NCBI GenBank assembly: GCA_021797795.1
Contig: JAJZZB010000003.1
Coordinates: 13,659-77,658, forward strand
Source of the DNA: Actinomycetes bacterium
GTDB lineage: Bacteria; Actinomycetota; Acidimicrobiia; Acidimicrobiales; Bog-793
Direction: 5' to 3'
DNA length: 64,000 bases
Shown: positions 1 through 64,000 of the stretch, piece by piece
How positions within the stretch are numbered: position 1 is the stretch's first letter
How the letters are laid out: every line of letters begins with the position of its first letter
Made by a program: the position numbers and the translations under genes
Notes under the pieces: generated by a model
Seen by the model: the letters and a program-made list of their open reading frames with translations, nothing else
Told to the model about the DNA's origin: nothing
Database searches by the model: none

Positions 1-1273
1 GAGAGCGAGTCTTGGCCGCCGCCAGGACGGCGTCCACACGACTCGGCGTGGGGTCCAGGTGGTGTTCGTGCAGCCAGTAGACGACGTTCGACTTGCCGCT
101 CATCGGCCCGATGGAGATCTCCTGGCTCCTCCCGACGAGCGATGCCGGCACCGCGCTGTAGACACGGTCCGCCAGCCAGGAGTCGCCCTTGGCGTAGGCC
201 TTGGCGACGGCGGCCGCGTGGACGCCCGTGCTCGTGGCGAAGGCGTCTCGGCCGATCACCGGGTAGTTGCGCGGGATCGGGACGCCGGTCATCCTGCTGG
301 CGATCCGGCAGTAGGCGGGCAGGTCCAGCAGGTCGATGTCCTTCCATCCGAGAAGGGCGATGTTGACGAGCACGAGGTCGAGCGCCGTGTTGCCGACGCG
401 CTCGCCGATGCCGAGCGCGCACCCGTGGACGCGCCTCGCTCCGGCCGAGAGGGCGGCGAGGGCGTTCACGACGTCGAGCCCGCGGTCGCGATGGCCGTGC
501 CAGTCGATGGCGGCGTCGGCGAAGCCGTGCGAGGCCAGCTCGCCGGCGACGAACTGGACGATCTGCTGGACCCCCGACGGTGCCGCGTGGCCGACGGTGT
601 CCGAGATGCAGAAGCGGGTGGCGCCCGCCTCGGCGGCGGCGAGGTACATGGTGGCGATGTCCTCGCGGCGCGCCCGCGTGGTGTCCTCGGTGACGAACAT
701 CACCTCGAGACCTGCGCGGACGGCGTAAGAGACGGCCTGCTCGATCGTCCTCGCAAGGCTCGACACGTCCCAGTCCTCGACCAGCTGGCGGATCGGGCTC
801 GACCCGATGAACAGGGCGGCGTCGATCGGCACGCCCGAGCGCTGCTGCGCCTCGGCGATGGGGTCGATGTCGTTGACGTGAGTCCGTCCGGCGCAGTTGG
901 CCCGGAGAGGGAGCCGCTCGTCGGCGATCGTCCGGGCGAGCCCGATGACGTCACGCAAGGCTGCCTCGCTCGCGCCGGCATAGCCGATGTCGGCCGCGTC
1001 GATGCCGACTCGGGGCAGATGGCGGAGAAACTCCTGCTTCTCGGAGAGGGACGGCTGGCGAACCGATGGGCACTGGAGCCCGTCGCGCAGCGTCTCGTCG
1101 TTGAGCTCGATGACCGTCGCCGGTTCGAGCCGGCACAGGCGCGGGGCGATCTCGTTCCAGTCGTAGACGAGGTCGGTCGGCTCCTCGCCGGCCTCCGCCG
1201 CGGGCGGCGTCGTCTGGGACCTGCGACTCGTCGTCCGCCCCGCTCCGTTCGTCCGCTGCTCGCTGCGTGCCAC
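1..1273 (-). CDS. LeuA-like DRE-TIM metallolyase (2-isopropylmalate/citramalate synthase family), 3' end runs off the window
   Basis: Manual translation (not in ORF track): VIELNDETLRDGLQ, VTEDTTRA, SDTVGH, WHGHRDRG (HxH metal site), GIGERVGN, GVHAAA, GPMSGKSN; in-frame GTG at 1273 with a GGAG-like RBS. Confidence 0.85.
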   Translation of the reverse strand, partial: MARSEQRTNGAGRTTSRRSQTTPPAAEAGEEPTDLVYDWNEIAPRLCRLEPATVIELNDETLRDGLQCPSVRQPSLSEKQEFLRHLPRVGIDAADIGYAGASEAALRDVIGLARTIADERLPLRANCAGRTHVNDIDPIAEAQQRSGVPIDAALFIGSSPIRQLVEDWDVSSLARTIEQAVSYAVRAGLEVMFVTEDTTRARREDIATMYLAAAEAGATRFCISDTVGHAAPSGVQQIVQFVAGELASHGFADAAIDWHGHRDRGLDVVNALAALSAGARRVHGCALGIGERVGNTALDLVLVNIALLGWKDIDLLDLPAYCRIASRMTGVPIPRNYPVIGRDAFATSTGVHAAAVAKAYAKGDSWLADRVYSAVPASLVGRSQEISIGPMSGKSNVVYWLHEHHLDPTPSRVDAVLAAAKTRS

Positions 1274-1466
1274 AGGACTCCCTCCCGCTCTCGCCACCTA
1301 CGGGCGGCCCGTGGGGCCCGAGCCCCCGCGTGCACGCCCCTCCTGCCCGCTACAGCCTCCGGCGGGCATGGCAGGCGTGCGTCCAGGGCGCACCCCTGCA
1401 CCGGGATCACCCCTTCTATGCCAGGTACTTTGCTCTACGTACTGTGGCTAGCACTACGTAGTAGCC

Positions 1467-1495
1467 AGAGTACGTTAGACTGTCCGGTCGGTCAA
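1467..1495 (-). promoter_or_regulatory. sigma70/HrdB-type promoter for the leuA-like gene (TTGACC-N17-TACTCT), overlapped by an imperfect palindrome at 1476-1495
   Basis: Reverse complement of ggtcaa (1490-1495) and agagta (1467-1472), 17-nt spacer, in an AT-richer divergent intergenic region. Confidence 0.5.
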
Positions 1496-1516
1496 GTTCT
1501 TTCTTGGGGAGGCGCG

Positions 1517-2773
1517 ATGCCCCGGCGGCGGGAGGCGGAGGACGCCCGGTCAGCGACAAGGCAGGGTGGCGACGAGGCGGCACGGCGGACCCCGGCTGCC
1601 CGCGCCTCGGAGCCGGATCGGAAGAAGGCGGCACGGCCCCACTGGGCGGATCTCTACGCCGAGGTCGTCGGGAGCCGCCTCTGCAGCGGCTGCGGCGCCT
1701 GCGTGGTCACCTGCCCGCGAGGCGTGCTCGGCTATCGGGACACCTCCCCGTTCCAGGACGACGACGGCTCGTCCGCGCACTCCTGCCGTTTCGGTGAGGC
1801 CGGCTGCGACGCCTGCACCCGCGCCTGCCCCCGCTTTCGCGCTGGGCCGACGGGCGTCGACGAGGCGCTCTTCGGCCGGCGCCGCCAGTCGGACGAGGCG
1901 GCCGGCGTCTTCGTCTCCGCTCTCGCGCTGAGAGCGGCTGAGCGGGAATGGCGCGGCCACTCCCAGGACGGGGGCCTCGTCTCGATGCTCCTCGTCTGGG
2001 CCCTCGAGACCGGCCGGATCGACGGAGCCGTCGTCGCAGGGTCCCGCCCGGGGCATCCGCTTCGCGGGGAGCCGGCGATCGCCCGCACACGAGACGAGAT
2101 CCTCGCCGCTGCCGGCTCGCGCTACACCTACGTGCCGAACCTGCTCGCTCTCGCCGCTGCGGCGCCGCAGGAACGCCTTGCCCTCGTGGGCGTCGGATGT
2201 CAGGTGAGCGGCCTTGTGACCGCCCAGCAGGCGCGCCTCAAGCGGTTCCGCTCGGTCGTCTTCCGGATCGGCCTCATGTGCAGCGAAACCTTCTCCGAAG
2301 CCCCGTTCCTCGACGGCCTGCTCGCCGCCAGGCTCGGGCTCGATCTCCACAAGATCGAGAAGGTGAACGTGAAGGGCAGGGTGGTCGTCTCGACCGAGGG
2401 CTCCCACCACGGCCACCTCGCCTCGGGTCCGGTGGCGGGCAGCCGTGCGCGCGTCGGGGGCGACGGCCGGATCGAGATCCCACTCTCCGAGGCGCGCCCC
2501 CTCGCCCGCCTCCAGTGCGCGTCGTGCTCGGACTTCAGCGCCGAATGGTCGGACCTGTCCGCCGGGGGCCTCGGGCTCGACGGGTGGACCGTCGGTCTCG
2601 TCCGCTCGCCGCTCGCCCGGGCCTGGATCGACCTCATGCTCGCCGAAGGGCTGCTCGAAGCGCGCGATCTCGGGCAGTTCCCACAGGCGGAGCGGCTGAT
2701 GCAGCGCCTCGCCGAGGCGCAGCGCGAACGGCCAGGCATCCATAGGCTGCTGCAGCCGGCACAGGGAGGATGA
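1517..2773 (+). CDS. FrhB/FdhB-family (coenzyme F420 hydrogenase/dehydrogenase beta subunit-like) Fe-S flavoprotein with N-terminal ferredoxin-type motifs
   Basis: CSGCGACVVTCP, GCDACTRACP, SQDGGLVS, AAGSRY, VGVGCQ, IGLMCSETF, CASCSDFSAEWSDLSAGG; ATG 1517 after GGGAGG; upstream part of the 59..2773 ORF is antisense to the leuA-like gene. Confidence 0.85.
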   Translation: MPRRREAEDARSATRQGGDEAARRTPAARASEPDRKKAARPHWADLYAEVVGSRLCSGCGACVVTCPRGVLGYRDTSPFQDDDGSSAHSCRFGEAGCDACTRACPRFRAGPTGVDEALFGRRRQSDEAAGVFVSALALRAAEREWRGHSQDGGLVSMLLVWALETGRIDGAVVAGSRPGHPLRGEPAIARTRDEILAAAGSRYTYVPNLLALAAAAPQERLALVGVGCQVSGLVTAQQARLKRFRSVVFRIGLMCSETFSEAPFLDGLLAARLGLDLHKIEKVNVKGRVVVSTEGSHHGHLASGPVAGSRARVGGDGRIEIPLSEARPLARLQCASCSDFSAEWSDLSAGGLGLDGWTVGLVRSPLARAWIDLMLAEGLLEARDLGQFPQAERLMQRLAEAQRERPGIHRLLQPAQGG

Positions 2774-3195
2774 TCGTCATGGAGCCACCGGTCCTGTCCA
2801 TCGTCGTCGGCTTCATCCGCAGCCCGGAGGGGCGGGCCGCCCTGGAGCATGCCGAAGAGGAGGCGCGCCTTCGCGGTGCGCGGCTCGTCATCGTCCACTC
2901 GAGCCGAGGAGGCGGCGGGGAGCGCCCCGAAGACGCGCTCGCCGACAGAGAGGAGCTCGAGCAGGTGGGCGAGCGGCTGGCGGCAGCGGGTGTCGCCCAT
3001 GAGGTTCGCGAGCTGGCACGGGGGGGCAGCCCAGCCGCCGACCTCGTCGACGTGGCGAACGAGGTCGGCGCCACCATGATCGTGATCGGGCTCCGCCGCC
3101 GGTCGAGGGTGGGCAAGCTCATCCTCGGCAGCAACGCCCAGGACACCCTGCTCGGTGCAGACTGCCCCGTGCTGGCCGTGAAACCGACCGACTGA
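2770..3195 (+). CDS. Universal stress protein (UspA family)
   Basis: IVVGF..SPEGRAALEHA, MIVIGLRRRSRVGKLILGSNAQDTLLGADCPVLAVK; ATGA overlap with the upstream gene. Confidence 0.9.
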   Translation: MIVMEPPVLSIVVGFIRSPEGRAALEHAEEEARLRGARLVIVHSSRGGGGERPEDALADREELEQVGERLAAAGVAHEVRELARGGSPAADLVDVANEVGATMIVIGLRRRSRVGKLILGSNAQDTLLGADCPVLAVKPTD

Positions 3196-3259
3196 GCGGG
3201 AGCGGGAGCGCCGCCTGGCGACCGACGGCGCAGGCGTCGCCCGCTGGGCCGCCTCGCGC

Positions 3260-4291
3260 TCAGGCTCGCCCGGTCGGCACGGGCAGGCGCCCGGCGGCCT
3301 CGACGATCGCCTGCTCGACCGCCCTGCGAGTCATCTGCTTGCGCCAGACGTAGTGCAGGTCGGCGTTGTCGAGCGGCTTGGCGACCTTGGCCGCCTCGGC
3401 CGCCACCTCTGCCAGCAGGCCGTCCGCCCCGGCCAGCACGTCGGCGGTCAGCTCGCGGCCGATCAGCGGGGCGGCGGCGGCGCTCACGTCGAAGGGCCGC
3501 GACCCGACGGCGGTGAGCACGATCCGGCAGTCGTCGACGAGCGGGCCGCTCCGGCGGAGCGCCACGGCCACCCCGGCGAGGGGGAAGTCGATCGTGTTGC
3601 GCCGCCTGACCTTCACGTACGACGAGCACCAACTCCCCGGAGCCGGGAGGCGCACGCTCTCGACGACCTCGTCCGCCGACTTCTCGAGGTAGTACTGCCC
3701 GTCGTCGCGGTAGAGCCCGTCCACCGGCACCTCCCGCCGCCGTCCGGCCGGACCGGCGAGCACGACCGACGCGCCGAGGGCGATGGCGGCGGGGGCGGTG
3801 TCGGACGAGGCGATCGCCCGGCAGCGCTTGCTGGCCGGCGCGACCCGGCAGATGTCGCCGTCCTTCTTCATGCAGAACCCGCATGCCTGTCGCCACTCGA
3901 AGCTCATGTCGTAGTAGTTGCAGCGCGTGTCGACGCAGAGGTTTCCCCCGATCGTGCCGACGTTGCGCAGGGCGGGGGACGAGACGAGGGCGGCGGCTCG
4001 CACGTAGGCGGGGTAGGCGGCCGCCAGGCGGCGGTGCGCGCTCACCTCGGCGAGCGTCACCCCTGCCCCGATCAGGAACCCGCCCTCCTCGGTCTCGGTG
4101 ACGGCGCGCAGCTCGGCGAGGTGCCCGAGACCGATGAGGACCTCCGGCTCCATCTGGCCGCGCTTCATCTTCGGGACGAGATCGGTCCCGCCGGCGACGA
4201 GCATCGCCCGCTCCCCGTGCCGGGAGAGCAGCTCGGCTGCCTCCTCGACCGAGCCCGGGCGGAGATAGCTACAGGGCGGCAGTCGCAGCAT
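3260..4291 (-). CDS. FAD-binding subunit of a xanthine-oxidase-family Mo enzyme, 4-hydroxybenzoyl-CoA reductase beta (HcrB)-like, with [4Fe-4S] insertion
   Basis: VAGGTDL, RNVGTIGGNL, insertion CVDTRCNYY..CGFCMKKDGDICRVAPASKRC, RRRNTIDFPL. Confidence 0.85.
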   Translation of the reverse strand: MLRLPPCSYLRPGSVEEAAELLSRHGERAMLVAGGTDLVPKMKRGQMEPEVLIGLGHLAELRAVTETEEGGFLIGAGVTLAEVSAHRRLAAAYPAYVRAAALVSSPALRNVGTIGGNLCVDTRCNYYDMSFEWRQACGFCMKKDGDICRVAPASKRCRAIASSDTAPAAIALGASVVLAGPAGRRREVPVDGLYRDDGQYYLEKSADEVVESVRLPAPGSWCSSYVKVRRRNTIDFPLAGVAVALRRSGPLVDDCRIVLTAVGSRPFDVSAAAAPLIGRELTADVLAGADGLLAEVAAEAAKVAKPLDNADLHYVWRKQMTRRAVEQAIVEAAGRLPVPTGRA

Positions 4292-6644
4292 CTGGCGGAG
4301 CAACCTTCACGAGCGGCGGGTAGGGGATCTGCGGGAAGCTCTTCGGACCGTAGCGGGGCTCCTTGCCCTTGGCGCGGGCGTCGAGCGCCCGCACGACCTT
4401 GTCGGGCGTGACCGGGACCTCGTCGACCCAGACGCCGAGCGCCTCGTGGACCGCTGAGACCACCGCCGGGATGACCGGGAGGAGCGGACCCTGGCCGACC
4501 TCCTTCGCGCCATAGGGTCCCTCGGGATCGAGCGTCTCCACGAGGATGGTCTCCACCTCCGGCATGTCGAGGAAGGTGAGCGACTTGTAGTCGAGCATGC
4601 TCGGCTGGCGGAGCAGACCGTCGCGGTAGGCCTGCGCCTCCATGAGCACCTCGCCGAGGCCCATGTAGACGCCCCCTTCCACCTGGCCGCGCACGGCGAG
4701 CTCGTTGATCGAGCGTCCGATGTCGTGGCCCAGCCAGACCTTGTTGACCCGGATCTCGCCGCTGCGCCCGTCTGCGTCCAGGTCGACGACGGCGGCCGAG
4801 TAGCTGTAGGCAGGGCTCGGCCCCACCCCGGCGCCCTTGTAACGGCCGCCGATTCCCTGCGGGGGCGTGTAGCTGCCGCGCGTCGAGAGCGCCCCGAAGC
4901 GCGCCTCGGCGAGCGCAGCCGCTTCCTCGAAGGCGATGAGGCCGATCCTCCCGTCGGCCACCGCCACCTCGTCGGGGGCACAGCCCTTCTCCTCGGCGAC
5001 GGCCCGGACGAGCAGCTCCCGCATCCTGGCGGCGGCCTCACGGGCGGCGTTGCCAGCCATGAAGGTGACCCGCGACGAGTACGAACCGAGGTCGACGGGG
5101 GTGAGCCCGGTGTCGCCGGTCACGAGCCGGATGTCGCCCGGCGAGAGACCGAGCTCCTCGGCGGCGATCGTCGCCAGCACGGTGTCCGAGCCCTGCCCGA
5201 TGTCGGTGGCGCCGCTCAGCAGGGTAACCCCGCCCCGGCCGACGTTGAGGATGCACTCGCTGTGCGGCATCGTGTTCCAGTAGATGGGCAGTCCCGCACC
5301 GCACATGTAGCTCGACACGGCGAAGCCCATCCCGTGCCCCGGGCGCTTCACCCGGTGCTCGTAGCCCGAGGCCTCGAGCACCCGGTCGGTGACCTCGCCG
5401 AGGCCGCACGAGGTGATCCGCAGCCAGTTGACGGTCCGGGTGAAGGGCCGCACGTAGTTCCGGCGCCGGAGCTCCACGGGGTCGATCCCGAGGTCCGCAG
5501 CCAGCTTGTCGAGATGGACCTCGAGGGCAAAGCGGGGCTGGGGAGTCCCGTGGCCGCGCTTCGGGCCGCAGGGCGCCTTGTTGGTGAACACGCGGGCGCC
5601 CTCGAAGCGGTAGGCGGGGATGGCATAGGTGGTCGTCTGCAGGGCGCCGGTGTAGAGGGTCGACGCCGGCCCGTAGGAGCCGTACGCCCCGCCGTCGAGG
5701 GCGCTGCGGAAGTGCATGGCGAGGATGCGGCCGTCGCGGTCGACGCCGGTGCGGACCCACATCAGCACCGGATGCCGCCCACGGTGGGTGTAGAAGACCT
5801 CCTCGCGGGTGAGGGTGCACTTGACGGGACGGCCCGTCATCAACGAGAGCTTGCAGACGGCAATCTCATGGGAGAAGGGGTCGCACTTGCCTCCGAAGCC
5901 CCCGCCGTGCGGCGCCGCCACCACCCGGACGCTGCCCATCGGAAGACCGAGCACCTTGGCGAGCGCGCGGTGCACGTAATGGGGATCCTGGGTCGACGAC
6001 CACAGCGTCACCTTGTCGCCGACGGCCTGCGCGGTGGCCGAGTGCTGCTCCATCGGCAGGTGGGTGTTGCCCTCGAAGAAGAAGACGTCCTCGCGCACGT
6101 GGGCCGCCTCGGCGAAGCCGGCGTCCACGTCGCCGAACTCGAGGGCGGCGAGGCGGTGGACGTTCGCCGGGCCGGCGTAGCCGTGGATCGGCTCGTCGTC
6201 GGGCGAGACGAGGGCCTGCTCGATCGACTCGACCGCCTCGAGCGGCTCGTAGCCGACCTCGATCGCCCGGCAGGCGGCGAGGGCGGTCTCCTCGTCCACG
6301 GCCGCCACGGCCGCCACCGGGTCGCCGACGAAGCGGACCTTCTCGTGCTCGAGGGCGAGCTCGTCCTCGCAGGTCGGCATGATGCCGTACTTCACCGGGA
6401 GGTCGTCGCCGGTGATGACGGCGACCACGCCCGGCATCGCCCGAGCCGCACTCGTGTCGATCGACACGATGCGGGCGTAGGGATGCTGGCTGCGCAGCAG
6501 CTTGCAGAAGAGCATGCCGGGGAGATCGATGTCGTCGGCGTAGGCGATCGCACCCGTCACCTTGGCTGCCGCATCGACCTTCGGCAGCCCTTTGCCCACG
6601 ACGTGCAATTCGCCGGCTTCGCGTCCGGCTGCGGGCGTCGTCAC
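4269..6644 (-). CDS. Molybdopterin-binding large subunit, 4-hydroxybenzoyl-CoA reductase alpha (HcrA)-like
   Basis: KVTGAIAYADD, GGGFGGK, HRGRHP, YTGAL, NKAPCGPKRGHG, GATDIGQGS, GSYSSRVTFMAGNA, GAKEVGQG; GTG start with GTGA overlap. Confidence 0.85.
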   Translation of the reverse strand: MTTPAAGREAGELHVVGKGLPKVDAAAKVTGAIAYADDIDLPGMLFCKLLRSQHPYARIVSIDTSAARAMPGVVAVITGDDLPVKYGIMPTCEDELALEHEKVRFVGDPVAAVAAVDEETALAACRAIEVGYEPLEAVESIEQALVSPDDEPIHGYAGPANVHRLAALEFGDVDAGFAEAAHVREDVFFFEGNTHLPMEQHSATAQAVGDKVTLWSSTQDPHYVHRALAKVLGLPMGSVRVVAAPHGGGFGGKCDPFSHEIAVCKLSLMTGRPVKCTLTREEVFYTHRGRHPVLMWVRTGVDRDGRILAMHFRSALDGGAYGSYGPASTLYTGALQTTTYAIPAYRFEGARVFTNKAPCGPKRGHGTPQPRFALEVHLDKLAADLGIDPVELRRRNYVRPFTRTVNWLRITSCGLGEVTDRVLEASGYEHRVKRPGHGMGFAVSSYMCGAGLPIYWNTMPHSECILNVGRGGVTLLSGATDIGQGSDTVLATIAAEELGLSPGDIRLVTGDTGLTPVDLGSYSSRVTFMAGNAAREAAARMRELLVRAVAEEKGCAPDEVAVADGRIGLIAFEEAAALAEARFGALSTRGSYTPPQGIGGRYKGAGVGPSPAYSYSAAVVDLDADGRSGEIRVNKVWLGHDIGRSINELAVRGQVEGGVYMGLGEVLMEAQAYRDGLLRQPSMLDYKSLTFLDMPEVETILVETLDPEGPYGAKEVGQGPLLPVIPAVVSAVHEALGVWVDEVPVTPDKVVRALDARAKGKEPRYGPKSFPQIPYPPLVKVAPPDAATAAL

Positions 6645-7132
6645 CTGCCCGACCTCGCCGCATCCTCGACGGCGTCGAGGATGCCCGCGTAGCCGGTGCA
6701 CCGGCAGAGGTTGCCTGCCAGTGCCTCCCTGATCTCCTCACGCGTCGGCGAGGGGTTGGCGTCGAGGAGCGCTCTCGCCGCCAGGACCATGCCAGGGGTG
6801 CAGTAGCCGCACTGCAGCCCTCCTCGCTCCATGAAGGCCCGCTGGACGGCGTCGAGCGTCGCCCCGTCGGCCAGGCCTTCGATCGTGGTGACCTCGGCAC
6901 CTTCCACCTGAGCCGGCAGGAGCAGGCAGCTCAGCTGAGGAACTCCGCCGACGAGCACGGTGCACGCGCCGCACTCGCCGAGCTCGCAGCCGTGCTTGGT
7001 CCCCGTCAGGCGGAGCTCCTCGCGCAGCACCTCGAGGAGCGTGGCGTACGGCCTCACGAGCAGCTCGCGCTCCTCGCCGTTCACCGACAGGCGCAGCACC
7101 TCGCGGCGGACGGGCGGCCGCATGACCGTCAC
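6641..7132 (-). CDS. (2Fe-2S)-binding small subunit (HcrC/CoxS-like)
   Basis: GTKHGCELGECGACTV, QCGYCTPG, GNLCRCTGY. Confidence 0.92.
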   Translation of the reverse strand: MTVMRPPVRREVLRLSVNGEERELLVRPYATLLEVLREELRLTGTKHGCELGECGACTVLVGGVPQLSCLLLPAQVEGAEVTTIEGLADGATLDAVQRAFMERGGLQCGYCTPGMVLAARALLDANPSPTREEIREALAGNLCRCTGYAGILDAVEDAARSGR

Positions 7133-7650
7133 CTCGCCCTGGCGGCGAGGGCGACGAGCAACGGCTCGATGCCGCCGTGGCTGAGCACGTCGAGCATCTG
7201 CTCGGGGATCCTGTCGGCTCGAAGGTGCGCCCGTCCCTCGCCGACGACCACCTCCCCCGCCACGATGTCCACCTCGACCACCTCGTGGTCGTGCACCGTC
7301 GCGCTCACCCCCGGGCAGCTGAGCGCAGGCAGGCCGAGCGCGATCGCGTTGCGGGCGAAGATCCGGGCGAGCGAGTCGGCCACGACCAGCGCGACGCCGA
7401 GGTCCTTCAGGTGCTGCGGGGCGGACTCCCGGCTCGAGCCGCAGCCGAAGTTCGCCCCGGCGACGAGGATGTCGCCCGGGCGTACCTGCGAGGCGAACTC
7501 GGGGCGGGCGGGCTCGAGGACGTGACGGAGCCGGATCTCCGGCGGGTCGTGGACGTACTGGCCGGGCGAGAGCATGTCCGTGCTGATGTCCGGCCCGAAC
7601 AGCCAGGCCCGGCCGCGAAGGCGGGTCATCTCGGGGGGAGTGCTCGTCAC
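7129..7650 (-). CDS. LeuD-like dehydratase small subunit (aconitase swivel domain)
   Basis: GRAWLFGPDISTDMLSPG, GANFGCGSSRESA, FARNAIALGLP; GTGA overlaps at both ends. Confidence 0.9.
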   Translation of the reverse strand: MTSTPPEMTRLRGRAWLFGPDISTDMLSPGQYVHDPPEIRLRHVLEPARPEFASQVRPGDILVAGANFGCGSSRESAPQHLKDLGVALVVADSLARIFARNAIALGLPALSCPGVSATVHDHEVVEVDIVAGEVVVGEGRAHLRADRIPEQMLDVLSHGGIEPLLVALAARAR

Positions 7651-8951
7651 CTCGTCACCTCCTGTCGCGTGTCGCTCACCGCCAGCTCGCGTGGATCGGC
7701 GATGACCCCGGCGAGGGCGGAGGCGGCGGCCGTGGCCGGGGAGCCGAGGTAGACCTCGCCCTCCGGGCTGCCCATGCGGCCCCGGAAGTTGCGGTTGTGC
7801 GTCCCGAGGCAGCGCTCGCCCGGCGCGAGCAGACCGAGGTGGCCACCGAAGCACGGGCCGCAGCCCGGTCCCTCGATGATGGCGCCCGCCGCCGACAGCT
7901 CGGTGAGGACGCCCTCCTCCGCCGCCTGGCGGTAGACGGTCGAGGAGGCCGGCGTGACGATCATGCGCAGGCCGGAGGCGATCCTGCGGCCCCGGAGGAT
8001 GCGAGCCGCCTCGCGCAGGTCCTCGATCCTGCCGTTGGTGCACGAGCCGAGGAATACCTGGTCGAGGTGCAGGCCGGCGACCTCTCCCACGTCGACGACG
8101 TTCTCGACGTGGTGCGGAACGGCGACCTGAGGCGAGAGGGCGGACAGGTCGACATGGTGGGTGGCGGCGTAGCGGGCACCGTCGCGCGCCGTGGCTGCGC
8201 CGGCGGCCGGGAACAGTGAGAACTTCGCACCCATCTCGACGCCCATGTTCGCAATGGTCATCCGCTCGGCGAGTGACAACGAGTCCGCACCCGAGCCGCC
8301 GTGCTCGATCGAGCGGTACTGCGCCTCGCTCGAGCCGATCTCGCGCACGAGGAACAGCACGAGGTCCTTCGCCGCCACGGACGGCGCCAGCCGACCCTCG
8401 AGCGCGACGAGGACGGTCTCGGGCACCTTGAACCAGAGCTCCCCGGTGGCCAGGGCGTAGGCCATCTCCGAGCTGCCGATGCCACAGCCGGCCGCACCGA
8501 GGGCCCCGTAGGTCGTCGAGTGCGAGTCGGTGCCGACCACGAGGTCGCCCGGCCGGACGCGGCCCTCCTCGACCATCACCTGGTGGCAGATCCCGCGGCC
8601 GATCTCGAAGAAGGCCTCGATCCCGTAGCGCCGGACGAGTCGCCGCGCCTTGGCCTGGTGCTCGGCTGCGGCGACGGAGGGTGCCGGCACCATGTGGTCG
8701 AAGACCACGGTGGCGCGGCCGGGGTCGTGCAGGCGCTCGATCCCGGCCCGCTCCAGCATGCCGAGGACGTCGGCGGCGAAGATGTCGTGCATCATCATTG
8801 CGTCGATCTTCGCGACGACGTACTCGCCGGGCTCCACCCGGGCGGCCCCGCTGGCCCTGGCGAGGACGGTCTCGGCAGCCGTCATCTCAGGCGGCTCCGC
8901 CGCTCCGCTCGCGTCCTTCGCCAGACGCTCGATCCTCGCGTTCGCTGTCAT
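7647..8951 (-). CDS. LeuC-like dehydratase large subunit ([4Fe-4S] aconitase family)
   Basis: VFDHMVP, GICHQV, GTDSHSTTYGALG, FLGSCTNGR, GCGPCFGGHLG, THNRNFRGRMG. Confidence 0.9.
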   Translation of the reverse strand: MTANARIERLAKDASGAAEPPEMTAAETVLARASGAARVEPGEYVVAKIDAMMMHDIFAADVLGMLERAGIERLHDPGRATVVFDHMVPAPSVAAAEHQAKARRLVRRYGIEAFFEIGRGICHQVMVEEGRVRPGDLVVGTDSHSTTYGALGAAGCGIGSSEMAYALATGELWFKVPETVLVALEGRLAPSVAAKDLVLFLVREIGSSEAQYRSIEHGGSGADSLSLAERMTIANMGVEMGAKFSLFPAAGAATARDGARYAATHHVDLSALSPQVAVPHHVENVVDVGEVAGLHLDQVFLGSCTNGRIEDLREAARILRGRRIASGLRMIVTPASSTVYRQAAEEGVLTELSAAGAIIEGPGCGPCFGGHLGLLAPGERCLGTHNRNFRGRMGSPEGEVYLGSPATAAASALAGVIADPRELAVSDTRQEVTR

Positions 8952-9034
8952 TGCTGCCTCCTCGTTCCGTCCATGCCCTCCCGGCTCGGGCCCACCTGCC
9001 CGGGCACCGGGAGAGGGAGCCGTCTCGAGCATGC

Positions 9035-17663: not shown

Positions 17664-19103
17664 CGCTCCCACCGTACGCGCGCCAGCGGGTGCGGCGTTC
17701 CAACATCGGCGCGTCGATCGCGCTACGCAGCCAGACGCCTGCCGGCGCCGGCCCTTCGCCTCCTGTGCCGGTGCCGTCGCCCCGTGACGGGAGGACGCCG
17801 TGTGCGTCCCCCGCGTGCTCTCGTCGCGAGCGGGCGTGCCGGCCCGTCACGACCGTGCCCAGCGTCGTCTTGGCTCTGGCGGCCGCTCCTCGACGCCTCC
17901 ACCGTCGTCCGGCAGACGGCTGCCCGCTCTCGACAGGACGTCGTGCTCAGCGTGACGGGCCGGCTCGTCGGCCGGCAGCCTCGGCAGCAGCCGTCGTCCT
18001 CTCCGGGGTCTCGTTCGGGGCCCAGGCGCCGGTCCGGTCCTCTGCTGCGGCTCGGTCGTGCGCGTCCTTCTCTGATGACCTGCGCAACCAGCTGCTCGGC
18101 GGGAGTGTCCACCCGCTCGACCGGCCCGGCTGACCGCGTCCCTCGCAGGCACGTCCGTGAGCAGATGCGGCCCGAAGAGAGGCCAGGACCTCCTCGCAGC
18201 GAGCTCGCTGAACCAGCCGGAGGGACAGCCGAGGCTGACGCCTTCGCCGCGCAGAGGCACCGGCTGACCCGCGCAGAGGGGGGCGGCGCGGACAGCGAGG
18301 TGGTCCTTCGCCGTCTCCAGCGTGAACGGCCTCTGCTGGTCGAGTCCGACCGCCCAGCTGGTCACCCTCGGCGTCACCGATCCGTCGCAGCTCCCAGACC
18401 CCGCTCGGAGCCGACGCGGTCATATCGGTCGGTCCGTCTAGATGGTGGCGGCCTCCTGCCGGGAGAGGTCCACCCCCGAGGCGGGCTCGAACCGGACGAC
18501 CGGTGGGGGGCGCTCGAGAGCGAGAAGTGCTCGCCCGAGGGGTCGATCCCGAGCGGTCCCGAGCGATGGGAGAGCGACCAGCCCGGGGTGCCGCCCAGGA
18601 AGAGGAAGGGCACGGCATCGATGCAGTCGCTCGCCGCACCTGCACGTTCGGCAAGAGCGCGATCCGGGGCCTCCGCGTCAGCGGCCGCCCCGGAGACCGG
18701 TGTCGTCGCGCCGAAGCTCGGGCACGGCCGGCACTGCGGTGCTCCGCCGGGAGGAGGTGGGATCTCCCGCTCCGAACAGTCTCATGCTCTTCCTGTGAAG
18801 AGGCCGAGCCCCGGCTCGGGCCGTTCGAGCCGTCCGGGAGCCGAGCGAGGACAGAGCGGGAGCATCCAGCGCGAGCCGACCGATCTGGTCGGTCGAGCCC
18901 GGCGCGGCCGCCGGCGGCCGCCCGGGAGGAGAGTGGGGACGCTCCGCTGCCGGCCGCAAGGCGCTGTGGTGCGCCCCCGTCACGAGGGCCCGCACGGGCG
19001 TACCATGCACCCGCGGCGCCGGGGCGGCGGCGCGTCCAGCGATGACCCCGGGCCCTCCTCGCCGTCATGTCTCCCGGAAAGCCACTTGAGCAAGGAGCAC
19101 CAG

Positions 19104-19877
19104 ATGACCAGCCGAGACACGGCTCCGGCCGGAGCGCCCTGTTGGGCCGACCTGTGGACGACCGACGTCGAGGGCAGCCGCCGCTTCTACAGCCAGCTGT
19201 TCGGCTGGGAGGCACTCGAGCCCTCGCCTGGATTCGGTGGGTACTGGATGTTCGACCGTGGCGGTGCACCGACAGCAGGCGGCATGGGCTCGATGGGCGA
19301 CATGACGGCGGACAACACCTGGAAGCCGTACTTCTGCACGCGCGACATCGAGGCGTCGCTCGGCGCCGCCGAGCGGCACGGCGCCACCATCCACGCAGGC
19401 GCCACGCCGGTCGCCGAGCTCGGTGTCCAGGCCGTGCTGAGCGACCCGGCCGGGGCCGTCTTCGGGCTGTGGCAGCCGGGCACGTTCGAGGGCTTCGGCG
19501 TCGTCGGAGAGCTCGCCGCCCCCAGCTGGTTCGAGCTGCACACGTCCCAGCACGCGAGGGAGGTCGCCTTCTACCGCGATCTGTTCGGCTACGAGATCGA
19601 GGCGGCGGGCGACACCGACGACTTCCGCTACTCCACCTTCCGCACTCCCGGGTCCGGCGAGGAGCTCGGAGGGATCATGGACTCGAGCCGCTGGCTGCAG
19701 CCGGGCGGGGACCACTGGGACATCTACTGGCAGGTCGAGGACGCCGCCTCGACCGCTGAGAAGGTGAAGGAGCTAGGCGGGAGCGTCGTGCAGGGTCCCG
19801 ACCACACGCCGTACGGCGTGCTCGTGCTCTGCGCCGACCAGGCGGGGGCGCTGTTCAAGCTGCGCGCGCTCGCCTGA
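19104..19877 (+). CDS. Two-domain VOC/glyoxalase family protein (CFP32/Rv0577-like)
   Basis: GAPCWADLWTTDVEGSRRFYSQLFGW, DPAGAVFGLWQ, SWFELHT..AFYRDLFG; AAGGAG RBS. Confidence 0.88.
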   Translation: MTSRDTAPAGAPCWADLWTTDVEGSRRFYSQLFGWEALEPSPGFGGYWMFDRGGAPTAGGMGSMGDMTADNTWKPYFCTRDIEASLGAAERHGATIHAGATPVAELGVQAVLSDPAGAVFGLWQPGTFEGFGVVGELAAPSWFELHTSQHAREVAFYRDLFGYEIEAAGDTDDFRYSTFRTPGSGEELGGIMDSSRWLQPGGDHWDIYWQVEDAASTAEKVKELGGSVVQGPDHTPYGVLVLCADQAGALFKLRALA

Positions 19878-19918
19878 GCCCGACGCCGGGCTCCCGCCCA
19901 CGGATCTCGCCGTCGGGC
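19878..19918 (+). terminator. Possible hairpin terminator after the VOC gene
   Basis: GCCCGACG/CGTCGGGC 8-bp stem directly after TGA; long loop, no U-tract. Confidence 0.25.
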
Positions 19919-20526
19919 GCAAGGTGACCGGCGAACCCGGTCGCCGTCCACTCCTTAAGAGTCGGGCGGCCCGGAGAGCACCCCGGCACGTGGGAACGGG
20001 AGCCGGCGCCTGGACAACTGTCGCCGCACCGCGCGCGGGCTCCTGTCCGGAAGCTGGCATGGCTCCGCCGGCACCGTATCGGCATGCCGCAGCACGGAGC
20101 TCGGAGTCGCCGGGTCCCGTGCGCACCTCCGGCCGCGGCGCCATGGTGACCTGGAGGGAGCACGTGGCCGAAGGGATTCCGCCGGTCGTGGGCACGTCCG
20201 CCGAGAGGGCGGGGAACTGGTCGCCGATCTCGTGTGCCAGCTCGATGAGAGGCGCCCGCCCGCTCACACCCAGCGGCGGCCCTCGCCCGGCTGGAGCCCC
20301 GCCAGGAGACAGAGGTGCCTCGGCGCGGGATGCCCGGCGGCGCGCCTGAAGCAGGCGGCCGACGAGCTCGCCGCCACGGCCCCCGACGGGTGCCTGGCCG
20401 GGCGGGACCGAGGGCTCGTGACCGATGCCCTGGTCGCCGCGGCGCGAGGATCGCCCACCGAGAGGGACGAAGAGGGGGCTGTCCCGTACCGGGAATCGAC
20501 CCGACCCGCCAGCGGGGCGCCCGGCC

Positions 20527-22542
20527 TCAGGAGCTCTGCAGCGAGAAGCGGATGAGGGTGATCGAGTGGGCGGGAAAGGTCATCTCGAGCAGGCCGTGCA
20601 GGTCCTGCTCGTACCACGCGGTCGTGGTCACCCTGTTCGGGTCGGCCGGGGTGTTGTAGCTGAGCGAGCTCTGTCCGTCGAGCAGCTCGCCCGTCACCAC
20701 GGGGCCAGCCGGCAGGCCCTTCAGCGACACGCTCGAAGTGACCGAGGCGGACGGGTTGCGGTTGACGACGAGGGCGTAGGCCCAGCCGCCCTTCACTGCG
20801 GCCGTCACGCTCAGGTCACCCGTGCTGAGGGTGCTCGAGCTGGCGAGCACGGGGTTGCCTGCCACCGTCGCGGCGAGCGCCGTGGCGCCGGCAAACGGGG
20901 CGAAGAGCTCGAGGTAGCTCCCCGTCGGTTCCACCACCGTCTGCGGACCCGGGGTCACGACGGCTCCCGTCGTGGCAAAGGGCGCGGCGCCGGGCAGCCC
21001 GCCGCCGATGGCGTCCGGAGCCGGGAGCTCTGCAGACAGGAGCTGCCGGTCGGCCACGGGGAGGCCGAGCTCGATCCAGTTCTGGAGCTGGCTCGCGTTG
21101 ACGAGGGCCTCGTCGAGTGAGTCGAGGAAGTAGGGGTACTGATTCGGGTTCGGGCCGGCGTTGACGCCCGTCCCGTACTCGGTCACCACGACTGGGACCC
21201 GCCGTCCGGTCGCCTCGAAGAGCTGCCGTTGCAGCGACGAGACCGACGCCTCCTCATGGGCGGGGACGAGCATGACCCGGGTCTCGTAGGCCGAGATCGT
21301 GGCGGTCTTCAGCGGGTAGACGTACAGGTGGTCCTGCAGACAGTCGTAGGGCACCGAGGAGCCCATCGCCTCGATGAAAGCCCACGTCGGGTCGGTCGCG
21401 CAGACGTGGATGTTCGGGTTCGCCCGCTTCATCGCACGGTAGAAGCCCACGAATCCGGCGTGCGGCCCGGAGACGTAGGTCGCGGTCAGGACGGTGCCCC
21501 TCGGGGGGATCGCCCCGTGCACCCCGTTGCCGAAGGTCGCCTCGCCGGTCGAGTGGTTGAAGGCGTAGACCCGCGCCCACGGCCCGGCGGTGGCGAGCGA
21601 CGAGACCTGCGTCCAGGGGTGCCCACCCACGAAGACGGAGTTCGACTGGGGGACCACAGGCGGCTCGGCGACGTAGAAGTGCTGGCCTCGCCTCCCTGTC
21701 GAGAGCGCCGCCGCCGCCGTCCGGTTGGCGTAGCGGACGAGACGTTGGCCGGTGAACAGGGTGGAGCCGCCGTAGATGTACTCACAGGTGGCGACCGTCT
21801 TGCAGGCGCCCGGCGGCCCACCGACCTTCACCGCCTGCCCGAGGCGCCATCCGCTGCGGGCATACTCCTCGTTGCCGACCTCGAACCAGGGCACGTTGTA
21901 GGGCGATCGGCGGCCGTAGCCGACGCGGAGGTCGGCGAAGTAGCTCGAGCCCGGCTGTCCGGTGAGGTACTTGACGAAGTTGGCGGCCTGCGTGGCGGTA
22001 CCGGTGTCGAAGTTGACCGTGACGACTCCCACGGCGCCCGTCCGGCCGAGCAGCGCCCCGAACTCGTCCGGGCCGACGCCCGAGCCGCTCGGACCCGAAT
22101 CGGGGCCGATGGCGTTCGGGGTCCGGAGCGACTGCGGCCCGACGGCCCGCCGCCACTGGTAGGTCTGGGCGGCGGCCCCGCCGGGGAACCGGAGCGAGCC
22201 GATGTAGACCTCAGAGCCGAGCTGCTGCAGGAAGGAGGGGTAGAAGCTCGAGGTCGTCGGGTCGAAGCTCCCCATCCCGTTGTCGAGAGCGAGGAAGTCG
22301 CTGCCGAGCACGGCCCGGCGCACGGTGCCGAGGTGCTGGCGGCCGTCGATCACGATCGAGGTCGAGCTCGAGACGGCCACGTCGTGGCGGAGAGAGGACG
22401 AGCCGACGGGGGACTCCCGGGTGCCGGCGTGCGCCGCCAGGGCCGACGTCGAGGTGAGCACCAGGGCGGCAACGAGCAACGACGCAGCGGTCAGCGCTTC
22501 CCGCCGATGCCCGGACCGCTGCCGTGTCTGCCCCGTCGCCAA
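20527..22542 (-). CDS. Secreted clan GH-A glycoside hydrolase, GH51 alpha-L-arabinofuranosidase-like, with an internal baseplate-like insertion
   Basis: Signal peptide (RREALTAASLLVAALVLTSTSALA), LRFPGG, YQWRRAVGP, GPDEF, FEVGNEE (acid/base), VTEYG (nucleophile), C-terminal beta-sandwich (ALVVNRNP...FPAHSITLI); TTG start uncertain. Confidence 0.75.
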   Translation of the reverse strand: MATGQTRQRSGHRREALTAASLLVAALVLTSTSALAAHAGTRESPVGSSSLRHDVAVSSSTSIVIDGRQHLGTVRRAVLGSDFLALDNGMGSFDPTTSSFYPSFLQQLGSEVYIGSLRFPGGAAAQTYQWRRAVGPQSLRTPNAIGPDSGPSGSGVGPDEFGALLGRTGAVGVVTVNFDTGTATQAANFVKYLTGQPGSSYFADLRVGYGRRSPYNVPWFEVGNEEYARSGWRLGQAVKVGGPPGACKTVATCEYIYGGSTLFTGQRLVRYANRTAAAALSTGRRGQHFYVAEPPVVPQSNSVFVGGHPWTQVSSLATAGPWARVYAFNHSTGEATFGNGVHGAIPPRGTVLTATYVSGPHAGFVGFYRAMKRANPNIHVCATDPTWAFIEAMGSSVPYDCLQDHLYVYPLKTATISAYETRVMLVPAHEEASVSSLQRQLFEATGRRVPVVVTEYGTGVNAGPNPNQYPYFLDSLDEALVNASQLQNWIELGLPVADRQLLSAELPAPDAIGGGLPGAAPFATTGAVVTPGPQTVVEPTGSYLELFAPFAGATALAATVAGNPVLASSSTLSTGDLSVTAAVKGGWAYALVVNRNPSASVTSSVSLKGLPAGPVVTGELLDGQSSLSYNTPADPNRVTTTAWYEQDLHGLLEMTFPAHSITLIRFSLQSS

Positions 22543-22553
22543 CTCGAGTGATC

Positions 22554-23885
22554 CTACATGGCGGCTCTCTGGCGCAGCGCCTCTCCCCCGTCGACGGTCT
22601 CCCGCACCGCTCGGCGCAGAGGCGGCGCGATGGCGACGGCCAGCGCGAGCGCCAGCGCGCCGGCCGCCGTGGTCCAGGCGAGCCCGATGCTGTCGGCGAC
22701 CGGTCCCTGGACGAGGGCACCGATCGGGTAGGCGACACCGAGCGCCATGAGGTAGAGGGCGAGGACCCTCCCGCGGTAGGCCTGCGGCGCTCGCAGCTGG
22801 ACGACCGTCTGGAGCCCCGACAGCACGCCGAGGTAGACGAGCCCCACCAGGAACAAGGCGACCACCGCGACCACAAGGGAGGCCGAGAGGCCGTAGGCGA
22901 CGAGCACGAATGGCAGCAGGCCCAGGCTGGCGGCGAGCACCCGACCGCGGCCGAAGTGGGCGGCGAGGTAGGGGATGAGGAGGGCGCCCACCACCGCGCC
23001 GACGCCCTGGGCGGTGGTGAGCAGGGCGGTGCCGGTGGCGACGGCCCGGCTGCCGCCATGGGCGAGGTGGTCGGCCATCGCCGGCACGAGGGCGATGAAC
23101 GGAGAGGCGAAGAGCCCGACGGTGGCGATGAGCAGGATCGCCCCCTTGCAGGCCGGCTCGCCGCGGGCGGTCCTCGCCCCCAGTCTCACCGAGCGCCAGA
23201 CCGAGAGTCGCTCGCCCGCCGGCGGCGGAGCGAGGCGGACGAAGCCCAGAGCCAGCACCACCGCGAGGAACGAGACGGCGTTGGCCTCGAACGCGACGGG
23301 ATAGCCGAAGAGCGCCACCGCCGCCCCGGCGAGCGCCGGGCCGATGACACGGCCCAGGTTGAACTGGGCGGAGTTGAGCGAGACTGCGGCCAGGAAGTCG
23401 CCGCGCGGGACGAGGTCCGGCAGGATCGCCTGCTGGAACGGCCCGGTCAGCGCGCTCACGCAGCCTTGAACGAGCACGAGCAGGCTGAGGGTCCCCGGAG
23501 AGTCGTGCCGGCCCGCCACGAGGACCGCGATCGCGAGGGCGACCAGTGCCGCCACGAGGTTCCCGACGACGAGCACCGGCCGGCGGGCCAGCCGGTCCGC
23601 CAGCGCGCCGCCGACGGGTGAGAGCACGCCGATCGGTAAGAAGGCGCTCGCCGCCACGACGACCGCCCACAGAGCCTGGCCGGTGTGGGCGACGACGAGG
23701 GCCCCGACGGCCACCGACTGCATCCACGAGCCGACGGTGGAGACGAGCCCTCCGGACCACAACAGCGCGAAGGAGCGGTGCCGGAACGGTCGCAGGGAGA
23801 CGGCCAACCCGACACGGTGGCTCGCCACCGTCACGGGCGACGAGACGGCGGTCATCTCGTTCGGGATGTCAGAGAGGGCGTCCAC
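22554..23885 (-). CDS. MFS transporter (TGV/macrolide-efflux-like family)
   Basis: RHRSFALLWSGGLVSTVGSWMQ, GGALADRLARR, AVSLNSAQFNLGRVIGPALAG, YRGRVLAL; start uncertain. Confidence 0.9.
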   Translation of the reverse strand: MDALSDIPNEMTAVSSPVTVASHRVGLAVSLRPFRHRSFALLWSGGLVSTVGSWMQSVAVGALVVAHTGQALWAVVVAASAFLPIGVLSPVGGALADRLARRPVLVVGNLVAALVALAIAVLVAGRHDSPGTLSLLVLVQGCVSALTGPFQQAILPDLVPRGDFLAAVSLNSAQFNLGRVIGPALAGAAVALFGYPVAFEANAVSFLAVVLALGFVRLAPPPAGERLSVWRSVRLGARTARGEPACKGAILLIATVGLFASPFIALVPAMADHLAHGGSRAVATGTALLTTAQGVGAVVGALLIPYLAAHFGRGRVLAASLGLLPFVLVAYGLSASLVVAVVALFLVGLVYLGVLSGLQTVVQLRAPQAYRGRVLALYLMALGVAYPIGALVQGPVADSIGLAWTTAAGALALALAVAIAPPLRRAVRETVDGGEALRQRAAM

Positions 23886-24524
23886 GGTCGGACTGGCAGA
23901 CTACGCGCTCGGCGGGCCGGTCCCGGCTCCGGAGTCGGTTTCTCGCAACCTCGCTCCCTCACGGCGCGGTCGCCACCACGGCGCCTGACGCCGGGTCCGC
24001 GATCCACCTGCACGACGGCGACCGCGAGCCGGTCGGGTCAGCGATGGCGCAGATGGAGCCCCTCGAACAGCCGGTGGGCCGCCTCGCCGGTCCGAGCTCG
24101 CGGCCCTGCCGGCCGGCGCTCCGGTTGCATGCGGCCGGCAACGGTCACGGCGATCGCAGGCGTGACAGCGCGCGAAGCACTCGTGCCTCGTGACGGCGGT
24201 GACCGGTCGGTGCTGCCACCGCGTGCTCGCCTATTTCGCCCTCGTGCGGGACGAGCGCCCGCCCTTCCGCCACGACTGCGGTGGGCCACGACCCCGGCAG
24301 CCCACCGGAGGCCGGGGAGGAGCGGCTCGCTGCCCGAGGCCGCATCCATCCCACGCGACACCCGACGGCAGCGCCGCCGGGTGGCACCGCGGCCGAGCCC
24401 GAGGGACGCCGGTCGCCCCGCCGGCGAGCGGGAGGGGCCGGCGAACGGGCAAGAATCCCGTTGTGGGCGCGGACACGACGACCGGCGCGGGAGCGGTGGA
24501 CCCCGGAAGCGGACCGGGCCGGAG

Positions 24525-26573
24525 ATGACGAGCGGCACCGGACCGGCGGCGGCCGGCGGCATCGAGGCGGAGGGCCCGGCCCTCAGCCACCGGAGGGTCC
24601 TCGTCGTCATCGGCGGGCTCCTGCTCGGCATGCTGCTGGCGGCGCTCGACCAGACGATCGTGGCCACGGCGCTCCCGACGATCGCGGGCGACCTCCACGA
24701 CCTTCCGCACCTGTCCTGGGTCGTGACTGCGTACATCCTCGCCTCGACCGCCTCGACGCCGCTGTGGGGCAAGCTCGGCGACCAGTACGGGCGGAAGACC
24801 TTCTTCCAGGCCGCCATCGTGATCTTCCTCGTCGGCTCGGCGCTGTCCGGCCTGAGCGCGACGATGTTCGAGCTCATCGCCTTCCGCGCGCTCCAGGGGG
24901 TCGGCGGCGGCGGTCTCATGATCGGCGCCCAGGCGATCGTCGGCGACGTCGTCTCGCCCCGTGAACGCGGCCGCTACCAGGGCCTGTTCGGCGCCGTGTT
25001 CGGCGTGACGAGCGTGCTCGGGCCGCTCATCGGCGGCTTTTTCGTCACCAACCTCTCGTGGCGATGGGTCTTCTACATCAACCTGCCGCTCGGCGCGGTC
25101 GCCCTCGTGGTCACCGCCGCCGTGCTCCCTGGCAACCTCGCCCGGGTACGCCATGTGATCGACTACCTCGGCACGGCGCTCCTCGCCGGCGCCGCCACGA
25201 GCCTCGTGCTCCTCACCACCCTCGGGGGCACCACCTACCCGTGGGACTCGGCACCGATCTTCCTCCTCGGCGCCTGCGGCGTCGTCCTGCTCGTGGCCTT
25301 CGCGGCAGTGGAGCATCGGGTCGCCGAGCCGGTGCTCCCGCTGCGGCTCTTCTCCAACCGGATCTTCTCGACCACGAGCGCCATCGGCTTCATCGTCGGT
25401 TTCGCCATGTTCGGGGCCATCACCTACCTCCCCCAGTACATGCAGGTGGTGCGGGGGGCGAGTCCGACCGGGTCGGGCCTCCAGCTGCTCCCCCTCATGG
25501 CCGGCCTCCTGCTCACCTCGACGCTCTCGGGCCTGCTCATCACGAGGTGGGGCCGCTACAAGGTCTTCCCGGTCGTCGGGACGGCGGTCATGACCGTCGG
25601 CATGTACCTGCTCTCGCTCATGGACGCCACCACCTCGACGACCGAGAGCTCGCTCTACATGTTCGTGCTGGGTGTCGGCATCGGCGGCGTGATGCAGGTG
25701 CTCGTCATCGCCGTCCAGAACGCCGTCGGCTACGAGGACCTCGGGGTCGCGACCGCAGGCGCCACCTTCTTCCGCTCGATCGGTGGCTCGTTCGGCACGG
25801 CAGTGTTCGGCGCCATCTTCGCCAACACCCTCGCCGGCAACCTCCGCCACTACCTGACAGGCGTTCGCCTTCCCCCTGGCTTCAACAGCGCGGCCGGGGC
25901 GAGCCCGGCGGTTCTCGCCAACTTGCCTCCGGTGGTGCATGCCGGCTTCGTCGGGGCCTTCGCCGCCTCGCTGCATACGGTGTTCCTCGTCGCCGTTCCC
26001 GTCTCGGCCGTCTCGTTCCTGCTGACCCTGTGGCTGAAAGAGGTGCCGCTGCGCCAGACGAGCCGGGCGCCGAGCCCGGCGGACACACTCGCTCCCACCT
26101 CGATGCCGGCCGAACGCTCCTCGGTCGAGGAGATCGGACGGGCGCTCAGCGTGCTGATGGGACGAGAGACCGGCACCCGCGTCTACGGCCGCCTCTGCGA
26201 ACGGGCGGGGCTCAGCCTCGACGCCCGCTGCTGTTGGCTCCTCCTCCGCCTCGAGGACCACCCTGAGGAGGATCTCAGCGGTCTCGCGTCCAAGCTGCAC
26301 CTGTCGGCGAGCGAGCTCGCTCCGATCGTCGACGGGCTGGTCGACGGCGGTTACCTCGAGGGTGGTCCGGGCGGCGACCGGACGGCCCCGAGAGCCGGGC
26401 CGCTGCGGCTGACCGGCGAGGGGCGCCGCTCAGCCGACGCCCTCATCACTGCCCGGCGCGACGCCCTCTCCCAGCTCGTCGAGGAGTGGGGTCCGGACGA
26501 GCACGCCGACCTCGCCGCCCTGCTCACGCGCCTCGCCCACGAGCTCACGGAGGGCCGTGCTCCGAACGGCTGA
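24525..26573 (+). CDS. DHA2 (EmrB/QacA-type, 14-TM) MFS efflux transporter fused to a C-terminal MarR-like winged-helix domain
   Basis: LAALDQTIVATALPTI, WGKLGDQYGRK, WRWVFYINLPLG; tail CWLLLRL..LSGLASKLHL..IVDGLVDGGYL..LRLTGEGR. Confidence 0.9.
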   Translation: MTSGTGPAAAGGIEAEGPALSHRRVLVVIGGLLLGMLLAALDQTIVATALPTIAGDLHDLPHLSWVVTAYILASTASTPLWGKLGDQYGRKTFFQAAIVIFLVGSALSGLSATMFELIAFRALQGVGGGGLMIGAQAIVGDVVSPRERGRYQGLFGAVFGVTSVLGPLIGGFFVTNLSWRWVFYINLPLGAVALVVTAAVLPGNLARVRHVIDYLGTALLAGAATSLVLLTTLGGTTYPWDSAPIFLLGACGVVLLVAFAAVEHRVAEPVLPLRLFSNRIFSTTSAIGFIVGFAMFGAITYLPQYMQVVRGASPTGSGLQLLPLMAGLLLTSTLSGLLITRWGRYKVFPVVGTAVMTVGMYLLSLMDATTSTTESSLYMFVLGVGIGGVMQVLVIAVQNAVGYEDLGVATAGATFFRSIGGSFGTAVFGAIFANTLAGNLRHYLTGVRLPPGFNSAAGASPAVLANLPPVVHAGFVGAFAASLHTVFLVAVPVSAVSFLLTLWLKEVPLRQTSRAPSPADTLAPTSMPAERSSVEEIGRALSVLMGRETGTRVYGRLCERAGLSLDARCCWLLLRLEDHPEEDLSGLASKLHLSASELAPIVDGLVDGGYLEGGPGGDRTAPRAGPLRLTGEGRRSADALITARRDALSQLVEEWGPDEHADLAALLTRLAHELTEGRAPNG

Positions 26574-26995
26574 CGCAGATCAGGCCGAGACCGCCGCCGT
26601 CATCCTGGTCGACGGGTGATCCGGCGGTGGCCGACCCCGGTGAAGGGCACGATCGGGACCGCTCCGCTCGCCACGGGACCCGACGGCTCGCCCGCCGGGG
26701 ACGAGACGGGCCGATGGCCGTTCCCCGGGGCTGGACAGTCCTCGGTCCCCCCGGCGCCGGATCATCGGGCTCGACATCCGCTCGCTGAGCGGCACCGACC
26801 GCCTCCGAGAGGCCGTGGGCACCGAGTGGACGGGACCGGCGGCGCCCGTCCGGCCCGAAGGCTGGCGGCCACATGAGCGGGCGCGACATGGCCATAGCTG
26901 GCTCGCCCTCGGCCCCGACGCCTGGGTCCCCGGCAGCCCGTTCGCTCTCGGCGTCGCCTGCGACTCCTCGGCCGCCACGCTCCTCACCGCCACGG

Positions 26996-27210
26996 CTTCT
27001 CGAGGTCGCCGGGCTCGGGTGGACTCTCTCGTCGGTGGCGTGAGATCTCGTGTACCTCTCGGCCAGCTGGTCGGTGGCCGGCCGCAGCGTCGAGGTGGCG
27101 GTCGTGGGCCTGCGGATCGTGGGCGTCGTCGGCCCGACGATCACCATCGGTCAGGCTCTGACGCCCCGCCCGGGCTACCCGGTCGGCCTTGTCCTGGTGC
27201 TCGGGCCTCG
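26996..27210 (+). pseudogene. Remnant of a membrane-protein (MFS-like) gene
   Basis: LLEVAGLGWTLSSVA*DLVYLSASWSVAG..VAVVGLRIVGVVGP..VGLVLVLG with in-frame TGA at 27041; GC3-rich codons. Confidence 0.3.
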
Positions 27211-27415
27211 TGTCCCTCGTCCGGGGCGCCGCGCCTGGCCGACCTCGTGGCACGGACCTGTGTCGTCTTCGGACCGGAGCGACGGCTCGGCAGAGATGCC
27301 CGGGCGGCTCACGCGCCGGCTCGCGACCCGCGGTGTGCCGGCCCGGCGGGCTGAGCGCCGGAGCCGCTCTGCTCGCCCCGCTGACAGCGTCGGCCCAGCC
27401 GGGAGTGGCGCGGCC

Positions 27416-28639
27416 TCACGAGGGCGACGGCGAAGCCGCGCCGGCCTGCTCCTCAGGCCCGGCGCCCTCCCGGCGCGCCGGGCGGGTGAGTGCGGGCAGG
27501 AGATAGCTGAAGCCCGCCCAGACCGCGCCGACGAGCATCGTCGCCACGCCGAGGAACCGGACTGCCGGGGACCCCGCCGTCAGCAGGCCACCGACGCCCG
27601 CCAGCAGGATGCCGATCATCCCCATCCAGGCGATGGCCTTCGAAGACCGGCCCGAGCGCCGGGTGAGGACGACAAGGCCTCCTGCCGCCAGGGTGAGGAA
27701 GAAGCCGAGCACGCTGTGGGTGAGGTACACGACGACGCCGCGGTGGGGGACGAAGCCGCTCGGCCGGTCGAAGGGCACCGTCAGCACGGCCATGATGCCG
27801 ATCACGACCTCCGCCCCGACCCCGATCGAGAGGCGCACGGCGAGCCGCCTCGTGGCCGCGTCGACACCCCTTCGCACCTGCGACCCCCCTTCATCGGCCT
27901 CGAGACGGGACTCGTCCATCGAGGGGCGCCGCCCCTTGCGGGCGCGCCAGGCGGCCTCCTCCTCGTGGACGAGCTGCCACCACGCACCGATGGCGAGCAG
28001 GGCGAAGATCGGCCACTCGACGGAATAGACCCAGCTCAGCCGGTTTCCCGCGAGCGCCCTGGTCGCCTGCCACCAGCCTGCGACGAAGCAGCCCGAGGCG
28101 ACGACGACCATCTCGAGGTGGAGCAGCAACGCCCGCCTCGACAACCAGCGGTGCCGCGCCGCCGAGGCGTAGCTCCCGAGCGACCGCCGCCTCCCTCCCG
28201 GATCCTCCCCGCCCTCGAGCGGTGCGAGGGCCCCGGTGGCCGCCACCCGCCGGCGCAGCTTCGCCTCGGCGACGAAGGCGCAGAACGGCACCGTCCCGGC
28301 CAGGAGGACGAGGATCATCTGCCACTTCGGGATGCGCAGCCGCAAGGTGAGCCGGAAGGCGACATAGAGGTAGACGACGTAGAGGACGCCGTGGAGAGTC
28401 CCGACGACATTGGCCAGCTCGGGCTTGCCGGCGGCGACCTGGAGCGGGACGCCGGCGAAGACGAGGACGATGAGCAGGGTCGCCGTCGTGAAGGCCATCA
28501 CCTGGTAGCGGCGAAAGAGCGAGGCCGTCTCGGCCCGGGCCCGCCGGGGAGAACGGCCCGGTGCCTCTCCGGAGCCCTCGAGCACGACAGGATGCGCCCC
28601 GGCGGTGCGCGGGTCGGAACCGACAGCGTCCGAGCTCAC
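27416..28639 (-). CDS. Multi-domain membrane protein: DUF3817 + WWQ..RA..GN/EWP module + 4-TM C-terminal domain
   Basis: FRRYQVMAF..GTLHGVLYVVY..AGTVPF; GWWQATRALAGNRLSWVYSVEWPIF; leaderless-type TAGGCT 6 nt before GTG. Confidence 0.7.
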   Translation of the reverse strand: MSSDAVGSDPRTAGAHPVVLEGSGEAPGRSPRRARAETASLFRRYQVMAFTTATLLIVLVFAGVPLQVAAGKPELANVVGTLHGVLYVVYLYVAFRLTLRLRIPKWQMILVLLAGTVPFCAFVAEAKLRRRVAATGALAPLEGGEDPGGRRRSLGSYASAARHRWLSRRALLLHLEMVVVASGCFVAGWWQATRALAGNRLSWVYSVEWPIFALLAIGAWWQLVHEEEAAWRARKGRRPSMDESRLEADEGGSQVRRGVDAATRRLAVRLSIGVGAEVVIGIMAVLTVPFDRPSGFVPHRGVVVYLTHSVLGFFLTLAAGGLVVLTRRSGRSSKAIAWMGMIGILLAGVGGLLTAGSPAVRFLGVATMLVGAVWAGFSYLLPALTRPARREGAGPEEQAGAASPSPS

Positions 28640-28788
28640 GGGGCCAGCCTACGACCGCCGGCGAGGAGGAGGAGAGCGACGATCGGCCGCCAGGCCGCCC
28701 GGTGCCGCCGGGGCGGTGGCCGGCCCGGGGGCCCGAGGGCCGCCCGAGCCCCTTATGGTGGAGCTACGCCGGCTGAGGCGCCCCGCCC

Positions 28789-29418
28789 ATGAACATCACC
28801 AACCTCGTCTCCAATTACGGCTATGGCGCCGTCTTCGTGCTCGTCGCCATCGAGAGCCTCGGCATCCCGCTCCCCGGGGAAACGGCGCTCATCGCGGCCG
28901 GCATCGTCGCCGGCCACAGCCACCGGCTGTCGCCATGGCTGATCTGGGGGATCGCGGCTGCTGCCGCCATCATCGGGGACAACATCGGGTACCTCATCGG
29001 TGACAAGGGCGGATACCGGCTGGTGCGCCGCTACGGCTCGAAGATCCGGATCGACCAGGCCAAGCTGAAGGTCGGGCGCTACGCCTTCGCCCGCCACGGC
29101 GGGAAGGTGGTCTTCTTCGGCCGCTTCGTCTCGGTGCTTCGCACCTACGCCGCCTTCCTCGCCGGGACCAACAAGATGCGGTGGCGGCGCTTCCTTCCTG
29201 CGAACGCCGCCGGCGGCATCCTCTGGTCCGGCATCTACACCTGGGCGTCCTACGAGGCGGGCAACACTCTGCGCAGGGTGTCGGGCAAGATCGATCTCGT
29301 CCTCGCCGGCGTGGCCGTGGTGGTGATCGTCGTCATCGTCATCGCCGTCCGCCGCAAGACCAAGCAGCTCGAGGCCGTGGCCGAGGAGGCCTACCCGGGC
29401 GACCTCGAACCGGTGTAG
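28789..29418 (+). CDS. DedA/SNARE-associated membrane protein
   Basis: ESLGIPLPGETALIAAG, AIIGDNIGYLIG, FFGRFVSVLR. Confidence 0.93.
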   Translation: MNITNLVSNYGYGAVFVLVAIESLGIPLPGETALIAAGIVAGHSHRLSPWLIWGIAAAAAIIGDNIGYLIGDKGGYRLVRRYGSKIRIDQAKLKVGRYAFARHGGKVVFFGRFVSVLRTYAAFLAGTNKMRWRRFLPANAAGGILWSGIYTWASYEAGNTLRRVSGKIDLVLAGVAVVVIVVIVIAVRRKTKQLEAVAEEAYPGDLEPV

Positions 29419-29548
29419 GACGAGGGGCGGATAGACGGCGGCTCCCCGGCATCCGAGTTGCGCCGGTGCCGCGGGAGGCGAGGATCGAGCGCCGCTCACG
29501 AGGGCGGGGCGGCCCCGGAGGCGAGATGCCCGGCACAGCGACGAGAAG

Positions 29549-30370
29549 ATGGCGATGACGCTGGGTCGGGTGCTCGGACGGACGGGCCTCGATGTCTCTG
29601 CCGTCGGGATGGGGACGTGGCGGACCTTCGACGTCTCGGGCCCGGATGCGACGGCGCACGCCGCCGACCTCGTCGCCGAGGCGGTGGCGGCGGGGACGAA
29701 CTTCTTCGACTCCTCGCCCATGTACGGCCGGGCCGAGAAGGTGCTGGCGGGCGCTCTCGCGCCCCGGCGCGAGGAGGTCGTCGTCGCCACCAAGGTCTGG
29801 GCGAAGACCGCCGAGGAGGGCCGCGCCCAGGTCGAGCGGGCCCTCGCCTGGTACGGCGGCCGCGTCGAGCTCTACCAGATCCACAACCTCCTCGCCTGGC
29901 CCGACCACCTCTCCCTGCTCGAGAGGCACCTCGAGGCCGGCACCGTCACGGCGATCGGCGCAACCCACTGGAACCCGGCGGCGTTCGGAGAGCTCGAGCG
30001 CGTGATGCGCACGGGCAGGATCACCGCCGTCCAGGTCCCCTACAACCCGCTCGAGCGCCAGGTGGAGGAGCGGATCCTGCCCCTCGCAGACGAGCTCGGG
30101 CTCGCCGTCGTCGTCATGCGGCCCTTCGGCGAGGGTGGCCTCACGGCACGCACCCCGGCGGGCTTCGACCCGTCCCGCTACCGCGACTTCGAGATCACCA
30201 CCTGGGCCCAGGCGCTGCTCAAGTGGGTGCTGAGCGACCCCCGCTGCCACTGCGTCATCCCGGCAACGTCCCGCAGCGGGCGTCCGAGCGAGAACGCGGC
30301 GGCGGGCGGCCCACCGTGGTTCGGACCGCACGAGCGCGAGGAGATCGCCGCCCTGGCCAGTGCCCCGTAG
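29549..30370 (+). CDS. Aldo/keto reductase
   Basis: SAVGMGTW, FDSSPMYGRAE, ATKV, LYQIHNL, QVPYN, IPATS. Confidence 0.92.
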   Translation: MAMTLGRVLGRTGLDVSAVGMGTWRTFDVSGPDATAHAADLVAEAVAAGTNFFDSSPMYGRAEKVLAGALAPRREEVVVATKVWAKTAEEGRAQVERALAWYGGRVELYQIHNLLAWPDHLSLLERHLEAGTVTAIGATHWNPAAFGELERVMRTGRITAVQVPYNPLERQVEERILPLADELGLAVVVMRPFGEGGLTARTPAGFDPSRYRDFEITTWAQALLKWVLSDPRCHCVIPATSRSGRPSENAAAGGPPWFGPHEREEIAALASAP

Positions 30371-30671
30371 CTCGGCGACGACCGCCGGCAGGGCCCACGG
30401 CACGGTTCAGCTTCCGGCGGTCGCCCGGGGATCTCCTCCGGACCGGTGCCACCACCTCAGCCATCCGAGCGCGCCCGAGCCGGCTCCCACCGCCTCGACA
30501 GGGAGTCCTCCGGCAGGCTGAGGTGCTGGGCGCCCTCCCGGTCGCGCTCGGCGAGACCGCCGCCCGGCCAGAGCGTGATGCATCGCGAGCCGTTGCGGGT
30601 CACCTCGGCGCCCGAGACCATCCTGCAAGCGGGAGGACGGCCGGCGGGGCGAGACCCCTCCGCCTACCTCC

Positions 30672-32963
30672 TCAGGAGCCGGCGAGAGCCGCGTCGAGGC
30701 TCTCGGCGAGCTCGTCGCCGTCGCCCTCGGAGAACACGAGCGGTGGCCTGATCTTGACGACGTTGCCGGCCGGGCCAGTCGTACCGACGAGCACGCCGAG
30801 GCGGCGGAGCCGGTTGGCGACGCCCTTGGCCGAGGCGGCGTCGGCCCGGCCGTCCGTGCCGAGGATGTCGAGACCGAACAGCAGCCCCCAGCTGCGGAGC
30901 CCGCCGGCGGCGTCGTGGCGGGAGACGACTTCGTCGAGCAGCGCCCGCAGGTGCGCCCCCGACGAGGCGGCGTTCTCGACGAGACCCTCCCGCTCGACCA
31001 CGCCCAGCACGGCGAGGGCGGCCGCACAGGCGAGCGTGTTGCCGCCGAAGGTGCTGAAGTAGCCCGTGGCGTCGATGAAGGGGTCGACGAGCTCGGCGCG
31101 CCCGAGGAGGGCGGCCACCGGGAAGCCGTTGCCCATGGGCTTGCCGAGGGTCATGAAGTCCGGCTCGATCCCGGACGGCCCGATGCTCCACAGCCCTTCG
31201 CCGGTCCGCCCGTAGCCGGCCTGCACCTCGTCGGCGACGAAGAGCCCGCCGGCCGCCCTGACCGCCTCGGCCGCCTCGAGCAGCCAGTCGGTCGCCGGGC
31301 CCCGGACCCCGTCGCTCGTGAAGGCCGAGTCGACGAAGAGGGCCGCCGGGGCATGCCCGGCCTCCGACAGCGCCGAGACGACACGACGGTGCCGACCGTC
31401 GTCCGTCTTGCCCGAGGGCGGGGAGAGCAGGCCGATGTGGTCGGGGGCGAAGCCCGCCGGCCACTCCTCGGGCGAGAGAGCCGTCGTCGCCTCGGTCACG
31501 CCGTGGTAGGCGTGCGAGGTGACGAGGGCGCCGCTGTGACCGGTGGCGAAACGGGCGATCCGCCAGACGATGTCGTTCGCCTCGCTCCCTGAGTTCACGA
31601 ACAGGACGCGGTCGAGCCCCGCCGGAGCCCGCTCGACGAGCCGCTCGGCGAGTTCGACGCTCGCCTCGGTCAGATACCGGGTGTTCGTGACGAGCCGGCG
31701 CGCCTGGGTGGCGATGGCGGCCGCCACCGCCGGGTGGCAGTGGCCGACGACCGGGACGTTGTTGTAGGCGTCGAGGTAGCGCCGCCCCTCGGCGTCGAAG
31801 AGGTGGACGCCTTCTCCCCGGACGAGGTGGACCGGCTCGTCGTAGGTGAGCCCGAGCGACCCGAGGACGCGGCGGCGGGCGGCGAGCAGTCCCGCCGTCT
31901 CCCGGACCTCGTAGCCCTGCCGGGGTGCCGGGCCGGCCGCGGGGCGGGCGGCGGTGGCGAGGCGGGCACCGACCCGGTCGAGGCCCTCGCCCGCCAGGAG
32001 CCGGAGGAAGTCGACCGCCCCGCCTGGGAAGGCGGGGGCGTCGGCGTGCCGGCTGCGGCGCCAGGTGCTCACGACGACGGCCGTGGCACACCGGGCGGCG
32101 ACGAGGTCACCGAGGAGGACGGCCTCGTCCTCCTCGAGGGGCGTCACCTCGCAGTAGCCGGCGATCATCGGCTCGGCCAGCTCGAGCGAGCCGGGCCGGC
32201 CGTCGAGGACGTCGGCGAGAGCCACGGCGAGGTCGCAGACGAGGGCCGTGTGGGTCATGTCGCCGAAGTCGGTGATGCCGACGACCCGCCCGGCGTCGTC
32301 GACGAGGACGTTCTCCCGGCTGAGGTCGTTGTGCACCACCTGGGCGCGGAGCCGCTCGAGCACCGGCTGGACGCGCTCGTCGAACCGGTCGATCACCTCG
32401 GTGACGAGCGCCCGGCGCTCCTCGTCGAGAAGGGGTAGGCGGTCCCGCAGGGCCGGCGTGTGCCGGACGTCCCACTGGATCGGGTAGCCGGCCGCCGGGT
32501 GGAAGTAGCCGCGCAGCGCCCGCCCGAGCCGCGCCGCGTCGCGGCCCAAGCCGGCGAGGGCGGCGGTGCCGAGCTCGTCGCGCTCCGCGTGCCGGCCGTC
32601 GAGGAAGGTGAACAGCTGGACGAGCGACTCCCTGCCGTCCGGTCCGGTGACGGCCGCGATCGTCTCGCCGCCCCGGGTGGGGAGCACCTCGGGGATCGGG
32701 AGGCTCGGGTCGACCCGGCGGATGTGGGCGAGGGCGCCCGTGCGCATCTCGACGACGTCGCGCAGGTCGGCCGGGTTGTGGATCTTGATGAGGACGCGGC
32801 GGGCGGCGCCGTCGACGCGGAAGTTGACGTCGCGCTCGCCGTGCAGCTCGTGGAGCTCCCCGACGAGGCCGTACCGCTCCTCGAGGACCCGGGCGGCGAG
32901 CTCGCGGTCGAAGGCCGGACGTGGTTCCTCGAGAGGATCGGTCATGGGCACATCCTCGCTCAT
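30672..32963 (-). CDS. Fusion: aminoglycoside/choline-kinase-like phosphotransferase + class III PLP enzyme (hydroxylysine kinase / phospho-lyase, AGXT2L-type)
   Basis: LHGERDVNFR, QVVHNDLSRENVL, ITDFGD; then YLDAYNNVPVVGHCHP, FVNSGSEAND, ADEVQAGYGR, TLGKPMGNG (PLP Lys), KIRPPL. Confidence 0.88.
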   Translation of the reverse strand: MSEDVPMTDPLEEPRPAFDRELAARVLEERYGLVGELHELHGERDVNFRVDGAARRVLIKIHNPADLRDVVEMRTGALAHIRRVDPSLPIPEVLPTRGGETIAAVTGPDGRESLVQLFTFLDGRHAERDELGTAALAGLGRDAARLGRALRGYFHPAAGYPIQWDVRHTPALRDRLPLLDEERRALVTEVIDRFDERVQPVLERLRAQVVHNDLSRENVLVDDAGRVVGITDFGDMTHTALVCDLAVALADVLDGRPGSLELAEPMIAGYCEVTPLEEDEAVLLGDLVAARCATAVVVSTWRRSRHADAPAFPGGAVDFLRLLAGEGLDRVGARLATAARPAAGPAPRQGYEVRETAGLLAARRRVLGSLGLTYDEPVHLVRGEGVHLFDAEGRRYLDAYNNVPVVGHCHPAVAAAIATQARRLVTNTRYLTEASVELAERLVERAPAGLDRVLFVNSGSEANDIVWRIARFATGHSGALVTSHAYHGVTEATTALSPEEWPAGFAPDHIGLLSPPSGKTDDGRHRRVVSALSEAGHAPAALFVDSAFTSDGVRGPATDWLLEAAEAVRAAGGLFVADEVQAGYGRTGEGLWSIGPSGIEPDFMTLGKPMGNGFPVAALLGRAELVDPFIDATGYFSTFGGNTLACAAALAVLGVVEREGLVENAASSGAHLRALLDEVVSRHDAAGGLRSWGLLFGLDILGTDGRADAASAKGVANRLRRLGVLVGTTGPAGNVVKIRPPLVFSEGDGDELAESLDAALAGS

Positions 32964-32993
32964 GGCGACTCGGCCTCCGAGCGCCGAGGCGCC

Positions 32994-34676
32994 TCAGCCG
33001 GCCTGGCGGTCGTAGACGACCGAGCCGTCGACGAGGGTGAGGTCGACGCCGACGAGTCCGATCTCGGAGGAGGGGACCGAGAAGACGTCCCGGTCGAGGA
33101 CGACGAGGTCGGCCCGCTTGCCGACGGTGATCGAGCCGGTCGTCTCCTCGAGATGGTTGAAGTAGGCCGAGCCGAGCGTGAAGGCCTCGATCGCCGTGGC
33201 GAGGTCCATCCGCTCGTCGGGCAGGAAGGGCGTCTCGGCCGCGTCGCCGCCACCGTAGGCATAGTCGGGCGGGACGGTCCGGTTGACCGCGACGTGAATC
33301 TCCGAGAGGGCGTTCGGCGTCGAGACCGGCCAGTCACTGCCGAAGCAGAGCCGGGCGCCGGCCCGCTTCAGGCTGGCGAAGGGGTACTGGGTGCTCGCCC
33401 GCTCGGGGCCGAGGAAGGGGAGGGTCAGCTCGGTCATCTGCGGCTCGTAACAGGCCCACAGCGGCTGGCCGTTGGCCAGCAGGCCGAGGGCGGCGAAGCG
33501 GGGGAGGTCCTCTGGGTGGACGACCTGGATGTGGGCGGCGCAGTGTCGGTGGTCGGAGGTTCCGTTCGCCCTCCTCGCCGTCTCGACGGCGTCGAGGACC
33601 TCCCGCACGGCGCGGTCGCCGATGGCGTGGAAGTGGGCCTGGAAGCCCTCTCTGTCCACCCTCGTGACGTACTGCTTGAGCTCCTCCGGGTTGAAGAAGC
33701 TCGTGCCGTGGTTGTGGGTGGCGTGCCCCTCCCGGTCGAGATAGGGCGTCAGCATGGCGGCCGTGAAGTTCTCGCAGACGCCGTCCTGCATGAACTTGAC
33801 CGAGCTCGCGCGAAAGCGCCCACCCGGGGCGGCCGCCTTCTCCCGGCGGGCGAGCAGGTGGTCGATCTGGCCCTCGCCGCCGTCGCGGGACCACCAGAGC
33901 GCCCCGACGACGCGTGCGGTGAGGCGGCCGTCGGCATCGAGGGCGAGGAAGGCGTCGAAGCAGTCCGGGACGACCGGGTAGTCGCCGACGATGGCCTCCT
34001 GCCAGGCGGTGATGCCGAGGCTGTGGAGGTAGCGCTGGCCCTCGAGGATGCCGTTCGCCAGCGCCTCGACGGTCGGCGCCGGGACGACTCGCTGGACGAG
34101 CGCCATGGCGCCCTCCTGCAGGGTCCCGACCGGCTCGCCGCCGGCGTCCCGCTCGATCCTGCCGTCGGCGGGGTCGGGTGTGCCGGCACGGATCCCGGCG
34201 CGCTCGAGGGCGACCGAGTTCGCCCAGGCGGCGTGGTGGTCGCGATTGGAGAGGAAGACCGGGCGGTCGGGGACGACCGAGTCGAGCTCCTCCTTGAGCG
34301 GCACTCCCCCCGGGAAGACGTCCATCGCCCAGCCGCCACCGGTGATCCACTCGACCTCAGGGTGGGCGGCGGCGGAGGCGGCGAGGATGGCGAGATACTC
34401 CTCCCTGCTGTGGGCCTCGGAGAGGTCGCACCGGCTGCGCTCGAGGCCGCCGCCCGAAGCGTGCACGTGCGCGTCCTGGAAGCCGGGCAGGAGGCTGCGA
34501 CCGGCGAGGTCGACGACCTCGGTGCGGGCGCCGGCGAGCTCTCGAACCTCATCATCGCTGCCGACAGCGACGATGACGCCGTCGCGCACCGCCACGGCCC
34601 CTGCGGTCGGCAGGTCGGCGTCCACGGTGTGAACGGCCCCGTTCTTGAAGATGAGGTCCGCCTCGGAGGTGGTCAT
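32994..34676 (-). CDS. Amidohydrolase family 3 (YtcJ/NfdA-like)
   Basis: PGFQDAHVH, FHAIGDRA, AHIQ, FGSDWPV, GSITVGKRADLVVLD. Confidence 0.9.
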   Translation of the reverse strand: MTTSEADLIFKNGAVHTVDADLPTAGAVAVRDGVIVAVGSDDEVRELAGARTEVVDLAGRSLLPGFQDAHVHASGGGLERSRCDLSEAHSREEYLAILAASAAAHPEVEWITGGGWAMDVFPGGVPLKEELDSVVPDRPVFLSNRDHHAAWANSVALERAGIRAGTPDPADGRIERDAGGEPVGTLQEGAMALVQRVVPAPTVEALANGILEGQRYLHSLGITAWQEAIVGDYPVVPDCFDAFLALDADGRLTARVVGALWWSRDGGEGQIDHLLARREKAAAPGGRFRASSVKFMQDGVCENFTAAMLTPYLDREGHATHNHGTSFFNPEELKQYVTRVDREGFQAHFHAIGDRAVREVLDAVETARRANGTSDHRHCAAHIQVVHPEDLPRFAALGLLANGQPLWACYEPQMTELTLPFLGPERASTQYPFASLKRAGARLCFGSDWPVSTPNALSEIHVAVNRTVPPDYAYGGGDAAETPFLPDERMDLATAIEAFTLGSAYFNHLEETTGSITVGKRADLVVLDRDVFSVPSSEIGLVGVDLTLVDGSVVYDRQAG

Positions 34677-36403
34677 CTCGCTGCTCGCTCCCCTCTCGGT
34701 CGCTGCCGGCGCCTGTGCGCCGGTCCGTCGTCGTTGCTCCTCGGTGGCGCCTCGAGGCGCCCGTCCGCCCGGTCGGCCTCCTCGGCGACGACCGGTCGGC
34801 GCGTCGGCGCACCGTAGCCGCCTCCCCCGCTGGTCTCGATGCGGACGACCGACCCCGGCTCGAGGGTCATGGTGACCTTGGAGGGGACGGGGACCTCGAC
34901 GCCGTCGGGCCCGAAGAGCCGGAGACGGGAGGGCGCGCCGTCACCGCCACCGGCCGCTCCGCGCGGGGGGAAGCGGGGGTCAGTCTGCTCGGAGTACATC
35001 GTCACCGTCGCCGGACGCTCGAGCACCTGGTAGTCCCGGCGCAGACCGAGGCCGCCGTGGTGCTCGCCGGTGCCCGCCGAGCCGGGGATCAGCTCGGTGC
35101 GCAGGATGCGCACCGAGTAGTCGCTCTCGGCCACCTCGACCGGCATGAGGCCGACGTTTGCCATGTAGGTGTCGACGCCGTCCAGCCCGTCGCCGCCGGC
35201 ATGGGCGCCCGTCCCGCCGCCAACGACCTCCGCCATGACGCTCGAGAGGCCGCTGCGGGGCGAGACGCTCTCGAGGTTCATGCCGAAGAAGGCGACCGTG
35301 CTGCTCGCCACGGCCTTGTGCGGCCACAGCTCGGAGGCCGCCCGCACGAGGGTGTCGGCGAGCCGCTGGCAGGTGTTGTGGCGGACCGAGACGGCCGCCG
35401 GCGGCTCGGGGTTCAACAGGACCCCGCGGGGGCAGACGATCTCGAGCGGGCGGAGGATCCCGTCGTTGGTCGCCATCGAGGGGTCGGTCATCGCCCGCAG
35501 GGCGTAGACGACGGCCGCCCGGGTGCTCGCCCAGGGGACGTTGAGCGCCCCGCTCAGCTGCGGGGCGGTGCCCGACAGGTCCACCAGCAGCTCGTCGCCC
35601 GTCTTCACGAGGCGGGCGTGGATCCGCTGGGGCGGGCCGCCGGTGCCGTCGTCGTCGAGGAAGCCCTCCGCCTCGGACTCGCCGTCGGGGAGGGCGGCGA
35701 GCGCCGCGCGGACGGCCCGCTCGACCGAGTCGAGCATCTCGTCGAAGGCGGCCAGCAGCCTGGGCGTCCCGTAGCGGGCGGCCAGCTCCTCGATGCGCGA
35801 CACGCCGATCAGGCAGGCCGCCCGCTGGGCGCGCAGGTCCGACAGCGTGGAGCGCGGGTCGCGCACGGCCGCCGCCACGATGGAGACGACGTCGGGGTTC
35901 TCCCGGCCGGCGCGGTAGAGGCGCACCGGCGGGAGCACGAGGCCCTCGGCGTAGACCTCCCTCAGGTCCGGTCCCTCGGTGCCCGGCCGCACCCCTCCGA
36001 CGTCGATGTGGTGCGCCGTCGTGCCGGTCCAGGCGACCAGGTGGCCGCCCAAGAAGACGGGCATGATCACGTTCAGGTCGGGGGTGTGCATGGCCCCCAT
36101 GTAGGGATGGTTGGCGAGATAGGCGTCCCCCGGCTCGACGGCGTCACCCCAGCGTTCGATCAGGTTCTTCACGACGAGCGACATCGCCCCGAGCTGGGCG
36201 GGGATGAAGTCGGCCTGGGCGACGAGGTCGCCGTCGGAGCGGAACACGGCGCAGCTGAAGTCGTCCATCTCGCGGATGATCGGGCTGTAGCTCGAGTGCT
36301 TCAGCACGCCGCCCATCTCGACGGCAGCCGAGTGCAGGGCGGCCGAGATCAGCTCGAAGGTGACCGCCGGCAGCCGAGTGCCGGCGCCGGTCCGCCGGCT
36401 CAC
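34673..36403 (-). CDS. Hydantoinase B / oxoprolinase subunit
   Basis: SSYSPIIREMDDFSCA, NHPYMGAMHTPD, HHIDVGG, GGGGYG; GTGA overlaps. Confidence 0.92.
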   Translation of the reverse strand: MSRRTGAGTRLPAVTFELISAALHSAAVEMGGVLKHSSYSPIIREMDDFSCAVFRSDGDLVAQADFIPAQLGAMSLVVKNLIERWGDAVEPGDAYLANHPYMGAMHTPDLNVIMPVFLGGHLVAWTGTTAHHIDVGGVRPGTEGPDLREVYAEGLVLPPVRLYRAGRENPDVVSIVAAAVRDPRSTLSDLRAQRAACLIGVSRIEELAARYGTPRLLAAFDEMLDSVERAVRAALAALPDGESEAEGFLDDDGTGGPPQRIHARLVKTGDELLVDLSGTAPQLSGALNVPWASTRAAVVYALRAMTDPSMATNDGILRPLEIVCPRGVLLNPEPPAAVSVRHNTCQRLADTLVRAASELWPHKAVASSTVAFFGMNLESVSPRSGLSSVMAEVVGGGTGAHAGGDGLDGVDTYMANVGLMPVEVAESDYSVRILRTELIPGSAGTGEHHGGLGLRRDYQVLERPATVTMYSEQTDPRFPPRGAAGGGDGAPSRLRLFGPDGVEVPVPSKVTMTLEPGSVVRIETSGGGGYGAPTRRPVVAEEADRADGRLEAPPRSNDDGPAHRRRQRPRGERAAR

Positions 36404-38454
36404 CGGACCTCCTCGATCCACAGGCTCCCCCGCCGGTCGACGCGGGCGGACTGGCCGTCGAGAACGAGGGTGGTGGCGTCGTGCTGGTGGACGATGGCCG
36501 GGCCGTCGAAGCGGTGGCCGGACCGCAGCGCCGCCCGGTCGTAGACCGGGATGCCGACCCGGTGGGCGCCGCCCGGGAGCCGGGCGGAGGTCGTCGTCAC
36601 CATCGCCGAGGACGCCGTGCTGCGACCGGCGGGAGAGACGCCCTCCTGGCGCGCCTTCGGCAGGGCGCCGAAGGCGGACAGCCGCAAGGTGACGACCTCG
36701 ACCGTTCCCTCCGGGTCACGGTGGCCGTAGGTCCGCTGGTGGAGCTCAGCGAAGCGCTCGGGCAGCTCGGCGAGCGCCGCCTCGCTGAGTGGTGAGATCT
36801 GCACGGCGAGCTCGTAGCCCTGCCCAACGTAGCGGCAGTCGGCCGAGGCGACGAGGCGGGCCGGGCGCCCCGAGACGCCGTCGTCGGCAAGCCGGGCCCG
36901 TATCTCCTCGGCCGTCGAGCGCAGCCACCCAGCGAGCGCCGGCAGCATCTCCTCGGTGAGCGGGGCGAGCACCGTGCGGGACTCGTCGACGCGCAGGTCG
37001 GTCGAGACGAGGCCGGCCGCGGCGAACAGCCCCGGGTAGCGCGGGACGAGCACGGAGCCGAACCGGAGCTCTCGCAGCAGCAGGCCGGCATGCAGCGGGC
37101 CGGCGCCGCCGAAGGCGACGAGGGTGTAGCCCTCGGGGTCGATCCCGCGCTCGACTGAGACCCGCCGGAGGGCGAGGCTCATCTGGGCGACCGACACCTG
37201 GACGATGCCGTCGGCCGCCTCCTCAAGGCTGAGCCCCATCTCCTCACCGACCCGGCCGACGACCTTGCGGGCCGCCTCGAGGTCGAGCCCGAGCCCGCCG
37301 GCGAGGGAGAGGCCGGTCGGAAGCGTGCCGAGGACGACGTGGGCGTCGGTGACGGTCGCCTCCTCGCCTCCCCGCCCGTAGGCGGCCGGACCGGGCTGGG
37401 CGCCGGCGCTGCGGGGCCCGACGCTGAGCCGGCCGGTCGGGCCGACCTCGGCGATGCTGCCGCCGCCGGCGCCGATCGTCACCATGTCGACCGAGGGGCA
37501 CAGGATCGGGTGGCCGGCGATGGTCTCGGTGGGCGTGAGCGGTGGCGTCCCGTGCGCCACCAGGCAGACGTCGAGCGACGTCCCGCCCATGTCGAAGGAG
37601 ACAAGGCGCTCGATGCCGTACTCCTGCCCGAGGGCGACCGTGCCGGCGACGCCAGCCGCCGGCCCGGAGAGGAGCAGGCGGTGCGCCTCCTCGTCGGCCC
37701 GGGCGGCGGGGACGCAGCCGCCGTTCGACTGCATGATCATTAGGCGGCCCGAGACCCCGAGGCGCTCGAGACGGGAGGTGGCCGAGACGAGGTAGCGCCC
37801 GACGACCGGGCGGAGCCCGGCGTTCACCGCCGCCGTGGCCGTCCGCGGGTACTCCCTGAACTCGCGGGCGAGGCGGGCCGAGCGGGCGACGGGCACGCCC
37901 CCGAGACGACGCTCGAGTGCCTCGGCCATCTGCTCCTCGTGGCGGTCGTCGAGGTAGCTGAACAGGAAGGCGACCGCGACGGCCTCGGGCCTGCGGGCGG
38001 CCACCTCGTCGACGACCCGGGCGATCTCCGCCTCGCTCAGCGCGGTGACGATCTCTCCCGTGCTCGACAACCGCTCGCGCGCCTCGACGCGGTCGCGGCG
38101 GGCGACGAGTTCGCCCGGACGGGGCTGCTGGAGGTCGTAGACCGACGGGCGGGTCCCGTTGCGGTAGCTGAGGACGTCCCCGAAGCCCTCGGTCGTGACG
38201 AGAACCACGCGGGCGAGCCGGCCGGTCAGCATGGCGTTCGTGGCGACGGTGGTGCCGTGGAAGACGAGGTGGGCGGAGCCGAGCGGGAGCCCCGCCCGCT
38301 CGAGCTCGGCCAGGGCCTCCTCGAAGGCGATGGCCGGGTCCTCGGGCGTGGAGGGCACCTTGGCCACGAGCGTCCCTCCCGCCGCGCTGACGGCGACGGC
38401 GTCGGTGAAGGTGCCGCCGACGTCGACGGCGACGAGGAAGCGCCCCGGTCTCAC
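36400..38454 (-). CDS. Hydantoinase A / oxoprolinase subunit (ATP-dependent lactamase)
   Basis: VDVGGTFTD, HGTTVATNA, REYPRTATA, LSGPAAGV, FDMGGTSLDV, AFGGAGPLHA. Confidence 0.92.
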   Translation of the reverse strand: MRPGRFLVAVDVGGTFTDAVAVSAAGGTLVAKVPSTPEDPAIAFEEALAELERAGLPLGSAHLVFHGTTVATNAMLTGRLARVVLVTTEGFGDVLSYRNGTRPSVYDLQQPRPGELVARRDRVEARERLSSTGEIVTALSEAEIARVVDEVAARRPEAVAVAFLFSYLDDRHEEQMAEALERRLGGVPVARSARLAREFREYPRTATAAVNAGLRPVVGRYLVSATSRLERLGVSGRLMIMQSNGGCVPAARADEEAHRLLLSGPAAGVAGTVALGQEYGIERLVSFDMGGTSLDVCLVAHGTPPLTPTETIAGHPILCPSVDMVTIGAGGGSIAEVGPTGRLSVGPRSAGAQPGPAAYGRGGEEATVTDAHVVLGTLPTGLSLAGGLGLDLEAARKVVGRVGEEMGLSLEEAADGIVQVSVAQMSLALRRVSVERGIDPEGYTLVAFGGAGPLHAGLLLRELRFGSVLVPRYPGLFAAAGLVSTDLRVDESRTVLAPLTEEMLPALAGWLRSTAEEIRARLADDGVSGRPARLVASADCRYVGQGYELAVQISPLSEAALAELPERFAELHQRTYGHRDPEGTVEVVTLRLSAFGALPKARQEGVSPAGRSTASSAMVTTTSARLPGGAHRVGIPVYDRAALRSGHRFDGPAIVHQHDATTLVLDGQSARVDRRGSLWIEEVR

Positions 38455-39503
38455 GGGTTGCCTCCGGCGAGCTCCCGGGAGCGGGGGGCGGCCCTGGTGG
38501 CGAAGAGCTCGAGGGACCGGAGCTGCACCTCCCGGGGGAGCCCGGGCAGGTAGAGGCGGGCGATGAAGTGCAGCTCGCCGCCCGCCGCCCGGCGGAAGGC
38601 GTCGATCGCATCGGCCACCTCGTCGGGGCTGCCCACGATCGAGCCGGCGCGGGCCGCCGCCAGCTCCTCGCCGCTCGGCGGCGGAGGCGTGACCGGGCCG
38701 AGCCGGCCGCGGGCGGACTCCATGTCCTCGTACTTCCAGTTGACATAGCGCAGGTGGTCCGCCGCCACGGCGAAGGCGTCGTCGTCCTCCGAGCAGAAGA
38801 CCGGCACGTGCAGGCTGATCTCGAAGGGGTGGACGGGCGCCTCGTCGCGGCGGGCCAACTCCTCGCGGGCCCAGCCGCACTGCTCGGCGAGGCCGGCCGG
38901 CTCGACCTCGGTCGCCATGAGCCCGTCGGCGAGACGCCCCGCCCGGCGCACCGCCGGCTCGCTCATGGCCCCGACGACGATCGGGGGGCCATCCGGTCGG
39001 CACGGCTTCGGGAAGACGCACGGGCCGGGGATGGGGTGGCGTGCCGTCCCGGTGACGGCCCCGCCCCCGAAGGCCTGGCGGAGGACGGCGATGGCGTCGG
39101 CGAGCCGCCCCACCCGCTCGGAGAGCGGCACGGCGAAGCTCTCGAACTCCTCCTCGCGCCAGCCAAGGCCGATGCCGAGGCGGAGGCGGCCGCCGGAGAT
39201 GAGGTCGACGACCGCCGCGTCCTCGGCGATGCGCAGCGGGTCGTGCAACGGGGCGAGCAGGAGCGCCGTGCCGACCTCGATGCGCTCGGTCCGGGCCGCG
39301 ATGGCGGCGCACAGGGGCATGACCGAGGGCAGGTAGCCGTCGTCGACGAAGTGGTGCTCGGACACGTAGACCGAGTCGAGCCCGAACCGCTCCGCCGCCA
39401 CGGCGAACTCGAGCGCCTCCTCGTAGAGCCGGCGGTCGCTGCGGTGGTCGCCCGGGTAGCGCTGGCAGGTGATCAGCCCGGCGCCGAGCCGGAGGGCCGT
39501 CAC
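38451..39503 (-). CDS. LLM-class (luciferase-like) flavin- or F420-dependent oxidoreductase
   Basis: VSEHHFVDDGYLPS, IEVGTALLLAPLHDPLRIAEDAAVVDLISGGRL, SIVGSPDEV. Confidence 0.9.
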   Translation of the reverse strand: MTALRLGAGLITCQRYPGDHRSDRRLYEEALEFAVAAERFGLDSVYVSEHHFVDDGYLPSVMPLCAAIAARTERIEVGTALLLAPLHDPLRIAEDAAVVDLISGGRLRLGIGLGWREEEFESFAVPLSERVGRLADAIAVLRQAFGGGAVTGTARHPIPGPCVFPKPCRPDGPPIVVGAMSEPAVRRAGRLADGLMATEVEPAGLAEQCGWAREELARRDEAPVHPFEISLHVPVFCSEDDDAFAVAADHLRYVNWKYEDMESARGRLGPVTPPPPSGEELAAARAGSIVGSPDEVADAIDAFRRAAGGELHFIARLYLPGLPREVQLRSLELFATRAAPRSRELAGGNP

Positions 39504-40642
39504 GACCGGGGCCGGGGCGCGAGGAGCTCGCCGTAATCGAGCCGGCGGAACGGCGTCGAGCACGGCGGGCCGTCGGCCAGCCACATTGTCCGGCTGGCGA
39601 GCTCCATCACGAGCGAGGCCACCGTCGCCCCCTGCTCGGCCGGCGGGTACTCGGGCCGCGGGTGGCAGCAGATGGCGTCGGGGTATCCGGCGTGGTCTCC
39701 GAGCAGCGCCCGCATCTCCTCGGCGCTCGGGCTGCCGTTACCGAGCTGCGCACGTGCGCGCTCGAGGCGGACGGCGCTGTCGGGCATGGCGAACAGCGAG
39801 ACGTCCTCACCGTCGAAGCGGGGGGAGACGAAGTGGTTGGTGTGCAGGTGGACGCCGACCGCGGCCGGCGAGACGAACAGGCGGGAGTGGTCGCCCGGGG
39901 CGGCCTCGACGTCGAGGGCGGAGCCGTCCTCGTGGGCGACGAGGAAGTTCGCCGAGGAGGAGCGCCTCGCCCGCTGGAGGGTGGTGAGCGCCTCGGTGAC
40001 CGTCGCGCAGTCGAAGATCGCCCGGAGCAGCACGTGGTAGGGCACCCCCGGCTCGCCGACATCGGCGGCGGTGGCGAGGGCGTTCGTGGCGAGGCCGAGA
40101 CCGGCCGAGTTCATCCCGGCCTTGGCGGCGAGTCCGGCCTCGACGACGGTGACGAAGCTCGGGCCGTCCTCCCGGACCGCCTCGAGGACGACGACAGTCT
40201 CGAAGGCGTGCGGCAGCCAGTCCCAGTTCTGGCCAATGACGACCGGCCGGTCGGAGCCCGACCGCGGGGCGAGGGCGAACGACGTGCACTCGCCGCCGAA
40301 GAAGGCGGCCCTCGCGTCGCGGGCCTTGGCCGAGTACATGATCTCGGTCCGGACGTTGATAGCGAGGACGTCGAGCAGGTCGGTGCCCACCCCCTGGGCG
40401 ATGCCGGAGAGCTCCTCGAGGTAGTCGCGCCCGAAGGCGGCGATCGGCGCCTCGTAGCCGGCCGCCACCTCCCGCACCGTGGACCAGTCCCAGCCGGCGC
40501 CCTCCTCGAACACCTCCCGGTAGGCGGCGATGGAGCGCTCGACGCGCGAACGGGTCGCGGCCCCGTAGGCGAGCCCCCGCTCACGCGGGTCGCCCTCGAC
40601 GCGGACGTGGGGGTAGGTGGCGTGCTCCATCGGTGCTGGCAT
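39500..40642 (-). CDS. Peptidase C45 / acyl-CoA:6-APA acyltransferase family Ntn hydrolase
   Basis: GECTSF (N-terminal nucleophile Cys after autoprocessing), GQNWDW, AGMNSAGL, HTNHF. Confidence 0.88.
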   Translation of the reverse strand: MPAPMEHATYPHVRVEGDPRERGLAYGAATRSRVERSIAAYREVFEEGAGWDWSTVREVAAGYEAPIAAFGRDYLEELSGIAQGVGTDLLDVLAINVRTEIMYSAKARDARAAFFGGECTSFALAPRSGSDRPVVIGQNWDWLPHAFETVVVLEAVREDGPSFVTVVEAGLAAKAGMNSAGLGLATNALATAADVGEPGVPYHVLLRAIFDCATVTEALTTLQRARRSSSANFLVAHEDGSALDVEAAPGDHSRLFVSPAAVGVHLHTNHFVSPRFDGEDVSLFAMPDSAVRLERARAQLGNGSPSAEEMRALLGDHAGYPDAICCHPRPEYPPAEQGATVASLVMELASRTMWLADGPPCSTPFRRLDYGELLAPRPRS

Positions 40643-40652
40643 GTGCTCCCTC

Positions 40653-41429
40653 CTAGATGGCGGTGGCACCGCCGTCGACCGGGAGGGCGGCGCCGGTGAC
40701 GTAGGCGGCATCGGGGGAGGCGAGGAAGGCGATCACCGCCGCCACCTCGTCGGCCGAGCCGAGGCGGCCGAGGGGGACCGAGCTCTCGAGGTAGGCGGCC
40801 GCCGCCACCGGGTCGTCGGTGAGCCGCAGCATGGGGGTGTCGATAACGCCCGGGCAGACGGCGTTGACCCGGATGCCGTGCGGAGCCCACTCGACGGCCA
40901 TCTGCCGGCTGAGGGCGAGCACCCCGCCCTTGCTCGCGTGGTAGTGGCCGGAGGGCTCGCCGGCGTCGCCGACGAGCGCCGCGCTCGAGGCGAGGTTGAC
41001 GACGGCGCCCGGGTGCCGCGCCGCCACGAGGGAGCGCCCGACGGCTCGGGAGACGAGGAAGGTGCCGGTGAGGTTGGTCTCGAGCACCTCGTGCCACTCC
41101 GCCGCCGACAGCTCAGTGAGGGCCTGGATCCGGTAGACGCCAGCGGCGTTGACGAGCACGTCGATCGGCCCGCCGAGCACGCGGGCGGCCTCCGCCACGG
41201 CCCGGTCCACGGCCTCCTCGTCGGCCACGTCGGCGATGACGAGGCTCATCCCGTCGACCTCCCCGCCGGGAGCCTCCCGGCGGTCGAGGGCCACGACCGC
41301 CCCGCCCTCTGCGGCGAGCCGGCGCGCCGTGGCGAGCCCGATGCCCGATGCCCCGCCCGTGACGAGGCAGCGCCGGCCGGCCATCCTGGCGGGCAGGGGG
41401 ACGGGCGCCTCAGTTGTGGAAGACGCCAC
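40653..41429 (-). CDS. Short-chain dehydrogenase/reductase
   Basis: TGGASGIG, VNAAG, YHASKGG, VNAVCPG, VDGG; start may be ATG near 41384. Confidence 0.9.
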   Translation of the reverse strand: MASSTTEAPVPLPARMAGRRCLVTGGASGIGLATARRLAAEGGAVVALDRREAPGGEVDGMSLVIADVADEEAVDRAVAEAARVLGGPIDVLVNAAGVYRIQALTELSAAEWHEVLETNLTGTFLVSRAVGRSLVAARHPGAVVNLASSAALVGDAGEPSGHYHASKGGVLALSRQMAVEWAPHGIRVNAVCPGVIDTPMLRLTDDPVAAAAYLESSVPLGRLGSADEVAAVIAFLASPDAAYVTGAALPVDGGATAI

Positions 41430-42180
41430 CGTTCACCCCGATCGTCTGGCCGGTCACATACGAGGCGTCGGCGGAGGCGAGCCAGCTCACCACCCCGGCG
41501 ATGTCGGCTCCCGTGCCGTGGCGTCCGAGCGGGATCTCGGCCCGCACCGCCTGAAACTGCTCCTCAAAGGAGGTCCCGGCCCGCTCGGCACGCGCCCGCA
41601 GCTCGTCCCAGTGCATCTCGGTCGCCATGTGCCCCGGGGCGATGGCGTTCACCCGGATCCCCTCTGGGGCGAGCTCGCGGGCCATTGACTGGGTGAGCAG
41701 GGCGACGCCGGCCTTCGAGGCCGAGTAGGCGGCGCCGCCGGGCACCCCCTGCTGGCCAAAGAGGGAGCCCATGTTGACGATGCTGCCGCCGGTGCCCTGG
41801 GCGAGCATTGCGGAGACGACGAGGCGCGAGACGAGGAAGGTCCCGACGAGGTTGATGTCGAGGACGTGGCGGAAGGACTCGGGCTCGGTCGAGACGACGG
41901 GCGTGCTCGGGCCGCCGATGCCGGCGTTGTTCACGAGCAGGTCGACCCCGCCGAGGACGGCGAGCGCCCCGGAGACGGCCGAGGCGCACTCCTCGACGAG
42001 CGCGACGTCGGCCACCACCGGGGCGATCGTCGCGGCCGGGGACTTGGCCGAGAGGCGCTTGGCCGTGACCTCGACGGCAGAATCGACGTCGACGAGGACG
42101 ACGTCGCCGCCATCCTCCACGATGCGGGCGGCGATTGCCTCCCCAAGGCCGCGCGCCGCGCCGGTGACGATGGCCCTCAC
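41410..42180 (-). CDS. Short-chain dehydrogenase/reductase
   Basis: TGAARGLG, NNAGI, YSASKA, VNAIAPG, TGQTIGVNGG; GTGA overlap. Confidence 0.9.
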   Translation of the reverse strand: MRAIVTGAARGLGEAIAARIVEDGGDVVLVDVDSAVEVTAKRLSAKSPAATIAPVVADVALVEECASAVSGALAVLGGVDLLVNNAGIGGPSTPVVSTEPESFRHVLDINLVGTFLVSRLVVSAMLAQGTGGSIVNMGSLFGQQGVPGGAAYSASKAGVALLTQSMARELAPEGIRVNAIAPGHMATEMHWDELRARAERAGTSFEEQFQAVRAEIPLGRHGTGADIAGVVSWLASADASYVTGQTIGVNGGVFHN

Positions 42181-42956
42181 AACGACGACGCGATCTCGGC
42201 CGCCGTCGCGACCCAGACGTCCTCGTGGCTCTTCACGTAGCCGAGGAAGGCGTCGAGCAGCGCCAGCCGGCTCGGCCTCCCGATGATCTGCGGGTGCATC
42301 GTGAGCACGAAGGCTCCTCCCATCTGCCGGATGCCGAGGAACTCCTCCTGCCAGATGGAGCGCACGTCGGCGGTGGTCGAGATCGTGTTGGTCCAGCCGG
42401 CGCCGTCGAACCAGAAGTGGGCGGCGTCGTCGAGGATCCACTGGATCGGCAGCTCCACGACGCTCGTGCCCGGGTGGCGGTAGGGGCGGATGTCGTCCAT
42501 CAGGTTGGAGCAGTAGCTGAGGCCGTACTTCTCGACCAGGCCGAGCGTCACCGGGGTGAGCTCCCAGGAGGGAGAGCGGTAGCCGGTCACCTTCGGGGAG
42601 AAGCCGCGAAGCACCTCGAGGCCGCGGCGCATCTCCTCCTCCTCCTCCTCGGGGCTGAGGGAGGTGACCGAGGTGTGGGTGTAGCCGTGATGGGCGAGCT
42701 CGTGGCCGGCGGCGACGATCTGCTCGACGCGGCCGGGGTGGCGCTCGGCCACCCGGCCGGGGACGAAGAAGGTCGCCCGCACCTGGTGGCGCTCGAGCAA
42801 CTCGAGGATCGCCGGCACAGCCACCCTGGCGCCGTAGCCCCCCTGGGAGAGCACGCCCGGGCGGGAGCCATTGGCCGGGTCCTCGCCGATCCAGACCTCC
42901 TCGGCGTCGAAGTCGAAGGTGAAGCAGGCTGCGGCGGCGGCGTCACGGGGCCACAT
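42177..42956 (-). CDS. Polysaccharide-deacetylase (CE4) fold protein, PuuE-like small-molecule amidohydrolase
   Basis: FTFDFD, GHELAHHGYTH, GYRSPSW, TMHPQIIGRPSR. Confidence 0.85.
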   Translation of the reverse strand: MWPRDAAAAACFTFDFDAEEVWIGEDPANGSRPGVLSQGGYGARVAVPAILELLERHQVRATFFVPGRVAERHPGRVEQIVAAGHELAHHGYTHTSVTSLSPEEEEEEMRRGLEVLRGFSPKVTGYRSPSWELTPVTLGLVEKYGLSYCSNLMDDIRPYRHPGTSVVELPIQWILDDAAHFWFDGAGWTNTISTTADVRSIWQEEFLGIRQMGGAFVLTMHPQIIGRPSRLALLDAFLGYVKSHEDVWVATAAEIASSL

Positions 42957-44055
42957 CGGTCGGCGCTCCTGTCGTGTCGTGGATGGCGATGGGGTCGAGC
43001 GCCCCGGCGGTCCCTCCGGCCGGCGCGACGCCCTCGGTCGCCTCCGGCTCCTCGGCCTCCTCCTCGCCTTCCTCCGCCCAGGCGGACAGGCGGGCCCGCA
43101 CCTTGCCGACGAGGCCGACGATCCCGCCGGGGACGAAGACGACGATGACGAGCAGGAAGATGCCGACGACGGTCAGCTGGACACCGGGATGGTTGACGAG
43201 CACCGTCTCGACGACGGTGACGATGGTCGTCCCGATCGCCGGTCCGAAGATGGTGCCGAGGCCGCCGATGACGAGCATGGTGACGTCGAGGCTCATCGGG
43301 GTGAGACCCATGATCGACGGGTCGATCGACTGCTCGAAGCACAGGTAGAGCGCCCCCGCGATGCCAGCGAGGAAGCCCGAGAGGCCGAAAGCGAGGATCC
43401 GGTAGCGAAGCGGGCTCACGCCCCGGGCGGCCGCGAACGCCGGCGCGTCCCGGATCGCCCTGAGGGCGATGCCGAGCCTCGACCGCGTGACGAGTGCGAT
43501 GGCGACGGTCGAGGCGACGATCACCCCGAGCAGCGTCCAGTAGTAGGCGTGCATGGAGGCGACCGGCGACAGGAACGAGTAGAGACCCTTCACGCTCGGG
43601 AAGCCGTAGGAGCCGCCCGTCAGCCCGCTGCCGTCGTTCAGGATCAGGTACTGGACGATCTCGGCGAAGGCGAAGGTGAGCAGCGAGGTGTAGATCCCGA
43701 ACAGCCGCAGCGTCGGGACCGCCATCAGCACCGAGACCGCCGCCCCGATGAGCCCGCCCACGACGACGTCGAGGACGGGCGGGAGGCCCGTGTGCAGCAT
43801 GAGGATGCCGGCGCCGTAGCCGCCGAGGGCGTAGACGGCCAGTTGGCCGAAGTTCCACACGCCGGCGACGCCGAGGATGAAGTTCCAGCTCATGTTCATC
43901 ACGAGCAGGATCATCGTGGTGACGAAGACCGAGAGGATGTACTGGTTGGACTCGACGAGGGGGAAGGCCGCCAGCGCCAGGACGACGAGGACCGCCAGGC
44001 TCCACCGCCCGCTCGTCATGTCGGGGAACAGCGCCCGGCTGTGCCCCTCGTTCAC
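42943..44055 (-). CDS. livM: Branched-chain-type ABC permease (LivM)
   Basis: MSWNFILGVAGVWNFGQ, TFAFAEI, LTGGSYG, GLGTIFGP. Confidence 0.9.
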   Translation of the reverse strand: MNEGHSRALFPDMTSGRWSLAVLVVLALAAFPLVESNQYILSVFVTTMILLVMNMSWNFILGVAGVWNFGQLAVYALGGYGAGILMLHTGLPPVLDVVVGGLIGAAVSVLMAVPTLRLFGIYTSLLTFAFAEIVQYLILNDGSGLTGGSYGFPSVKGLYSFLSPVASMHAYYWTLLGVIVASTVAIALVTRSRLGIALRAIRDAPAFAAARGVSPLRYRILAFGLSGFLAGIAGALYLCFEQSIDPSIMGLTPMSLDVTMLVIGGLGTIFGPAIGTTIVTVVETVLVNHPGVQLTVVGIFLLVIVVFVPGGIVGLVGKVRARLSAWAEEGEEEAEEPEATEGVAPAGGTAGALDPIAIHDTTGAPTDVAP

Positions 44056-44942
44056 AGCCGAGCCTCCGAGGGCTTCCCGAGCAGGCCCTGGGGCCGGAAG
44101 ATGAGGACGAAGAGGATCACCCCGTAGAGGATCGGGAGCGACCAGGTCGTCCCGAGGAACACCTCGGTCGTGGCCTGGATGAGCCCGATGACGTAGGCGG
44201 CGTAGACCGTGCCGGGCAGGCTGCCGAGCCCGCCGAAGACGACGACGATGAGCGCCTCGAGCAGCGGCAGATCGCCCGCCTGGGGGTAGGCGAAGAACTG
44301 GGCGCCGAGGAAGACGCCCGCCACGCCCGCCAGCGAGGAGGCGAGCCCCATGGTGACGGGGTAGAGCTTGGAGACCGGGACGCCCATCAGGCGGGCGGCG
44401 TCCAGGTCCTGCGCGACTGCCCGGATGGCCATGCCCCACCGGGTCTTGCCGAGGAACAGCCCGAGGCCGCCCATCAGCAGGATCGAGATGGCCGCCATGG
44501 CGATCGACTGATAGGGCAGGTTCACCCCGTGGTAGACGTTCACGCCGCCGGAGACGACCGGCGTGACGTTGCGCTGCTGGGGGCCGAAGACCTCGAGGGC
44601 GACGTTCTCGAGGATCATCGCGACGGCGAAGGTCGTGATGAAGGTGACCATCTCGAAGTCGATGGCCTTGCGCCGACCCATGAGGGGCTGGACCGAGACG
44701 AGCTGGGTCATCATCCCGAGGACGAAGGTGGCGGCGAAGGCGAAGACGATGGCGAGGACGGGGTTCCAGTGGGCCGAGACGAGGATCCCCCAGCCGACGA
44801 AGCTACCGATCATCACCATCGATCCCTGGGACATGTCGAGGATGCGCAGGGTCCCGTAGATGAGCGTCATGCCGATCGCCACGAGCCCGTAGATGGACCC
44901 AAGGATGACGGTCGTGACGAGGATTCCGACGAGGTCGGTCAT
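44052..44942 (-). CDS. livH: Branched-chain-type ABC permease (LivH)
   Basis: LGSIYGLVAIGMTLIYG, WGMAIRAVAQD..ARLMGV, VFGGLGSLPG. Confidence 0.92.
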   Translation of the reverse strand: MTDLVGILVTTVILGSIYGLVAIGMTLIYGTLRILDMSQGSMVMIGSFVGWGILVSAHWNPVLAIVFAFAATFVLGMMTQLVSVQPLMGRRKAIDFEMVTFITTFAVAMILENVALEVFGPQQRNVTPVVSGGVNVYHGVNLPYQSIAMAAISILLMGGLGLFLGKTRWGMAIRAVAQDLDAARLMGVPVSKLYPVTMGLASSLAGVAGVFLGAQFFAYPQAGDLPLLEALIVVVFGGLGSLPGTVYAAYVIGLIQATTEVFLGTTWSLPILYGVILFVLIFRPQGLLGKPSEARL

Positions 44943-45664
44943 CAGGTGATGCTCCCGAGGTAGGCCGCGACAACGCCTTCGTCCTCGGAGAGCTCCTTGT
45001 AGGAGCCGCTCCGGGTGATCGAGCCCATCTCGAGGACGTGGATCGAGTCGGCGATGCCGCCGACGTGGGTGAAGTTCTCCTCGACGAGGAGGATCGTCGT
45101 CTTGGCGGACTTGAGCTCGGCGATGGCGCCGTAGACGGCGTCGAGCGCGACGGGGGCGAGGCCGAGCGAGGGCTCGTCGATCATGAGGATCGTGGACGGG
45201 CGCATGAGCGCCCGGCCGAGCGCGCTGAGGCGCCGCTCTCCCCCGGACAGGGTCCGCGCCTGCTGGTCGGCCCGGGCCTTCACGCCGGGGAAGAGGTCGT
45301 AGACGTGGGCGAGCGAGCGGCGCCGGTCCCTCCAGGACTGCCCGAGGAAGGCCCCCATGAGGAGGTTGTCCTCCACGGTCATCTCCGGGAAGAGGCCGTC
45401 GCCCTGGGGGACGAGCACCGCTCCGAGGCGGGCGATCTGCTCGGACGGGCGGCCGGCGATCTCCTCGCCATCGAGGAGGACCTCTCCGGCGCTCGGCCTG
45501 ATCAGGCCGTTGAGCGCCCGCAGGAGCGTCGTCTTGCCGTGACCGTTCGGGCCGATGATGACGGCCGACTCGCCTGCGCGCACCTCGAGGTCGAGCTCCC
45601 TCACGACCGTCGTGGCGCCGTATCCGGCCGACAGCCGGCGCACCGAGAGCAGCGGCTCGCTCAC
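44942..45664 (-). CDS. livF: ABC ATPase (LivF)
   Basis: GPNGHGKTT, LSGGE, MIDEPSLGLAP. Confidence 0.92.
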   Translation of the reverse strand: MSEPLLSVRRLSAGYGATTVVRELDLEVRAGESAVIIGPNGHGKTTLLRALNGLIRPSAGEVLLDGEEIAGRPSEQIARLGAVLVPQGDGLFPEMTVEDNLLMGAFLGQSWRDRRRSLAHVYDLFPGVKARADQQARTLSGGERRLSALGRALMRPSTILMIDEPSLGLAPVALDAVYGAIAELKSAKTTILLVEENFTHVGGIADSIHVLEMGSITRSGSYKELSEDEGVVAAYLGSIT

Positions 45665-46416
45665 TGCGCCGCCTCCCTGCGGTGCCGCGAGCCGAGGTAG
45701 ACCTCGATCACCCGCTCGTCGCGGAGCATTTCCTCCGGGCTCCCCTCGAAGAGGGCGGCGCCGTGGTGCATGACGAGGACCCGGTCCGCCAGCGAGGTGA
45801 GCGCCCGCATGACGTGCTCGATGCAGACGACGGCGAGGTCCGCGCCCCGCGACCGCCGGATGAGGTCCATCGTGAGCTCGATCTCGCCGAAGCTGAGGCC
45901 GCCGAAGGGCTCGTCGAGCAGGAGCGCCCGGGCGCCCGAGGCGAGCGCCGTCCCGAGCATCAGCCGCTTGGTGTCGAAGACGCCGAGCAGACCGGCGGTC
46001 TCCTCGGCACGGCTCTCGAGTCCGACGAAGGCCAGCATGTCGTAGGCGGCCTCGAGGGACGAGCGCTTGTCGCCCTCGGGGAGGCGGCGGCGGAAGGAAA
46101 CGGCGAGTAGCATGTTCTCGAGGACGGAGAGGGAGCGGGCGACCGTCGGCTGCTGGAAGGTGCGGGCGATGCCGCGCCGGGTCCGGTCGTGCACTGAGGC
46201 GTCGGTGACGACCGCGCCGTCGAGGACGACCTCCCCGCCCGAGGCCCGGGTGTGGCCGGAGATGACGTCGAACAGCGTCGTCTTGCCGGCGCCGTTCGGG
46301 CCGACGATGCCGAGGATCTCGCCGGGCGCCACCGAGAAGGAGATGTCGTTCACCGCTTTCAGGCCCCCGTAGCTCTTCGAGACCCCCCGGGCCTCGAGGA
46401 CGGGGCCGGCGCTCAC
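45661..46416 (-). CDS. livG: ABC ATPase (LivG)
   Basis: GPNGAGKTT, GIARTFQ, LLLDEP, CIEHVM. Confidence 0.92.
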   Translation of the reverse strand: MSAGPVLEARGVSKSYGGLKAVNDISFSVAPGEILGIVGPNGAGKTTLFDVISGHTRASGGEVVLDGAVVTDASVHDRTRRGIARTFQQPTVARSLSVLENMLLAVSFRRRLPEGDKRSSLEAAYDMLAFVGLESRAEETAGLLGVFDTKRLMLGTALASGARALLLDEPFGGLSFGEIELTMDLIRRSRGADLAVVCIEHVMRALTSLADRVLVMHHGAALFEGSPEEMLRDERVIEVYLGSRHRREAAQ

Positions 46417-47735
46417 TTCTTCAGCCAAGGCGGAAGCTGGAAGGATCCGGTCGTGTACGGGTCCGGTCCGATGAGGACCTGCTTGCCGTTCTGGATCTGG
46501 AAGGTGAGGTGCGGCATCCCGACCGAGGGGTCCTTGGTGTAATCCGGGTACGGGTAGCAGGTGAGGTAGTCGTCCGGCCAGCTGTAGGCCCCGCAGACGC
46601 CGCGGTAGATCGTGTTCTTCACTATTGCGTTCACCTTGTCGAAGGCGTAGGGGTCGCCCGCCTCGGCCACGGCGTCCGCCCAGATGCGGACGAGGTCGTA
46701 CTGGTCGCCGGCGTTGGAGAAGCCGGGCGAGGCGTTGAACTTCTGCTCGAAGGCGGTGTTGAACCGCTGGGAGATGTAGTCGCCCTCGACGACGCCGACG
46801 ACCGTCGACCAGATGACGCCGTCGGCCGCCGCGCCGGCGAGCTGGAGGTACTGTGGGATCGACGGCGCGTACTGCTGGTAGACGAGCGAAGGGGTCGGCG
46901 ACTGGCGGAACTGCTTGATGAACGACGCCTCGTCGCCGGCCGCGTAGTCGCTGAAGAAGACGATGCCCGGCGGCGTGTTGCGGATCTGGACGAGGGCGGC
47001 CGTCCAGTCGGCCTGGGGGACGGTGAACTCCTGGAACATCGTCGTGTGCCAGCCCTGCCTGGACATCGTCGCCTGGAAGGTCTTCGAGATGTTGAGGCTG
47101 TAGGGGTCGTTGCTCGTCACGATCGCCATCGTCTTGGACGACGGCGTCCAGGTGTTCTTCTTGATGAGGTTGTCGACGAGATAGGCGAAGCCCGGCCCGT
47201 ACCAGGTCTCGGAGGGGTCGCCCTGGAAGATGTTCGTGATGCCGTTGGACTTCACGAAGTCCACGTTCCCGTGCCAGGTGTTGACGTGGAAGGTCGGGAT
47301 CTTGGCCTGGGCGACGATCGGGAACTCGACCGAGCTGTAGGTGCAGAAGGGGGCGAAGACGGCCGCCACGTTCTGGGAGACGAACTTCTGAAAGACGTTC
47401 TTCATGACGTCGGGCTGCTGCTCCTCGGTGTTGAGCACCGACAGCTGCAGGGGCCGGCCGAGCACGCCGCCGGCCGCGTTGATCTCGGCCACCGCCAGCT
47501 GCTGGCCGCGGAGCATCATCTGGCCGTCGCCGGAGTAGGCGCCCGTGACTGGCACGCCGGAGCCGATGACGAGCGGCTGTCCCTTGCCACCCGAGGCGGT
47601 CGCGTCCGAGGCGGTGGTGGAGCTGCCGTGCCCGAAGTAGCCGGCGAGGCCTCCGACGACGAGGCCGCCGGCTCCGGCTGCTCCGACGCCCTGCAGGAAC
47701 TCGCGCCGGCTGAGCGACTTGCGGTTGTTCGGCAT
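46413..47735 (-). CDS. Tat-exported ABC substrate-binding protein (type I periplasmic fold)
   Basis: Twin-arginine signal SLSRREFLQG; LVIGSGVPVTG, EINAAGGVLGRP, YAPSIP. Confidence 0.9.
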   Translation of the reverse strand: MPNNRKSLSRREFLQGVGAAGAGGLVVGGLAGYFGHGSSTTASDATASGGKGQPLVIGSGVPVTGAYSGDGQMMLRGQQLAVAEINAAGGVLGRPLQLSVLNTEEQQPDVMKNVFQKFVSQNVAAVFAPFCTYSSVEFPIVAQAKIPTFHVNTWHGNVDFVKSNGITNIFQGDPSETWYGPGFAYLVDNLIKKNTWTPSSKTMAIVTSNDPYSLNISKTFQATMSRQGWHTTMFQEFTVPQADWTAALVQIRNTPPGIVFFSDYAAGDEASFIKQFRQSPTPSLVYQQYAPSIPQYLQLAGAAADGVIWSTVVGVVEGDYISQRFNTAFEQKFNASPGFSNAGDQYDLVRIWADAVAEAGDPYAFDKVNAIVKNTIYRGVCGAYSWPDDYLTCYPYPDYTKDPSVGMPHLTFQIQNGKQVLIGPDPYTTGSFQLPPWLKK

Positions 47736-47926
47736 CCTCGGCCTCCTCAGGTCTGATCTTCGGTCGGGGGATCGCGAAGTCCGCACACGATCGCAGATGT
47801 CCGGGAGGGCGTCATCGGTCGATTGACGTATTTTCACTTCTTGCGATGGTCAATGATCGAGTAGGGTGCGGACGGCCAGGGGAGAGTCGTTCCGACCCTC
47901 GAAGGGGTGTGGTGCGCCAGACCAGC

Positions 47927-49687
47927 ATGGGCGGATCCGGGCCGCCGGCCCGGGCGATGACCGCCTGCGTCGACCGCAGCGGGAGGATCACCGGGGCGGG
48001 TACAGGCGCGGACGCGACGACCGCTCTCGGTCGGCACCCCGCCCTCGTTGACTACGCCATCGCGCTGCTGGGCGGTGAAGCCACCTCGGCCCGGTTCTTC
48101 TACAAGGGCGAGGGGCGCAGCTTGATCAAGGTGTCGCTCCAGCGGGACGACGACGGCGAGCGGGCCCTCGTCTCCCTCGCCGTCTCGGCGCTCCCCGCCG
48201 GACTCACCGCGAGGGAGCTCGACGTGCTCTCCATCCTCGTCGGGGGGCTCTCCAACCGGCAGATCGCCGAACGGCTCGTCACGAGCGTGCGGACGGTCTC
48301 GACCCATGTCGAGCACATCCTCGCCAAGCTCGGGCAGGAGACCCGTGCCGGCGCGGCCGCCGTCGCGGCCGAGCGAGGCTGGGTCCTGCTCCCCGTCCCG
48401 GGAGGGGTGGCGCTGCCGCCCGACCTCTCCGTCGGCGCCCTGCAGGCCCTCGCCGGCGGCGGCTCGGTAGCCGACACGCCCACGTCCCCCCGGCGCCCGC
48501 CCCGCCGCCGCCGAACCCTCGTCATCGGATCGGCCTTCCCCCTGAGCGGGCCGGCGGCGGCCGACGGGCTCGAGATGCTGAACGGCTCGGCGCTCGCCGT
48601 CGCCGAGCTGAACTCCCGGGGCGGGATCACCGGACGGCGGATCGAGCAGCTCGTCGTCGACGCCGACATCTTCTCGGTCGACGGCGTCCAGCGGGCGCTC
48701 GAGACGCTCGTGGCGGCCGGCGTCGACGCCATCACGTCGGGCTACGTCTTCATAGAGGATCCCGCGAGAGAGGTCGCCGCCGACTACGGCGCTCCCTACC
48801 TGCACTCGATGACCTCTGAGTCACAGGCCCGGATCGTGAGCGACAACCACGAGCTGTACCGCAGCATCTTCCAGGTCTGCCCGACCGAGCGCTACTACGC
48901 GAGCGGCTTCGTCCGGTTCCTCGCCGACCTCGAGGCCTCCGGCAGCTGGACCCCGCACGCCCGCCGACTCGCCTTCCTCGAGACTGCGCTGCCGAGCGGG
49001 CAGATGCTTAACGAGCTCGCCGTCGAGGCGGCCCACCGGGCGGGGTACTGCATCTCGGCCGAGACGGTGGCGCCGCTCGGGGCCGACTGGGGGGCCGTTG
49101 TCGACTCGCTCGAGCGCACCGACCCGGCGGCGGTGATGGTGACGCAGTTCCTCGCGAGCGAGCTCGCCGCCTTCCAGCGGGAGATCGCGAGGCGCGCCCC
49201 TCACGTCCTCGTCTACGGGGTCTACGCCCCCTCCGTACCGGAGTTCCTCGACCTCGCCGGCCCGGCAGCTGAGGGGATGTGCTGGGCGACGGTCACCGGC
49301 ACCTACTCCGACACGATCGGGGCGCAGTTCCGCCAGAGCTACGAGCGGGCCTGGGGCCGGCCGGCCGGGCGCTCCAACGCCGGCATCGCCTACGACGAGA
49401 TCCACCTGCTCGCCCAGGCCTGGTGCACCGTGGCCGAGCCGTCCGACTTCAGGTCGGTCGCCGACCAGCTGCGGCGGGTGCGCTACCGCGGGGTGAACGG
49501 GGCCTACTACCTCGACAACCCCGGGCAGTGCGGCCTCGTCTTCCCCGACGCCACGCCCGACCCCTCGCTCGCCCAGGCCCACCTCGTCTTCCAGATCCAA
49601 GGGGGCGCCCACCGCATCGTCGCCCCGGCGCCCTACGCAGACGCCACGTTCCGCTGGGCTCCGCTGAGCCGCCTCACCGCCGACTGA
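47927..49687 (+). CDS. One-component regulator: N-terminal region + LuxR/GerE HTH + C-terminal substrate-binding-protein domain
   Basis: LTARELDVLSILVGGLSNRQIAERLVTSVRTVSTHVEHILAKLG; then LVIGSAFPLSG, ELNSRGGITGRRIE; no signal peptide; start 47927 or 47957. Confidence 0.85.
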   Translation: MGGSGPPARAMTACVDRSGRITGAGTGADATTALGRHPALVDYAIALLGGEATSARFFYKGEGRSLIKVSLQRDDDGERALVSLAVSALPAGLTARELDVLSILVGGLSNRQIAERLVTSVRTVSTHVEHILAKLGQETRAGAAAVAAERGWVLLPVPGGVALPPDLSVGALQALAGGGSVADTPTSPRRPPRRRRTLVIGSAFPLSGPAAADGLEMLNGSALAVAELNSRGGITGRRIEQLVVDADIFSVDGVQRALETLVAAGVDAITSGYVFIEDPAREVAADYGAPYLHSMTSESQARIVSDNHELYRSIFQVCPTERYYASGFVRFLADLEASGSWTPHARRLAFLETALPSGQMLNELAVEAAHRAGYCISAETVAPLGADWGAVVDSLERTDPAAVMVTQFLASELAAFQREIARRAPHVLVYGVYAPSVPEFLDLAGPAAEGMCWATVTGTYSDTIGAQFRQSYERAWGRPAGRSNAGIAYDEIHLLAQAWCTVAEPSDFRSVADQLRRVRYRGVNGAYYLDNPGQCGLVFPDATPDPSLAQAHLVFQIQGGAHRIVAPAPYADATFRWAPLSRLTAD

Positions 49688-49734
49688 GAGGCCGGCTGCC
49701 CGCGCCCGGAGTCTCCCGGCGCCCGTGGCGTGGC

Positions 49735-51720
49735 CTACAGCTCGCTTCCCGCCACGAGCCCCTCGAGCACCGCCTCCTCGACGCTGCGGGGCGTCTGGCA
49801 GTCGCCGACGGCCACGGCCGGGACCGACCTCCGGGCGAGCTCGTCGAACAGCTCGCCCGCCGCTTCGTGCCCGCAGGCCAGCACGACGCCCGAGACCTTC
49901 TCCACGATGACCGGGTCGTCGGTGAGGACGTGCTGGAGGTACACGGCCTCGTCGTCGGCACCAAAGGGGCGGACGAGCGGGACCACCTCGATCTTCTGGC
50001 GGGCGAGGGCCGCCAGCTGGCGGTCCCGGACGTACTGCTGCAGCCCCTCGCCGGGGAAGTAGCCCCGGACGGCGAGCGTCACCCGCCGCCCGGCGGCCGC
50101 CAGCAGCCGGGCGGCGCCGAGGCCGACCCAGTCTCCCCGCCAGTCGACCACGACGATCCGCCCCGGCGGGGCCGAGGCAGGGTCCCTCACGATCTGCCAG
50201 GCGTCGGCGACGAAGGGCTCCCCCATCACCTCGAAGGGCGGCCGGTAGGGACGGGCGCCGGTGGCCACGACGACGACGTCGGCCGAGGCGGCCGCACAGG
50301 CCTCCGCGTCCATCTCGGTGTCGAAGCTGACCCTCACGCCGGCTCGGCGCACCTCGCGGTAGAGGTTGTCGACCGCCCCGCCGAACTCCTCCCGCCCCGG
50401 CAGGCGCTCGGCCAGCAGCACCTGGCCCCCGGGCCGGCCGGCAGCCTCGACGAGGTGGACCCGGTGGCCCCGATCGGCCGCCACGGCGGCCGCCTTCATG
50501 CCCGCCGGGCCGGCGCCGACGACGAGGATGTCCCGTGGCCTCACCGTCGGGATGCGGCGCCCGTAACGCCGCTCGCGGCCGGTCTCGGGGTGCTGGATGC
50601 ACGAGATGGGGTACCCGGCGTGGAAGTGGCCGATGCAGGCCTGGTTGCAGGCGATGCAGGCGCGGATCTCCTCGCTTCGCGCCGCGCGGGCGAGGGCCGG
50701 CAGCTCCGGGTCGCAGATGAGCGCCCGGGTCATGATGCAGGCGTCGGCCTGGGCGGCCTCGAGGACACGCTCGGCCTCCTGGGGCTGGTTGATCCGCCCG
50801 GCGACGAAGACGGGGACGTCGACGACGGCCTTCACCGCGGCGGCGGCGGGCGCCACGTAGGCGTTCGCCGAGCTCATCTCCGGGACGATGTGGTCCGAGC
50901 CCGCCAGAGTGGCCGAGGTCCCGGTCGTGACGCTCACGTAGTCGACGAGGCCGGCCCGGGCGAGGGACGAGAGCGCCTCGAGCGCGACCTCGCCCGGCAG
51001 GCCGTTCGGCTCCCGCTCGTCGAGCGAGATGCGGATGCCGACGGCTGCCCCCGGCCCGGCGGACGCACGCACCGTCTCGAGCACCTCGAGGAGGAACCGG
51101 AGCCGCCCCTCCGGCGAGCCCCCGTAGGCGTCGCGGCGCTGGTTCACGGCCGGGTTGAGGAACTGCGCCGGCAGGTAGCCGTGGCTGGCCACCACCTCGA
51201 CGCCGTCGAGCCCGGCGGCGACGAGCCGGCGGGCGGCGGACCCGTACCCCTCGACGATCTCGGCGATCTCCCCGGTGCGCAGCGCCCGTGGCATGACCCT
51301 GAAGCGCTCGTTCGGCACCGCCGAGGGCGCGAGCGCCACCGGCGCGCTGCCGTCGGTCGACTCCATGACCTCACGCCCGGGATGGAAGAGCTGGCCGAAC
51401 AGGGCGGTGCCGTGCGGTTTCACGGCCTCGGCCAGGCGGCGGTAGCCCTCGATGCAGGAGTCGTCGACCGCCATGAGGACGTGGCTCGTGTAGCGGGCGC
51501 TCTCGTGCACGCCGGCCACCTGGACGACGATCAGGCCGACCCCGCCGCGCGCCCGCGCCTCGTGGTAGGCGACGAGCTGGTCGGTGACCTTGCCGTGGTC
51601 CACCATGACGGTGTCGTGGCCGGAGGAGATGATCCGGTTGGCCAAGGCGACCGGCCCCACCACGAGCGGGCTGAACAGGCGGGAAAAGCTCGGTCCTGGA
51701 GCAGGCTGGCCGGCGCTCAC
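49735..51720 (-). CDS. OYE-family NADH:flavin oxidoreductase with Fe-S and FAD/NAD domains (2,4-dienoyl-CoA reductase/DgcA/HpbA architecture)
   Basis: ARARGGVGLI, QLFHPGR, SHGYL, CIACNQACIG..ISC, GAGPAG, AVGDCQTPR. Confidence 0.88.
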   Translation of the reverse strand: MSAGQPAPGPSFSRLFSPLVVGPVALANRIISSGHDTVMVDHGKVTDQLVAYHEARARGGVGLIVVQVAGVHESARYTSHVLMAVDDSCIEGYRRLAEAVKPHGTALFGQLFHPGREVMESTDGSAPVALAPSAVPNERFRVMPRALRTGEIAEIVEGYGSAARRLVAAGLDGVEVVASHGYLPAQFLNPAVNQRRDAYGGSPEGRLRFLLEVLETVRASAGPGAAVGIRISLDEREPNGLPGEVALEALSSLARAGLVDYVSVTTGTSATLAGSDHIVPEMSSANAYVAPAAAAVKAVVDVPVFVAGRINQPQEAERVLEAAQADACIMTRALICDPELPALARAARSEEIRACIACNQACIGHFHAGYPISCIQHPETGRERRYGRRIPTVRPRDILVVGAGPAGMKAAAVAADRGHRVHLVEAAGRPGGQVLLAERLPGREEFGGAVDNLYREVRRAGVRVSFDTEMDAEACAAASADVVVVATGARPYRPPFEVMGEPFVADAWQIVRDPASAPPGRIVVVDWRGDWVGLGAARLLAAAGRRVTLAVRGYFPGEGLQQYVRDRQLAALARQKIEVVPLVRPFGADDEAVYLQHVLTDDPVIVEKVSGVVLACGHEAAGELFDELARRSVPAVAVGDCQTPRSVEEAVLEGLVAGSEL

Positions 51721-51770
51721 CACCGGCTCCTCGTCCTCAAGGTGCCCACCTGTCGGCGGCCCAGCGCCGC

Positions 51771-53432
51771 TCACAGGAAGTACAGCCGGGAGAGGCTGAC
51801 ACGCTCTGCGGGAGGAGCGGAGACCACCTCTCCGTCGAGGCGGACCGTGCCGCTCCCGGGGTCGACGGTCACCTCGCCGGTCCGCGAGTTCCGGACCATC
51901 TCGGCCGGGCCGATTCCCCTCGTCCCGCTGACCGCCACCTTGCGCCGGGCCGTCGGCAGCCGGCCGGCCGAGCCGGCGAGGCCGGCAGCCGAGACGAAGG
52001 CGAGCGAGAGCTCGGCCGCCGCCGCCCCGTGACCTCCGAACTGGGGGCCGTAGACGAGCGGCTCGGCCCGGTCGACCGAGGCGTTCGGGTCGCCCGTCAG
52101 ACCCCAGGCGGGGAGGCCGGCCTTCAGCACGAGCGCCGGCTTGGCGCCAAAAGAGCTCGGCCGCCAGAGCACGACGTCCGCCAGCCGGCCGGGCTGGAGC
52201 GACCCGACCTCGCCGGACAGGCCGTGGGCGACGGCCGGGTTGATCGTGAGCTTGGCGAGGTAGCGGAGCACCCGTAAGTTGTCGTGCCCGGCCCCGTCGC
52301 CGCCGCGCAGCTCCTTCATCCGGGCCGCGAGGGCGAATGTGCGCCACACCGTCTCGCCCGCCCGGCCCATGCCCTGGGCGTCCGACGACGTGATCGGGAT
52401 GACCCCGAGGTCGTGCAGGACGCCCTCGGCACCCATCGTCCCTGCCCGGATGCGGTCGGCCGCCCGCAGGCGGTCTCCGTCGAGGTCGGGACGCAGGCCG
52501 TGGCAGGCGATGACCATGTCGAGCTGCTCGGACAGGGCGTCCCGGCCGAAGGGCAGCGAGGGGTTGGTGGACGAGGTGATGAGGCCCGGCCGCCCCGCCA
52601 GCGAGAGGACGTCGGGGACGTGCCCGCCACCGCAGCCCTCGACGTGGAAGGCGTGCACCGTCCGCCCGCCGATCACCGAGACGGTGTCCGCCACGCACAT
52701 CGTCTCGTTCAACCCGTCGGTGTGGAGGGCGACCTGGACGTCGTGCGCCTCGGCCACCTCGAGCGCCGTGTCGATCGAGCGCGGGTGGGCGCCGAGGTCC
52801 TCGTGGACCTTGAAGCCGCAGGCTCCGCCGTCGAGCGCCTCGTACAGCGGGTCGGGCCGCGAGGACGAGCCCCGGCCGAGGAAGCCGACGTTCACCGGCC
52901 AGGCGTCGAAGGCGGCGAAGGCCGCCCGCAGGATCCGGGGTGAGTTCACCCCGACGCCCCACACCGGTCCGAGCTCCTGGCCGATGACGGTGGTCACCCC
53001 TGAGGAGAGGGAGGCTTCGAGGATCCGGGGCGAGAGCAGGTGGACGTGGGTGTCGACCGCTCCCGCCGTCGCGATGAGGCCCTCGCCGGGGACGATCGTC
53101 GTCCCCGTCCCGACGACGATCTCGACGCCGTCCATCGTGTCCGGGTTCCCCGCTCTGCCGACTCCGGCGATCCGCCCGTCCCTGATGCCGATCGAAGCCG
53201 ACCGGATGCCGAGGACGGCGTCGAGTACGAGGGCGTTCGTCACGACGACATCGCAGGTGGTGGCCACGGAGGCGGCCTTCAGGTGCATGCCGTCGCGGCC
53301 GGTGCGACCGAAGCCGACGAGCAGCTCGTCGCCGGGCGCCTTCGAGTCCGCCTCCACCTCGACGACGAGGCCGGTGTCCCCGAGACGGACCCGGTCGCCC
53401 GCCCGGGGACCGTAGAGGTCGGCCAGGCTCAC
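51771..53432 (-). CDS. ureC: Urease alpha subunit, divergent (Streptomyces UreC2-like)
   Basis: [75 protein letters not shown]. Confidence 0.88.
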
Positions 53433-54112
53433 GGCTCTGCCACCGAGTCGAGGTAGCCGCAAGCCCTGGCAGTGGCGAGCGCCCGCTCGAGCGCGCCCGG
53501 CTCGTCGAGCGGGCCGTCGACGAGGCCGGCGAAGCCGACCACCACGCGACCGCCGGCGATCGGGACGAGACCGACCTCGCGCTCCTCCCCCGGGGCGAAG
53601 CGGACGGCGTCCCCGGCGGGCACGGCGAGGTGCATCCCGAAGGCTGCCGCCCGGTCGAAGCGAAGGCGCGGGTTCACCTCGAAGAAGTGGAAGTGCGACG
53701 TGACGCTGATCGGGACCGGGGCGGTGTTGAGCACCCGCACGTGGCGCTCGGCGAGGGGCCGGAACCCCTCGCTCCTCCGCTCGACCGCCCCCGGACCCGC
53801 GGGGGCCGGCGCCCCGAAGGGCCGCGGCACGACCGCGAGGCGCGTGCCGTCGTCGAAGACAGCCTCCACCTGCACCTCGGGAACGATCTCGGCCACGCCC
53901 GCAAGGACCTCGTCGGCCCGCAGGCACCGCCGGCCGGCCTCGATGGCCTCGGCGAGCCGGGCCCCGTCCCGGGCGGCCTCGATGACGGCGGAGGCGACGA
54001 GGGCGGTGGCCTCGGGGGCGTTCAGGGCGAGCCCACGCTGGCGCCGCCCGCTCGCGACGGCGGCGGCCGAGGCGATGAGAAGCCGGTCCCGCTCTGCTGG
54101 CGTGAGCTGCAC
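53429..54112 (-). CDS. ureAB: Fused urease gamma/beta subunit
   Basis: [32 protein letters not shown]; [33 protein letters not shown]; GGAGG RBS before GTG. Confidence 0.9.
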
Positions 54113-54134
54113 GATCCTCCCCGACCCCATGCCG

Positions 54135-54147
54135 TGACGTTTTGGCA
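54135..54147. promoter_or_regulatory. Candidate LacI-family operator (TGACGTTTTGGCA) between ureAB and the LacI gene
   Basis: CG-centred with an A/T tract, resembling LacI/GalR half-sites; only one half is convincing. Confidence 0.35.
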
Positions 54148-54176
54148 GCGGCCCCGCCGACGGTAACATTGCCGCC

Positions 54177-55211
54177 GTGGCGGGACAAGCGGCGAGCCGG
54201 TCCTCGGCCACCCCACGCCGCCGCCCGACGATCCGCGACGTCGCCCGCCTGAGCGGCGTCTCGCCGACGACCGTCTCCCATGCCCTCTCGGGCCACGGGC
54301 GGGTGGCGGCCGGCACGCGGCGTCGGGTCGAGCAGGCCGCCTCCCGGCTCGCCTATCGTGCCAACCCGGCGGCCCGGCACCTGCGGGAGGGCCGCACCGG
54401 GACGATCGGCCTCGCGCTCCCTCCGGGCGCAGGAGCCCTCTCGTACTACCTCGACCTCGCCCTCGGCGCTGCCCGGAGGGCACTGGGCGCCGGGCTCGCC
54501 CTCACCCTGCTTCCGGATCTCAGCCGGCCCTCGGAGGTGGCCGCCTTCGGCCTCGACGGCGTCGCCGTCGTCGACCCGGGCCGGGAGGACCCCCTCGTGA
54601 CCGAGCTCGCCCGCCTCGGCGTCCCGGTCGTGACGGGCGAGCGGCAGCTGACCGCCGGCACGGGGGCCGGACCTGCCGTCGAGACCGACCACAGGGAGGC
54701 CCTGAGGGAGCTGCTCGACCACCTCCTCGCCTCGGGCGCGAGGACGGTCGCCCTCGTCTCGCCGCCTCCGGACGTCGCCTTCGTCGCCGACACCCTGGCC
54801 GGCTACGAGGCATGGTGCCGCCGGAACGGGATCGCCCCCCTCGTCGCCGAGGTCCCCTTCATCGGCCAGCCCGACCAGGCCGAGGGAGCCGTCGGCGCGC
54901 TGCTCGGATCCTCCTCGCCGCCCGACGCCGTCGTCGGGGTCCCCGAGCACAGCGCCCTCGGCGTGGCGGCGGTCGCCTCCCGCCTCGGCCTCACCGTTCC
55001 CTCCGACCTGCTCGTCGCCTCCTGCGTCGACAGCCCGGCACACGCCATGGCGTGGCCGCCGATCACGGCGCTCGACCTTCGGCCCGACCTCGCCGGCGCC
55101 CGCCTCGTGGACGCGCTGGCGGCCCTCCTCGCCGGCGAGCCGGCCAGCGCCGAGCCGGTGGAGGCACGTCTCGTCGTGCGCGCCTCGACCCTGCGCCCGC
55201 CGACTGGTTAG
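54177..55211 (+). CDS. LacI-family transcriptional regulator
   Basis: [36 protein letters not shown]; TAACAT 7 nt before GTG (leaderless type). Confidence 0.93.
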
Positions 55212-56173
55212 AAGCCGGCGGGCTGGGCCTCCCCGGCCCGGGCGGGGAGCATCATGAGCCGGACGTGGGTCCCGCCCGGGTCGCTCGCGATCTCGAGGGC
55301 GTCGCAGGTCTGCCGGGCGATCCACAGCCCGCGGCCTCGGAGCGCGTACTCGGGGGGCGGCAGGTAGGCCGCAAGCGGGTCGAGGCCGTGCCCGGCGTCG
55401 CGTACGTGGCAGACGAGGACGTCCCCCTCGCAGTAGACGTGGAGCGCCCGGGGCGCCCGTCCGTGGACGAGGGCGTTCGTGAGCACCTCGTCGGCAGCAA
55501 GGACGAGGTCGCTCGCGTCCTCCGGCGGCAGGCGGGCCGAGGCGGCCTCGGATCGAAGCAGCGCTCTTGCCCGGGCCAGGTCCTCGGCCGCCTCGATCTC
55601 GAGGGAGGCAGCGTCGGAGGGGGGTGCCACGATGGCCGAGCTCGCCATGATGAACTCGGCCGGAGGGCGGTACTCCGAGCTCTCCTGCACCGCCCCGCCC
55701 CGGAGGGTCTCGGGATGGGTGCTCCGGCAGGCCGAGATCACCTCGACGGGCGCCACCGAGGCGTCGTAGGCGCACAGGATCGAGATGGGAAGTCCCCCGT
55801 AGGCCACGTTGGCCGCCGCCTCCATGCAGAGGTAGTCCCTCACCACATGCGACGGCCTCACCGACAGGTCCTCCTCGGTCACCACCCGGAGGGGGCCGCC
55901 CGAGAGCGCCCCCTCCCCGAGCCGCTCGATGAGCGAGCGGGCGACCCGCCCACGGCGGGCGACCGTCTCGGCCGCATCGAGGAAGTCGACACCCGAGGCG
56001 GCCGCCCCGAGGTCCTCGTGCAGCCATCCGATCTTGCGCCGGTCGGCCATGACCACGGTGCGCTCCTCGTTCGTGAGGCCGCTGCGGAGGAAGTCCCCGA
56101 TGCCCGAGACGTACTCGGTCGGCTGCTCGTAGATGAGAGCCCGGTGCGAGCCCGGCGAGGCCACCGGGGTCAC
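55208..56173 (-). CDS. MEDS sensor domain + RsbW-type anti-sigma/ATPase domain (PrsR-like)
   Basis: HRALIYE..EY..FLRSGL; DEVLTNALVH, VRDAGHG, GRGLWIARQ. Confidence 0.85.
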   Translation of the reverse strand: MTPVASPGSHRALIYEQPTEYVSGIGDFLRSGLTNEERTVVMADRRKIGWLHEDLGAAASGVDFLDAAETVARRGRVARSLIERLGEGALSGGPLRVVTEEDLSVRPSHVVRDYLCMEAAANVAYGGLPISILCAYDASVAPVEVISACRSTHPETLRGGAVQESSEYRPPAEFIMASSAIVAPPSDAASLEIEAAEDLARARALLRSEAASARLPPEDASDLVLAADEVLTNALVHGRAPRALHVYCEGDVLVCHVRDAGHGLDPLAAYLPPPEYALRGRGLWIARQTCDALEIASDPGGTHVRLMMLPARAGEAQPAGF

Positions 56174-57048
56174 GAGACGATCTCGACGCGCTCATGGCAC
56201 AGACCCGCCAGGTCTATGACCCTCCTCACAGGACCGGCCAGGTCGACAAGCACGATGCGTCCTCCCTCGGGGAGCCGGGAGGCCACCTCGTAGATCGCCC
56301 GGAGTGAGCCGACGTCGATGAACGAGAGGCCCTTCAGATCCAGCTGGATCTCCGGGTTGACGGCCGCCCGAGCCTCGAGCGCCCGGACGAGCTCCTGGCG
56401 GTTGGACAGGTCGAGCTCGCCCGAGACCCGCAGCCCGAAGGGCCGGTCGACGGCGAGCAGGCGGGCGAGCGGGACGACGCCGAGCTCGGGGGCGGCTCCG
56501 GTGTGCTCCGCTTCGATGAGGACCGCCTCGGCCTCCTCGAGGAGGCACTCCTCGTACTGGCAGACGGTCGTGACCGCCACCTCGCGGCGGAGCTCGCCGG
56601 CGAGCCGCTCCCAGGCGAGCAGTTGCTCGAAGGAGCCGAGGGCGTCGCGGACGCGAGTCATCTCCGTCGCGAGGCGCAGCCCCGGAAAGCCGTCGGCCCG
56701 GGCGAGGTCGACGGACTCGCGCACCTGCCGCTCGAGCTCGTCGACGCGAAGCGGCCGGGCCGAAGGGAGGTCGTCGAGCGGGCGCACCACGAGCTGGCCG
56801 CTGCGGAGGGCGGGGTCGACCTCGACGCCGTCCTCGTGGAGGGCCCTCAGGACGGCGGCGGGCCGGTGCCTGCCCGAGACGTACATCACCCGCTCTCCCG
56901 AGCCGAGGGCGTCCTCGACGAAGGTGGCCGTCACCCGGCGCCGGTGCGCCTCGTCGCGGTACAGGCAGCACAGATGCCCCCGCGGGCGGTCCAGCGGTCT
57001 CCCCGGACCGGTCACGCCTCCCCCGCCGGCGGGTCCCACGCCGTTCAT
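56170..57048 (-). CDS. MEDS sensor domain + STAS domain
   Basis: GHLCCLYRDE..FVEDALGSGER, TVCQY; LRVSGELDLSN..DLKGLSFIDVGSL. Confidence 0.85.
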   Translation of the reverse strand: MNGVGPAGGGGVTGPGRPLDRPRGHLCCLYRDEAHRRRVTATFVEDALGSGERVMYVSGRHRPAAVLRALHEDGVEVDPALRSGQLVVRPLDDLPSARPLRVDELERQVRESVDLARADGFPGLRLATEMTRVRDALGSFEQLLAWERLAGELRREVAVTTVCQYEECLLEEAEAVLIEAEHTGAAPELGVVPLARLLAVDRPFGLRVSGELDLSNRQELVRALEARAAVNPEIQLDLKGLSFIDVGSLRAIYEVASRLPEGGRIVLVDLAGPVRRVIDLAGLCHERVEIVS

Positions 57049-57107
57049 GCCCTCTTGCCTACCCGCCGGGTGCGGGGCCTACCCCTGAGGGTCAGAAGGG
57101 TTGTGGG

Positions 57108-57851
57108 ATGCTGTCGCCAGTGTCGACCGTGACCATCGAAGCCGGCCCGGGACGGCTCCCGCTCTATCTCTCCCGCCCCGAGGACGAGGGCCCGTGGCCG
57201 GGCGTCGTCGTCGTCCACGACGCCCTCGGGATGAGCGCCGACCTGCGCGCCCAGGCGGACTGGCTGGCGGGTGCCGGCTACCTGGCAGCCGCCCCGGACC
57301 TGTTCGACGGCAGGAGCAAGGCGGCGTGCATGGTCTCGATCATGCGGGAGGTGCGGACCGGGTCCGGCCCGACCTTCGACCGGATCGAGGCTGCCCGCCG
57401 GATGCTCGCCACCAGCTCCGAGTGCACCGGCTCGGTCGGCGTGATCGGCTTCTGCCTCGGAGGTGGCCTCGCCCTCGTGCTCGCCCCGGGGCACGGTTTC
57501 GCCGCCTCGAGCGTCAACTACCCAACGGCCCCGAAGCGGGCCTACGACCACCGCCTCCTCGAGGGAGCCTGCCCGATCGTGGCGAGCTACGGCGGGCGGG
57601 ACCGGATGCTTCGGGGGGCTGCCGCACGACTCGAGGGGGCTCTGGCGGCGGCGGGCGTCGCCCACGACGTGAAGGAGTACCCCGAGGCAGGCCACGGCTT
57701 CCTGAACGACCACGAGTCGGCCGGAGAGGGGGCGGGTGGCCTGTTCGGCGTCGTCGCCAAGCTCACGCCGGGCGCCGGCTACCACGAGCCGTCGGCGCAG
57801 GACGCCCGGCGACGGATCCTCGCCTTCTTCGACGCCCACCTGCGCAGCTGA
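57108..57851 (+). CDS. Dienelactone hydrolase family protein
   Basis: GVVVVHDALG, GVIGFCLGG (Cys nucleophile), YPEAGHGF; start may be GTG 57120. Confidence 0.9.
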   Translation: MLSPVSTVTIEAGPGRLPLYLSRPEDEGPWPGVVVVHDALGMSADLRAQADWLAGAGYLAAAPDLFDGRSKAACMVSIMREVRTGSGPTFDRIEAARRMLATSSECTGSVGVIGFCLGGGLALVLAPGHGFAASSVNYPTAPKRAYDHRLLEGACPIVASYGGRDRMLRGAAARLEGALAAAGVAHDVKEYPEAGHGFLNDHESAGEGAGGLFGVVAKLTPGAGYHEPSAQDARRRILAFFDAHLRS

Positions 57852-58090
57852 GGGGCTCGGGCAGCCTGTCGCGCACGCTCGACGAGCATGCCGAGGTGCC
57901 TCCGGCGGTGCAGGCTCCTGCCAGCCCGTGCTCGCGGAAGGAGGTCGACCGGCAGAACGGCCCCGCAGCCGACCACGATCGGAGCCCGCAACGGGCTCGG
58001 AGATGGAGGCCGGCCTGCGTCGTATCATCCCGGCTGGTCCGCCAGATGCTCCGCTCCCGGCGCGGCGGCAGGCGACAAAGGAGGGATGCC

Positions 58091-58348
58091 GTGCTCACCG
58101 TCTACGGCGTCGTCGTCGTCACCTTCATGATGGTGATGTACGCCCTCGAGCCGCGGGACCACCGCTTCATCGCCGCCTTCGCACTCGGCTGCGCCCTCTC
58201 CTCGAGTTACGGCTTCCTCGCCGGCACGTGGCCCTTCGGTGTCGTCGAGGCGGTCTGGTGCCTCGTCGCCCTCCGCCGCTTCCTCGGCTCCCGGGCCGCC
58301 GCCCGAGCCGCCCCGGCGACGGCCGGGCCAGCCGGGGAGGGTGGCTGA
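58091..58348 (+). CDS. Small membrane protein (about 3 TM, unknown function)
   Basis: LTVYGVVVVTFMMVMYALE..FALGCALSSSYGFLAGTWPFGVVEAVW; GC3-biased codons. Confidence 0.7.
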   Translation: MLTVYGVVVVTFMMVMYALEPRDHRFIAAFALGCALSSSYGFLAGTWPFGVVEAVWCLVALRRFLGSRAAARAAPATAGPAGEGG

Positions 58349-58366
58349 ATCCGCCACACTGGAGTC

Positions 58367-60046
58367 ATGCCAGCCCAATTCATCTTCACCATGCGCGACC
58401 TCAGGCGGTTCTACCCGCCCGACCGCGAGGTGCTGAGGGGCATCAACCTCTCCTTCTACCCGGGCGCCAAGATCGGCGTCATCGGCTCGAACGGCTCGGG
58501 CAAGTCCTCGCTGCTCAAGATCATGGCCGGCCTCGACGACGGCTACTCAGGCGAGGCCCGGCTCACTCCCGGCTTCGGCGTCGGCCACCTCCCACAGGAG
58601 CCGGAGCTCGACGACTCGAAGGACGTCGCCGGCAACGTCGCCGACGGCGTCGCCGGGTCCAAGGCGATCCTCGAGCGCTTCAACGAGGTCTGCGCCGCCT
58701 TCGGCGAGCCGGACGCCGACTTCGACGCCCTCCTCGCCGAGCAGGCCGAGCTGCAGAACAAGATCGACGCCGCCGGCGCCTGGGAGCTCGAGCGGACGAT
58801 CGAGATCGCCATGGATGCACTGCGCCTCCCGCCTGCGGACGCCCGGGTCGAGACCCTGTCGGGCGGCGAGCGCCGCCGGGTGGCGCTCTGCCGCCTGCTG
58901 TTGTCCAAGCCCGACCTTCTGCTCCTCGACGAGCCGACGAACCACCTCGACGCCGAGTCGGTCGCCTGGCTCGAGCGGACCCTGAAGGAGTACCCGGGCA
59001 CCGTCGTCGCCGTCACCCACGACCGCTACTTCCTCGACAACGTCGCCGGCTGGATCCTCGAGCTCGACCGGGGGGCGGGGATCCCCTGGGAGGGGAACTA
59101 CAGCTCCTGGCTCGAGCAGAAGCAGTCGCGCCTCTCGGCGGAGGCGAAGGCGGACCGCTCGCGCGAGGAGGCGCTCCGGCGCGAGCTCGAGTGGATCCGG
59201 ATGTCCCCCCGGGCCCGCCAGGCCAAGGGCAAGGCGCGCATCAACGCCTTCAACGACCTCGTGGCCGAGGCCGAGGCGGCCGAGCGGCGGCCCGACCGGC
59301 TCGAGATCACCATCCCGCCCGGTCCCCGCCTCGGCGACCAGGTGATCGACGCCGAGCACCTCGTGAAGGGCTTCGGCGACCGCCTCCTCGTCGACGACCT
59401 CTCGTTCCTCCTGCCTCCAGGCGGCATCGTCGGGGTGATCGGGCCGAACGGCGCCGGCAAGACGACGCTGTTCAGGATGATCGTCGGCGAGGACAAGCCC
59501 GACTCGGGCAGCCTCGAGACCGGCTCGACCGTGGCGCTCGCCTACGTCGACCAGTCCCGGGAGGCACTCGACCCCGGCGCCACCGTCTTCGACGAGATCA
59601 CGGGCGGCGTGGAGCGGATCGTCGTCGGCAACCGGGAGGTGCACGCCCGCGCCTACGTCTCGAGCTTCGGCTTCAAGGGAAGCGACCAGCAAAAGCTCGT
59701 CGGCCAGCTCTCGGGGGGCGAGCGGAACCGGGTGCAGCTCGCCAAGGTGCTCAAGGCCGGCGGCAACGTCCTGCTCCTCGACGAGCCGACGAACGACCTC
59801 GACGTCGACACGCTGCGCGCCCTCGAGGAGGCTCTGGTGGCCTTTCCCGGCTGCGCCGTCGTGATCAGCCACGACCGCTGGTTCCTCGACCGGATCTCGA
59901 CCCACGTCCTCGCCTTCGAAGGCGACTCCGAGGTCCGCTTCTTCGAGGGCAACTTCAGCGACTACGAAGCGGACCGCCACAAGCGGCTCGGCCTCGAGGC
60001 GGACCAGCCGCACCGGATCGCCTACAAGCCGCTCACCCGGAGCTGA
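58367..60046 (+). CDS. ettA: Energy-dependent translational throttle ABC-F protein
   Basis: FYPGAKIGVIG, two ABC domains, LSGGERRRVALCRLLL, ELEWIRMSPRARQAKGKAR, YVDQSRE, HRIAYKPL; leaderless-type CACACT 6 nt upstream. Confidence 0.95.
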   Translation: MPAQFIFTMRDLRRFYPPDREVLRGINLSFYPGAKIGVIGSNGSGKSSLLKIMAGLDDGYSGEARLTPGFGVGHLPQEPELDDSKDVAGNVADGVAGSKAILERFNEVCAAFGEPDADFDALLAEQAELQNKIDAAGAWELERTIEIAMDALRLPPADARVETLSGGERRRVALCRLLLSKPDLLLLDEPTNHLDAESVAWLERTLKEYPGTVVAVTHDRYFLDNVAGWILELDRGAGIPWEGNYSSWLEQKQSRLSAEAKADRSREEALRRELEWIRMSPRARQAKGKARINAFNDLVAEAEAAERRPDRLEITIPPGPRLGDQVIDAEHLVKGFGDRLLVDDLSFLLPPGGIVGVIGPNGAGKTTLFRMIVGEDKPDSGSLETGSTVALAYVDQSREALDPGATVFDEITGGVERIVVGNREVHARAYVSSFGFKGSDQQKLVGQLSGGERNRVQLAKVLKAGGNVLLLDEPTNDLDVDTLRALEEALVAFPGCAVVISHDRWFLDRISTHVLAFEGDSEVRFFEGNFSDYEADRHKRLGLEADQPHRIAYKPLTRS

Positions 60047-60066
60047 CCGCCCGCGGCGAGCCTGCC

Positions 60067-60832
60067 ATGTGCCCCGCACGATCGGTCTCCTTCGAGCGCC
60101 TCGCCGGCGGCTACGACGCCACGCGGGGAGGTCTCGCCCGCGGCGCGGGCGTGGCGGCGGATCTGGCGCCCTTCGTCGCCGGCTCGAGGCTGCTCGAGGT
60201 CGGCGTCGGCACCGGGGCCGTCGCCGCCCCGCTCGAGGCGGCGACGCCGCCGCCTCGTCGGGGTCGACCTCTCCCCGGCCATGCTCGCCGTGGCGGCGGG
60301 GCGGCTCGGCCCGGCCGTCGCCGTGGCCGATGCCGAGCGGCTCCCCGTGTCGGCTGGCGCCGTCGACACCGTCGTCATGGTGTGGGTCCTGCAGCTCGTC
60401 GCCCGCGTGGAGCGCGTCCTCGAGGAGGCGGTCCGCGTCCTCCGGCGCGGCGGGCACCTCGCGGTCGTGCTGGCGGCGCCTGCCGGGCCGCCCGACGAGA
60501 TCGACGGGATCGTCCGGCCCATGTACCTCGCCCTGCTCCCGCCCGAGGGGCGACAGGACCGCCCCGAGCTCGTCGTCGAGCTCGCCAGGGCCGCCGGGCT
60601 CCGCCTCGTCCACCGGTGCCTCACGACCCCGCAGCACTACGGCGAGAGCCCTGCAGAGGAGGCCGACCGGCTCGAGCGACGGACCGCCGCCATCCTGCTC
60701 GACCTCTCGCCCGAGGCCTTCGCGGACCTGGTCGCCCCGGTGGTCGCCGCGCTGCGCGCCCTCCCCCGGCCCGACGAGGCGCGACGGCGCAGCGCCGTCC
60801 ACGACCTCCTCGTCTTCAGGCGGGAGCCCTGA
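60067..60832 (+). pseudogene. Class I SAM-dependent methyltransferase with a frameshift near 60250 (pseudogene or assembly error)
   Basis: SFERLAGGYDATRG..LLEVGVGTG in one frame; RLVGVDLSPAML..ADAERLP..VRVLRRGG continues in the next frame. Confidence 0.75.
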
Positions 60833-60858
60833 GCGCCCGCCGGCCGTAGGCTGAGCCG

Positions 60859-61599
60859 GTGGACGGGCGGATGTGGCTCCAGGCGATCGGGGAGCACTGC
60901 GAGGCCATTGCCACGGTCGCCGTCGGCAACCTCGAGGCGGCGGTGGAGCACTGCCCCGGCTGGGACGTCGCCGCCCTGCTCGAGCACCTCGTCGAGGTCC
61001 ACTGGTTCTGGTCGACGATCGTCGCGGAGCGCCTGACGAGCCCGCCCGAGGAGGGCCGCCGCCCGCCCCCGCCGGAGCGTGAGCACCTCGTCGGGTCCTT
61101 CCGCGACGGTGCCGCCCGCCTCGTCGAGGTGCTGACGGCGGCGCCCTTCTCGGCACACGTGTGGACCTGGGCGCCCGCCCGCCAGGACGTGGCCTTCGTC
61201 GCCCGGCACCAGGTCCAGGAGGCAGCGGTCCACCACTTCGACGCCGCCCACGCGGCCGGGCGCCGCCTCGTCCTCGACGACGCCCTCTCCGCCGACGCCG
61301 TCGAGGAGTTCCTCACCTTCTCCCTCTCGACCGCCGCCGACCCGGCCGAGCCCGCCCGGCCGCCCCTTCACGGCCAGCTCGTGCTCGCCTGCACCGGGGC
61401 GGGCCGGGCCTGGACCATCGGCGACGACGTCGTCCCGGGCACGCTCCGGGTCTCCAACGGCGCGGCGGCCGACGTGCCCACCCTCACGGCGTCGGCCTCC
61501 GACCTCCTGCTCTGGCTCTACGGGCGGGTCGAGCTGGACGACCGCCACATCCCGCCCGATCTCCTCGCCCGCTTCCGGGCGCTCACCTTCACCGATTGA
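60859..61599 (+). CDS. Maleylpyruvate-isomerase-family mycothiol-dependent enzyme (MDMPI)
   Basis: VEHCPGWDVAALLEHL, ARHQVQEAAVHHFDA, ASDLLLWLYGR. Confidence 0.88.
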   Translation: MDGRMWLQAIGEHCEAIATVAVGNLEAAVEHCPGWDVAALLEHLVEVHWFWSTIVAERLTSPPEEGRRPPPPEREHLVGSFRDGAARLVEVLTAAPFSAHVWTWAPARQDVAFVARHQVQEAAVHHFDAAHAAGRRLVLDDALSADAVEEFLTFSLSTAADPAEPARPPLHGQLVLACTGAGRAWTIGDDVVPGTLRVSNGAAADVPTLTASASDLLLWLYGRVELDDRHIPPDLLARFRALTFTD

Positions 61600-61644
61600 G
61601 CCCTGCGGGCGGTGCCAGCGCTCGGCGGCCGATAGTTTCGTGAC

Positions 61645-61893
61645 GTGTCTGACTACGTGATCCCGGAGCCGGAGCCGAAGGAGATCGACGAGAAGCTGTC
61701 GATCGAGCTGCGCCACCTGGCCGACAACGCAGTGTTGAAGGGCCGTCCCTCGGGCGAGGAGCACTGCGAGAGCTGCCGGTACTACCTCGAGCCCTACAAG
61801 GACATCTCGTACTGCTGGCACCCGAAGCTGCGGATCCTCGTCGGCGACCAGTGGTGGTGCCAGTGGTGGGAGGAGAGCCCGGCCGACGACTGA
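61645..61893 (+). CDS. Small HiPIP-like 4-Cys iron-sulfur protein without signal peptide
   Basis: C-x2-C-x12-C-x14-C with W-C-x2-W ending (CESCRYY..YCWHPKLRILVGDQWWCQWW); TAGTTT -10 just upstream of GTG. Confidence 0.65.
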   Translation: MSDYVIPEPEPKEIDEKLSIELRHLADNAVLKGRPSGEEHCESCRYYLEPYKDISYCWHPKLRILVGDQWWCQWWEESPADD

Positions 61894-62004
61894 GACCCAC
61901 TGTCACAGCGCGACGGCGCTGGCAGCCGGGCTGACATCACGAGCGGTCCCCCGCGCGCCTAGGCTCCGCCAGCGGCCAGCGGTAGCCGGATCGGAGGAAG
62001 AGCG

Positions 62005-63207
62005 ATGACGGCTACGCCAGCGGTCGAAGCCTGGGAGAGCGACTTCGACGTCATGGACCCGGGGTACCTCTCCGACCCCTTCTCGATCTGGGACGAGCTC
62101 CGGGGCTCCTGCCCGATCGCCCACAGCAACCGGCGGGGCAGCAACTGGTTGCCGACGCGCTACGAGGACGTGACGGTCATCGCCCACGACATCGAGCACT
62201 TCAGCTCGGTGGAGGTGGCGGTGATCCCCTTCAAGGGCGAGGAGCCCGAGGAGCCGGTGCTGGCCTACGGCCTGCCGCCGATCTCGGCCGACCCGCCGCT
62301 GCACACCTGGACGCGCCGCCTCCTGCTGCCCTGGTTCTCCCACCGCAAGGTGGCGTCCTACGAGCCGATGACGAGGGAGCTCTGCCGCCGCCTGATCGAC
62401 GGCTTCGGCTCCGAGCACGGGGTGGACGCCGCCGCCGACTACGCCCAGCAGATCCCGGTCCGGGTGATCGCCCGCGTCCTCGGGGTCCCGGCCGACCTCG
62501 CCGACACCTTCACGGGATGGGTGCGCGACGTCCTCGAGTTCGCCGACGACGCCGAGCGGCGCCAGCGGGGGATGGGGTCGCTCATCGACTACCTGCTGCC
62601 CGAGCTCGAGCGCCGCCGGAGCGAGCCCGGCGACGACCTGTTGAGCGAGCTGCTCGCGAGCGAGGTCGACGGGCGACCGATCGAGGACAGCGTCGTCGTC
62701 GGCGCGGCGGCCCTCGTCCTCATCGCCGGCGTCGACACCACCTGGAGCGCCATCGGCTCCTCGCTCTGGCACCTCGCCACCCATCCCTCCGACCGCGCCC
62801 GGCTCGTCTCGGACACCGAGGTCTGGCCGCTCGCGGTCGAGGAGCTGCTGCGCGCCTACTCGCCGGTCACGATGGCCCGCCTCGTCACCGAGGACGTCGA
62901 GTTCCAGGGCTGCCCCATGCGAGCCGGCGACCGCGTCCTCATGAACTTCCCGGCCGCCAACCGCGACCCGGAGGTCTTCCCCGAGGCGGACCGCGTCGTC
63001 CTCGACCGGGCACACAACCGCCACGTGGCGTTCGGGTCCGGGATCCACCGCTGCGCCGGCTCCAACCTCGCCCGCATGGAGCTGAGGGTCGCTCTCGAGG
63101 AGTGGCTCGCCGCCATCCCCGACTTCCGCCTGGCCGACGAGGCGGAGGTGACCTGGGCGGGCGGCCAGGTGCGGGGACCCCGGTGCCTCCCGGTGGTCTT
63201 CTCGTGA
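62005..63207 (+). CDS. Cytochrome P450
   Basis: DPPLHT, IAGVDTT (I-helix), EELLR (ExxR), AFGSGIHRCAG (heme Cys); GGAGG RBS. Confidence 0.95.
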   Translation: MTATPAVEAWESDFDVMDPGYLSDPFSIWDELRGSCPIAHSNRRGSNWLPTRYEDVTVIAHDIEHFSSVEVAVIPFKGEEPEEPVLAYGLPPISADPPLHTWTRRLLLPWFSHRKVASYEPMTRELCRRLIDGFGSEHGVDAAADYAQQIPVRVIARVLGVPADLADTFTGWVRDVLEFADDAERRQRGMGSLIDYLLPELERRRSEPGDDLLSELLASEVDGRPIEDSVVVGAAALVLIAGVDTTWSAIGSSLWHLATHPSDRARLVSDTEVWPLAVEELLRAYSPVTMARLVTEDVEFQGCPMRAGDRVLMNFPAANRDPEVFPEADRVVLDRAHNRHVAFGSGIHRCAGSNLARMELRVALEEWLAAIPDFRLADEAEVTWAGGQVRGPRCLPVVFS

Positions 63208-63398
63208 GGATCCGCGTCGACCCAGAGAAGTGCCAGGGGCACGCCCGCTGCTACGGCCTCGCCCCCGAGCTGTTCGACATCGACGACTACGGGCTCTCGA
63301 GCGTCGCCGGCGACGGCACCGTCCCGCCCGAGCTCGAGGAGAGGGCCCGCCTCGCCATCGCCAACTGCCCCGAGTACGCCATCGGGGAGACCGGCTGA
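63204..63398 (+). CDS. [3Fe-4S]-type ferredoxin (P450 partner)
   Basis: CQGHARC..APELF..NCPEYAI; GTGA overlap with the P450. Confidence 0.9.
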   Translation: MRIRVDPEKCQGHARCYGLAPELFDIDDYGLSSVAGDGTVPPELEERARLAIANCPEYAIGETG

Positions 63399-63522
63399 CC
63401 GGGCGCCGGGCCGCCGTTCTCGACGGGGTCCGGGCCGATCCTGCCCCTCGAGCCGGCTGACCCAGGTACCCTGGGGCCACGACCGCCACGGACACGCCAC
63501 CACCCGCCCGGCCGCCCATGAG

Positions 63523-64000
63523 ATGAGCGTCCCACCCGCGCGCCCCGAGCTGCGGGAGCTCGCCGGGGAGGCCCTCCAGGCCGTCGAGCATGGGCATGAC
63601 GCCGTCGTCGGCCGCGTCGTCTCCTTCCAGGGCATCGGGGGGCGCCGGGCCGGCGAAGCAGTGCTGGCCCGGCCCGACGGCTCGCTGAGCGGGCACCTGC
63701 TCGGCGGCGCCGCCCCGATCCCTCCGGGCGCGCTCGTCGGACCGGTCCGCCTGCTCGAGCTGCCCGTGGGCGACGAGGAGGCGGTGGCGGCGGGCCTCGC
63801 CTGCGGCGGCGTCGCCACGGTTCTCGTCACCGACGCCGACGTCGTGCCTGCGGCGGCCTGGCGTGCGCTCTCCGAGGGCATGGCGGTCGCGATGGCCACC
63901 ACCCTCGAGGGGGAGTCCGGGGGCGTCGTGGCCGTCGTGGCCGACCGGGCCACCGGCTCGCTCGTCCGGTACGGCGGGCTGGCCGACGAAGCCGCCGACG
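63523..64000 (+). CDS. xdhC: XdhC/CoxI-family molybdoenzyme maturation protein, 3' end runs off the window
   Basis: Manual translation: VVGRVVSFQGIGG, DGSLSGHLLGG, GDEEAVAAGLACGGVATVLV. Confidence 0.7.
   Translation, partial: MSVPPARPELRELAGEALQAVEHGHDAVVGRVVSFQGIGGRRAGEAVLARPDGSLSGHLLGGAAPIPPGALVGPVRLLELPVGDEEAVAAGLACGGVATVLVTDADVVPAAAWRALSEGMAVAMATTLEGESGGVVAVVADRATGSLVRYGGLADEAAD

What the first reader, a model, noticed from the sequence alone, without database searches (positions are those of the whole stretch)
1..8951. LeuA-like + LeuCD-like without a LeuB-type dehydrogenase
Seen: a DRE-TIM enzyme and a LeuCD pair, but no isopropylmalate/isocitrate-dehydrogenase-family gene in the cluster. 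Known: LeuCD paralogues act as dimethylmaleate, citraconate or maleate hydratases in catabolism, and DRE-TIM enzymes include retro-aldol/Claisen lyases. Inference: the trio works catabolically (hydrate a substituted maleate, cleave the resulting malate derivative), or elongates a non-standard 2-oxo acid.
Basis: partly seen in the sequence, partly recalled or inferred. Interest (0 to 1): 0.55.

Follow-up and report, generated by a model that had tools for sequence, protein, structure and literature searches.

The report
LeuB-free aromatic acid breakdown module
These leucine-pathway look-alike genes lack their usual partner because they belong to a conserved gene set that probably breaks phenylpyruvate- or phenylacetate-type compounds down to benzoyl-CoA plus succinate without oxygen, by a route I did not find in the searched literature.

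Summary
No leuB lies in the cluster or in the 13.6 kb left of the window; housekeeping leuCD and leuB sit on another contig.

The LeuA-like gene runs on out of the window as a 1069-aa in-frame fusion to IorA (arylpyruvate:ferredoxin oxidoreductase alpha). The operon then continues with IorB, KorABC, a CoA-transferase, a hydratase, a BbsD-like dehydrogenase, a BbsAB-like thiolase, a methylitaconate-isomerase-like PrpF and PaaK. It probably continues into benzoyl-CoA reductase genes on the next contig.

The module recurs in 19 loci from several phyla, none with LeuB. A single-contig genome with no leuA, leuB or housekeeping leuC found carries all of it. The DRE-TIM domain keeps synthase residues, not lyase ones.

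Best reading (inferred, about 0.65): arylpyruvate + acetyl-CoA gives 2-benzylmalate, LeuCD dehydrates it to benzylmaleate, PrpF isomerises it to benzylidenesuccinate, and Bbs-like beta-oxidation yields benzoyl-CoA + succinyl-CoA. LeuB is not needed. This scan noted the same module before on other DNA, and those notes steered me to PrpF. The repeated IorA fusion and the leucine-auxotroph control were tested here.

The parts
1..1297 (-). LeuA-like DRE-TIM synthase domain, the N-terminal part of a 1069-aa LeuA-like/IorA fusion (C105:11746-14955) that runs 1,913 bases beyond the left edge of the window. Start at GTG 1297 or 8 codons later. Downstream, left of the window on contig C105, all minus strand: iorB 10766-11749, korA 9603-10751, korB 8689-9606, korC 8105-8692, CaiB-type CoA-transferase 6863-8098, enoyl-CoA hydratase 6008-6793, BbsD-like SDR 5217-5963, BbsA-like OB/Zn subunit 4717-5148, BbsB-like thiolase 3582-4733, PrpF/Mii-like isomerase 2378-3508, PaaK 1038-2381, Oah-like 1-807 (cut by the contig end).
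   Evidence: (TIGR03336 677 bits, cut-off 650.9)
1517..2773 (+). FrhB/FdhB-family ferredoxin-flavoprotein; not seen in the other module loci, frameshifted in G320; accessory
2770..3195 (+). Usp-type protein by sequence appearance; a Usp gene occupies the same slot in relative L147; accessory
3260..4303 (-). HcrB-like FAD subunit; best solved relative is 4-hydroxybenzoyl-CoA reductase beta (1rm6), with the four-cysteine insert aligned
4269..6644 (-). HcrA-like molybdopterin subunit; best family TIGR03194, 784 bits, below the 994.55 cut-off
6641..7132 (-). HcrC-like 2x[2Fe-2S] subunit
7129..7650 (-). LeuD/DmdB-type small subunit with a module-specific loop motif, unlike housekeeping and LeuB-linked LeuDs
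7647..8951 (-). LeuC/HacA-type large subunit; predicted 2-benzylmalate dehydratase; 34% identical to the housekeeping LeuC
9035..9799 (-). BadH-like SDR; accessory, not in the conserved core
9802..11468 (-). GctA/GctB-like pair; beta lacks the GctB catalytic Glu, alpha keeps the IpdA-type Glu; accessory

Best explanation
The genes are the front half of a conserved oxygen-independent funnel into benzoyl-CoA. SHOWN: gene content, fusion, conservation, absence of LeuB, catalytic residues. INFERRED steps: (1) phenylacetate or its 4-hydroxy form is activated by PaaK and reductively carboxylated by IorAB to the arylpyruvate, using ferredoxin reduced by KorABC; or the arylpyruvate comes straight from Phe/Tyr transamination. 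(2) The LeuA-like domain condenses arylpyruvate with acetyl-CoA to 2-benzylmalate; thioester hydrolysis makes this one-way and could pull step 1, which would explain the fusion. (3) LeuCD dehydrates it to benzylmaleate. (4) The PrpF/Mii-like isomerase shifts the double bond to benzylidenesuccinate (phenylitaconate). (5) The CaiB-type transferase activates it with succinyl-CoA. (6) Hydratase, BbsD-like SDR and BbsAB-like thiolase give benzoyl-CoA + succinyl-CoA. (7) HcrCAB removes a 4-hydroxy group, and Bcr/Oah degrade the ring. LeuB is not needed because the route leaves at the maleate, and BbsG is not needed because the double bond already exists.
For: Thiolase, OB subunit and SDR each have a benzylsuccinate beta-oxidation enzyme as best PDB hit (7pxp BbsB 275 vs 236 bits next; 7pxp BbsA; 7pcs BbsD 251 vs 211 for the best FabG). 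The isomerase's best hit is 3-methylitaconate isomerase (258 vs 186 bits), the maleate/itaconate shift needed, with its Lys and Cys motifs kept. In 300 class genomes the 13 with the synthase are exactly the 13 with the high-scoring PrpF (312-350 bits, next 195), and 11 of them hold the LeuC orthologue, which no non-carrier has. 0 of 19 module loci have a LeuB-type gene and 2 of 19 an acyl-CoA dehydrogenase. G058 (1 contig, 96%) has the whole module; its only PF00180 gene is NADP-IDH, and no LeuA_dimer or housekeeping LeuC was found. L150 holds hcrCAB-leuCD-paaK-synthase-iorAB-korABC-caiB-ech-sdr-bbsAB-prpF as one co-directional run. Module synthases fall on one branch (SH-aLRT 99), apart from LeuB-linked ones. 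The fusion needs at least 4 changes on the tree and is present in a second genome, G320. Ala136 matches HphA Ala73, the residue tied to its aromatic selectivity; IPMS has Leu and HCS His there (PMC12961565). bcr genes lie within 9 of 19 loci, and contig C189 opens with the other half of Oah followed by bcrCBAD.
Against: No enzyme was assayed, and all carriers I found are uncultured. The pocket residues (A/M/V/C/H) are shared by the whole subfamily, including LeuB-linked members, and match HphA at only 1 of 5 positions, so they do not prove an aromatic substrate. The CoA-transferase is closer to succinate-HMG CoA-transferase (276 bits) than to BbsEF (137). No BbsC partner was seen, and the hydratase could not be shown to be BbsH-like. 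PaaK is in only 5 of 19 fetched loci, and L034 and L056 lack neighbouring iorAB/kor, so the direction and need of IOR are uncertain. The C105-C189 join is inferred from the split Oah gene; there is no exact overlap. Class relatives are kin and not independent. E/Z and R/S compatibility of the steps is untested.
Confidence: 0.65

Rival explanations
1. Same chemistry, other substrate: the 2-oxo acid is another aryl or heteroaryl pyruvate (indole-, methyl-, dihydroxy-phenyl) or an alicyclic one, and the product is the matching aroyl-CoA.
For: IOR-family enzymes take several arylpyruvates (established knowledge; PMC5109826). The pocket is not diagnostic. HcrA is below its curated cut-off.
Against: Bcr, Had/Dch/Oah and Hcr-like neighbours point to benzoyl- and 4-hydroxybenzoyl-CoA. 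PaaK is the best family for the ligase, though below cut-off.
Confidence: 0.13
2. One reading: a substituted maleate or benzylidenesuccinate is hydrated to 2-benzylmalate, activated, cleaved by the DRE-TIM to arylpyruvate + acetyl-CoA, and IOR oxidises the arylpyruvate (or the module builds Phe from benzoyl-CoA).
For: The RDGLQ motif also occurs in HMG-CoA lyases (own knowledge). A CoA-transferase is present. Oxidation is IOR's usual direction, and a fusion suits product hand-over too. Bbs reactions can run in reverse (PMC10818641).
Against: Glu204, His360, Tyr380 and the C-terminal subdomain of hydrolysing synthases are invariant in all 109 homologues aligned. HMG-CoA lyase scores 24 bits against 150-176 for synthases and ranks 47th by fold. 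No glycyl-radical enzyme to supply benzylsuccinate was found. Oxidising to phenylacetyl-CoA would leave it without a found exit, as no paa epoxidase was found.
Confidence: 0.1
3. True one-carbon elongation (HphABCD-like) with housekeeping LeuB acting in trans: phenylpyruvate to 2-oxo-4-phenylbutanoate, OFOR to 3-phenylpropionyl-CoA, then ordinary beta-oxidation to benzoyl-CoA + acetyl-CoA.
For: This genome has a leuB. Sister-subfamily loci do pair the synthase and LeuCD with a LeuB-type gene, IorAB and PaaK (L020). Two OFORs are present.
Against: G058 and G142 carry the module with only IDH in PF00180. The module usually lacks an acyl-CoA dehydrogenase. PrpF and BbsAB/BbsD orthologues would be unexplained.
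Confidence: 0.07
4. Ordinary leucine or lysine biosynthesis paralogues that happen to lie in a catabolic island.
For: Canonical leuA was not found in this assembly.
Against: Most family relatives have leuA, near leuD in those examined; in G320 it lies 1.3 kb past leuD, beyond the 536 bp held on our contig C65, so a gap is likely. G320, G038 and G174 hold both canonical leuA and the module gene. No IPMS pocket residue is matched.
Confidence: 0.03

Closest known systems
HphA/HphCD/HphB homophenylalanine pathway of cyanobacteria
   Same: LeuA-type condensation of arylpyruvate with acetyl-CoA, then a LeuCD-type step; Ala at the HphA Ala73 position (PMC12961565).
   Different: No HphB/LeuB; catabolic setting; only 1 of 5 pocket residues match; fused or adjacent to IorA; followed by a PrpF isomerase.
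Benzylsuccinate beta-oxidation, BbsEF-G-H-CD-AB (Thauera, Aromatoleum, Geobacter)
   Same: BbsA-, BbsB- and BbsD-like best hits; predicted benzylidenesuccinyl-CoA intermediate; same end products (PMC10818641).
   Different: No benzylsuccinate synthase found, no BbsG, no BbsC; a single CaiB gene unlike BbsEF; entry by Claisen condensation rather than radical fumarate addition.
Nicotinate fermentation of Eubacterium barkeri: Mii, DmdAB, Dml
   Same: PrpF-family itaconate/maleate isomerase paired with a LeuCD-type hydratase (pathway from own knowledge).
   Different: Predicted to run the other way, with a synthase instead of the dimethylmalate lyase, on an aryl substrate.
Pad pathway (PadJ, PadBCD, PadEFGHI) of Thauera/Aromatoleum
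   Same: Same overall job: phenylacetate to benzoyl-CoA without oxygen (PMC5109826).
   Different: Pad oxidises the alpha carbon with a Mo enzyme and releases CO2; this module would add CO2 and acetyl-CoA and release succinate.
Desulfococcus multivorans phenylacetate/phenylpyruvate cluster (iorA3B3, phenylpyruvate reductase, phenyllactate dehydratase, thiolase)
   Same: No Pad genes; IorAB formed on phenylacetate; step to benzoyl-CoA left unexplained (PMC5109826).
   Different: No isopropylmalate or PrpF annotation in its supplement; it probably solves the problem through phenyllactate and cinnamoyl-CoA (my inference).

Membership tests
DRE-TIM Claisen-condensing synthases (LeuA superfamily) | R-D motif, HxH metal site, GERxGN, catalytic Glu, and C-terminal His/Tyr subdomain | tested here: met
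   R71-D72, H267/H269, E204, H360, Y380; invariant in alignments; top fold hits are HCS, MAM and IPMS
2-isopropylmalate synthase (LeuA) | Curated cut-off, Leu/Glu/Ser/Asn/Glu pocket, regulatory domain | tested here: not met
   152-176 bits against cut-offs 517-748; pocket A/M/V/C/H; IorA in place of LeuA_dimer
Homocitrate synthase | His/Arg/Thr/Ser/His pocket for 2-oxoglutarate; cut-off | tested here: not met
   only the last His matches; 167 vs 462.9 bits
HphA benzylmalate synthase | Ala73/Asp157/Ala159/Met186/Ser242 pocket | tested here: inconclusive
   Ala73 met, other four differ; mapped through the 6KTQ and 3RMJ alignments, not against HphA itself
HphABCD pathway | HphB/LeuB-type decarboxylating dehydrogenase in the cluster | tested here: not met
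   0 of 19 loci; none in G058
HMG-CoA / citramalyl-CoA lyase | Barrel-only protein scoring as HMGL | tested here: not met
   24 bits vs cut-off 246; synthase subdomain present
LeuC/HacA/DmdA hydro-lyases | Family cut-off and 4Fe-4S cysteine motifs; small subunit present | tested here: met
IOR alpha (TIGR03336) | Curated cut-off | tested here: met
   677.1 vs 650.9 bits
Bbs pathway | BbsAB thiolase and BbsD dehydrogenase | tested here: inconclusive
   best PDB hits, but BbsB model 292 vs cut-off 750
Bbs pathway | BssA, BbsG, BbsC, heterodimeric BbsEF | tested here: not met
   no PF02901 hit; no acyl-CoA dehydrogenase in the cluster; single CaiB
PrpF/Mii isomerases | PF04303 with catalytic Lys and Cys motifs | tested here: met
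4-hydroxybenzoyl-CoA reductase | Curated cut-offs; four-cysteine insert in the beta subunit | tested here: inconclusive
   best family but below all three cut-offs; cysteines align with 1rm6_B
Any assignment above | Enzyme activity and substrate | not testable with these tools
   needs assays

The most novel reading that the evidence does not exclude
An undescribed anaerobic route from phenylacetate/Phe/Tyr to benzoyl-CoA, spread over Acidimicrobiia, Chloroflexota, Sysuimicrobiota, Acidobacteriota and others. A natural IOR-synthase fusion couples CO2-fixing reductive carboxylation of arylacetyl-CoA to an irreversible Claisen condensation, reaches the toluene-pathway intermediate benzylidenesuccinyl-CoA without radical chemistry, and makes net succinate from acetyl-CoA and CO2.
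Probability: 0.4. Interest if true: 0.85.

Novelty: new variant of a known kind. Interest (0 to 1): 0.7.

Why it matters
The characterised oxygen-free route from phenylacetate to benzoyl-CoA is the Pad pathway, and some anaerobes that grow on phenylacetate lack it, leaving the step open (PMC5109826). This module offers a complete, carbon-balanced alternative (C8 + C1 + C2 = C7 + C4) that can be rebuilt in vitro from eight to ten proteins. If true, bbsA/B/D-like genes in metagenomes do not always indicate toluene degradation, many proteins named '2-isopropylmalate synthase' or 'LeuA family protein' are misassigned, and a non-radical enzymatic route to benzylidene- and benzylsuccinate becomes available.

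Tried and rejected
leuB left of the window: not there. Fusion as an assembly error: rejected, because G320 and P0003/P0004 have the same fusion and GC3 is even across the join; laying public contigs was uninformative since no piece spans the join. No RNA holder was listed. Re-citrate synthase was considered as a lead only and not tested; the gene neighbourhood does not suggest it. I first took the PrpF gene for a second PaaK and corrected this. Placing the hydratase near BbsH failed for lack of a reference. Literature searches for benzylmalate, benzylmaleate, phenylitaconate, benzylidenesuccinate, PrpF with benzoylsuccinyl-CoA thiolase, and IOR with isopropylmalate and phenylacetate found no description of this route; most subscription papers are not in the library. 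No cultured carrier turned up in the cluster members read; one Streptomyces plasmid has a 45% homologue whose context I did not read. No complex prediction was run. PadB and PadEFGHI were not searched for specifically in this genome.
Full report
Setting. The window is G000:C105:13659-77658 of a 3.8-Mb, 324-contig assembly, 93.75% complete. Its close homologues are labelled Acidimicrobiales, and the best read holders are mine-drainage metagenomes, so an acidimicrobial actinobacterium is likely (inference).

Observation. The LeuA-like, LeuC-like and LeuD-like genes are present at the stated place. The only PF00180 gene in the genome is a leuB above its cut-off on contig C65, with housekeeping leuC and leuD; a citramalate synthase is on C80. 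The cluster LeuC is 34% identical to the housekeeping one. Canonical leuA was not found. Most family relatives have it, near leuD in those examined, and in G320 it lies 1.3 kb past leuD, while C65 ends 536 bp past leuD, so a gap is the likely cause.

What lies left of base 1. The DRE-TIM frame does not stop. It continues into a full IorA that passes TIGR03336. It is followed on the same strand by iorB, korABC, a CaiB-type CoA-transferase, an enoyl-CoA hydratase, an SDR, an OB/Zn protein, a thiolase, a PrpF-family isomerase, PaaK and an Oah-like gene cut by the contig end. Contig C189 begins with the other half of an Oah, then bcrCBAD, a probable benzoate-CoA ligase and boxC/boxB-like genes. 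The join is inferred; no exact overlap was found.

The fusion is real and recurrent. Ten other protein clusters have the same architecture at 59-89% identity in the synthase part. G320, a separate genome, has the same open frame. In an 84% identical unfused relative the stop codon lies one base before the iorA start, so fusion is a small event. On a tree of 53 sequences fused and unfused forms need at least four changes. Repeated fusion suggests a shared 2-oxo acid, but tight gene spacing alone also makes it easy.

Conservation. The same gene set occurs in Acidimicrobiia, other Actinomycetota, Sysuimicrobiota, Acidobacteriota and a Kiloniellaceae MAG, and close synthase homologues occur in Chloroflexota. 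Among 19 module loci: IorA 17, CaiB 17, hydratase 17, LeuC/LeuD 16, BbsD-like 16, BbsA/B-like 13, PrpF 12, Hcr 10, Bcr 9, PaaK 5, acyl-CoA dehydrogenase 2, LeuB 0. Several of the absences fall at the edge of the fetched DNA. In 300 genomes of the class, the 13 with the synthase are the same 13 with the high-scoring PrpF, and 11 of them have the LeuC orthologue, which no non-carrier has; these genomes are kin. Module synthases form one side of a well-supported branch, apart from homologues that sit with a LeuB-type gene. G058, one contig and 96% complete, has the whole module, while its only PF00180 gene is NADP-IDH next to a malate dehydrogenase-like gene, and no LeuA_dimer or housekeeping LeuC was found. 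The module therefore appears neither to need LeuB nor to make leucine.

Synthase or lyase. The domain keeps R71-D72, the H267/H269 metal pair, GERxGN, Glu204, His360 and Tyr380, which align with the catalytic set of homocitrate and isopropylmalate synthases (roles from established knowledge). Its model (pLDDT 78.5) matches homocitrate, methylthioalkylmalate and isopropylmalate synthases first and HMG-CoA lyase only at rank 47. At the five pocket positions listed for HphA, HCS and IPMS (PMC12961565) it has Ala, Met, Val, Cys, His. That is no IPMS match, one HCS match, and a match to HphA Ala73, the position that paper links to selectivity. The same residues occur across the subfamily, so this fits a bulky apolar substrate without proving an aromatic one.

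Why no LeuB. The isomerase is closest to 3-methylitaconate isomerase, which moves a double bond between a substituted maleate and an itaconate. The SDR, OB subunit and thiolase are closest to BbsD, BbsA and BbsB, which finish benzylsuccinate degradation through (E)-benzylidenesuccinyl-CoA (PMC10818641). Taken together: arylpyruvate + acetyl-CoA gives 2-benzylmalate; LeuCD stops at benzylmaleate; PrpF gives benzylidenesuccinate; the CoA-transferase, hydratase, SDR and thiolase give benzoyl-CoA and succinyl-CoA, which feeds back as CoA donor. The carboxyl to be activated is the one next to the benzylidene carbon, as in Bbs. This accounts for both absences, LeuB and BbsG. Every chemical step here is inference.

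Entry. IOR normally oxidises arylpyruvates. With PaaK present, a second ferredoxin-reducing OFOR in the same run, and no paa epoxidase found, reductive carboxylation of phenylacetyl-CoA pulled by the synthase is the most economical reading. It is less certain than the core, because some loci lack PaaK or IOR. Desulfococcus multivorans, which has no Pad genes, also forms IorAB on phenylacetate (PMC5109826). Hcr-like genes in 10 of 19 loci point to 4-hydroxy substrates such as tyrosine.

Comparison and novelty. It works like HphA plus half of HphCD, then like Mii and DmdAB in reverse, then like BbsH/D/AB, but it fails the membership tests for the Hph and Bbs pathways as wholes. No paper in the searched library describes the combination. 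Before looking up earlier scan notes I held two versions open, with and without LeuB. Notes on other genomes named benzoyl-CoA plus succinyl-CoA and a PrpF gene, which led me to search for PrpF here; I then tested the gene content, co-occurrence and residues myself. Those notes are leads, not support.

Verdict. A real, conserved and testable predicted pathway built from known enzyme families: new variant of a known kind, interest 0.70, mechanism about 0.65.

Noticed in passing
window 9035-11468 (-): The GctAB-like pair lacks the GctB Glu54 (Ala here; Ala or Gly in G174 and L023) but keeps the Glu aligned with IpdA Glu105, and sits beside a BadH-like SDR; the same trio is in G174 and L023. It may be an IpdAB-type ring-opening hydrolase standing in for BadI, not a CoA-transferase.
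   Followed up: partly
C105:1-19136 against G320:C63 (L143): The cluster is 94% identical in DNA to a genome of another genus, against 79-81% at the housekeeping leu genes, and was found in only 1 of 24 family genomes searched; recent horizontal transfer is likely.
   Followed up: partly
L020:6001-14696: A sister subfamily in Chloroflexi has the synthase fused to LeuC, with LeuD, a LeuB-type gene, a thioesterase, IorAB and PaaK: possibly a true aryl chain-elongation pathway.
   Followed up: partly
L052, L090, L094 (match at 10001): In some Acidobacteriota a related synthase directly follows bcr/had/oah genes without LeuCD; it could be a Re-citrate-type or other synthase.
   Followed up: no
G000:C189:683-11667: Anaerobic bcrCBAD and oxygen-using boxC/boxB-like genes lie on one contig, suggesting benzoyl-CoA use under both conditions.
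   Followed up: no
G000 whole genome: No PF00180-type isocitrate dehydrogenase was found; a monomeric IDH was not searched for.
   Followed up: no
L001:10766-11749: IorB is about 325 aa; relatives carry an extra C-terminal 4Fe-4S domain, perhaps standing in for the KOR delta subunit.
   Followed up: no
window 30672-47837 (-): A second catabolic stretch that looks by eye like an aminotransferase fusion, amidohydrolase, hydantoinase B, luciferase-like protein, SDRs, deacetylase and ABC transporter; not annotated with tools.
   Followed up: no

What the first reader, a model, noticed from the sequence alone, without database searches (positions are those of the whole stretch)
4485..4511. Apparent catalytic glutamate of the Mo subunit is glutamine (GAKEVGQG)
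Seen: CAG at 4491-4493 (minus strand) in GPYGAKEVGQGPL. Known: xanthine-oxidase-family enzymes have a conserved Glu here (GxKGxGE; recalled as GAKEASEG in Thauera HcrA) acting as general acid/base at Mo. Inference: different chemistry or substrate from true HBCR despite close similarity elsewhere (YTGAL, GSYSSRVTFM).
Basis: partly seen in the sequence, partly recalled or inferred. Interest (0 to 1): 0.6.

Follow-up and report, generated by a model that had tools for sequence, protein, structure and literature searches.

The report
Hydroxybenzoyl-CoA reductase-like enzyme, glutamine variant
The molybdenum subunit of this three-part enzyme has glutamine where its enzyme family has an essential catalytic glutamate; the change is fixed in a large uncharacterised branch of soil-bacterial relatives of 4-hydroxybenzoyl-CoA reductase that sit beside benzoyl-CoA breakdown genes, so the enzyme probably still makes benzoyl-CoA but cannot use the textbook mechanism.

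Summary
CAG at 4493-4491 (minus strand) encodes Gln737 of the 810-aa ORF (Gln718 of the likely 791-aa protein). It aligns without gaps to the catalytic Glu of Thauera HcrA (1RM6) and of CO dehydrogenase.

It is not an assembly error. Contigs from three other studies carry the same codon. All 75 related loci that could be read have Gln (CAG 73, CAA 2), as do 121 of 121 close database homologues.

The Gln proteins form one clade spanning at least six phyla. It is nested inside Glu-bearing relatives, including the Thauera HcrA cluster. Everything else that defines 4-HBCR is kept:
- the C-A-B gene order
- the Mo-cofactor motifs
- the [4Fe-4S] Cys loop of the FAD subunit
- the fold (TM 0.90/0.96 to 1RM6)

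The genes travel with benzoyl-CoA consumers (BoxB/BoxC, BCR-like genes, benzoate-CoA ligases).

Best reading (confidence 0.55): a ferredoxin-driven aryl-CoA reductase that yields benzoyl-CoA and works without the general-base Glu. A different substrate is neither shown nor excluded.

I found no paper that describes this variant. The scan has already reported the same clade on at least ten other genomes, so it is new to the literature searched but not to the scan.

The parts
4491..4493 (-). CAG codon for Gln737 (Gln718 in the 791-aa form), in the column of the catalytic Glu of the xanthine-oxidase family
4485..4511 (-). Motif GAKEVGQGP (residues 731-739), the family's GAK(G/E)xGE loop with E changed to Q
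4269..6644 (-). hcrA-like molybdenum (MCD-binding) subunit gene. The ORF is open to 6701, but the likely start is the GTG at 6644, which overlaps the hcrC stop.
4272..4370 (-). C-terminal tail of about 30 residues, conserved in the Gln clade and mostly absent from Glu-type relatives
6641..7132 (-). hcrC-like subunit with two [2Fe-2S] clusters
3260..4303 (-). hcrB-like FAD subunit
3809..3952 (-). HcrB-type insertion with the Cys ligands of the extra [4Fe-4S] cluster (approximate limits)
11488..11775 (-). Small ferredoxin at the head of the operon, the likely electron donor
9802..11468 (-). CoA-transferase-fold pair (A at 10593-11468, B at 9802-10590). It recurs near the Gln-type hcrCAB in 17-19 of 61 loci.
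9035..9799 (-). Short-chain dehydrogenase whose best match is BadH (2-hydroxycyclohexanecarboxyl-CoA dehydrogenase), below the curated cut-off
7129..9038 (-). LeuC/LeuD-like aconitase-family hydratase pair; syntenic only in the close actinobacterial relatives
14157..14996 (-). Enoyl-CoA hydratase family gene upstream of the operon

Best explanation
The three genes encode an HcrCAB-type enzyme: a Mo-pyranopterin subunit, a subunit with two [2Fe-2S] clusters, and a subunit with FAD plus an extra [4Fe-4S] cluster. It belongs to a large uncharacterised subclade of the 4-hydroxybenzoyl-CoA reductase lineage.

Inferred mechanism: low-potential electrons come from a ferredoxin, here encoded at the head of the operon. 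That ferredoxin can be reduced by an IOR-family 2-oxoacid:ferredoxin oxidoreductase encoded elsewhere in the genome. The electrons pass through [4Fe-4S], FAD and the [2Fe-2S] clusters to Mo. There a ring substituent of an aromatic acyl-CoA, most simply the 4-hydroxyl of 4-hydroxybenzoyl-CoA, is removed reductively to give benzoyl-CoA. The product is taken up by BoxB/BoxC or by the BCR-like reductase of the same genome.

Gln737 replaces the Glu that, in hydroxylating family members, deprotonates Mo-OH for nucleophilic attack. The enzyme should therefore be unable to run the oxidative (hydroxylating) direction and must handle protons at Mo-OH by another route. The Gln amide could still hydrogen-bond the Mo-bound oxygen.

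Shown: residue identity and conservation, subunit and cofactor motifs, fold, phylogenetic position, gene linkage.
Inferred: direction of electron flow, substrate, and the role of Gln.
For: - The Gln occupies the catalytic-Glu column and is fixed in the clade.
- The Mo-site motifs are conserved in both Gln and Glu groups: Q238, GGGFGGK, R382, DIGQGS, GSYSSRVT, GAKE.
- The HcrB Cys loop is kept in this window and in 48 of 49 clade members.
- The AF2 model has pLDDT 91.7 and superposes on 1RM6 chain A with TM 0.90/0.96 and rmsd 1.5 A. The next best folds score about 0.83 with rmsd over 3 A.
- The main Gln clade is monophyletic and nested among Glu-type proteins, including the Thauera cluster representative P0143.
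- In 36 of 61 long loci the operon continues regulator-boxC-boxB-(Rid)-benzoate-CoA ligase-PaaK-like ligase.
- In 151 Methylomirabilota genomes, 85 have both the Gln-type HcrA and BoxB, 18 only HcrA, 5 only BoxB and 43 neither.
- In 151 genomes of the window's own class, 5 have both where 0.4 would be expected, and the genes are not adjacent.
- Three genomes without BoxB have a BcrB-like gene 3-18 kb from hcrA.
- The window's own genome has BoxB, BoxC, BcrCBAD-like genes, a benzoate-CoA ligase and a fused IOR-family enzyme on contig C189.
- No second HcrA-like paralogue occurs in these genomes.
Against: - No member of the clade has been assayed, and every member I could trace comes from a MAG.
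- All other family members known to me, including the reductive urolithin dehydroxylase UcdO (E741; PMC11760930), keep the Glu, which reviews call essential (PMC13653126, PMC10420851). An enzyme without it may do something else.
- All three subunits score below the NCBIfam HBCR equivalog cut-offs. The Glu-type sister groups also do, and only the Thauera cluster passes.
- Context in Gemmatimonadota, Planctomycetota and some proteobacterial loci is uninformative.
- The Thauera enzyme is oxygen-sensitive (from memory), which sits oddly with a shared operon with O2-dependent BoxB.
Confidence: 0.55

Rival explanations
1. Same architecture and same product (benzoyl-CoA), but a different substrate or leaving group. 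Candidates are the reductive removals with no assigned enzyme: 2-hydroxybenzoyl-CoA, or 2- or 4-aminobenzoyl-CoA (reductive deamination). Gln would then be an adaptation to the different group bound at Mo.
For: - The catalytic residue is changed while the rest of the site is kept.
- A few clade-specific changes lie in helix 344-358: V346A, T347S, P358T.
- The box-linked operons carry two different aryl-CoA ligases.
- A Rid-family (enamine/imine deaminase) gene is present in 14 loci and aminotransferase genes in some.
- From memory: dehydroxylation of salicyloyl-CoA and deamination of aminobenzoyl-CoAs have been measured in anaerobes without the enzymes being identified.
Against: - Only one position separates the clades absolutely, so there is no sign that the pocket was remodelled.
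- Rid and aminotransferase genes are in a minority of loci.
- Nothing here identifies a substrate.
Confidence: 0.25
2. A component of the box pathway itself. It would supply electrons to the BoxB epoxidase where BoxA is missing, possibly by oxidising the BoxC products (the semialdehyde or formate), or it would deoxygenate 2,3-epoxybenzoyl-CoA back to benzoyl-CoA.
For: - BoxA was not found over cut-off in any of 151 Methylomirabilota genomes, although 88 have BoxB over cut-off.
- BoxA was also not found in the window's genome or in 5 of 5 further genomes that carry the enzyme.
- hcrCAB is the only redox complex in the conserved hcrCAB-regulator-boxC-boxB operon.
Against: - Genomes with the Gln enzyme but without BoxB exist, and there it lies next to BCR-like genes.
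- Two betaproteobacterial MAGs have the Gln enzyme plus a canonical BoxA next to BoxB.
- In the window's genome the enzyme is not near boxCB.
- Aldehyde oxidation by this family also needs the Glu.
- A ferredoxin reduced by the IOR-family enzyme next to boxCB could serve BoxB instead.
Confidence: 0.07
3. The Mo site is catalytically dead, and the complex survives only as an electron-transfer or structural module.
For: Loss of the residue regarded as essential (PMC13653126). E-to-Q variants of bacterial xanthine dehydrogenase are inactive (from memory; not checked here).
Against: - All Mo-cofactor-binding motifs and the whole 790-residue subunit are under strong conservation across at least six phyla, at 53-93% identity.
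- Gln itself is invariant rather than drifting.
- The AF2 model is confident throughout.
Confidence: 0.05
4. Artefact: a sequencing or assembly error, or a misalignment in which the neighbouring Glu734 is the true catalytic residue.
For: None found. A Glu does lie three residues upstream.
Against: - The same codon occurs in contigs of three other studies and in more than 70 independent assemblies.
- The alignment is gapless with conserved flanks.
- Glu734 is equally present in Thauera HcrA and in all Glu-type relatives, which have the catalytic Glu as well.
Confidence: 0.02

Closest known systems
4-Hydroxybenzoyl-CoA reductase HcrCAB of Thauera aromatica (PDB 1RM6/1SB3; NCBIfam TIGR03193-5)
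   Same: - Three subunits in C-A-B gene order.
- Best sequence match for all three subunits: alpha E=1.5e-167, beta 1.8e-56, gamma 4.7e-51.
- The beta-subunit loop with the [4Fe-4S] Cys ligands.
- Fold: TM 0.90/0.96, rmsd 1.5 A.
- The GAKE, YTGAL and GSYSSRVTFM motifs.
- A ferredoxin gene in the operon and linkage to benzoyl-CoA metabolism.
   Different: - Gln replaces the catalytic Glu.
- Identity to the alpha subunit is about 40% (Foldseek alignment).
- Scores are below the equivalog cut-offs: 784 against 995, 299 against 405, and 189 against 258 bits.
- A C-terminal tail of about 30 residues is added.
- The hosts are uncultured soil, sediment and mine-drainage bacteria.
- The enzyme is often co-operonic with O2-dependent boxCB rather than with an anaerobic-only pathway.
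Glu-type HcrA-like proteins of uncultured Ignavibacteriales, Kiritimatiellia and others (P0125, P0127-P0133)
   Same: They are the nearest relatives at 45-53% identity and lie in the same starred clade. They are also below the TIGR03194 cut-off and are also uncharacterised.
   Different: They keep Glu in 16 of 16 cases. Several are fused to the [2Fe-2S] domain (930-950 aa).
Urolithin C 9-dehydroxylase UcdCFO of Enterocloster (PMC11760930)
   Same: A xanthine-oxidase-family enzyme that works reductively, removing a phenolic hydroxyl.
   Different: It keeps the conserved Glu (E741), its FAD subunit lacks the extra [4Fe-4S] loop according to that paper, and its substrate is not a CoA thioester.
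Hydroxylating members of the family (xanthine dehydrogenase/oxidase, aldehyde oxidoreductases, CO dehydrogenase, quinoline and nicotinate dehydrogenases)
   Same: Pfam domain set Ald_Xan_dh_C + MoCoBD_1 + MoCoBD_2, the Mo-cofactor motifs, and the overall fold (TM about 0.8).
   Different: They depend on the Glu as a general base (PMC13653126, PMC10420851), and electrons flow away from Mo. Here the Glu is absent and the HBCR-type [4Fe-4S] loop points to flow towards Mo.

Membership tests
Xanthine-oxidase family, molybdenum subunit | Domain set Ald_Xan_dh_C, MoCoBD_1, MoCoBD_2 | tested here: met
   E = 7.6e-31, 4.7e-76 and 1.6e-59, all above the gathering scores.
Xanthine-oxidase family, molybdenum subunit | Cofactor-site motifs: Gln of STQ, GGGFGGK, Arg of RGHG, DIGQGS, GSYSSR | tested here: met
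   invariant or nearly invariant in the window protein and across the clade.
Xanthine-oxidase family, molybdenum subunit | Catalytic Glu in the GAKxxGE loop (bovine E1261) | tested here: not met
   Gln737 occupies the column.
4-Hydroxybenzoyl-CoA reductase (HcrCAB/HbaBCD) | Three separate subunits encoded in the order gamma-alpha-beta | tested here: met
   and: C-A-B order in every locus that holds all three genes.
4-Hydroxybenzoyl-CoA reductase (HcrCAB/HbaBCD) | Insertion of about 40 residues in the FAD subunit with four Cys for an extra [4Fe-4S] cluster | tested here: met
   aligned to the HcrB loop with all Cys kept; 48 of 49 clade members.
4-Hydroxybenzoyl-CoA reductase (HcrCAB/HbaBCD) | Scores above the NCBIfam equivalog cut-offs TIGR03194, TIGR03195 and TIGR03193 | tested here: not met
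   783.6 below 994.55, 299.2 below 404.55, 189.4 below 257.8; only the Thauera cluster representative passes, and the Glu-type sisters also fail.
4-Hydroxybenzoyl-CoA reductase (HcrCAB/HbaBCD) | Falls inside the clade that holds the characterised Thauera enzyme | tested here: met
   nested in the starred clade that holds P0143, which scores 1017 bits to 1RM6_A.
4-Hydroxybenzoyl-CoA reductase (HcrCAB/HbaBCD) | [quoted passage not shown] | not testable with these tools
   Only indirect support: a ferredoxin gene in the operon and linkage to benzoyl-CoA consumers.
BoxA (reductase of benzoyl-CoA epoxidase) | Match to TIGR03224 (two [4Fe-4S] clusters plus an FNR-like NADPH/FAD domain) | tested here: not met
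   the best match in the genome is 28 bits, and it is the operon's small ferredoxin. The HcrCAB subunits are unrelated to BoxA.

The most novel reading that the evidence does not exclude
The Gln clade is a mechanistically new kind of molybdenum aryl-CoA reductase that works without any general acid/base at Mo. There are two versions. In one it is a one-way, oxygen-compatible dehydroxylase that lets aerobes feed phenolic acids into the O2-dependent box pathway. In the other it is the long-sought enzyme for an orphan reaction, such as reductive deamination of aminobenzoyl-CoA or dehydroxylation of salicyloyl-CoA. In BoxA-less phyla it may in addition be coupled to BoxB.
Probability: 0.25. Interest if true: 0.8.

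Novelty: new variant of a known kind. Interest (0 to 1): 0.6.

Why it matters
The conserved Glu is treated as indispensable for catalysis throughout the xanthine-oxidase family. This natural clade spans several phyla, is under purifying selection, and keeps the whole active-site scaffold while always having Gln.

This has three consequences:
- It offers a ready-made test of what the Glu does in the reductive direction. The mechanism of 4-HBCR is not established by any source I could read.
- The routine annotation '4-hydroxybenzoyl-CoA reductase' on hundreds of soil MAGs, which is used to infer anaerobic aromatic degradation, rests on an untested equivalence.
- The tight linkage with boxCB suggests a hybrid route for plant phenolics that pairs a reductive peripheral step with an oxygen-dependent ring attack. 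Such a route has not been described in the literature I could search.

Tried and rejected
- A six-frame all-against-all BLAST of every ORF timed out. A run filtered on GC3 replaced it.
- A first ORF caller over-extended genes in this 72% G+C DNA and was dropped.
- The Structure 2004 paper on 1RM6 is not held, so the published active-site description of HcrA could not be read.
- The tools return no model coordinates. The distance from Gln737 (or from helix 344-358) to the Mo site was therefore not measured.
- Literature searches for the variant or for an hcr-box link found nothing relevant. One preprint only annotates such genes by homology.
- No RNA holder was listed for the stretch, so nothing can be said on expression.
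- I tried to test whether the BoxD aldehyde dehydrogenase is missing. I gave this up because a canonical betaproteobacterial box cluster also shows no ALDH within 20 kb, and I know of no BoxD model accession.
- Rejected: sequencing error.
- Rejected: Glu734 as a relocated catalytic residue.
- Rejected: a simple BoxA substitute.
- NCBIfam cut-offs do not discriminate Gln-type from Glu-type proteins.
Full report
**The observation**

The minus strand reads GGC GCG AAG GAG GTC GGC CAG GGT CCG over 4511-4485, with CAG at 4493-4491. This is residue 737 of ORF 4269-6701. The real start is probably the GTG at 6644, which overlaps the stop of the upstream gene. That start gives 791 residues, the length of the database form P0004, and the residue is then Gln718. 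Residues 1-29 of the long ORF are also the only low-confidence part of the AF2 model.

**Is it the catalytic column?**

phmmer against all PDB chains finds Thauera aromatica HcrA (1RM6_A) as by far the best match (E = 1.5e-167, next best 3.8e-80). It aligns GPYGAKEVGQGPLLP to GPFGAKEASEGMLAG without a gap. In the same output the column is Glu in a CO dehydrogenase (8UEM) and in 6-hydroxypseudooxynicotine dehydrogenase (7DQX).

Reviews state that this Glu is essential, acting as the base that activates Mo-OH (PMC13653126; PMC10420851). Even the reductive urolithin dehydroxylase keeps it (E741; PMC11760930).

The Glu three residues upstream (the 'KE' pair) is not a displaced catalytic residue. 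It is present in Thauera HcrA and in all Glu-type relatives as well.

**Is it real and fixed?**

- All 121 homologues above 70% identity have Gln.
- Of 80 loci fetched from species-representative genomes, every one that covers the site has Gln, down to 53% identity. The loci come from Actinomycetota, Methylomirabilota, Gemmatimonadota, Planctomycetota, Pseudomonadota, Myxococcota, Verrucomicrobiota and Acidobacteriota MAGs.
- The codon is CAG in 73 loci and CAA in 2.
- Contigs of four public runs from three studies (mine drainage and sediment) cover the site. They carry strain-level differences nearby but none in the codon.

An assembly error is excluded.

**Where the clade sits**

Among 150 representatives of 50%-identity clusters, most have Glu. 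Gln occurs in P0124, P0126, P0136 and P0256 (the window's lineage) and, independently, in P0146 (Dehalococcoidia) and P0204. About ten others carry R, D, L, M, I or A at this column.

FastTree and IQ-TREE place the main Gln clade as one group: 12 rows from six phyla, with SH-aLRT 86 and 96. It is nested among Glu-type proteins inside a starred clade. That starred clade also holds P0143, the cluster representative of Thauera HcrA, which scores 1017 bits to 1RM6_A and 1302 bits to TIGR03194.

Gln is therefore derived from a Glu-type ancestor.

Comparing 64 Gln-type with 16 Glu-type sequences, position 737 is the only absolutely discriminating column. Partial companions are V346A, T347S and P358T in helix 344-358, plus a conserved C-terminal tail of about 30 residues.

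**What is kept**

- The Pfam domain set of the family.
- Every cofactor-site motif I could check.
- The gamma and beta subunits, both best matched by HcrC and HcrB.
- The HcrB-specific loop with its Cys ligands for a [4Fe-4S] cluster, in this window and in 48 of 49 clade members.
- The fold: the AF2 model has pLDDT 91.7 and pTM 0.91, and superposes on 1RM6 with TM 0.90/0.96 and rmsd 1.4-1.5 A. Other family members score about 0.8 with rmsd over 3 A.

All three subunits score best against the NCBIfam HBCR models but below their equivalog cut-offs. This does not single out the Gln type, because the Glu-type sister groups also fall below the cut-off and only the Thauera cluster passes.

**Context in the window**

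The minus-strand operon reads, in order:
- ferredoxin
- a CoA-transferase-fold pair
- a BadH-like dehydrogenase
- a LeuCD-like hydratase
- hcrC, hcrA, hcrB

A TetR regulator, a Liv-type binding protein and an enoyl-CoA hydratase lie upstream. This arrangement is shared with close actinobacterial relatives.

**Context elsewhere**

I clustered the neighbours of 61 long loci.
- In 36 loci the operon continues regulator, boxC (904 bits against a cut-off of 712), boxB (864 against 499) and often a Rid-family gene.
- A benzoate-CoA ligase family gene and a PaaK-like ligase follow in 28 loci each.
- The CoA-transferase-fold pair is near in 17-19 loci, and an IOR alpha gene in 6.

**Genome-wide co-occurrence**

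In a sample of 151 Methylomirabilota genomes:

| Category | All 151 genomes | Without the three unpublished genomes (G033, G062, G105) |
|---|---|---|
| Total with Gln-type HcrA | 103 | 101 |
| Total with BoxB | 90 | 87 |
| Both | 85 | 83 |
| HcrA only | 18 | 18 |
| BoxB only | 5 | 4 |
| Neither | 43 | 43 |

Only these tallies rest on the unpublished genomes.

In 151 genomes of the window's own class, 8 have the enzyme and 7 have BoxB. Five have both, against 0.4 expected, and the genes are not adjacent. Related genomes are not independent, so these are descriptive counts.

The three class members with the enzyme but without BoxB have a BcrB-like gene 3-18 kb from hcrA.

The window's own genome (3.8 Mb MAG, 94% complete) has a single HcrA-like gene. 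On contig C189 it carries BcrCBAD-like genes, a benzoate-CoA ligase, boxC, boxB and a fused IOR-family 2-oxoacid:ferredoxin oxidoreductase.

The common denominator of all these contexts is benzoyl-CoA.

**Interpretation**

The simplest reading is that the enzyme still does what HBCR does in metabolism: it delivers benzoyl-CoA from a substituted benzoyl-CoA, using ferredoxin electrons that enter through the beta-subunit cluster. It does this without the general base. Gln would block the hydroxylating back-reaction and could hydrogen-bond the Mo-bound oxygen. Those two points are inference.

A different substrate or leaving group is the main rival.

A role inside the box pathway is suggested by the absence of BoxA:
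- 0 of 151 Methylomirabilota genomes
- the window's genome
- 5 of 5 other carriers

It is weakened by carriers without BoxB and by two carriers with a canonical BoxA.

A dead active site is unlikely, given the conservation of the whole subunit and of Gln itself.

**Novelty**

I found no paper that mentions the variant. Searches returned only homology-based annotations. All members I traced are MAG-derived.

After my own analysis, the scan's notebook showed that the same Gln clade and its box linkage had already been reported by earlier follow-ups on at least ten other genomes. Those notes agree with this report but are not independent evidence.

Noticed in passing
L010-L062 (e.g. L056:9464-20500, L016:9487-19500); the genome search: In Methylomirabilota/Rokubacteria the Gln-type hcrCAB forms one same-strand block with a regulator, boxC, boxB, a Rid-family gene and two aryl-CoA ligases. 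BoxA (TIGR03224) was not found over cut-off in any of 151 genomes of the phylum, although 88 have BoxB over cut-off. The reductase of BoxB in this phylum is therefore unknown.
   Followed up: partly
Own genome contig C189 (locus L090:668-16966): One cluster holds four BcrCBAD-like genes (all below the equivalog cut-offs), a benzoate-CoA ligase, a PaaX-like regulator, boxC, boxB, a fused 1195-aa IOR-family 2-oxoacid:ferredoxin oxidoreductase and another acyl-CoA ligase. An ATP-dependent ring-reductase type and the O2-dependent epoxidase route thus lie side by side in an actinobacterial MAG.
   Followed up: partly
window 4272-4370 (-): The Gln clade has a conserved proline-rich C-terminal tail (pattern G-K-x-P-R-x-G-P-x-x-F-P ... 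R-V-x-P-P-W) that Glu-type relatives lack. Its function is unknown.
   Followed up: partly
Representatives P0146, P0182, P0202, P0204, P0209, P0223, P0229, P0240, P0252, P0262, P0272: About ten of roughly 140 full-length 50%-identity representatives of the wider family carry Q, R, D, L, M, I or A at the catalytic-Glu column. P0146 (Dehalococcoidia MAG) is an independent Glu-to-Gln change. Loss of the Glu seems recurrent in uncharacterised lineages.
   Followed up: no
window 9802-11468 (-): The CoA-transferase-fold pair matches Pfam CoA_trans only weakly (E = 1.5e-11 and 3.1e-26), and subunit B matches no NCBIfam model. Related pairs at 31-40% identity lie near the Gln-type hcrCAB in many Rokubacterial loci. 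An earlier scan note reads them as IpdAB-like ring hydrolases; I did not test that.
   Followed up: partly
window 1505-2773 (+) and 2-1297 (-): A stand-alone FrhB-family protein with ferredoxin-type motifs plus a universal stress protein converge on the operon's end, and a LeuA/homocitrate-synthase-like DRE-TIM gene lies beyond them. The Usp and HMGL-like genes are syntenic in the closest relatives (L002, L075).
   Followed up: no
L066:6723-8531 (-), and six loci in total: An indolepyruvate:ferredoxin oxidoreductase alpha gene (697 bits, over cut-off) lies divergently next to the Gln-type hcrCAB in a gammaproteobacterial MAG and in five other loci. It is a possible source of both the reduced ferredoxin and aryl-CoA substrates.
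   Followed up: no

Follow-up and report, generated by a model that had tools for sequence, protein, structure and literature searches.

The window, a stretch of 64,000 nucleotides from a contig of an Actinomycetes bacterium, carries on its reverse strand a gene for a 671-residue protein (P0001), hereafter the glycosidase, in which a GH51-like catalytic barrel encloses a domain very probably homologous to part of a baseplate-wedge protein. Translation likely starts at the TTG at 22542, with an AGGA 10 nt upstream, and the stop codon occupies 20527–20529; an identical 671-aa protein is present in the public collection (P0002). The features discussed below are, in window positions:

22554..23885, (−) strand: MFS_3 transporter gene upstream of the glycosidase gene (Pfam MFS_3, E 7.8e-60)
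20527..22542, (−) strand: gene of the putatively secreted GH51-like glycosidase, 671 aa, TTG start, stop included (ORF, GH51 sequence and fold matches)
22378..22542, (−) strand: predicted signal peptide and linker, aa 1–55 (read from the sequence)
21865..21876, (−) strand: GNEE motif with the putative acid/base Asn224-Glu225, end of strand β4 (aligns to GNE of 3UG3 and 6D25)
21457..21837, (−) strand: whole insertion in the β4–α4 loop, aa 236–362, ~127 aa (secondary structure of the model; absent from canonical GH51)
21472..21708, (−) strand: sequence-detectable baseplate-wedge (gp6/Afp11/Cis11-type) β module, aa 279–357 (TIGR02243, PDB 9GTP, hhalign, Foldseek)
21172..21186, (−) strand: VTEYG with the putative nucleophile Glu455, strand β7 (aligns to the DEW motif, VDEWG, of 6D25)
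20530..20982, (−) strand: C-terminal β-sandwich of GH51 type, aa ~521–671 (Pfam PF06964, E 4.3e-6; 6D25 residues 381–518; Foldseek)

The glycosidase is probably secreted. Its N terminus has an arginine-rich n-region with an RR pair, a hydrophobic stretch (LTAASLLVAALVLTSTSALA) and an ALA/AH site, and residues 1–55 have a pLDDT below 50 in the AlphaFold2 (AF2) model. Homologues share similar N termini and carry the extracellular modules PKD, NEW3, SLH, Big_4 and LamG.

The MFS_3 gene lies on the same strand and its stop codon falls 9 nt before the glycosidase start, so that the two are probably co-transcribed. The neighbours as a whole comprise MFS transporters and a glyoxalase-family gene. All-against-all BLAST clustering of 54 loci of the family gave no conserved gene partner, which rules out the MFS_3 gene in that capacity; since the best non-self neighbour cluster (two-component system, ABC exporter and Suf genes) is found in at most 10 of the 54, no operon logic emerges for the family. 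One homologue, at a single locus, adjoins two GH28 genes and uronate-catabolism genes, a weak hint that pectin side chains may be involved.

Catalytic barrel and active site

A family profile of the glycosidase retrieves GH51 structures from the PDB (3ug3 at E 6e-37; 3ug3, 3s2c and 6d25 within 1e-34 to 6e-37), and a single-sequence search also matches 6d25 and 3ug3. The AF2 model of the full protein (pLDDT 90.2, pTM 0.88) has GH51 enzymes as all of its top 45 Foldseek matches in the PDB, with E-values down to 4.6e-31 and TMt of 0.75–0.82, at identities of only 13–18%. The fold is that of GH51, a (β/α)8 barrel followed by a C-terminal β-sandwich (Foldseek, PF06964). HMMER aligns only the β1–β4 part and the C-terminal domain to GH51, the central barrel being too divergent, and the NCBIfam ArfA model, whose cut-off is 625, gives the glycosidase a score of 60.9 bits.

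The predicted catalytic pair, the Asn-Glu of the acid/base motif and the nucleophile Glu, aligns with that of GH51 and is invariant. Seven residues are identical in 113 of 113 homologues: R118, N224, E225, W232, H405, Y407 and E455. His405-x-Tyr407 we take to be the putative counterpart of the His-x-Tyr of GH51, a correspondence based on GH51 motifs and not on an alignment. The position after PGG (position 123, −1 subsite), canonically Asn, is Ala here and Ile, Thr or Ala in the family. Judged by sequence and model, the gene product is an extracellular retaining glycosidase, GH51-like (clan GH-A), with predicted activity; the first-pass annotation, which had called a GH51-like enzyme from its motifs, is borne out by the sequence matches, the Foldseek ranking and the invariant residues.

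An inserted domain after strand β4

The same annotation had placed an insert of about 80 residues between the two catalytic motifs. Its coordinates are correct: STGRRGQHF...TATYVSG lies at 21702..21466, GNEE at 21876..21865 and VTEYG at 21186..21172, all on the (−) strand and in one ORF. The baseplate-like stretch is real, but the extra sequence is larger, covering aa ~236–362, and the acid/base-to-nucleophile spacing (E225 to E455) is 230 aa versus 122 in XacAbf51 (6D25). The sequence-detectable module at 21472..21708 covers the annotated 21466–21702 minus 21466–21471 (Ser358-Gly359).

In the model, the chain runs from a strand at residues 219–222 (GNEE) through the insertion to a helix at residues 363–374 (α4). 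The insert reaches a pLDDT of 96–98 in the full model, and residues 228–366 modelled alone reach 92.5. A cysteine pair in the insertion, C247 and C253, is kept in at least 95% of the 113 homologues; the divergent members G106 and G120 are without it.

Homology to baseplate-wedge proteins

Searched by itself, the 79-aa stretch matches two baseplate models: NCBIfam TIGR02243 (‘putative baseplate assembly protein’; positions 358–447, E 5e-9) and PHROG 219 (‘baseplate wedge subunit’; E 0.017). TIGR02243 matches all 30 of the 30 homologous inserts tested, with a best E-value of 6e-16. An insert profile run against the PDB finds residues 301–394 of Cis11 (9GTP) at E 1.3e-7, and hhalign of the insert against eight actinobacterial TIGR02243 (Cis11-like) proteins gives 98.2% probability, E 5.4e-14 and 34% identity. 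Profiles are required to detect this homology, single-sequence and Pfam searches being insufficient: Pfam on the insert alone gives no match at E up to 10, and phmmer of a single insert against the PDB returns noise and a weak match to phage P1 BplA.

Structure comparison leads to the same proteins. The top Foldseek match of the insert model in the PDB is Cis11 (9GTP; E 1e-5, 117 columns, rmsd 1.7–2.9 Å, 23–24% identity), followed by phage P1 BplA, Klebsiella phage KP1 and T4 gp6. In a viral library, 17 matches fall below E 1e-3, all of them baseplate wedge/J or unnamed proteins, the best at 1.4e-8. No similarity to a known carbohydrate-binding module (CBM) was found, the best Foldseek match of that kind being CBM35 (4QB2; E 0.68, prob 0.09), with no match in Pfam. 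A consensus computed over 49 copies from baseplate-J proteins and 119 from glycosidase inserts, S.G.p.Q.f..pv...v...W..v..f..sgp.d..ld...g.i.FGdG..G.iPp.g..i...Y, almost exactly reproduces the motif that the first-pass annotation had given as typical of baseplate wedges. Its claim of baseplate homology holds: of the two outcomes that it had named as refuting, a lack of profile or structural matches to baseplate proteins and a match to a known CBM, neither was observed.

What has been inserted is a β module of ~80–115 aa homologous to the baseplate-wedge module, and not a complete baseplate protein. The glycosidase scores 33.5 bits against the TIGR02243 cut-off of 155.8, with positions 354–453 of 659 matched; Pfam Baseplate_J has no match on the protein, and HMMs that we built for the N- and C-terminal parts of baseplate proteins match none of the glycosidase members.

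The glycosidase is not encoded in a contractile-tail or contractile injection system (CIS) cluster, as judged by the models searched in the assembly. The 3.8-Mb, 94%-complete assembly has no match to sheath (Phage_sheath_1), GPW_gp25 or Baseplate_J and no second TIGR02243 match, in a search made with these four models only. The annotated absence of other tail genes thus extends, for these models, from the window to the assembly. Recent capture of the domain from a CIS or prophage in the same genome was rejected, since none of the four models has a match of this kind elsewhere in the assembly.

Distribution and conservation of the module

Among the Actinomycetota genomes sampled, ~1% carry the glycosidase family, which is also found in two Paenibacillus species in culture, P. 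radicis (WP_258214246.1) and P. pasadenensis (WP_251563200.1), and these cultured carriers make it directly testable. A homologue survey, which the first-pass annotation had proposed, showed the domain to be fixed across the enzyme family: the insert is kept in all 113 aligned homologues, each of which retains at least 69 of 87 module positions, and of 140 additional top representatives, taken at the 50% identity level, 108 are insert-bearing copies of this glycosidase. The module has a mean pairwise identity of 55.7%, compared with 55–57% in the barrel and 44% in the C-terminal sandwich; by these figures, the module is shown to be under purifying selection as strong as that on the barrel.

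Module copies also occur outside the family. The baseplate-J proteins P0122, P0123, P0126 and P0132 carry 2–5 in tandem, a chromosomal protein sorted by the type IX secretion system (T9SS; P0247) carries two, and one Tail_P2_I protein has copies as well; a profile of the glycosidase inserts finds the module in the tandem-array and T9SS proteins at E 1e-26 to 1e-59. One Paenibacillus glycosidase (P0228) holds two tandem copies, and P0125 has two complete catalytic modules in one chain. The tandem copies in baseplate-J and T9SS-sorted proteins mark the module as a mobile, duplicable and transferable unit. Two further candidates were set aside: P0236, with 12 ‘stretches’, is a cadherin-repeat protein in which only an FGDG-like segment had matched, and a baseplate-J protein with a glycosidase beside the module, as a fusion intermediate, was sought among the long ones, where those examined carry WD40 propellers instead.

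In a poorly resolved domain tree of 86 columns, the glycosidase inserts cluster, are not strictly monophyletic and require two changes between glycosidase and baseplate labels (SH-aLRT 78 for the main glycosidase clade). Because the tree is so small and the inserts are not strictly monophyletic, we claim no donor lineage. From the breadth of distribution, we infer that transfer ran from baseplate to enzyme.

Origin and possible role of the module

That the module is homologous to baseplate-wedge proteins and was captured as a domain we regard as close to certain. The ancestor of the family would have gained a self-contained β module of ~115 residues from a baseplate-wedge protein of the gp6/gpJ/Afp11/Cis11 lineage, the donor type being a contractile tail or a tail-like injection system. 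The module would have entered the loop that leaves strand β4, at a point immediately following the Asn-Glu acid/base pair and the invariant Trp232. The first-pass annotation knew of no description of this architecture, and no published account of a baseplate module inside a GH51-like barrel was found in the searchable literature. The case amounts to a clean, well-supported exaptation: a baseplate module of phage tails or injection systems has become part of the catalytic domain of an ordinary, secreted enzyme, and strong selection has since preserved it in more than 100 lineages of two phyla. It also defines an insert-bearing GH51-like branch from soil and peat Actinomycetota, of possible interest for the degradation of biomass and cell-wall glycans.

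As to what the module does, the first-pass annotation had suggested carbohydrate binding, oligomerisation or docking; any such role is one that we infer, and the choice is narrowed only by the loop position and the purifying selection. In barrels of this kind the catalytic face is built from the β-to-α loops, of which the one following β4 flanks the leaving-group side. Given that position and the high-confidence modelling of the module, which is consistent with its being held rigidly on the barrel, we propose that it may form a fixed wall or platform by which the aglycone (+) subsites are lengthened or given their shape. In that case the choice of polysaccharide on which the enzyme can dock would depend on the module, which would serve neither as a tethered CBM nor as part of a tail machine. 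Tyr356 and Ser358-Gly359-Pro360-His361, at the base of the module, are invariant and glycosidase-specific; together with His342, Tyr326 and Trp310, they are candidate contact residues. Against a wall or platform stands the insert's lack of similarity to any known CBM (Pfam, Foldseek). Some family members carry separate binding modules (sialidase-like CBM, LamG), so glycan binding may occur elsewhere in the protein. The proposal draws on how clan GH-A barrels are built in general and is tentative; we put its chance of being right at a little under one half.

A different function, possible but on balance doubtful, is that the module has kept an ancestral protein–protein role and serves oligomerisation or docking, in dimers, trimers or hexamers or on a surface protein, with no contact to substrate. 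Cis11 and gp6 are wedge subunits held by protein–protein contacts, each wedge having two Cis11 and one Cis12 (PMC12237407), and wedge proteins provide docking sites to neighbours and fibres (PMC9942802); such contacts favour this reading, as do the lack of a CBM-like match and the crystallisation of canonical GH51 enzymes as oligomers, with 6 to 18 chains per listed entry. The insert, however, enters the barrel at its catalytic face, away from its sides, and no conserved partner gene adjoins the glycosidase in the 54 loci. The family also consists of modular extracellular proteins (PKD, SLH, Big_4, LamG, CBM), one of them the double-catalytic P0125. Modular extracellular enzymes of this kind are usually not obligate homo-oligomers.

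We consider it improbable that the module is a true CBM of a new family that binds polysaccharide autonomously, its place in a barrel loop being incidental. A small β domain that recurs 2–5 times in baseplate-J proteins and also appears in T9SS-secreted and phage-like structural proteins has the pattern typical of adhesion or binding, and Trp310, Tyr326, Phe337 and Tyr356 are conserved. These aromatics, however, are shared with the baseplate copies and may be mere core residues, fold and profile resemble no CBM family, and the high confidence with which insert and barrel are modelled in one piece better suits an integral structural element. Least credible of all, and very unlikely, is a selectively near-neutral passenger, a stable domain that a surface loop puts up with and that persists for no other reason than that the fold would suffer from its loss: TIM-barrel loops do tolerate insertions, but the module changes no faster than the barrel and less rapidly than the C-terminal sandwich, was lost in none of the 113 homologues and 108 further representatives from two phyla, is duplicated in P0228, and has an invariant SGPH and a His342 that are glycosidase-specific and absent from baseplate copies.

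If the module does contact glycan, this would also hint at what the corresponding module, which is often repeated, does in Cis11/gp6-type wedges. A bolder and distinctly speculative extension, which we think unlikely to be right, is that the module is a hitherto unnoticed glycan-recognition unit that contractile tails and injection systems bear on the baseplate periphery, sometimes in arrays of up to five, to sense cell-surface polysaccharide, and that bacteria exapted at least twice, at the rim of the GH51-like active site and in the T9SS-secreted protein. On that extension, the glycosidases would form a new CAZy (sub)family that owes its specificity to a domain of phage origin, and they would offer a handle on what Cis11/gp6-type wedges recognise.

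Comparison with known systems

The solved GH51 arabinofuranosidases compared here are those of Thermotoga maritima (3UG3), T. petrophila (3S2C), Xanthomonas (XacAbf51, 6D25), Thermobacillus (TxAbf, 2VRQ) and Geobacillus (AbfA, 1PZ3). The glycosidase has in common with them the barrel and C-terminal jelly-roll, RxPGG, GNE, the nucleophile Glu and, putatively, H-x-Y. Unlike these cytoplasmic enzymes, it is predicted to be secreted, and its β4–α4 loop has 108–127 extra residues that form a separate domain.

On the baseplate side, the closest counterpart is Cis11 of the Streptomyces coelicolor CIS (9GTP; Casu et al. 2025, PMC12237407), whose residues ~300–394 match the module in both sequence and structure and whose relatives are Afp11/Pvc11, T4 gp6, P2 gpJ and phage P1 BplA. 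In the tandem Baseplate_J arrays and in P0247, the module sits between structural-protein domains or in a long secreted protein, and not inside a catalytic barrel. Neither the helical N-terminal region of Cis11 nor its Baseplate_J core at the C terminus is present in the glycosidase. The two proteins share the motif S-G-x-x-G-Q ... W ... FGDG..G..PP.G ... Y, beyond which the baseplate continuation Y-x-x-GGG-x-x-GN is replaced in the glycosidase by Y-x-SGPH.

A divergent GH51-like glycosidase

The glycosidase gene (window 22542..20527, minus strand) lies in an ORF that is open from 23760 onward and whose upstream portion overlaps the MFS gene 22554..23885 in a different frame. A TTG at 22542, with AGGA upstream, is the sole start codon past the stop of that MFS gene and gives a 671-aa product; an identical 671-aa protein (P0002) is present in a public protein collection. 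Re-reading of the sequence showed that the first-pass annotation had placed the three landmarks of the gene exactly:

21876..21865, minus strand, GNEE, acid/base motif of the glycosidase
21702..21466, minus strand, STGRRGQ...TATYVSG, insert stretch in the glycosidase ORF
21186..21172, minus strand, VTEYG, nucleophile motif of the glycosidase

The single sequence matches solved GH51 α-L-arabinofuranosidases (6D25, E 3.9e-18; 3UG3, 4ATW and 3S2C, approximately 2e-15), with the HMMER alignment covering the β1–β4 part and the C-terminal sandwich, and a profile from 30 homologues improves the GH51 structure match to E 6e-37. An AlphaFold2 model of the full protein, built with 113 homologues, has a pLDDT of 90.2 and a pTM of 0.88, with disorder confined to residues 1–55. 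The top 45 Foldseek matches of this model are GH51 structures (TMt 0.75–0.82, 13–18% identity), followed by GH79 glucuronidases. Residues R118, N224, E225, W232, H405, Y407 and E455 are invariant in all 113 homologues, and the catalytic apparatus of the GH51-like type appears intact. In agreement with the initial GH51-like assignment, sequence and model together identify the protein as a predicted divergent GH51-like retaining glycosidase; the source annotation of these proteins is plain α-N/L-arabinofuranosidase. Canonical GH51 enzymes have Asn after PGG, whereas this glycosidase has Ala and most family members have Ile or Thr.

The N-terminus, with an Arg-rich n-region, a hydrophobic stretch (LTAASLLVAALVLTSTSALA) and an ALA|AH site, and the extracellular modules found on homologues (PKD, NEW3, SLH, Big_4, LamG and a sialidase-like CBM) predict secretion. 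In the homologue alignment (columns 230–245), one subclade (Acidimicrobiia-type, for example P0092–P0121) has an extra 11-residue Cys-Cys loop (...SxVCCTLDGP...) past the conserved N143. The pairs C247/C253 and C381/C401 are widely conserved, the former missing from two divergent members, G106 and G120. Loop and pairs together suggest several disulfides, consistent with an extracellular enzyme.

Genomic surroundings

Around the glycosidase gene lie two MFS transporter genes and one gene of the glyoxalase family, and an MFS_3 transporter gene precedes the glycosidase by 9 nt. The divergently transcribed DHA2-type MFS transporter (MFS_1, E 5e-53; window 24500–26573, plus strand, inside ORF 23685..26573) has an apparent C-terminal cytoplasmic extension of approximately 150 aa with a weak, below-cut-off MarR-type winged-helix match (PF01047, E 0.002), and may be a transporter–regulator fusion. 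The 697-aa ORF 17784..19877 (plus strand) is largely a high-GC artefact, but its last ~260 aa (19100–19877, from MTSRDTAPAG...) look like a genuine two-domain glyoxalase/bleomycin-resistance-family gene.

No conserved synteny was found around 54 glycosidase loci. In an Actinomycetota MAG (L056, 3553–7663), two GH28 genes together with mandelate-racemase-like, DHDPS-like and SDR genes stand immediately upstream of a homologue. This GH28/uronate-catabolism neighbourhood is the sole hint of pectin or uronate among the loci examined; another homologue sits amid unrelated genes. The claim that no other tail gene is present extends to the whole assembly (3.8 Mb, 324 contigs, 94% complete), in which profile searches gave no second TIGR02243 match and none to Phage_sheath_1, Baseplate_J or GPW_gp25; the same profiles gave positive controls in E. 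coli and other genomes. By these four profiles, the insert-bearing glycosidase does not belong to a contractile machine.

A baseplate-wedge module in the β4–α4 loop

The acid/base and nucleophile residues are separated by 122 residues in XacAbf51 (6D25), as opposed to 230 here. In the model, the GNEE strand (219–222) is followed by a separate, mainly-β unit with strands at 236–240, 259–267, 288–290, 302–305, 311–313, 325–329, 334–337 and 351–361, before the barrel resumes at helix 363–374. Spacing and secondary structure together place an insertion in the β4–α4 loop, at approximately residues 236–362.

Both profile and structure comparisons bear out the proposed likeness to baseplate proteins. 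A 79-aa stretch matches NCBIfam TIGR02243 (putative baseplate assembly protein; E 5e-9, profile positions 358–447 of 659) and PHROG 219 (baseplate wedge subunit; E 0.017), and all 30 homologue inserts searched (38–87% identity) match TIGR02243, with a best E of 6e-16. An insert profile matches residues 301–394 of Cis11 from the Streptomyces coelicolor contractile injection system (CIS; 9GTP, E 1.3e-7) and phage P1 BplA (E 0.0018). Aligned by hhalign with eight full-length TIGR02243 proteins, all from Actinomycetota genomes, the insert scores 98.2% probability (E 5.4e-14, 34% identity, 76 columns), and the matched template residues, 294–394, lie immediately N-terminal of the Pfam Baseplate_J match. 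Modelled in isolation by AF2, residues 228–366 reach a pLDDT of 92.5. The first Foldseek match in the PDB is Cis11 (9GTP; E 1.1e-5, prob 1.0, 116–117 columns, rmsd 1.7–2.9 Å, 23–24% identity), followed by the baseplates of phage P1 and Klebsiella phage KP1 and by T4 gp6 (5IV5_B, prob 0.96). In a viral library, all 17 matches at E < 1e-3 are baseplate wedge/J or unnamed proteins (best E 1.4e-8, rmsd 2.3 Å over 106 columns; identities up to 32%). A consensus drawn from 49 baseplate copies together with 119 glycosidase inserts reproduces the motif that the first-pass annotation had given. By sequence and predicted structure, the insert is a real domain and a baseplate-wedge module.

Spread and conservation

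A homologous protein search recovered 141 relatives at 38–87% identity; surveyed for presence or absence of the insert, every one of the 113 aligned carries it, making it a fixed trait of the enzyme family. Species-representative genomes hold 53 distinct loci, all in Actinomycetota MAGs (Acidimicrobiia, Solirubrobacterales/Conexibacter and some Actinomycetes), with at most four paralogues per genome. The family occurs in 5 of 401 genomes of an even phylum sample and in none of ~20 same-order genomes. Against 1.84 billion representatives, the insert profile gave 4943 matches at E ≤ 1e-3 and 490 at E ≤ 1e-10; 140 newly listed top representatives, classified with our own HMMs, comprise 108 insert-bearing glycosidases (insert at approximately residues 250–350), 23 Baseplate_J proteins and 9 others. 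Two carriers are from cultured Paenibacillus: P0125 (P. radicis WP_258214246.1) combines three SLH domains with two complete catalytic modules, each bearing the insert, and P0228 (P. pasadenensis WP_251563200.1) has two tandem module copies within one loop, and LamG. The module averages 55.7% pairwise identity, against 57.4% and 55.0% in the two halves of the barrel and 44.2% in the C-terminal sandwich. The insert domain is under strong purifying selection.

Possible roles of the module

The β-to-α loops of clan GH-A barrels make up the face that binds substrate, with the loop that leaves β4 flanking the leaving-group side. Given this topology, the extra domain, confidently modelled after the acid/base strand, could act as a fixed wall or platform by which the aglycone subsites are shaped or extended, and would thereby set polysaccharide specificity; we tentatively favour this role as the most likely. 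Oligomerisation or docking through the ancestral protein–protein surfaces of the module is conceivable but rather unlikely. In CIS wedges, Cis11 is peripheral and surface-exposed, and its contacts to another Cis11 and to Cis12 hold it in place (PMC12237407). It is improbable that the module is an autonomous new CBM; Foldseek against the PDB gave no convincing CBM match (best CBM35, E 0.68, prob 0.09). A mere passenger domain is very improbable, and the conservation of the module speaks against it.

Mobility and origin

Many of the recovered Baseplate_J proteins have 2–5 tandem module copies. In the gp6/Cis11-type proteins P0122 and P0123 (five copies) and P0126 and P0132 (three), these follow the N-terminal region and precede the Baseplate_J core, indicating a duplicable unit of some baseplates. 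Further copies occur in a Tail_P2_I (gpI-like) protein, P0190, and in P0257, encoded on a phage-like 98-kb contig. The 1219-aa P0247 (L072, 7001–10660), whose gene adjoins ftsA and ftsZ in a bacterial chromosome, has two copies and a T9SS C-terminal sorting domain. The module is mobile, and P0247 represents a second use of it in cells, independent of the first. Three Baseplate-J-like proteins of 1050–1450 aa (P0249, P0230 and P0241) have a WD40 β-propeller between the β modules and the C-terminal core.

In a tree of 176 module copies, the glycosidase inserts cluster, and 2 changes account for the glycosidase and baseplate labels, fewer than shuffled labels ever need, with the 86 columns being too few for strict monophyly of the glycosidase inserts or for a donor. 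Because the module is near-universal in phage and CIS wedge proteins and the enzyme family is narrow, transfer probably ran from baseplate to enzyme.

In line with the first-pass annotation, by which the architecture was not known to be described, full-text literature searches found no account of a GH51-like glycosidase with an exapted baseplate module. At the junction with the barrel, the invariant Y356-x-S-G-P-H361 is specific to the glycosidases, whereas baseplate proteins continue Y-x-x-G-G-G-x-x-G-N.

Follow-up and report, generated by a model that had tools for sequence, protein, structure and literature searches.

Fourteen minus-strand genes (G01 to G14) lie packed head-to-tail at 30672-47735 of the window, by which we mean the whole 64,000-nucleotide stretch of DNA analysed. 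The operon runs from the ATG of the binding-protein gene G01, at 47735, to the stop codon of G14, at 30672. All 13 junctions are overlaps of 1-20 nt or gaps of at most 30 nt, their lengths depending on the start codons chosen in this analysis. From G01 to G08, the overlaps are 4, 4, 1, 4, 14, 4 and 20 nt, the last giving way to a gap of 25 nt should ATG 41384, and not GTG 41429, be the start of G08; from G08 to G14, a 10-nt gap is followed by overlaps of 4, 4, 4 and 4 nt, and by a 30-nt gap. No junction leaves apparent space for an intergenic promoter or terminator, and from the spacing we infer that G01-G14 are co-transcribed. The G+C content of the region is 73%. Families were assigned by Pfam matches, each above its cut-off, and every gene family named in the initial annotation was recovered with Pfam or NCBIfam, as was the packed, same-strand operon of 14 genes that it had described. 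No enzyme of the operon reaches the NCBIfam equivalog cut-off of any characterised enzyme, so that every chemical step discussed below is argued from family membership, not from orthology.

The first five genes encode a predicted ABC importer. G01 (46413..47735; Peripla_BP_6, 108 bits; best PDB match 3H5L, 212 bits) is a substrate-binding protein of the HAAT/LivJ-AmiC type, with the N-terminus MPNNRKSLSRREFLQG, the twin-arginine signal SRREFLQG and the ribosome-binding site GAGGAGG. It is followed by ABC ATPases of the LivG type (G02, 45661..46416; ABC_tran and BCA_ABC_TP_C, the LivG C-terminal motif; overlapping G01 by GTGA) and of the LivF type (G03, 44942..45664; ABC_tran, 102 bits; 4-nt overlap), then by permeases of the LivH (G04, 44052..44942) and LivM types (G05, 42943..44055; start GTG 44055, with GGAGG), each matching BPD_transp_2 with 132 bits. 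Divergently from G01, on the plus strand, gene R (47846..49687) encodes a LuxR/GerE HTH domain (GerE, 52 bits) fused to a signal-less sensor of the binding-protein fold (Peripla_BP_6, 100 bits). This sensor is a paralogue of G01: over 388 aa the two share 31% identity (E 4e-63), and each has 3H5L as its best structure match. The operon is therefore probably induced by the compound that it transports. Orthologues of R (36-69% identity) adjoin the conserved core described below, or HyuAB, in more than 15 loci. AmiC/AmiR controls the aliphatic amidase operon of Pseudomonas aeruginosa, and R resembles it in combining a cytoplasmic periplasmic-binding-protein-fold sensor for a small nitrogen compound with control of an amide-catabolic operon. 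However, AmiC partners an antiterminator, whereas the R sensor is fused to its DNA-binding domain and is a paralogue of the binding protein of its own operon's transporter. Import and stepwise catabolism of a nitrogen compound, as the initial annotation had proposed, fits both the binding-protein importer and this regulator.

G06 (42177..42956; Polysacc_deac_1), a CE4/NodB-fold metallo-hydrolase, is the hub of the conserved core. Its earlier description as "PuuE-like" was wrong: the best PDB match is 3RXZ (199 bits), followed by 3QBU (124 bits), PuuE scoring just 82 bits, and G06 has an intact Asp-His-His metal triad (D15/D17, H90 and H94, invariant in 12 orthologues) where PuuE has Glu-His-Trp, the motif HHGYTH aligning with SHGYRW of PuuE. 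The PuuE type was rejected on this ground, and the imidase type likewise, since the triad is kept. G06 belongs to an orphan NodB subclass, NodB1.2, which has the allantoinase PuuE and the imidases as its neighbours and is represented by 3RXZ (M. smegmatis) and by 3QBU (H. pylori HP0310) (PMC10967932, PMC11424739). Closest to these two proteins, it keeps active-site residues including the metal triad as they do, but it is genomically coupled to C45, SDRs and HyuAB, a coupling that goes unmentioned in PMC10967932 and PMC11424739; the subclass itself is orphan for physiological substrate.

Two classical SDR oxidoreductases follow, G07 (41410..42180) and G08 (40653..41429), each with 200 bits for adh_short_C2; G07 is below every NCBIfam equivalog cut-off, and orthologue alignments of G08 start at residue 13-19. 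G09 (39500..40642) encodes a C45-family Ntn hydrolase/acyltransferase proenzyme (AAT/C45; NF040521 C45_proenzyme, 274 bits against a cut-off of 85), the nucleophile of which, Cys119, is invariant in 11 orthologues. On these alignments, the catalytic residues of G06 (Asp-His-His triad) and G09 (Cys nucleophile) are both intact. To our knowledge, no bacterial C45 Ntn hydrolase has been characterised. The archetypes of the family are the Penicillium isopenicillin-N acyltransferase (IAT) and insect Tan, an N-beta-alanyl-amine hydrolase (PMC10194958). G09 shares with them the proenzyme family, the conserved Cys nucleophile and a predicted acyl-amide cleavage or transfer, but its sole PDB relative, P. 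chrysogenum IAT (2X1C), scores just 91 bits, and G09 stands in a catabolic operon, paired with CE4. G10 (38451..39503; Bac_luciferase, 196 bits) is a luciferase-like (LLM) flavin- or F420-dependent oxidoreductase, with 139 bits for TIGR03619, under the cut-off of 167. LLM is missing from the Mycolicibacterium, Leucobacter and Arthrobacter versions and from locus L035.

The subunits of a putative ATP-dependent lactamase/hydantoinase are encoded by G11 (HyuA, 36400..38454; Hydant_A_N, Hydantoinase_A and Hydant_A_C) and G12 (HyuB, 34673..36403; Hydantoinase_B, 547 bits), the latter present in one copy in the genome. HyuB is nearest to N-methylhydantoinase (7HK5, 295 bits) and caprolactamase (6YRA, 220 bits), its best PDB matches, and not to carboxylases. 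G13 (32994..34676; Amidohydro_3, 333 bits) is a YtcJ-like amidohydrolase, homologues of which (60-70% identity) follow HyuB in 14 loci; by this distribution it is a frequent 3' add-on to the core, not a universal one. Known HyuAB systems include the ATP-dependent caprolactamase CapAB of Pseudomonas jessenii (PMC8453981, PMC6061476), the N-methylhydantoinases of the hyuAB type and the pairs acting in opine-lactam catabolism on Ti plasmids (PMC6733357). The present pair resembles CapAB, hyuAB and the opine-lactam enzymes in its two-subunit HyuA/HyuB make-up with full-length domain matches, in belonging to a catabolic operon that also encodes an ABC importer, and in the further nitrogen-releasing enzymes that come after it. 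It nevertheless falls far under the caprolactamase equivalog cut-offs (449 bits for G11 against the CapA model, and 237 bits, versus 1000), its operon contains no racemase, canonical carbamoylase or omega-transaminase, and it lies among CE4, C45, LLM and two SDRs, a setting without counterpart in those systems.

Gene neighbourhoods indicate that the system extends past 30672-47735, where the initial annotation had set its limits: the functional island also takes in R, a urease-like/OYE/LacI unit (49735-55211) and an aldo-keto reductase (AKR). The AKR (29435..30370, plus strand; Aldo_ket_red, 104 bits), convergent with G14, is a probable accessory, homologues being found upstream of the operon in L002/L184 (69%) and beside C45-CE4 in L007 and L015 (45-46%). 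Also probable accessories, both on the minus strand, are an OYE (Oxidored_FMN) and Pyr_redox_2 flavoprotein (49735..51678; Pfam 201 and 62 bits), with homologues (30-33%) after C45 in Leucobacter and after HyuAB/M20 in alphaproteobacterial clusters, and a urease-like unit (51771..54112) made of an alpha subunit (51771-53432; Urease_alpha and Amidohydro_1) and a fused gamma-beta subunit (53429-54112; Urease_gamma and Urease_beta). Orthologues of this unit adjoin related sets of genes in L080 and L003/L004/L040 (69-73%), and the core with YtcJ in L052 (47%); no UreD was found in the 94%-complete genome. Divergent from the urease-like unit is a LacI-family regulator (54138..55211, plus strand; LacI and Peripla_BP_3), with orthologues directly divergent from the syntenic operon in L002/L184 (51%) and beside urease-like genes in L080 (49%). 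The urease-like unit and the AKR are not in every related cluster.

These neighbours bear on one possible class of substrate, a hydantoin, cyclic ureide or cyclic imide, such as N-methylhydantoin from creatinine, 5-hydroxyhydantoin, parabanate, or allantoin-like or dihydropyrimidine-like rings. The ATP-dependent hydantoinase would then be HyuAB, and the carbamoyl/urea hydrolase either YtcJ, M20 or the urease-like enzyme; CE4 would be a ring-opening imidase-like enzyme, acting once the SDRs have oxidised a ring hydroxyl. The name of the best solved HyuB relative agrees with this, as do the urease-like genes recurring beside the system in four lineages, the DAO-type oxidase (sarcosine-oxidase family) added beside R and HyuAB in L080 and L088, and the pairing of HyuAB with M20 peptidases in alphaproteobacterial versions, which is the classical hyu arrangement. 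CE4-fold relatives also include the allantoinase PuuE and imidases (PMC11424739), but G06, with its metal triad, is of neither type. As, moreover, the window holds no hydantoin racemase or canonical carbamoylase, and known hydantoin routes involve neither C45 nor LLM, we consider such a substrate unlikely.

The last gene, G14 (30672..32963; 763 aa), encodes an APH-fold kinase (83 bits) fused to a class-III aminotransferase-fold phospho-lyase (Aminotran_3, 227 bits). The operon thus combines four hydrolase folds and one PLP lyase, instead of the "five C-N hydrolase folds" first announced. The C-terminal domain scores higher with both solved phospho-lyases (5G4I from Arthrobacter, 290 bits; human ETNPPL 6TOR, 255 bits) than with the best transaminase (172 bits). 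The best match of the N-terminal domain is 6EF6 (33 bits), which we take to be the Mycobacterium smegmatis aminopropanol kinase. Against NF004799, G14 obtains 612 bits (cut-off 1128), and it is devoid of some 250 central residues of the usual ~1015-aa bacterial fusion (cf. L080). It joins the folds of both activities of amino-alcohol kinase and phospho-lyase routes (human hydroxylysine kinase/PHYKPL and ETNPPL; 5G4I; 6EF6), and a homologue coupled to an SDR in L191 recalls the aminoacetone route; here, however, the fusion closes a lactamase operon, as the partner of a YtcJ amidohydrolase. G14 is absent from all 32 other core clusters, and from all 9 loci having YtcJ plus sufficient downstream DNA. 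Elsewhere, locus L189 carries a free YtcJ-fusion pair (80% and 74% identity to G13 and G14, respectively), L191 an SDR+fusion pair, and L190 a homologue alone. From this distribution, G14 is a lineage-specific add-on, unique among core clusters to this operon. The 14 genes are therefore not one invariant unit, and the "amino-alcohol" reading of the initial annotation was drawn solely from a gene outside the conserved core.

Close to that initial guess, the substrates might be polyamine- or lysine-derived lactams and N-acyl derivatives: N-acetylated or hydroxylated products of putrescine, cadaverine or spermidine, lactams of the 2-pyrrolidone/2-piperidone type, or 6-oxopipecolate. CE4 would deacetylate them, C45 cut an omega-aminoacyl amide, HyuAB open the lactam, the SDRs oxidise carbinolamine or hydroxyl groups, and G14 remove a vicinal amino alcohol. 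Human relatives of G14 reportedly act on 5-hydroxylysine and ethanolamine phosphate. Some variant clusters add an HDAC-like enzyme (acetylpolyamine amidohydrolase family), APC permeases, a DAO-type amine oxidase and gamma-glutamyltranspeptidase, and others an arginase/agmatinase-family enzyme and a PotD-like binding protein. Among the relatives of HyuAB, caprolactamase opens lactams without substituents (PMC8453981), and for others an opening of opine lactams has been proposed (PMC6733357); IAT and Tan are said to cut aminoadipoyl and beta-alanyl amides (PMC10194958). Yet every link is at family level, the conserved core has no polyamine-specific enzyme and does not include G14, and the recurrent urease-like genes and M20 "carbamoylase" partners point to ureido/hydantoin chemistry, which makes this class a doubtful candidate.

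The core consists of the ABC importer and seven enzyme genes (CE4, two SDRs, C45, LLM and HyuA/HyuB), or five enzymatic functions, found together across orders and two phyla. The initial annotation had allowed that homologous operons might have no conserved core; instead, all 7 core enzymes are present and collinear in 25 distinct contigs, and at least 6 in 32, of which 27 have the ABC genes. Gene order is mostly the same among contigs, and independently annotated metagenome contigs show it too. The carriers are dozens of soil bacteria, culturable ones included. The set is also kept where rearrangement has divided it among two or three transcription units, namely in Arthrobacter hankyongi, Chloroflexia MAGs, L090, Leucobacter luti, Leucobacter sp. 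7(1), M. agri and Mycolicibacterium sp. CBMA 247. Its distribution is patchy: a sample of 200 genomes from across the phylum and a set of 40 relatives each contained one genome with orthologues of at least 55% identity. The operon was probably acquired horizontally. A literature search found no description of this cluster. The operon is real and tightly packed, has a conserved core, and is best read as an orphan multi-amidase catabolic one. That it would instead serve the biosynthesis of a secondary metabolite, or self-resistance or tailoring, is highly improbable. C45 enzymes do occur in biosynthetic clusters, such as those of penicillin (IAT) and, reportedly, azaserine, and in one lineage (L053, L193) the core abuts a DHQ-synthase-like enzyme, cupins, an SDR and an ABC2 exporter. 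This DHQS module is however confined to that lineage, the transporter is of the importing, binding-protein-dependent kind, the regulator senses via a binding-protein paralogue, the hydrolases are all of degradative types, and the conserved core has no scaffold-forming enzymes (NRPS, PKS, ATP-grasp, cyclases).

We favour, with a probability of about 0.55, a substrate-inducible catabolic operon for nitrogen (and carbon) scavenging, by which one small polar, amino-acid-like compound is taken up and then mineralised through ring opening and several amide/ureido cuts. Judged by the predicted enzymes, the substrate would derive from an amino acid or a polyamine and be a hydroxylated lactam, hydantoin or ureide. 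In agreement with this, variant clusters replace the transporter by other amino-acid-type ones (APC permeases, SBP_bac_3), use other alcohol dehydrogenases (PQQ-ADH in Acidobacteria) and add nitrogen-releasing enzymes (M20, arginase-family, DAO, HDAC-like and urease-like proteins, amidases). In a sequence of steps whose order is a guess, the compound would be imported, and one or two secondary alcohols oxidised or epimerised by the SDR pair with the LLM enzyme. CE4 and C45, a minimal pair found alone elsewhere, would take off an N-acyl group and cleave a linear amide; HyuAB would then use ATP for the opening of a stable lactam or hydantoin ring of 5 to 7 members, and YtcJ hydrolyse the amide or N-carbamoyl product. 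In this lineage only, the kinase/phospho-lyase would yield ammonia, phosphate and an aldehyde or ketone from a vicinal amino alcohol that has been released, the carbonyl product being handled by the adjacent AKR. Finally, the accessory-free urease homologue and the OYE-type flavoprotein probably process a urea/ureido fragment and an enone or secondary amine, from the same compound or a sister compound.

The variability of related clusters raises another possibility, namely a set of co-regulated, broad-specificity amide, lactam and ureide hydrolases with redox helpers, freeing ammonia from many small organic nitrogen compounds under nitrogen need. Modules do recombine: CE4+C45 stands alone in L042, R+HyuAB in L077 and YtcJ+G14 in L189, SDR-SDR-CE4 accompanies an arginase-family enzyme in L175, and C45 orthologues of ~60% identity are also found in unrelated contexts, so that parts may serve several substrates, not one linear route. 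Accessory content varies by lineage. In L040, a peptide-type transporter is surrounded by C45, two SDRs, two YtcJ, two amidases, urease-like genes and a beta-lactamase-fold enzyme. We regard such a broad role as possible but rather doubtful. The dedicated route that we favour agrees better with a single importer and a single ligand-sensing regulator whose sensor copies the binding protein, and with gene order and translational coupling strictly kept in at least 25 species-level genomes. The same eight functions are, moreover, kept after rearrangement in distant taxa, which argues for their interdependence.

The gene set was established from an ORF listing, codon-position G+C and Pfam/NCBIfam scans, in a window of about 72-75% G+C. 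These bore out the initial annotation in that 14 consecutive genes, all on the minus strand, run from 47735 down to 30672. The first (G01) encodes a Peripla_BP_6 binding protein with a twin-arginine signal, MPNNRKSLSRREFLQG. It is followed by LivG- and LivF-type ATPases and LivH- and LivM-type permeases (G02-G05), a CE4/NodB hydrolase (G06), two classical SDRs (G07, G08), a C45 Ntn-hydrolase proenzyme (G09), a luciferase-like oxidoreductase (LLM, G10), HyuA and HyuB (G11, G12), a YtcJ-like Amidohydro_3 protein (G13) and a 763-aa fusion of an APH-fold kinase with a class-III aminotransferase-fold domain (G14). With the best-supported start codons, neighbours overlap by 1-20 nt at 9 or 10 of the 13 junctions, mostly in the 4-nt ATGA/GTGA manner, and gaps of 10, 30 and possibly 25 nt separate the others. 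This packing is as expected for a translationally coupled operon and supports the prediction of a single transcription unit. Scans of 29.5-49.4 kb, uninformative at its 73% G+C, returned no sigma-70 promoter and one terminator-like site where 2.5 were expected. No riboswitch that would name a ligand was found by Rfam at gathering score in the whole window, and the 110-nt divergent promoter region holds no inverted repeats. One 13-nt hairpin lies downstream of the point where G14 and an aldo-keto reductase gene (AKR) converge. The transporter genes (42000-48000) have a lower G+C, 0.67-0.70 against 0.72-0.75 elsewhere in the window.

Comparison loci (numbered L002, L035 and so on) were fetched around relatives of C45, HyuB and CE4 (alignment A1). 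All window proteins were placed on them by tblastn, and loci on the same contig were merged before counting. The seven core enzymes, CE4 to HyuB (G06-G12), were all present at 40% identity or more on 25 distinct contigs. At least six of the seven were found on 32 contigs, 27 of which also carry the ABC genes. Gene order is identical to that of the window in most core-bearing contigs, and metagenome contigs gave the same gene string when their genes were called and Pfam-marked independently. More telling than shared order is retention after rearrangement. Split into two or three divergent units, the functions still stay together in Mycolicibacterium sp. CBMA 247 (L068), M. agri CCUG 37673 (L131), Leucobacter luti RF6 and Leucobacter sp. 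7(1) (L074, L013/L075), Arthrobacter hankyongi (L132), an Actinomycetota MAG (L090/L124) and Chloroflexia MAGs (L084, L087, L091). Every rearranged version has a LuxR/GerE-type regulator (R) and the ABC importer along with CE4, C45, HyuA, HyuB and two SDRs. Most versions from uncultured Actinomycetota and Chloroflexia include LLM, which is lacking in those of Mycolicibacterium, Leucobacter and Arthrobacter and in L035. The core being collinear and retained after rearrangement, the homologous operons are therefore not random subsets with no conserved core, the outcome that had been named in advance as speaking against a single pathway. A more distant alphaproteobacterial version combines ABC, C45, CE4 and HyuAB with an M20 peptidase and an OYE (L145, L150, L163).

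A HyuB orthologue at 55% identity or more was present in only one genome out of 200 sampled evenly across the phylum, and likewise in one of 40 relatives at the genus, family and order levels, despite the dozens of carriers that a targeted search brought up. This makes the cluster an accessory trait of patchy occurrence. In one lineage (L037:7262-7693) the transporter has shrunk to a 143-aa permease remnant and R is absent, CE4 to HyuB being intact. An actinobacterial-type cluster was also seen on DATLUG010000033.1 (L119), a contig of a DPANN bin labelled Candidatus Micrarchaeia archaeon, with identities of 62% for CE4, 60% and 67% for the SDRs, 54% for LLM, 57% for HyuA and 67% for HyuB. Misbinning is the likeliest explanation, ahead of a genuine archaeal copy.

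The system reaches past the 30672-47735 operon. Divergent from G01 lies R (47846-49687), in which a signal-less Peripla_BP_6 domain comes after an N-terminal GerE HTH. This sensor domain and mature G01 share 31% identity over 388 residues (E 4e-63), and the best structure match of both is 3H5L. R orthologues adjoin the core, or HyuA directly, in many loci, and the architecture is found beside HyuAB at 36-69% identity in many Actinomycetota. It differs from AmiC/AmiR, where the antiterminator is a separate protein: here the sensor is fused to the GerE HTH, and no ANTAR protein was present among the genes examined at 27.4-56.2 kb. AmiC/AmiR-type sensing through a separate AmiR was thus set aside. 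The importer itself has the full HAAT (LivJHMGF-type) complement, with Peripla_BP_6, two BPD_transp_2 permeases and two ATPases, one of them with the LivG C-terminal motif.

Because an importer, a sensor copied from its binding protein and exclusively degradative enzyme types occur together, we argue for a system of substrate-induced catabolism, which would act on one small, polar, amino-acid-like compound. The reading that we rank first, with a probability of about 0.55, is a single pathway dedicated to a compound of the hydroxylated lactam, hydantoin or ureide type. Variant clusters, judged by their gene content, point in this direction too: the importer is swapped for APC amino-acid permeases or an SBP_bac_3 protein, PQQ alcohol dehydrogenases stand in place of the SDRs in Acidobacteria, and nitrogen-releasing enzymes are gained (M20, an arginase-family protein, DAO, HDAC-like, gamma-glutamyltranspeptidase, amidases, urease-like proteins).

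Enzyme identities were then considered family by family. None of the operon enzymes reached an NCBIfam equivalog cut-off, and therefore no name transfer was accepted. G06 had been labelled a PuuE-like deacetylase, and this label had to be given up. Its nearest structures are M. smegmatis 3RXZ (199 bits) and then H. pylori 3QBU, with PuuE at just 82 bits, and TIGR03212 scored 82 bits against a cut-off of 425. Where CE4 enzymes carry an Asp-His-His triad, PuuE has Glu-His-Trp (PMC11424739, citing Ramazzina 2008). In the HMMER alignment G06 has HHGYTH opposite SHGYRW of PuuE, and D15/D17, H90 and H94, as well as R127, P129, D176/D177 and H221, are invariant in 12 orthologues. The triad is kept, so that a PuuE allantoinase or PuuE-type imidase was rejected. 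Together with the closeness to 3RXZ, it argues that G06 is, by motif criteria, a predicted metal-type NodB enzyme of the 'NodB1.2' subclass (3RXZ/3QBU), which is functionally orphan (PMC10967932).

G09 scored 274 bits with the C45 family model (cut-off 85) and has the conserved nucleophile Cys119, invariant in 11 sequences from four phyla. It is predicted to be a C45 autoproteolytic Ntn hydrolase/acyltransferase. Its sole solved relative is the fungal isopenicillin-N acyltransferase (91 bits), and the family includes insect Tan (PMC10194958). For the LLM protein G10, the F420 model TIGR03619 gave 139 bits against a cut-off of 167, and the FMN-type TIGR04027 130 against 413. G13 is a full-length Amidohydro_3 match (PF07969, COG1574; 333 bits, residues 1-472 of 472) whose PDB relatives are all uncharacterised; solved relatives of YtcJ and LLM are uncharacterised or distant.

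HyuA and HyuB match their superfamily domains over the full length, HyuA with 148 + 268 + 26 bits (Hydant_A_N, Hydantoinase_A, Hydant_A_C) and HyuB with 547 bits for Hydantoinase_B (residues 3-519 of 519). A predicted activity within the ATP-dependent hydantoinase/oxoprolinase/lactamase superfamily is assigned to them on these matches. Nearest to HyuB are a 1288-aa 'N-methylhydantoinase' (295 bits) and caprolactamase (220 bits). Acetone/acetophenone carboxylase was rejected, at 127 and 58 bits against these 295 and 220, and no gene for a gamma or other extra small subunit is present in the operon. The caprolactamase models for CapA and CapB (NF050156/NF050157) gave 449 and 237 bits, against 1000 required for each. 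Two narrower versions of the dedicated-pathway reading, to which family-level hints point, belong here: one takes lactams derived from polyamines or lysine as the substrates, the other hydantoins or cyclic ureides. We regard each of them as improbable.

In G14, an APH domain (83 bits) shares one polypeptide with the aminotransferase-fold domain. The C-terminal domain is closest to the solved phospho-lyases 5G4I (290 bits) and 6TOR (255 bits), against 172 bits for the best transaminase. The best solved relative of the kinase domain is 6EF6, which we take to be the M. smegmatis aminopropanol kinase. G14 is thus predicted to be of the kinase plus ammonio-phospho-lyase type (HYKK/PHYKPL, ETNPPL). 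It is not the bacterial APH-AT fusion of about 1015 aa, scoring 612 bits with NF004799 against 1128 and 483 with NF004800 against 973. Its AT domain aligns to model positions 577-1009, the APH domain forming a second stretch, and at 763 aa it is shorter than the 1014-1020 aa fusions of that type in L080 and L088. G14-like tblastn matches in L080, L088 and L096 were likewise rejected as orthologues, being only 30-36% identical over the AT domain.

From these families we infer the order of steps and the class of substrate. The recurring chemistry would be oxidation of an alcohol and at least two amide hydrolyses, by CE4 and C45, with HyuAB opening a stable ring at the expense of ATP. YtcJ, often added, would perform a further hydrolysis. 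In the lineage of the window, G14 would finally remove a vicinal amino alcohol by phosphorylation followed by PLP-dependent elimination, and AKR would deal with the carbonyl product of this step. AKR (29435-30370) is convergent with G14; a 69% homologue lies upstream of the operon in L002/L184, and homologues at 45-46% accompany C45-CE4 in two MAGs, one of Chloroflexi and one of Acidimicrobiia.

On the far side of R, and convergent with it, a minus-strand unit (54112-49735) encodes two urease-like products, a gamma-beta fusion and an alpha-like protein, together with an OYE+Pyr_redox_2 flavoprotein; with the LacI regulator divergent from it, the unit spans 49735-55211. Orthologues of the alpha-like protein, 69-73% identical, adjoin related gene sets in other lineages. 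One set has R, HyuAB, DAO, a 1014-aa APH-AT fusion, a homocysteine-methyltransferase-like gene and LacI (L080). Another (L003/L004/L040) brings together C45, a peptide ABC system, a beta-lactamase-fold enzyme and two each of YtcJ, amidase and SDR genes. A 47% orthologue follows core and YtcJ in L052, and in L002/L184 a LacI orthologue (51%) stands immediately next to the syntenic operon, divergent from it. Because no UreD was found in the genome of the window (3.8 Mb, 94% complete), and because of this recurrence beside YtcJ/C45/HyuAB/APH-AT sets, we suspect that the urease-like protein may hydrolyse something other than free urea.

A bolder reading can be offered tentatively: the core, YtcJ, the accessory-free urease homologue, the OYE and the LuxR-binding-protein sensor might form a complete undescribed route for a hydroxylated N-heterocycle or lactam that is naturally abundant in the organic nitrogen of soil. 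We know of no assigned physiological role for bacterial C45 or 3RXZ-type CE4; if true, this route would provide the first ones for bacterial C45, for the 3RXZ/HP0310 'NodB1.2' CE4 and for UreDEFG-independent urease homologues.

Every family here is already known, and catabolic operons of such general design are common; what is new is a gene set with no prior description found and no equivalog matches. Our literature search found no description of this gene set, no paper joining hydantoinase, polysaccharide deacetylase, C45 and LLM, and no ligand for 3H5L. The neighbourhood of MSMEG_4459 was undocumented, and mentions of R. pomeroyi were unrelated to the cluster. The GlnR-regulated LuxR gene MSMEG_1082 of M. 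smegmatis heads a peptide-ABC/amidase operon, different from the cluster. Much organic nitrogen in soil occurs in amide, lactam and heterocyclic forms, and microbial routes for the degradation of these are poorly mapped. The cluster is a well-defined orphan pathway, in fixed order in dozens of uncultured soil Actinomycetota. As rearranged complete copies occur in culturable Mycolicibacterium, Leucobacter and Arthrobacter, it is therefore directly testable, and wide conservation and culturable carriers raise its value. Once its substrate is identified, several large families now called 'putative deacetylase/peptidase/hydantoinase' would be annotated together, and a new regulator design, in which a LuxR HTH is fused to a copy of the transporter's binding protein, would be explained. 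ATP-driven lactamases and amidases for biocatalysis are a possible yield.

The initial annotation had treated all 14 genes as one unit. This stands for the conserved core and fails for the whole set, which is a mosaic. G14 is missing from all 32 other core clusters, and from the 9 loci having YtcJ and at least 4.5 kb of further DNA. A G13-type YtcJ directly follows HyuB, at 60-70% identity, in 14 of the 53 loci with room for it, and the operon stops after HyuB in L035 and L037 (C45 74% and 60% identical). The G14 family consists of ~760-aa fusions in soil Actinomycetota (>100 clusters, 53-74% identity), standing alone (L190), overlapped by an SDR (L191) or paired with YtcJ. In the L189 pair, YtcJ is 80% identical to G13 and the fusion 74% identical to G14. 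Smaller modules also occur free-standing: CE4+C45 in L042, L118, L120, L123, L147, L185 and the Acidobacteria L019-L023; SDR-SDR-CE4 in L148, L157, L162, L171, L172, L175, L182 and L188; and R+HyuAB in L077, the latter being beside a further gene set in L080 and L088. CE4 is the hub of these pairings. Such free modules, set beside the 25 contigs with the full core, bear on the alternative of a looser amidase toolbox. We rank it after the dedicated pathway and consider it unlikely, if less so than either of the two narrower substrate proposals. Were it a loose toolbox, the cluster would still be a useful metagenome marker for organic-N scavenging.

A DDE transposase lies ~1.7 kb upstream of the YtcJ + APH-AT pair at L189:345-7379, with a Haem_oxygenase_2 gene between; its proximity hints that the pair moves as a unit. 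At L053:13449-16391 and L193:13119-16558, YtcJ is followed by genes for a DHQ-synthase-like enzyme, a cupin, an SDR, a cupin and an ABC2 exporter, a module of a single lineage that was set aside as a functional clue. In L193, C45 is joined straight to YtcJ, as if LLM-HyuAB had been deleted. Finally, Mycolicibacterium sp. P9-64 (L175:4507-10786) carries a compact variant in which CE4 and two SDRs stand with an arginase-family ureohydrolase, an amino-acid permease and a PucR regulator. The orphan M. smegmatis structure 3RXZ may come from such a context.

Follow-up and report, generated by a model that had tools for sequence, protein, structure and literature searches.

A LuxR-type regulator carrying a C-terminal type I binding-protein domain is predicted to control a divergent transporter and amidase operon in an actinobacterium

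The analysed window, that is, the whole stretch of 64,000 nucleotides of actinobacterial DNA, encodes a regulator (REG) that is probably a soluble one-component transcription factor, which responds to a ligand, binds a palindrome and most likely activates the divergent operon for a substrate-binding protein (SBP), an ABC importer and amidase-like enzymes. We propose that a dimer of its LuxR-type helix-turn-helix (HTH) would bind an 18-bp palindrome at 47814-47831 in the REG/SBP intergenic region, where the site would lie next to the operon promoter's weak -35 region, with its centre near -44. The C-terminal binding-protein domain would close on a small molecule in the cytoplasm, which could be the compound taken up or one of its early metabolites, and ligand binding would alter the output of the regulator, most likely by activating transcription of the operon. 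Phylogeny indicates that the sensor did not come from the adjacent receptor but from an ancient fusion that involved another branch of their binding-protein subfamily. REG and SBP were both found where the preliminary description of this DNA had placed them, and REG has the following parts:

47927..49687, plus strand: REG, a 586-aa cytoplasmic regulator with a PAS-like domain, a LuxR/GerE HTH, a linker and a type I binding-protein domain
47957..48184, plus strand: small N-terminal alpha/beta domain, PAS-like (aa 11-86; AF2 models, pLDDT 90)
48203..48367, plus strand: LuxR/GerE-type HTH (aa 93-147; Pfam PF00196)
48518..49666, plus strand: type I sensor domain, signal-less, LIVBP-like and 3H5L-like (aa 198-580; Pfam PF13458)

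The open reading frame of REG opens at 47846, the public gene call takes 47927 as the start, and the protein homologue search recovered the product as P0001 (100% identity, 586 aa); the AF2 model has a mean pLDDT of 92.3. The HTH scores 52.2 bits against the GerE profile (cut-off 23.5, E 4.5e-14, 55 of 57 profile positions) and matches the DNA-binding domains of DevR, NarL and VraR in a PDB sequence search. The sensor domain, modelled with a pLDDT >90, scores 99.8 bits against Peripla_BP_6 (cut-off 31.7, E 3.3e-28), and its top Foldseek match is 3H5L (E 3e-32, TM 0.86), with many LivJ/LivK-type binding proteins ranking next. The HTH and the sensor domain are joined by about 45 aa of linker, disordered at aa 182-191. 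Neither a LacI-type HTH (PF00356) nor a Peripla_BP_1/3-type core was among the Pfam matches of REG, and the autoinducer-binding domain PF03472 was also absent from them (E <= 0.01), the N-terminal domain being only about 76 aa long. This N-terminal domain has the predicted topology strand-strand-helix-helix-strand-strand-strand, and its best Foldseek matches were PAS proteins (PYP, ThkA, RHA05790) and roadblock proteins (E 0.02-0.2, TM 0.5-0.64); none reached E <= 0.001, so that it leans only weakly towards PAS or roadblock. The N-terminal region is conserved in orthologues, and its hairpin is absent or unalignable in several of them (L003, L004, L006, L008, L012).

About 430 aa lie C-terminal to the HTH (aa 93-147 of 586), so it does not occupy the C-terminus. 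Its internal position ahead of the sensor, as described before, is borne out by the Pfam order and the AF2 model, and the description of this position as unusual is softened by the PAS-like domain in front of it, because with this domain the first 150 aa of REG follow the ordinary order of a sensor and then a LuxR-type HTH. The sensor is indeed signal-less: REG has no signal peptide, membrane segment or hydrophobic N-terminal segment and begins with a folded cytoplasmic domain. Since it lacks the export signal (Sec, Tat or lipoprotein) of an ABC substrate-binding protein, REG is not a member of that class, and the database name "ABC transporter substrate-binding protein" given to its orthologues is misleading. 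An NCBIfam search returned domain-level matches only, all well under every family cut-off, and thus no curated name.

The operon on the opposite strand is composed as follows:

46413..47735, minus strand: Tat-exported substrate-binding protein SBP, 440 aa, first gene of the divergent operon
42943..46428, minus strand: ABC importer genes (Pfam ABC_tran, BPD_transp_2)
45661-46428, minus strand: livG-like gene of the ABC importer (Pfam)
44942-45664, minus strand: livF-like gene of the ABC importer (Pfam)
44052-44942, minus strand: livH-like gene of the ABC importer (Pfam)
42943 to about 44055, minus strand: livM-like gene of the ABC importer (Pfam)
30672..42962, minus strand: same-strand catabolic genes downstream of the importer (Pfam)

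SBP matches Peripla_BP_6 at E 8e-31 and carries an SRREFL Tat motif that scores above the TIGR01409 cut-off. The catabolic genes encode a polysaccharide-deacetylase-like protein, two SDRs, a C45/AAT peptidase-like protein, a luciferase-like oxidoreductase, hydantoinase/oxoprolinase A and B, an Amidohydro_3 protein and a fusion of APH with aminotransferase III; the operon genes that were annotated include no ANTAR gene. The operon suggests an amide, a lactam or a ureide-type nitrogen compound as the ligand of REG. The divergent arrangement of REG and SBP-livGFHM-deacetylase-SDR-SDR-C45 recurs in eight loci (L003-L008, L012, G248), of which L003/L004 and L006/L008 are close relatives, so the independent observations are fewer than the loci. 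The deacetylase gene, both SDR genes and the C45 gene are conserved together with REG in L003-L008, L010, L012 and L016, and L010 keeps the regulator, the operator and the enzymes while an MFS transporter replaces the ABC system and no binding protein is present. This conserved synteny, together with an operator-like palindrome, supports a functional tie between REG and the divergent operon. The elements of the intergenic region are:

47814..47831, no strand assigned: candidate operator ATCGGTCGATTGACGTAT, a degenerate copy of ATCCGTCAnnTGACGGAT with 3 mismatches, 78 nt upstream of the SBP start
47787..47792, minus strand: GATCGT, putative -10 element of the operon promoter, at 22 nt downstream from the operator

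The 18-bp family palindrome ATCCGTCAnnTGACGGAT has a single match with <=3 mismatches in each divergent REG/SBP locus, at 78-90 nt ahead of the start codon of SBP, and ATCGGTCGATTGACGTAT is the only such match in the window. Copies with 0-2 mismatches occupy the equivalent place in seven other genome_contigs loci and in G248, whose copy is a perfect palindrome; the copy in the window is the most degenerate. The palindrome also precedes pathway genes that have been relocated elsewhere: a second copy heads the relocated deacetylase operon of L007, another stands upstream of the deacetylase gene in Streptomyces (L011), a third lies between amidohydrolase and urease-like genes in L002, and L010 has the symmetric variant ATCGGTCATATGACCGAT. 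In a search for a regulon in the genome from which the window comes, 5 sites with <=3 mismatches were found in 3.8 Mb, about the chance level by a rough estimate, and the best-looking of them (contig C40, position 99628) was dismissed because it lies at the convergent ends of two genes. The preliminary description had pointed to an ATTGAC/GTCAAT inverted pair as a place to test for binding; the pair is present at 47822 and 47849, but as an operator it was rejected, as only ATTGAC is conserved, inside the 18-bp palindrome, and GTCAAT has no counterpart in related loci.

A hexamer of the form nAnnnT starts at an offset of 22 or 23 nt from the operator in 9 of 10 loci (background 0.048 per position) and likewise at all 5 additional operator-target pairs, giving 14 of 15 in total, and the -35 hexamers at these pairs are weak (TGACGC, TGCCCG, TGTCCC and similar). 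The -10-like hexamer at this distance would place the palindrome near -44, as in LuxR-type class II activators. A strict scan of 47600-48050 for sigma-70 promoters and terminators found nothing. In five loci, a putative promoter on the REG strand (TTGAAG-17-TACAGT) ends 8 nt before the palindrome. In several relatives the site overlaps the start point of REG's own promoter, which implies autorepression. Overlap with a -35 region would suit a repressor equally well.

An alternative to activation is repression of the LacI kind, in which ligand-free REG on the palindrome would block both the -35 region of the operon and its own promoter until the ligand releases it. In favour of it, the palindrome lies against or across the -35 position, in five loci it spans about +2 to +19 of the promoter on the REG strand, and REG has its HTH N-terminal to a type I binding-protein core, which is the LacI/GalR layout. 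However, weak -35 hexamers and rigid -10 spacing (14 of 15 pairs) are typically found at class II promoters that depend on an activator, for example the LuxR and TraR promoters; both features are also compatible with repression, which we regard as unlikely though worth keeping in view.

When cleft loops were picked by rule, as the 6 residues after each core strand of the predicted model, these putative loops were 83% conserved among REG orthologues as compared with 76% for the rest of the domain, and as the best-conserved part of the domain they show the pattern expected from a working pocket. It has to be considered whether the binding-protein domain instead no longer binds a ligand and serves only dimerisation or stability, with any signal entering through the PAS-like domain or a partner protein. 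A folded PAS-like domain does stand ahead of the HTH, and N-terminal sensing domains are common in LuxR-family proteins, but the PAS-like match is weak, its hairpin is missing or unalignable in the five orthologues named above, and the conservation of the cleft loops speaks against it; we consider such an arrangement very improbable.

The preliminary description had taken the sensor to be a paralogue of the transporter's own receptor. BLASTP aligned REG with SBP collinearly with 121 of 385 residues identical (31%, E 1e-62, 6 gaps), and every collinear block quoted in that description falls inside this alignment. Both proteins match 3H5L best among PDB chains (E 1e-61 and 8e-49, the next chains at about 1e-11 to 1e-14), and with 3H5L so far ahead for both, they share a subfamily and not the fold alone. 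In the maximum-likelihood tree, all HTH fusions form one clade with a support of 100/100, nested among other binding proteins; these and the fusions are joined in a 99/99 clade, and the clade of the adjacent SBPs lies outside it. A sister relation between the fusions and the adjacent-SBP clade was rejected by the AU test (p = 0.00015, delta lnL 123). REG is 32% identical to the adjacent-SBP clade, whereas its identity to other binding proteins averages 34% and reaches 45%; REG orthologues share a mean of 3.2 of the 45 residues specific to the SBP clade, compared with 4.0 in unrelated fusion clades; and no columns were conserved and identical in the REG and SBP groups yet rare elsewhere. The predicted cleft loops of REG and SBP are 32% identical, the rest of the domain 38%. 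Thus, within the 3H5L-like subfamily the two domains are no closer than generic family members, tree, AU test, identities and residue statistics speak against the claimed paralogy, and a recent duplication of the adjacent SBP is rejected by the tree, the AU test, the residue statistics and the cleft loops. That the sensor is a duplicate with the receptor's pocket, sensing exactly the imported ligand inside the cell, is a very unlikely reading: REG and SBP are each other's only close homologue in the source genome (3.8 Mb, 324 contigs, 94% complete), belong to one subfamily and are linked in eight loci, but the tree, the residue counts, the cleft loops and the MFS transporter of L010 speak against it, and its account of descent is largely refuted. 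REG may still sense the imported ligand, which the sequence comparison does not back. Synteny and palindrome uphold the earlier idea of a one-component regulator that uses a binding-protein fold and is tied to the operon, but not the part that assigns it the transporter's own receptor.

Binding-protein-fold sensors in regulators are textbook cases, as in LacI, LysR and AmiC. In AraR and E. coli XylR, the sugar-binding-protein fold of the LacI/GalR repressors is combined with a DNA-binding domain of the GntR or AraC type. Like LacI/GalR proteins, REG combines in one polypeptide an HTH and a type I binding-protein fold as a predicted cytoplasmic sensor of small molecules, with the HTH N-terminal to the sensor and a candidate palindromic operator at a cognate uptake and catabolic operon. 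It is unlike them in having an HTH of the LuxR/GerE (tetrahelical) type, a sensor from the LIVBP/Peripla_BP_6 branch (3H5L-like) and not the ribose-binding-protein branch, a linker of some 45 aa that is disordered in part, an additional N-terminal domain of PAS-like type and an operator geometry that suggests activation, so that the resemblance is one of design only. AmiC of the Pseudomonas aeruginosa AmiC-AmiR system is likewise a cytoplasmic LIVBP-fold sensor, of small amides, that controls an amidase operon, but it stands as a protein of its own and acts by sequestering AmiR, an RNA-binding antiterminator, whereas the sensor of REG is covalently fused to a DNA-binding HTH; AmiC was not among the PDB sequence matches of REG and SBP (E <= 0.001) or the top 50 structural matches. 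With LuxR/TraR class II activators REG shares the GerE-type HTH preceded by an N-terminal alpha/beta domain, the divergent orientation of the regulator gene and a candidate 18-bp dyad site abutting -35 and centred near -43/-44, but it has no autoinducer-binding domain, its main sensor candidate being the C-terminal binding-protein domain. The closest solved structure to both the REG sensor (30% identity, TM 0.86) and SBP is 3H5L, a structural-genomics entry for a putative branched-chain amino acid ABC transporter binding protein of Silicibacter pomeroyi, which defines a subfamily with a C-terminal extension; unlike REG, it is secreted, serves transport as a receptor and has no DNA-binding part.

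All of the 120 best matches in the homologue search carry GerE and Peripla_BP_6, and relatives of REG fall into 190 clusters at 50% identity (E <= 1e-30), HTH fusions making up about half of the 143 usable ones. The family is large and old, and it is apparently unstudied. We know of no characterised LuxR protein with a C-terminal binding-protein domain, and full-text literature searches found no paper on GerE and Peripla_BP_6 regulators. A 2012 census of actinobacterial LuxR architectures lacks this type (PMC3466318), and the architecture is unmentioned in a review of binding proteins in signalling (PMC8050422) and in a survey of ligands per SBP Pfam family (PMC10443332). As far as we could find, the combination of a LuxR-type HTH with a LIVBP-type domain has never been characterised, and databases list such proteins under the name of transporter binding proteins, so that an entire family of regulators stays hidden. 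We speculate, tentatively, that proteins with this PAS-like, LuxR-HTH and type I binding-protein order may form an undescribed monophyletic one-component class, probably of activators, that arose from a single ancient fusion and has since diversified, numbering at least about 70 clusters when grouped at 50% identity, with a different small molecule as the probable signal of each; the present clade might govern a multi-amidase pathway for an N-heterocycle, lactam or ureide, with a sensor pocket unlike the one in the transport receptor, and the cell would accordingly read an intracellular metabolite and not the external substrate.

The phylogeny warns against taking a receptor and a sensor for a duplicate pair because they are neighbours and look alike. 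LIVBP-type domains are widely used as scaffolds for biosensors, and a natural version already wired to transcription could therefore be useful. For an uncultured actinobacterial pathway with many C-N hydrolases, the analysis offers a candidate operator open to testing, the geometry of a promoter and a defined regulon, and the ligand of REG would reveal the substrate of that pathway.

The 586-aa regulator (REG) carries a GerE/LuxR HTH and a Peripla_BP_6 domain, each above its gathering score, and the Pfam domain order confirms what the preliminary description had pointed out, namely that the HTH lies N-terminal to the binding-protein sensor. The divergent gene encodes a binding protein (SBP) whose twin-arginine signal, SRREFL, passes the TIGR01409 cut-off, and it heads an ABC transporter operon. 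The features concerned are as follows:

ORF opening at 47846, + strand: REG; public annotation has the identical protein, P0001 (586 aa), begin at 47927
47957-48184, + strand: PAS- or roadblock-like mini-domain before the HTH, conserved, about 76 aa
46413-47735, - strand: SBP, 440 aa, Peripla_BP_6 (Pfam)
SBP strand, following SBP in its operon: livG/F/H/M-like ABC genes, then catabolic genes (Pfam)
SBP strand, catabolic genes after the ABC genes: polysaccharide-deacetylase-like gene, two SDR genes, C45/AAT-family gene, luciferase-like oxidoreductase gene (Pfam)
34673-38463, - strand: hydantoinase/oxoprolinase A and B, further genes of the operon (Pfam)
SBP strand, other further operon genes: Amidohydro_3 gene and APH-aminotransferase fusion (Pfam)
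12727-14061, - strand: a second, distant Peripla_BP_6 lipoprotein, with no ABC genes adjoining

In the AF2 model of REG, built from 62 homologues (mean pLDDT 92), a small alpha/beta domain (aa 11-86) comes first, then the HTH (aa 95-150) and one further helix; beyond a disordered segment (aa 182-191) lies a binding-protein domain of two lobes (aa 198-570). Foldseek gave 3H5L the top rank (TM 0.86), with many receptors of the LivJ/LivK type after it. The N-terminal domain modelled alone (pLDDT 90) gave no significant match in the fold search, the best weak matches being PAS domains and roadblock proteins (E 0.02-0.2), and its first beta-hairpin, which has a PAS-like V-D-x-x-G-x-I motif in some orthologues, is itself missing or unalignable in several others. 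Because this small domain precedes the HTH, the first approximately 150 residues follow the ordinary LuxR order, a sensor-like domain followed by the HTH; the binding-protein domain is appended behind this ordinary unit.

REG and SBP are 31% identical over 385 collinear residues (BLASTP, E 1e-62), an alignment that includes all of the collinear blocks quoted in the preliminary description, and the window's own genome encodes no other close homologue of either. Both match PDB 3H5L (E 1e-61 and 8e-49) far above the next chain (1e-14 and 4e-11), indicating that they belong to one distinct subfamily with a C-terminal extension. The sensor had been proposed to be a paralogue of the adjacent transporter's own receptor, and this did not survive the joint phylogeny. 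In a maximum-likelihood tree (LG+C20, 61 sequences) rooted on the distant lipoprotein at 12727-14061, all 32 fusion sensors formed one clade (100/100), which was grouped with a set of other binding proteins, one of them from Rhodopseudomonas palustris (99/99), with the SBP clade outside. Forcing the fusions and the SBP clade together cost 123 lnL units and was rejected (AU p = 0.00015, a value somewhat weakened because the tested group was chosen after inspecting a FastTree). Some genuine binding proteins that bear a Tat or lipoprotein signal (P0247, P0250, and P0264) are 43-46% identical to the REG sensor, against 31% for SBP, and of the 45 residues specific to the SBP clade, REG orthologues share 3.2 compared with 4.0 in unrelated fusion clades. 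Nor did we find any alignment column that was conserved and identical in REG orthologues and the SBP clade yet rare elsewhere. Tree, AU test, closer binding proteins, and residue statistics together speak against a copy of SBP, and reuse of this transporter's own receptor as an internal sensor is not supported by the sequence comparison. As a proxy for the binding cleft, we used the six positions that follow every core strand in the predicted model; within each group, these were 83-86% conserved against 76-77% for the rest of the domain, and between the REG and SBP groups 32% of them were identical, against 38% elsewhere in the domain.

The putative control of the divergent operon by REG, which had also been proposed, has strong comparative support from recurrent divergent linkage and a conserved palindrome. 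The layout of a regulator facing SBP-livGFHM-deacetylase-SDR-SDR-C45 genes recurs in relatives (loci L003-L008 and L012, and genome G248), with regulator identities of 49-62%. The intergenic regions have diverged except for ATCCGTCAnnTGACGGAT, which is kept by all; its perfect form is the palindrome ATCCGTCAGATGACGGAT, and in G248 the site is perfectly palindromic. Each locus, scanned in full, has it as the sole match with no more than 3 mismatches, 78-90 nt ahead of the SBP start codon. Of the pair singled out earlier, the first member (ATTGAC, 47822) forms the right half of this palindrome, and the second (GTCAAT, 47849) lacks conservation in the other loci. The copies discussed here are listed below, the offset being counted from the palindrome to the -10-like hexamer on the target-gene strand:

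47814-47831 of the window: ATCGGTCGATTGACGTAT, 3 mismatches
L007:10687-11543: second copy in this locus, ATCCGTCATTTGACGGAG, about 60 nt upstream of the deacetylase-SDR-SDR-C45 block, with TATGGT at offset 22
L010:7798: symmetric variant ATCGGTCATATGACCGAT

The candidate operator tracks the pathway genes rather than the regulator gene. In L007, the deacetylase-SDR-SDR-C45 genes are detached from the ABC operon and make up an operon of their own, at a distance of 3.6 kb, that has its own site copy. In L011, from the cultured Streptomyces sp. NPDC001508, the site lies upstream of the deacetylase gene. The regulator of L010, from a Streptosporangiales MAG (3967-9689), is 43% identical, has the same sensor type, and faces an MFS transporter gene in place of ABC genes, followed by C45-like, deacetylase-like, and SDR genes; this pairing shows that the regulator can do without a binding-protein-dependent transporter. 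In L002 (3184-7001), the space separating a divergent amidohydrolase gene from the ureAB/ureC-like genes contains a palindrome at 4585 with 1 mismatch, and in either direction a -10-like box follows it at offset 23. Because this palindrome adjoins urease-like genes, those next to REG in the window (51771-54130), which are without accessory genes, may belong to the same pathway; they have no such palindrome upstream, where a LacI-type gene is found instead. Elsewhere in the window's genome, a near-perfect palindrome core, GTCCGTCAGATGACGGTC (contig C40:99628-99645), occurs where the 3' ends of a CinA-like gene and of a small acetyltransferase-like ORF converge; chance, or a dyad of the terminator type, probably accounts for it.

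In 9 of 10 loci, an nAnnnT hexamer begins 22-23 nt past the palindrome on the target-gene strand (background frequency, 0.048 per position), and all 5 extra operator-target pairs likewise have it at this offset. The hexamer at the -35 position is weak, and its first base is the last base of the palindrome. If transcription begins about 7 nt past the -10 box, the palindrome would be centred near -44, where class II activators of the LuxR type have their lux and tra boxes. On the REG strand, a TTGAAG-17-TACAGT promoter ends 8 nt before the palindrome in 5 loci, which suggests autorepression of REG. We infer the operon and REG promoters from these patterns, a strict sigma-70 scan of 47600-48050 having found none. 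REG would be an activator by a modest preference, and repression of the LacI type is the somewhat less probable reading. An HTH fused to a type I binding-protein fold is a design shared with LacI/GalR proteins, but REG has no LacI-type HTH in Pfam.

All of the best 120 matches to REG in a 90%-clustered collection have both domains (52-100% identity). Where the source (NCBI, JGI) names these orthologues (P0001-P0120), they are called 'ABC transporter substrate-binding protein' or 'branched-chain amino acid transport system substrate-binding protein', which, judged from sequence, is a systematic misannotation because the HTH is present and the signal peptide is missing. A sensor-only search of 1.84 billion representatives gave 190 clusters (E <= 1e-30). 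The 143 usable sequences, aligned over >330 sensor residues and including both window proteins and sampled SBP orthologues added for the tree, comprised approximately 75 HTH fusions of 540-650 aa and about 58 signal-bearing binding proteins. In a set of 401 genomes of the phylum, one per species, the family is rare, with 2 carriers, and it is found chiefly in uncultured Actinomycetota. The far longer P0316 (854 aa) and P0323 (1130 aa) have C-terminal domains from the secreted-SBP side of the tree, and the start of P0323 resembles a MalT/AAA-type LuxR regulator; both may be further independent fusions of the 3H5L-like subfamily.

As for the substrate, PDB 8WCH, the structure of a binding protein from SAR11 in complex with the lactam L-pyroglutamate (5-oxoproline), ranked fourth in the Foldseek search with REG; because of this structural neighbour and the oxoprolinase A/B genes of the operon, there is a weak hint of a lactam-like compound.

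AraR and XylR also combine an HTH and a type I binding-protein fold in one protein. REG resembles AmiC in the proposed use of a LIVBP-type fold as a cytoplasmic sensor, but it belongs neither to the AmiC nor to the LacI/GalR family: no ANTAR partner is found among the annotated genes nearby, and AmiC was neither among the PDB sequence matches of REG and SBP nor among the top 50 fold matches of REG. By its HTH, REG is a member of the LuxR family, but it has no autoinducer-binding domain. The combination is not listed in a 2012 census of actinobacterial LuxR architectures (PMC3466318), nor is it mentioned in a review of binding proteins in signalling (PMC8050422) or a survey of ligands per SBP Pfam family (PMC10443332). 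Our full-text search found no paper on this architecture, although absence there is not proof of absence from the literature. REG-type proteins are a real, conserved, and apparently uncharacterised family of one-component regulators, which varies a well-known regulator design.
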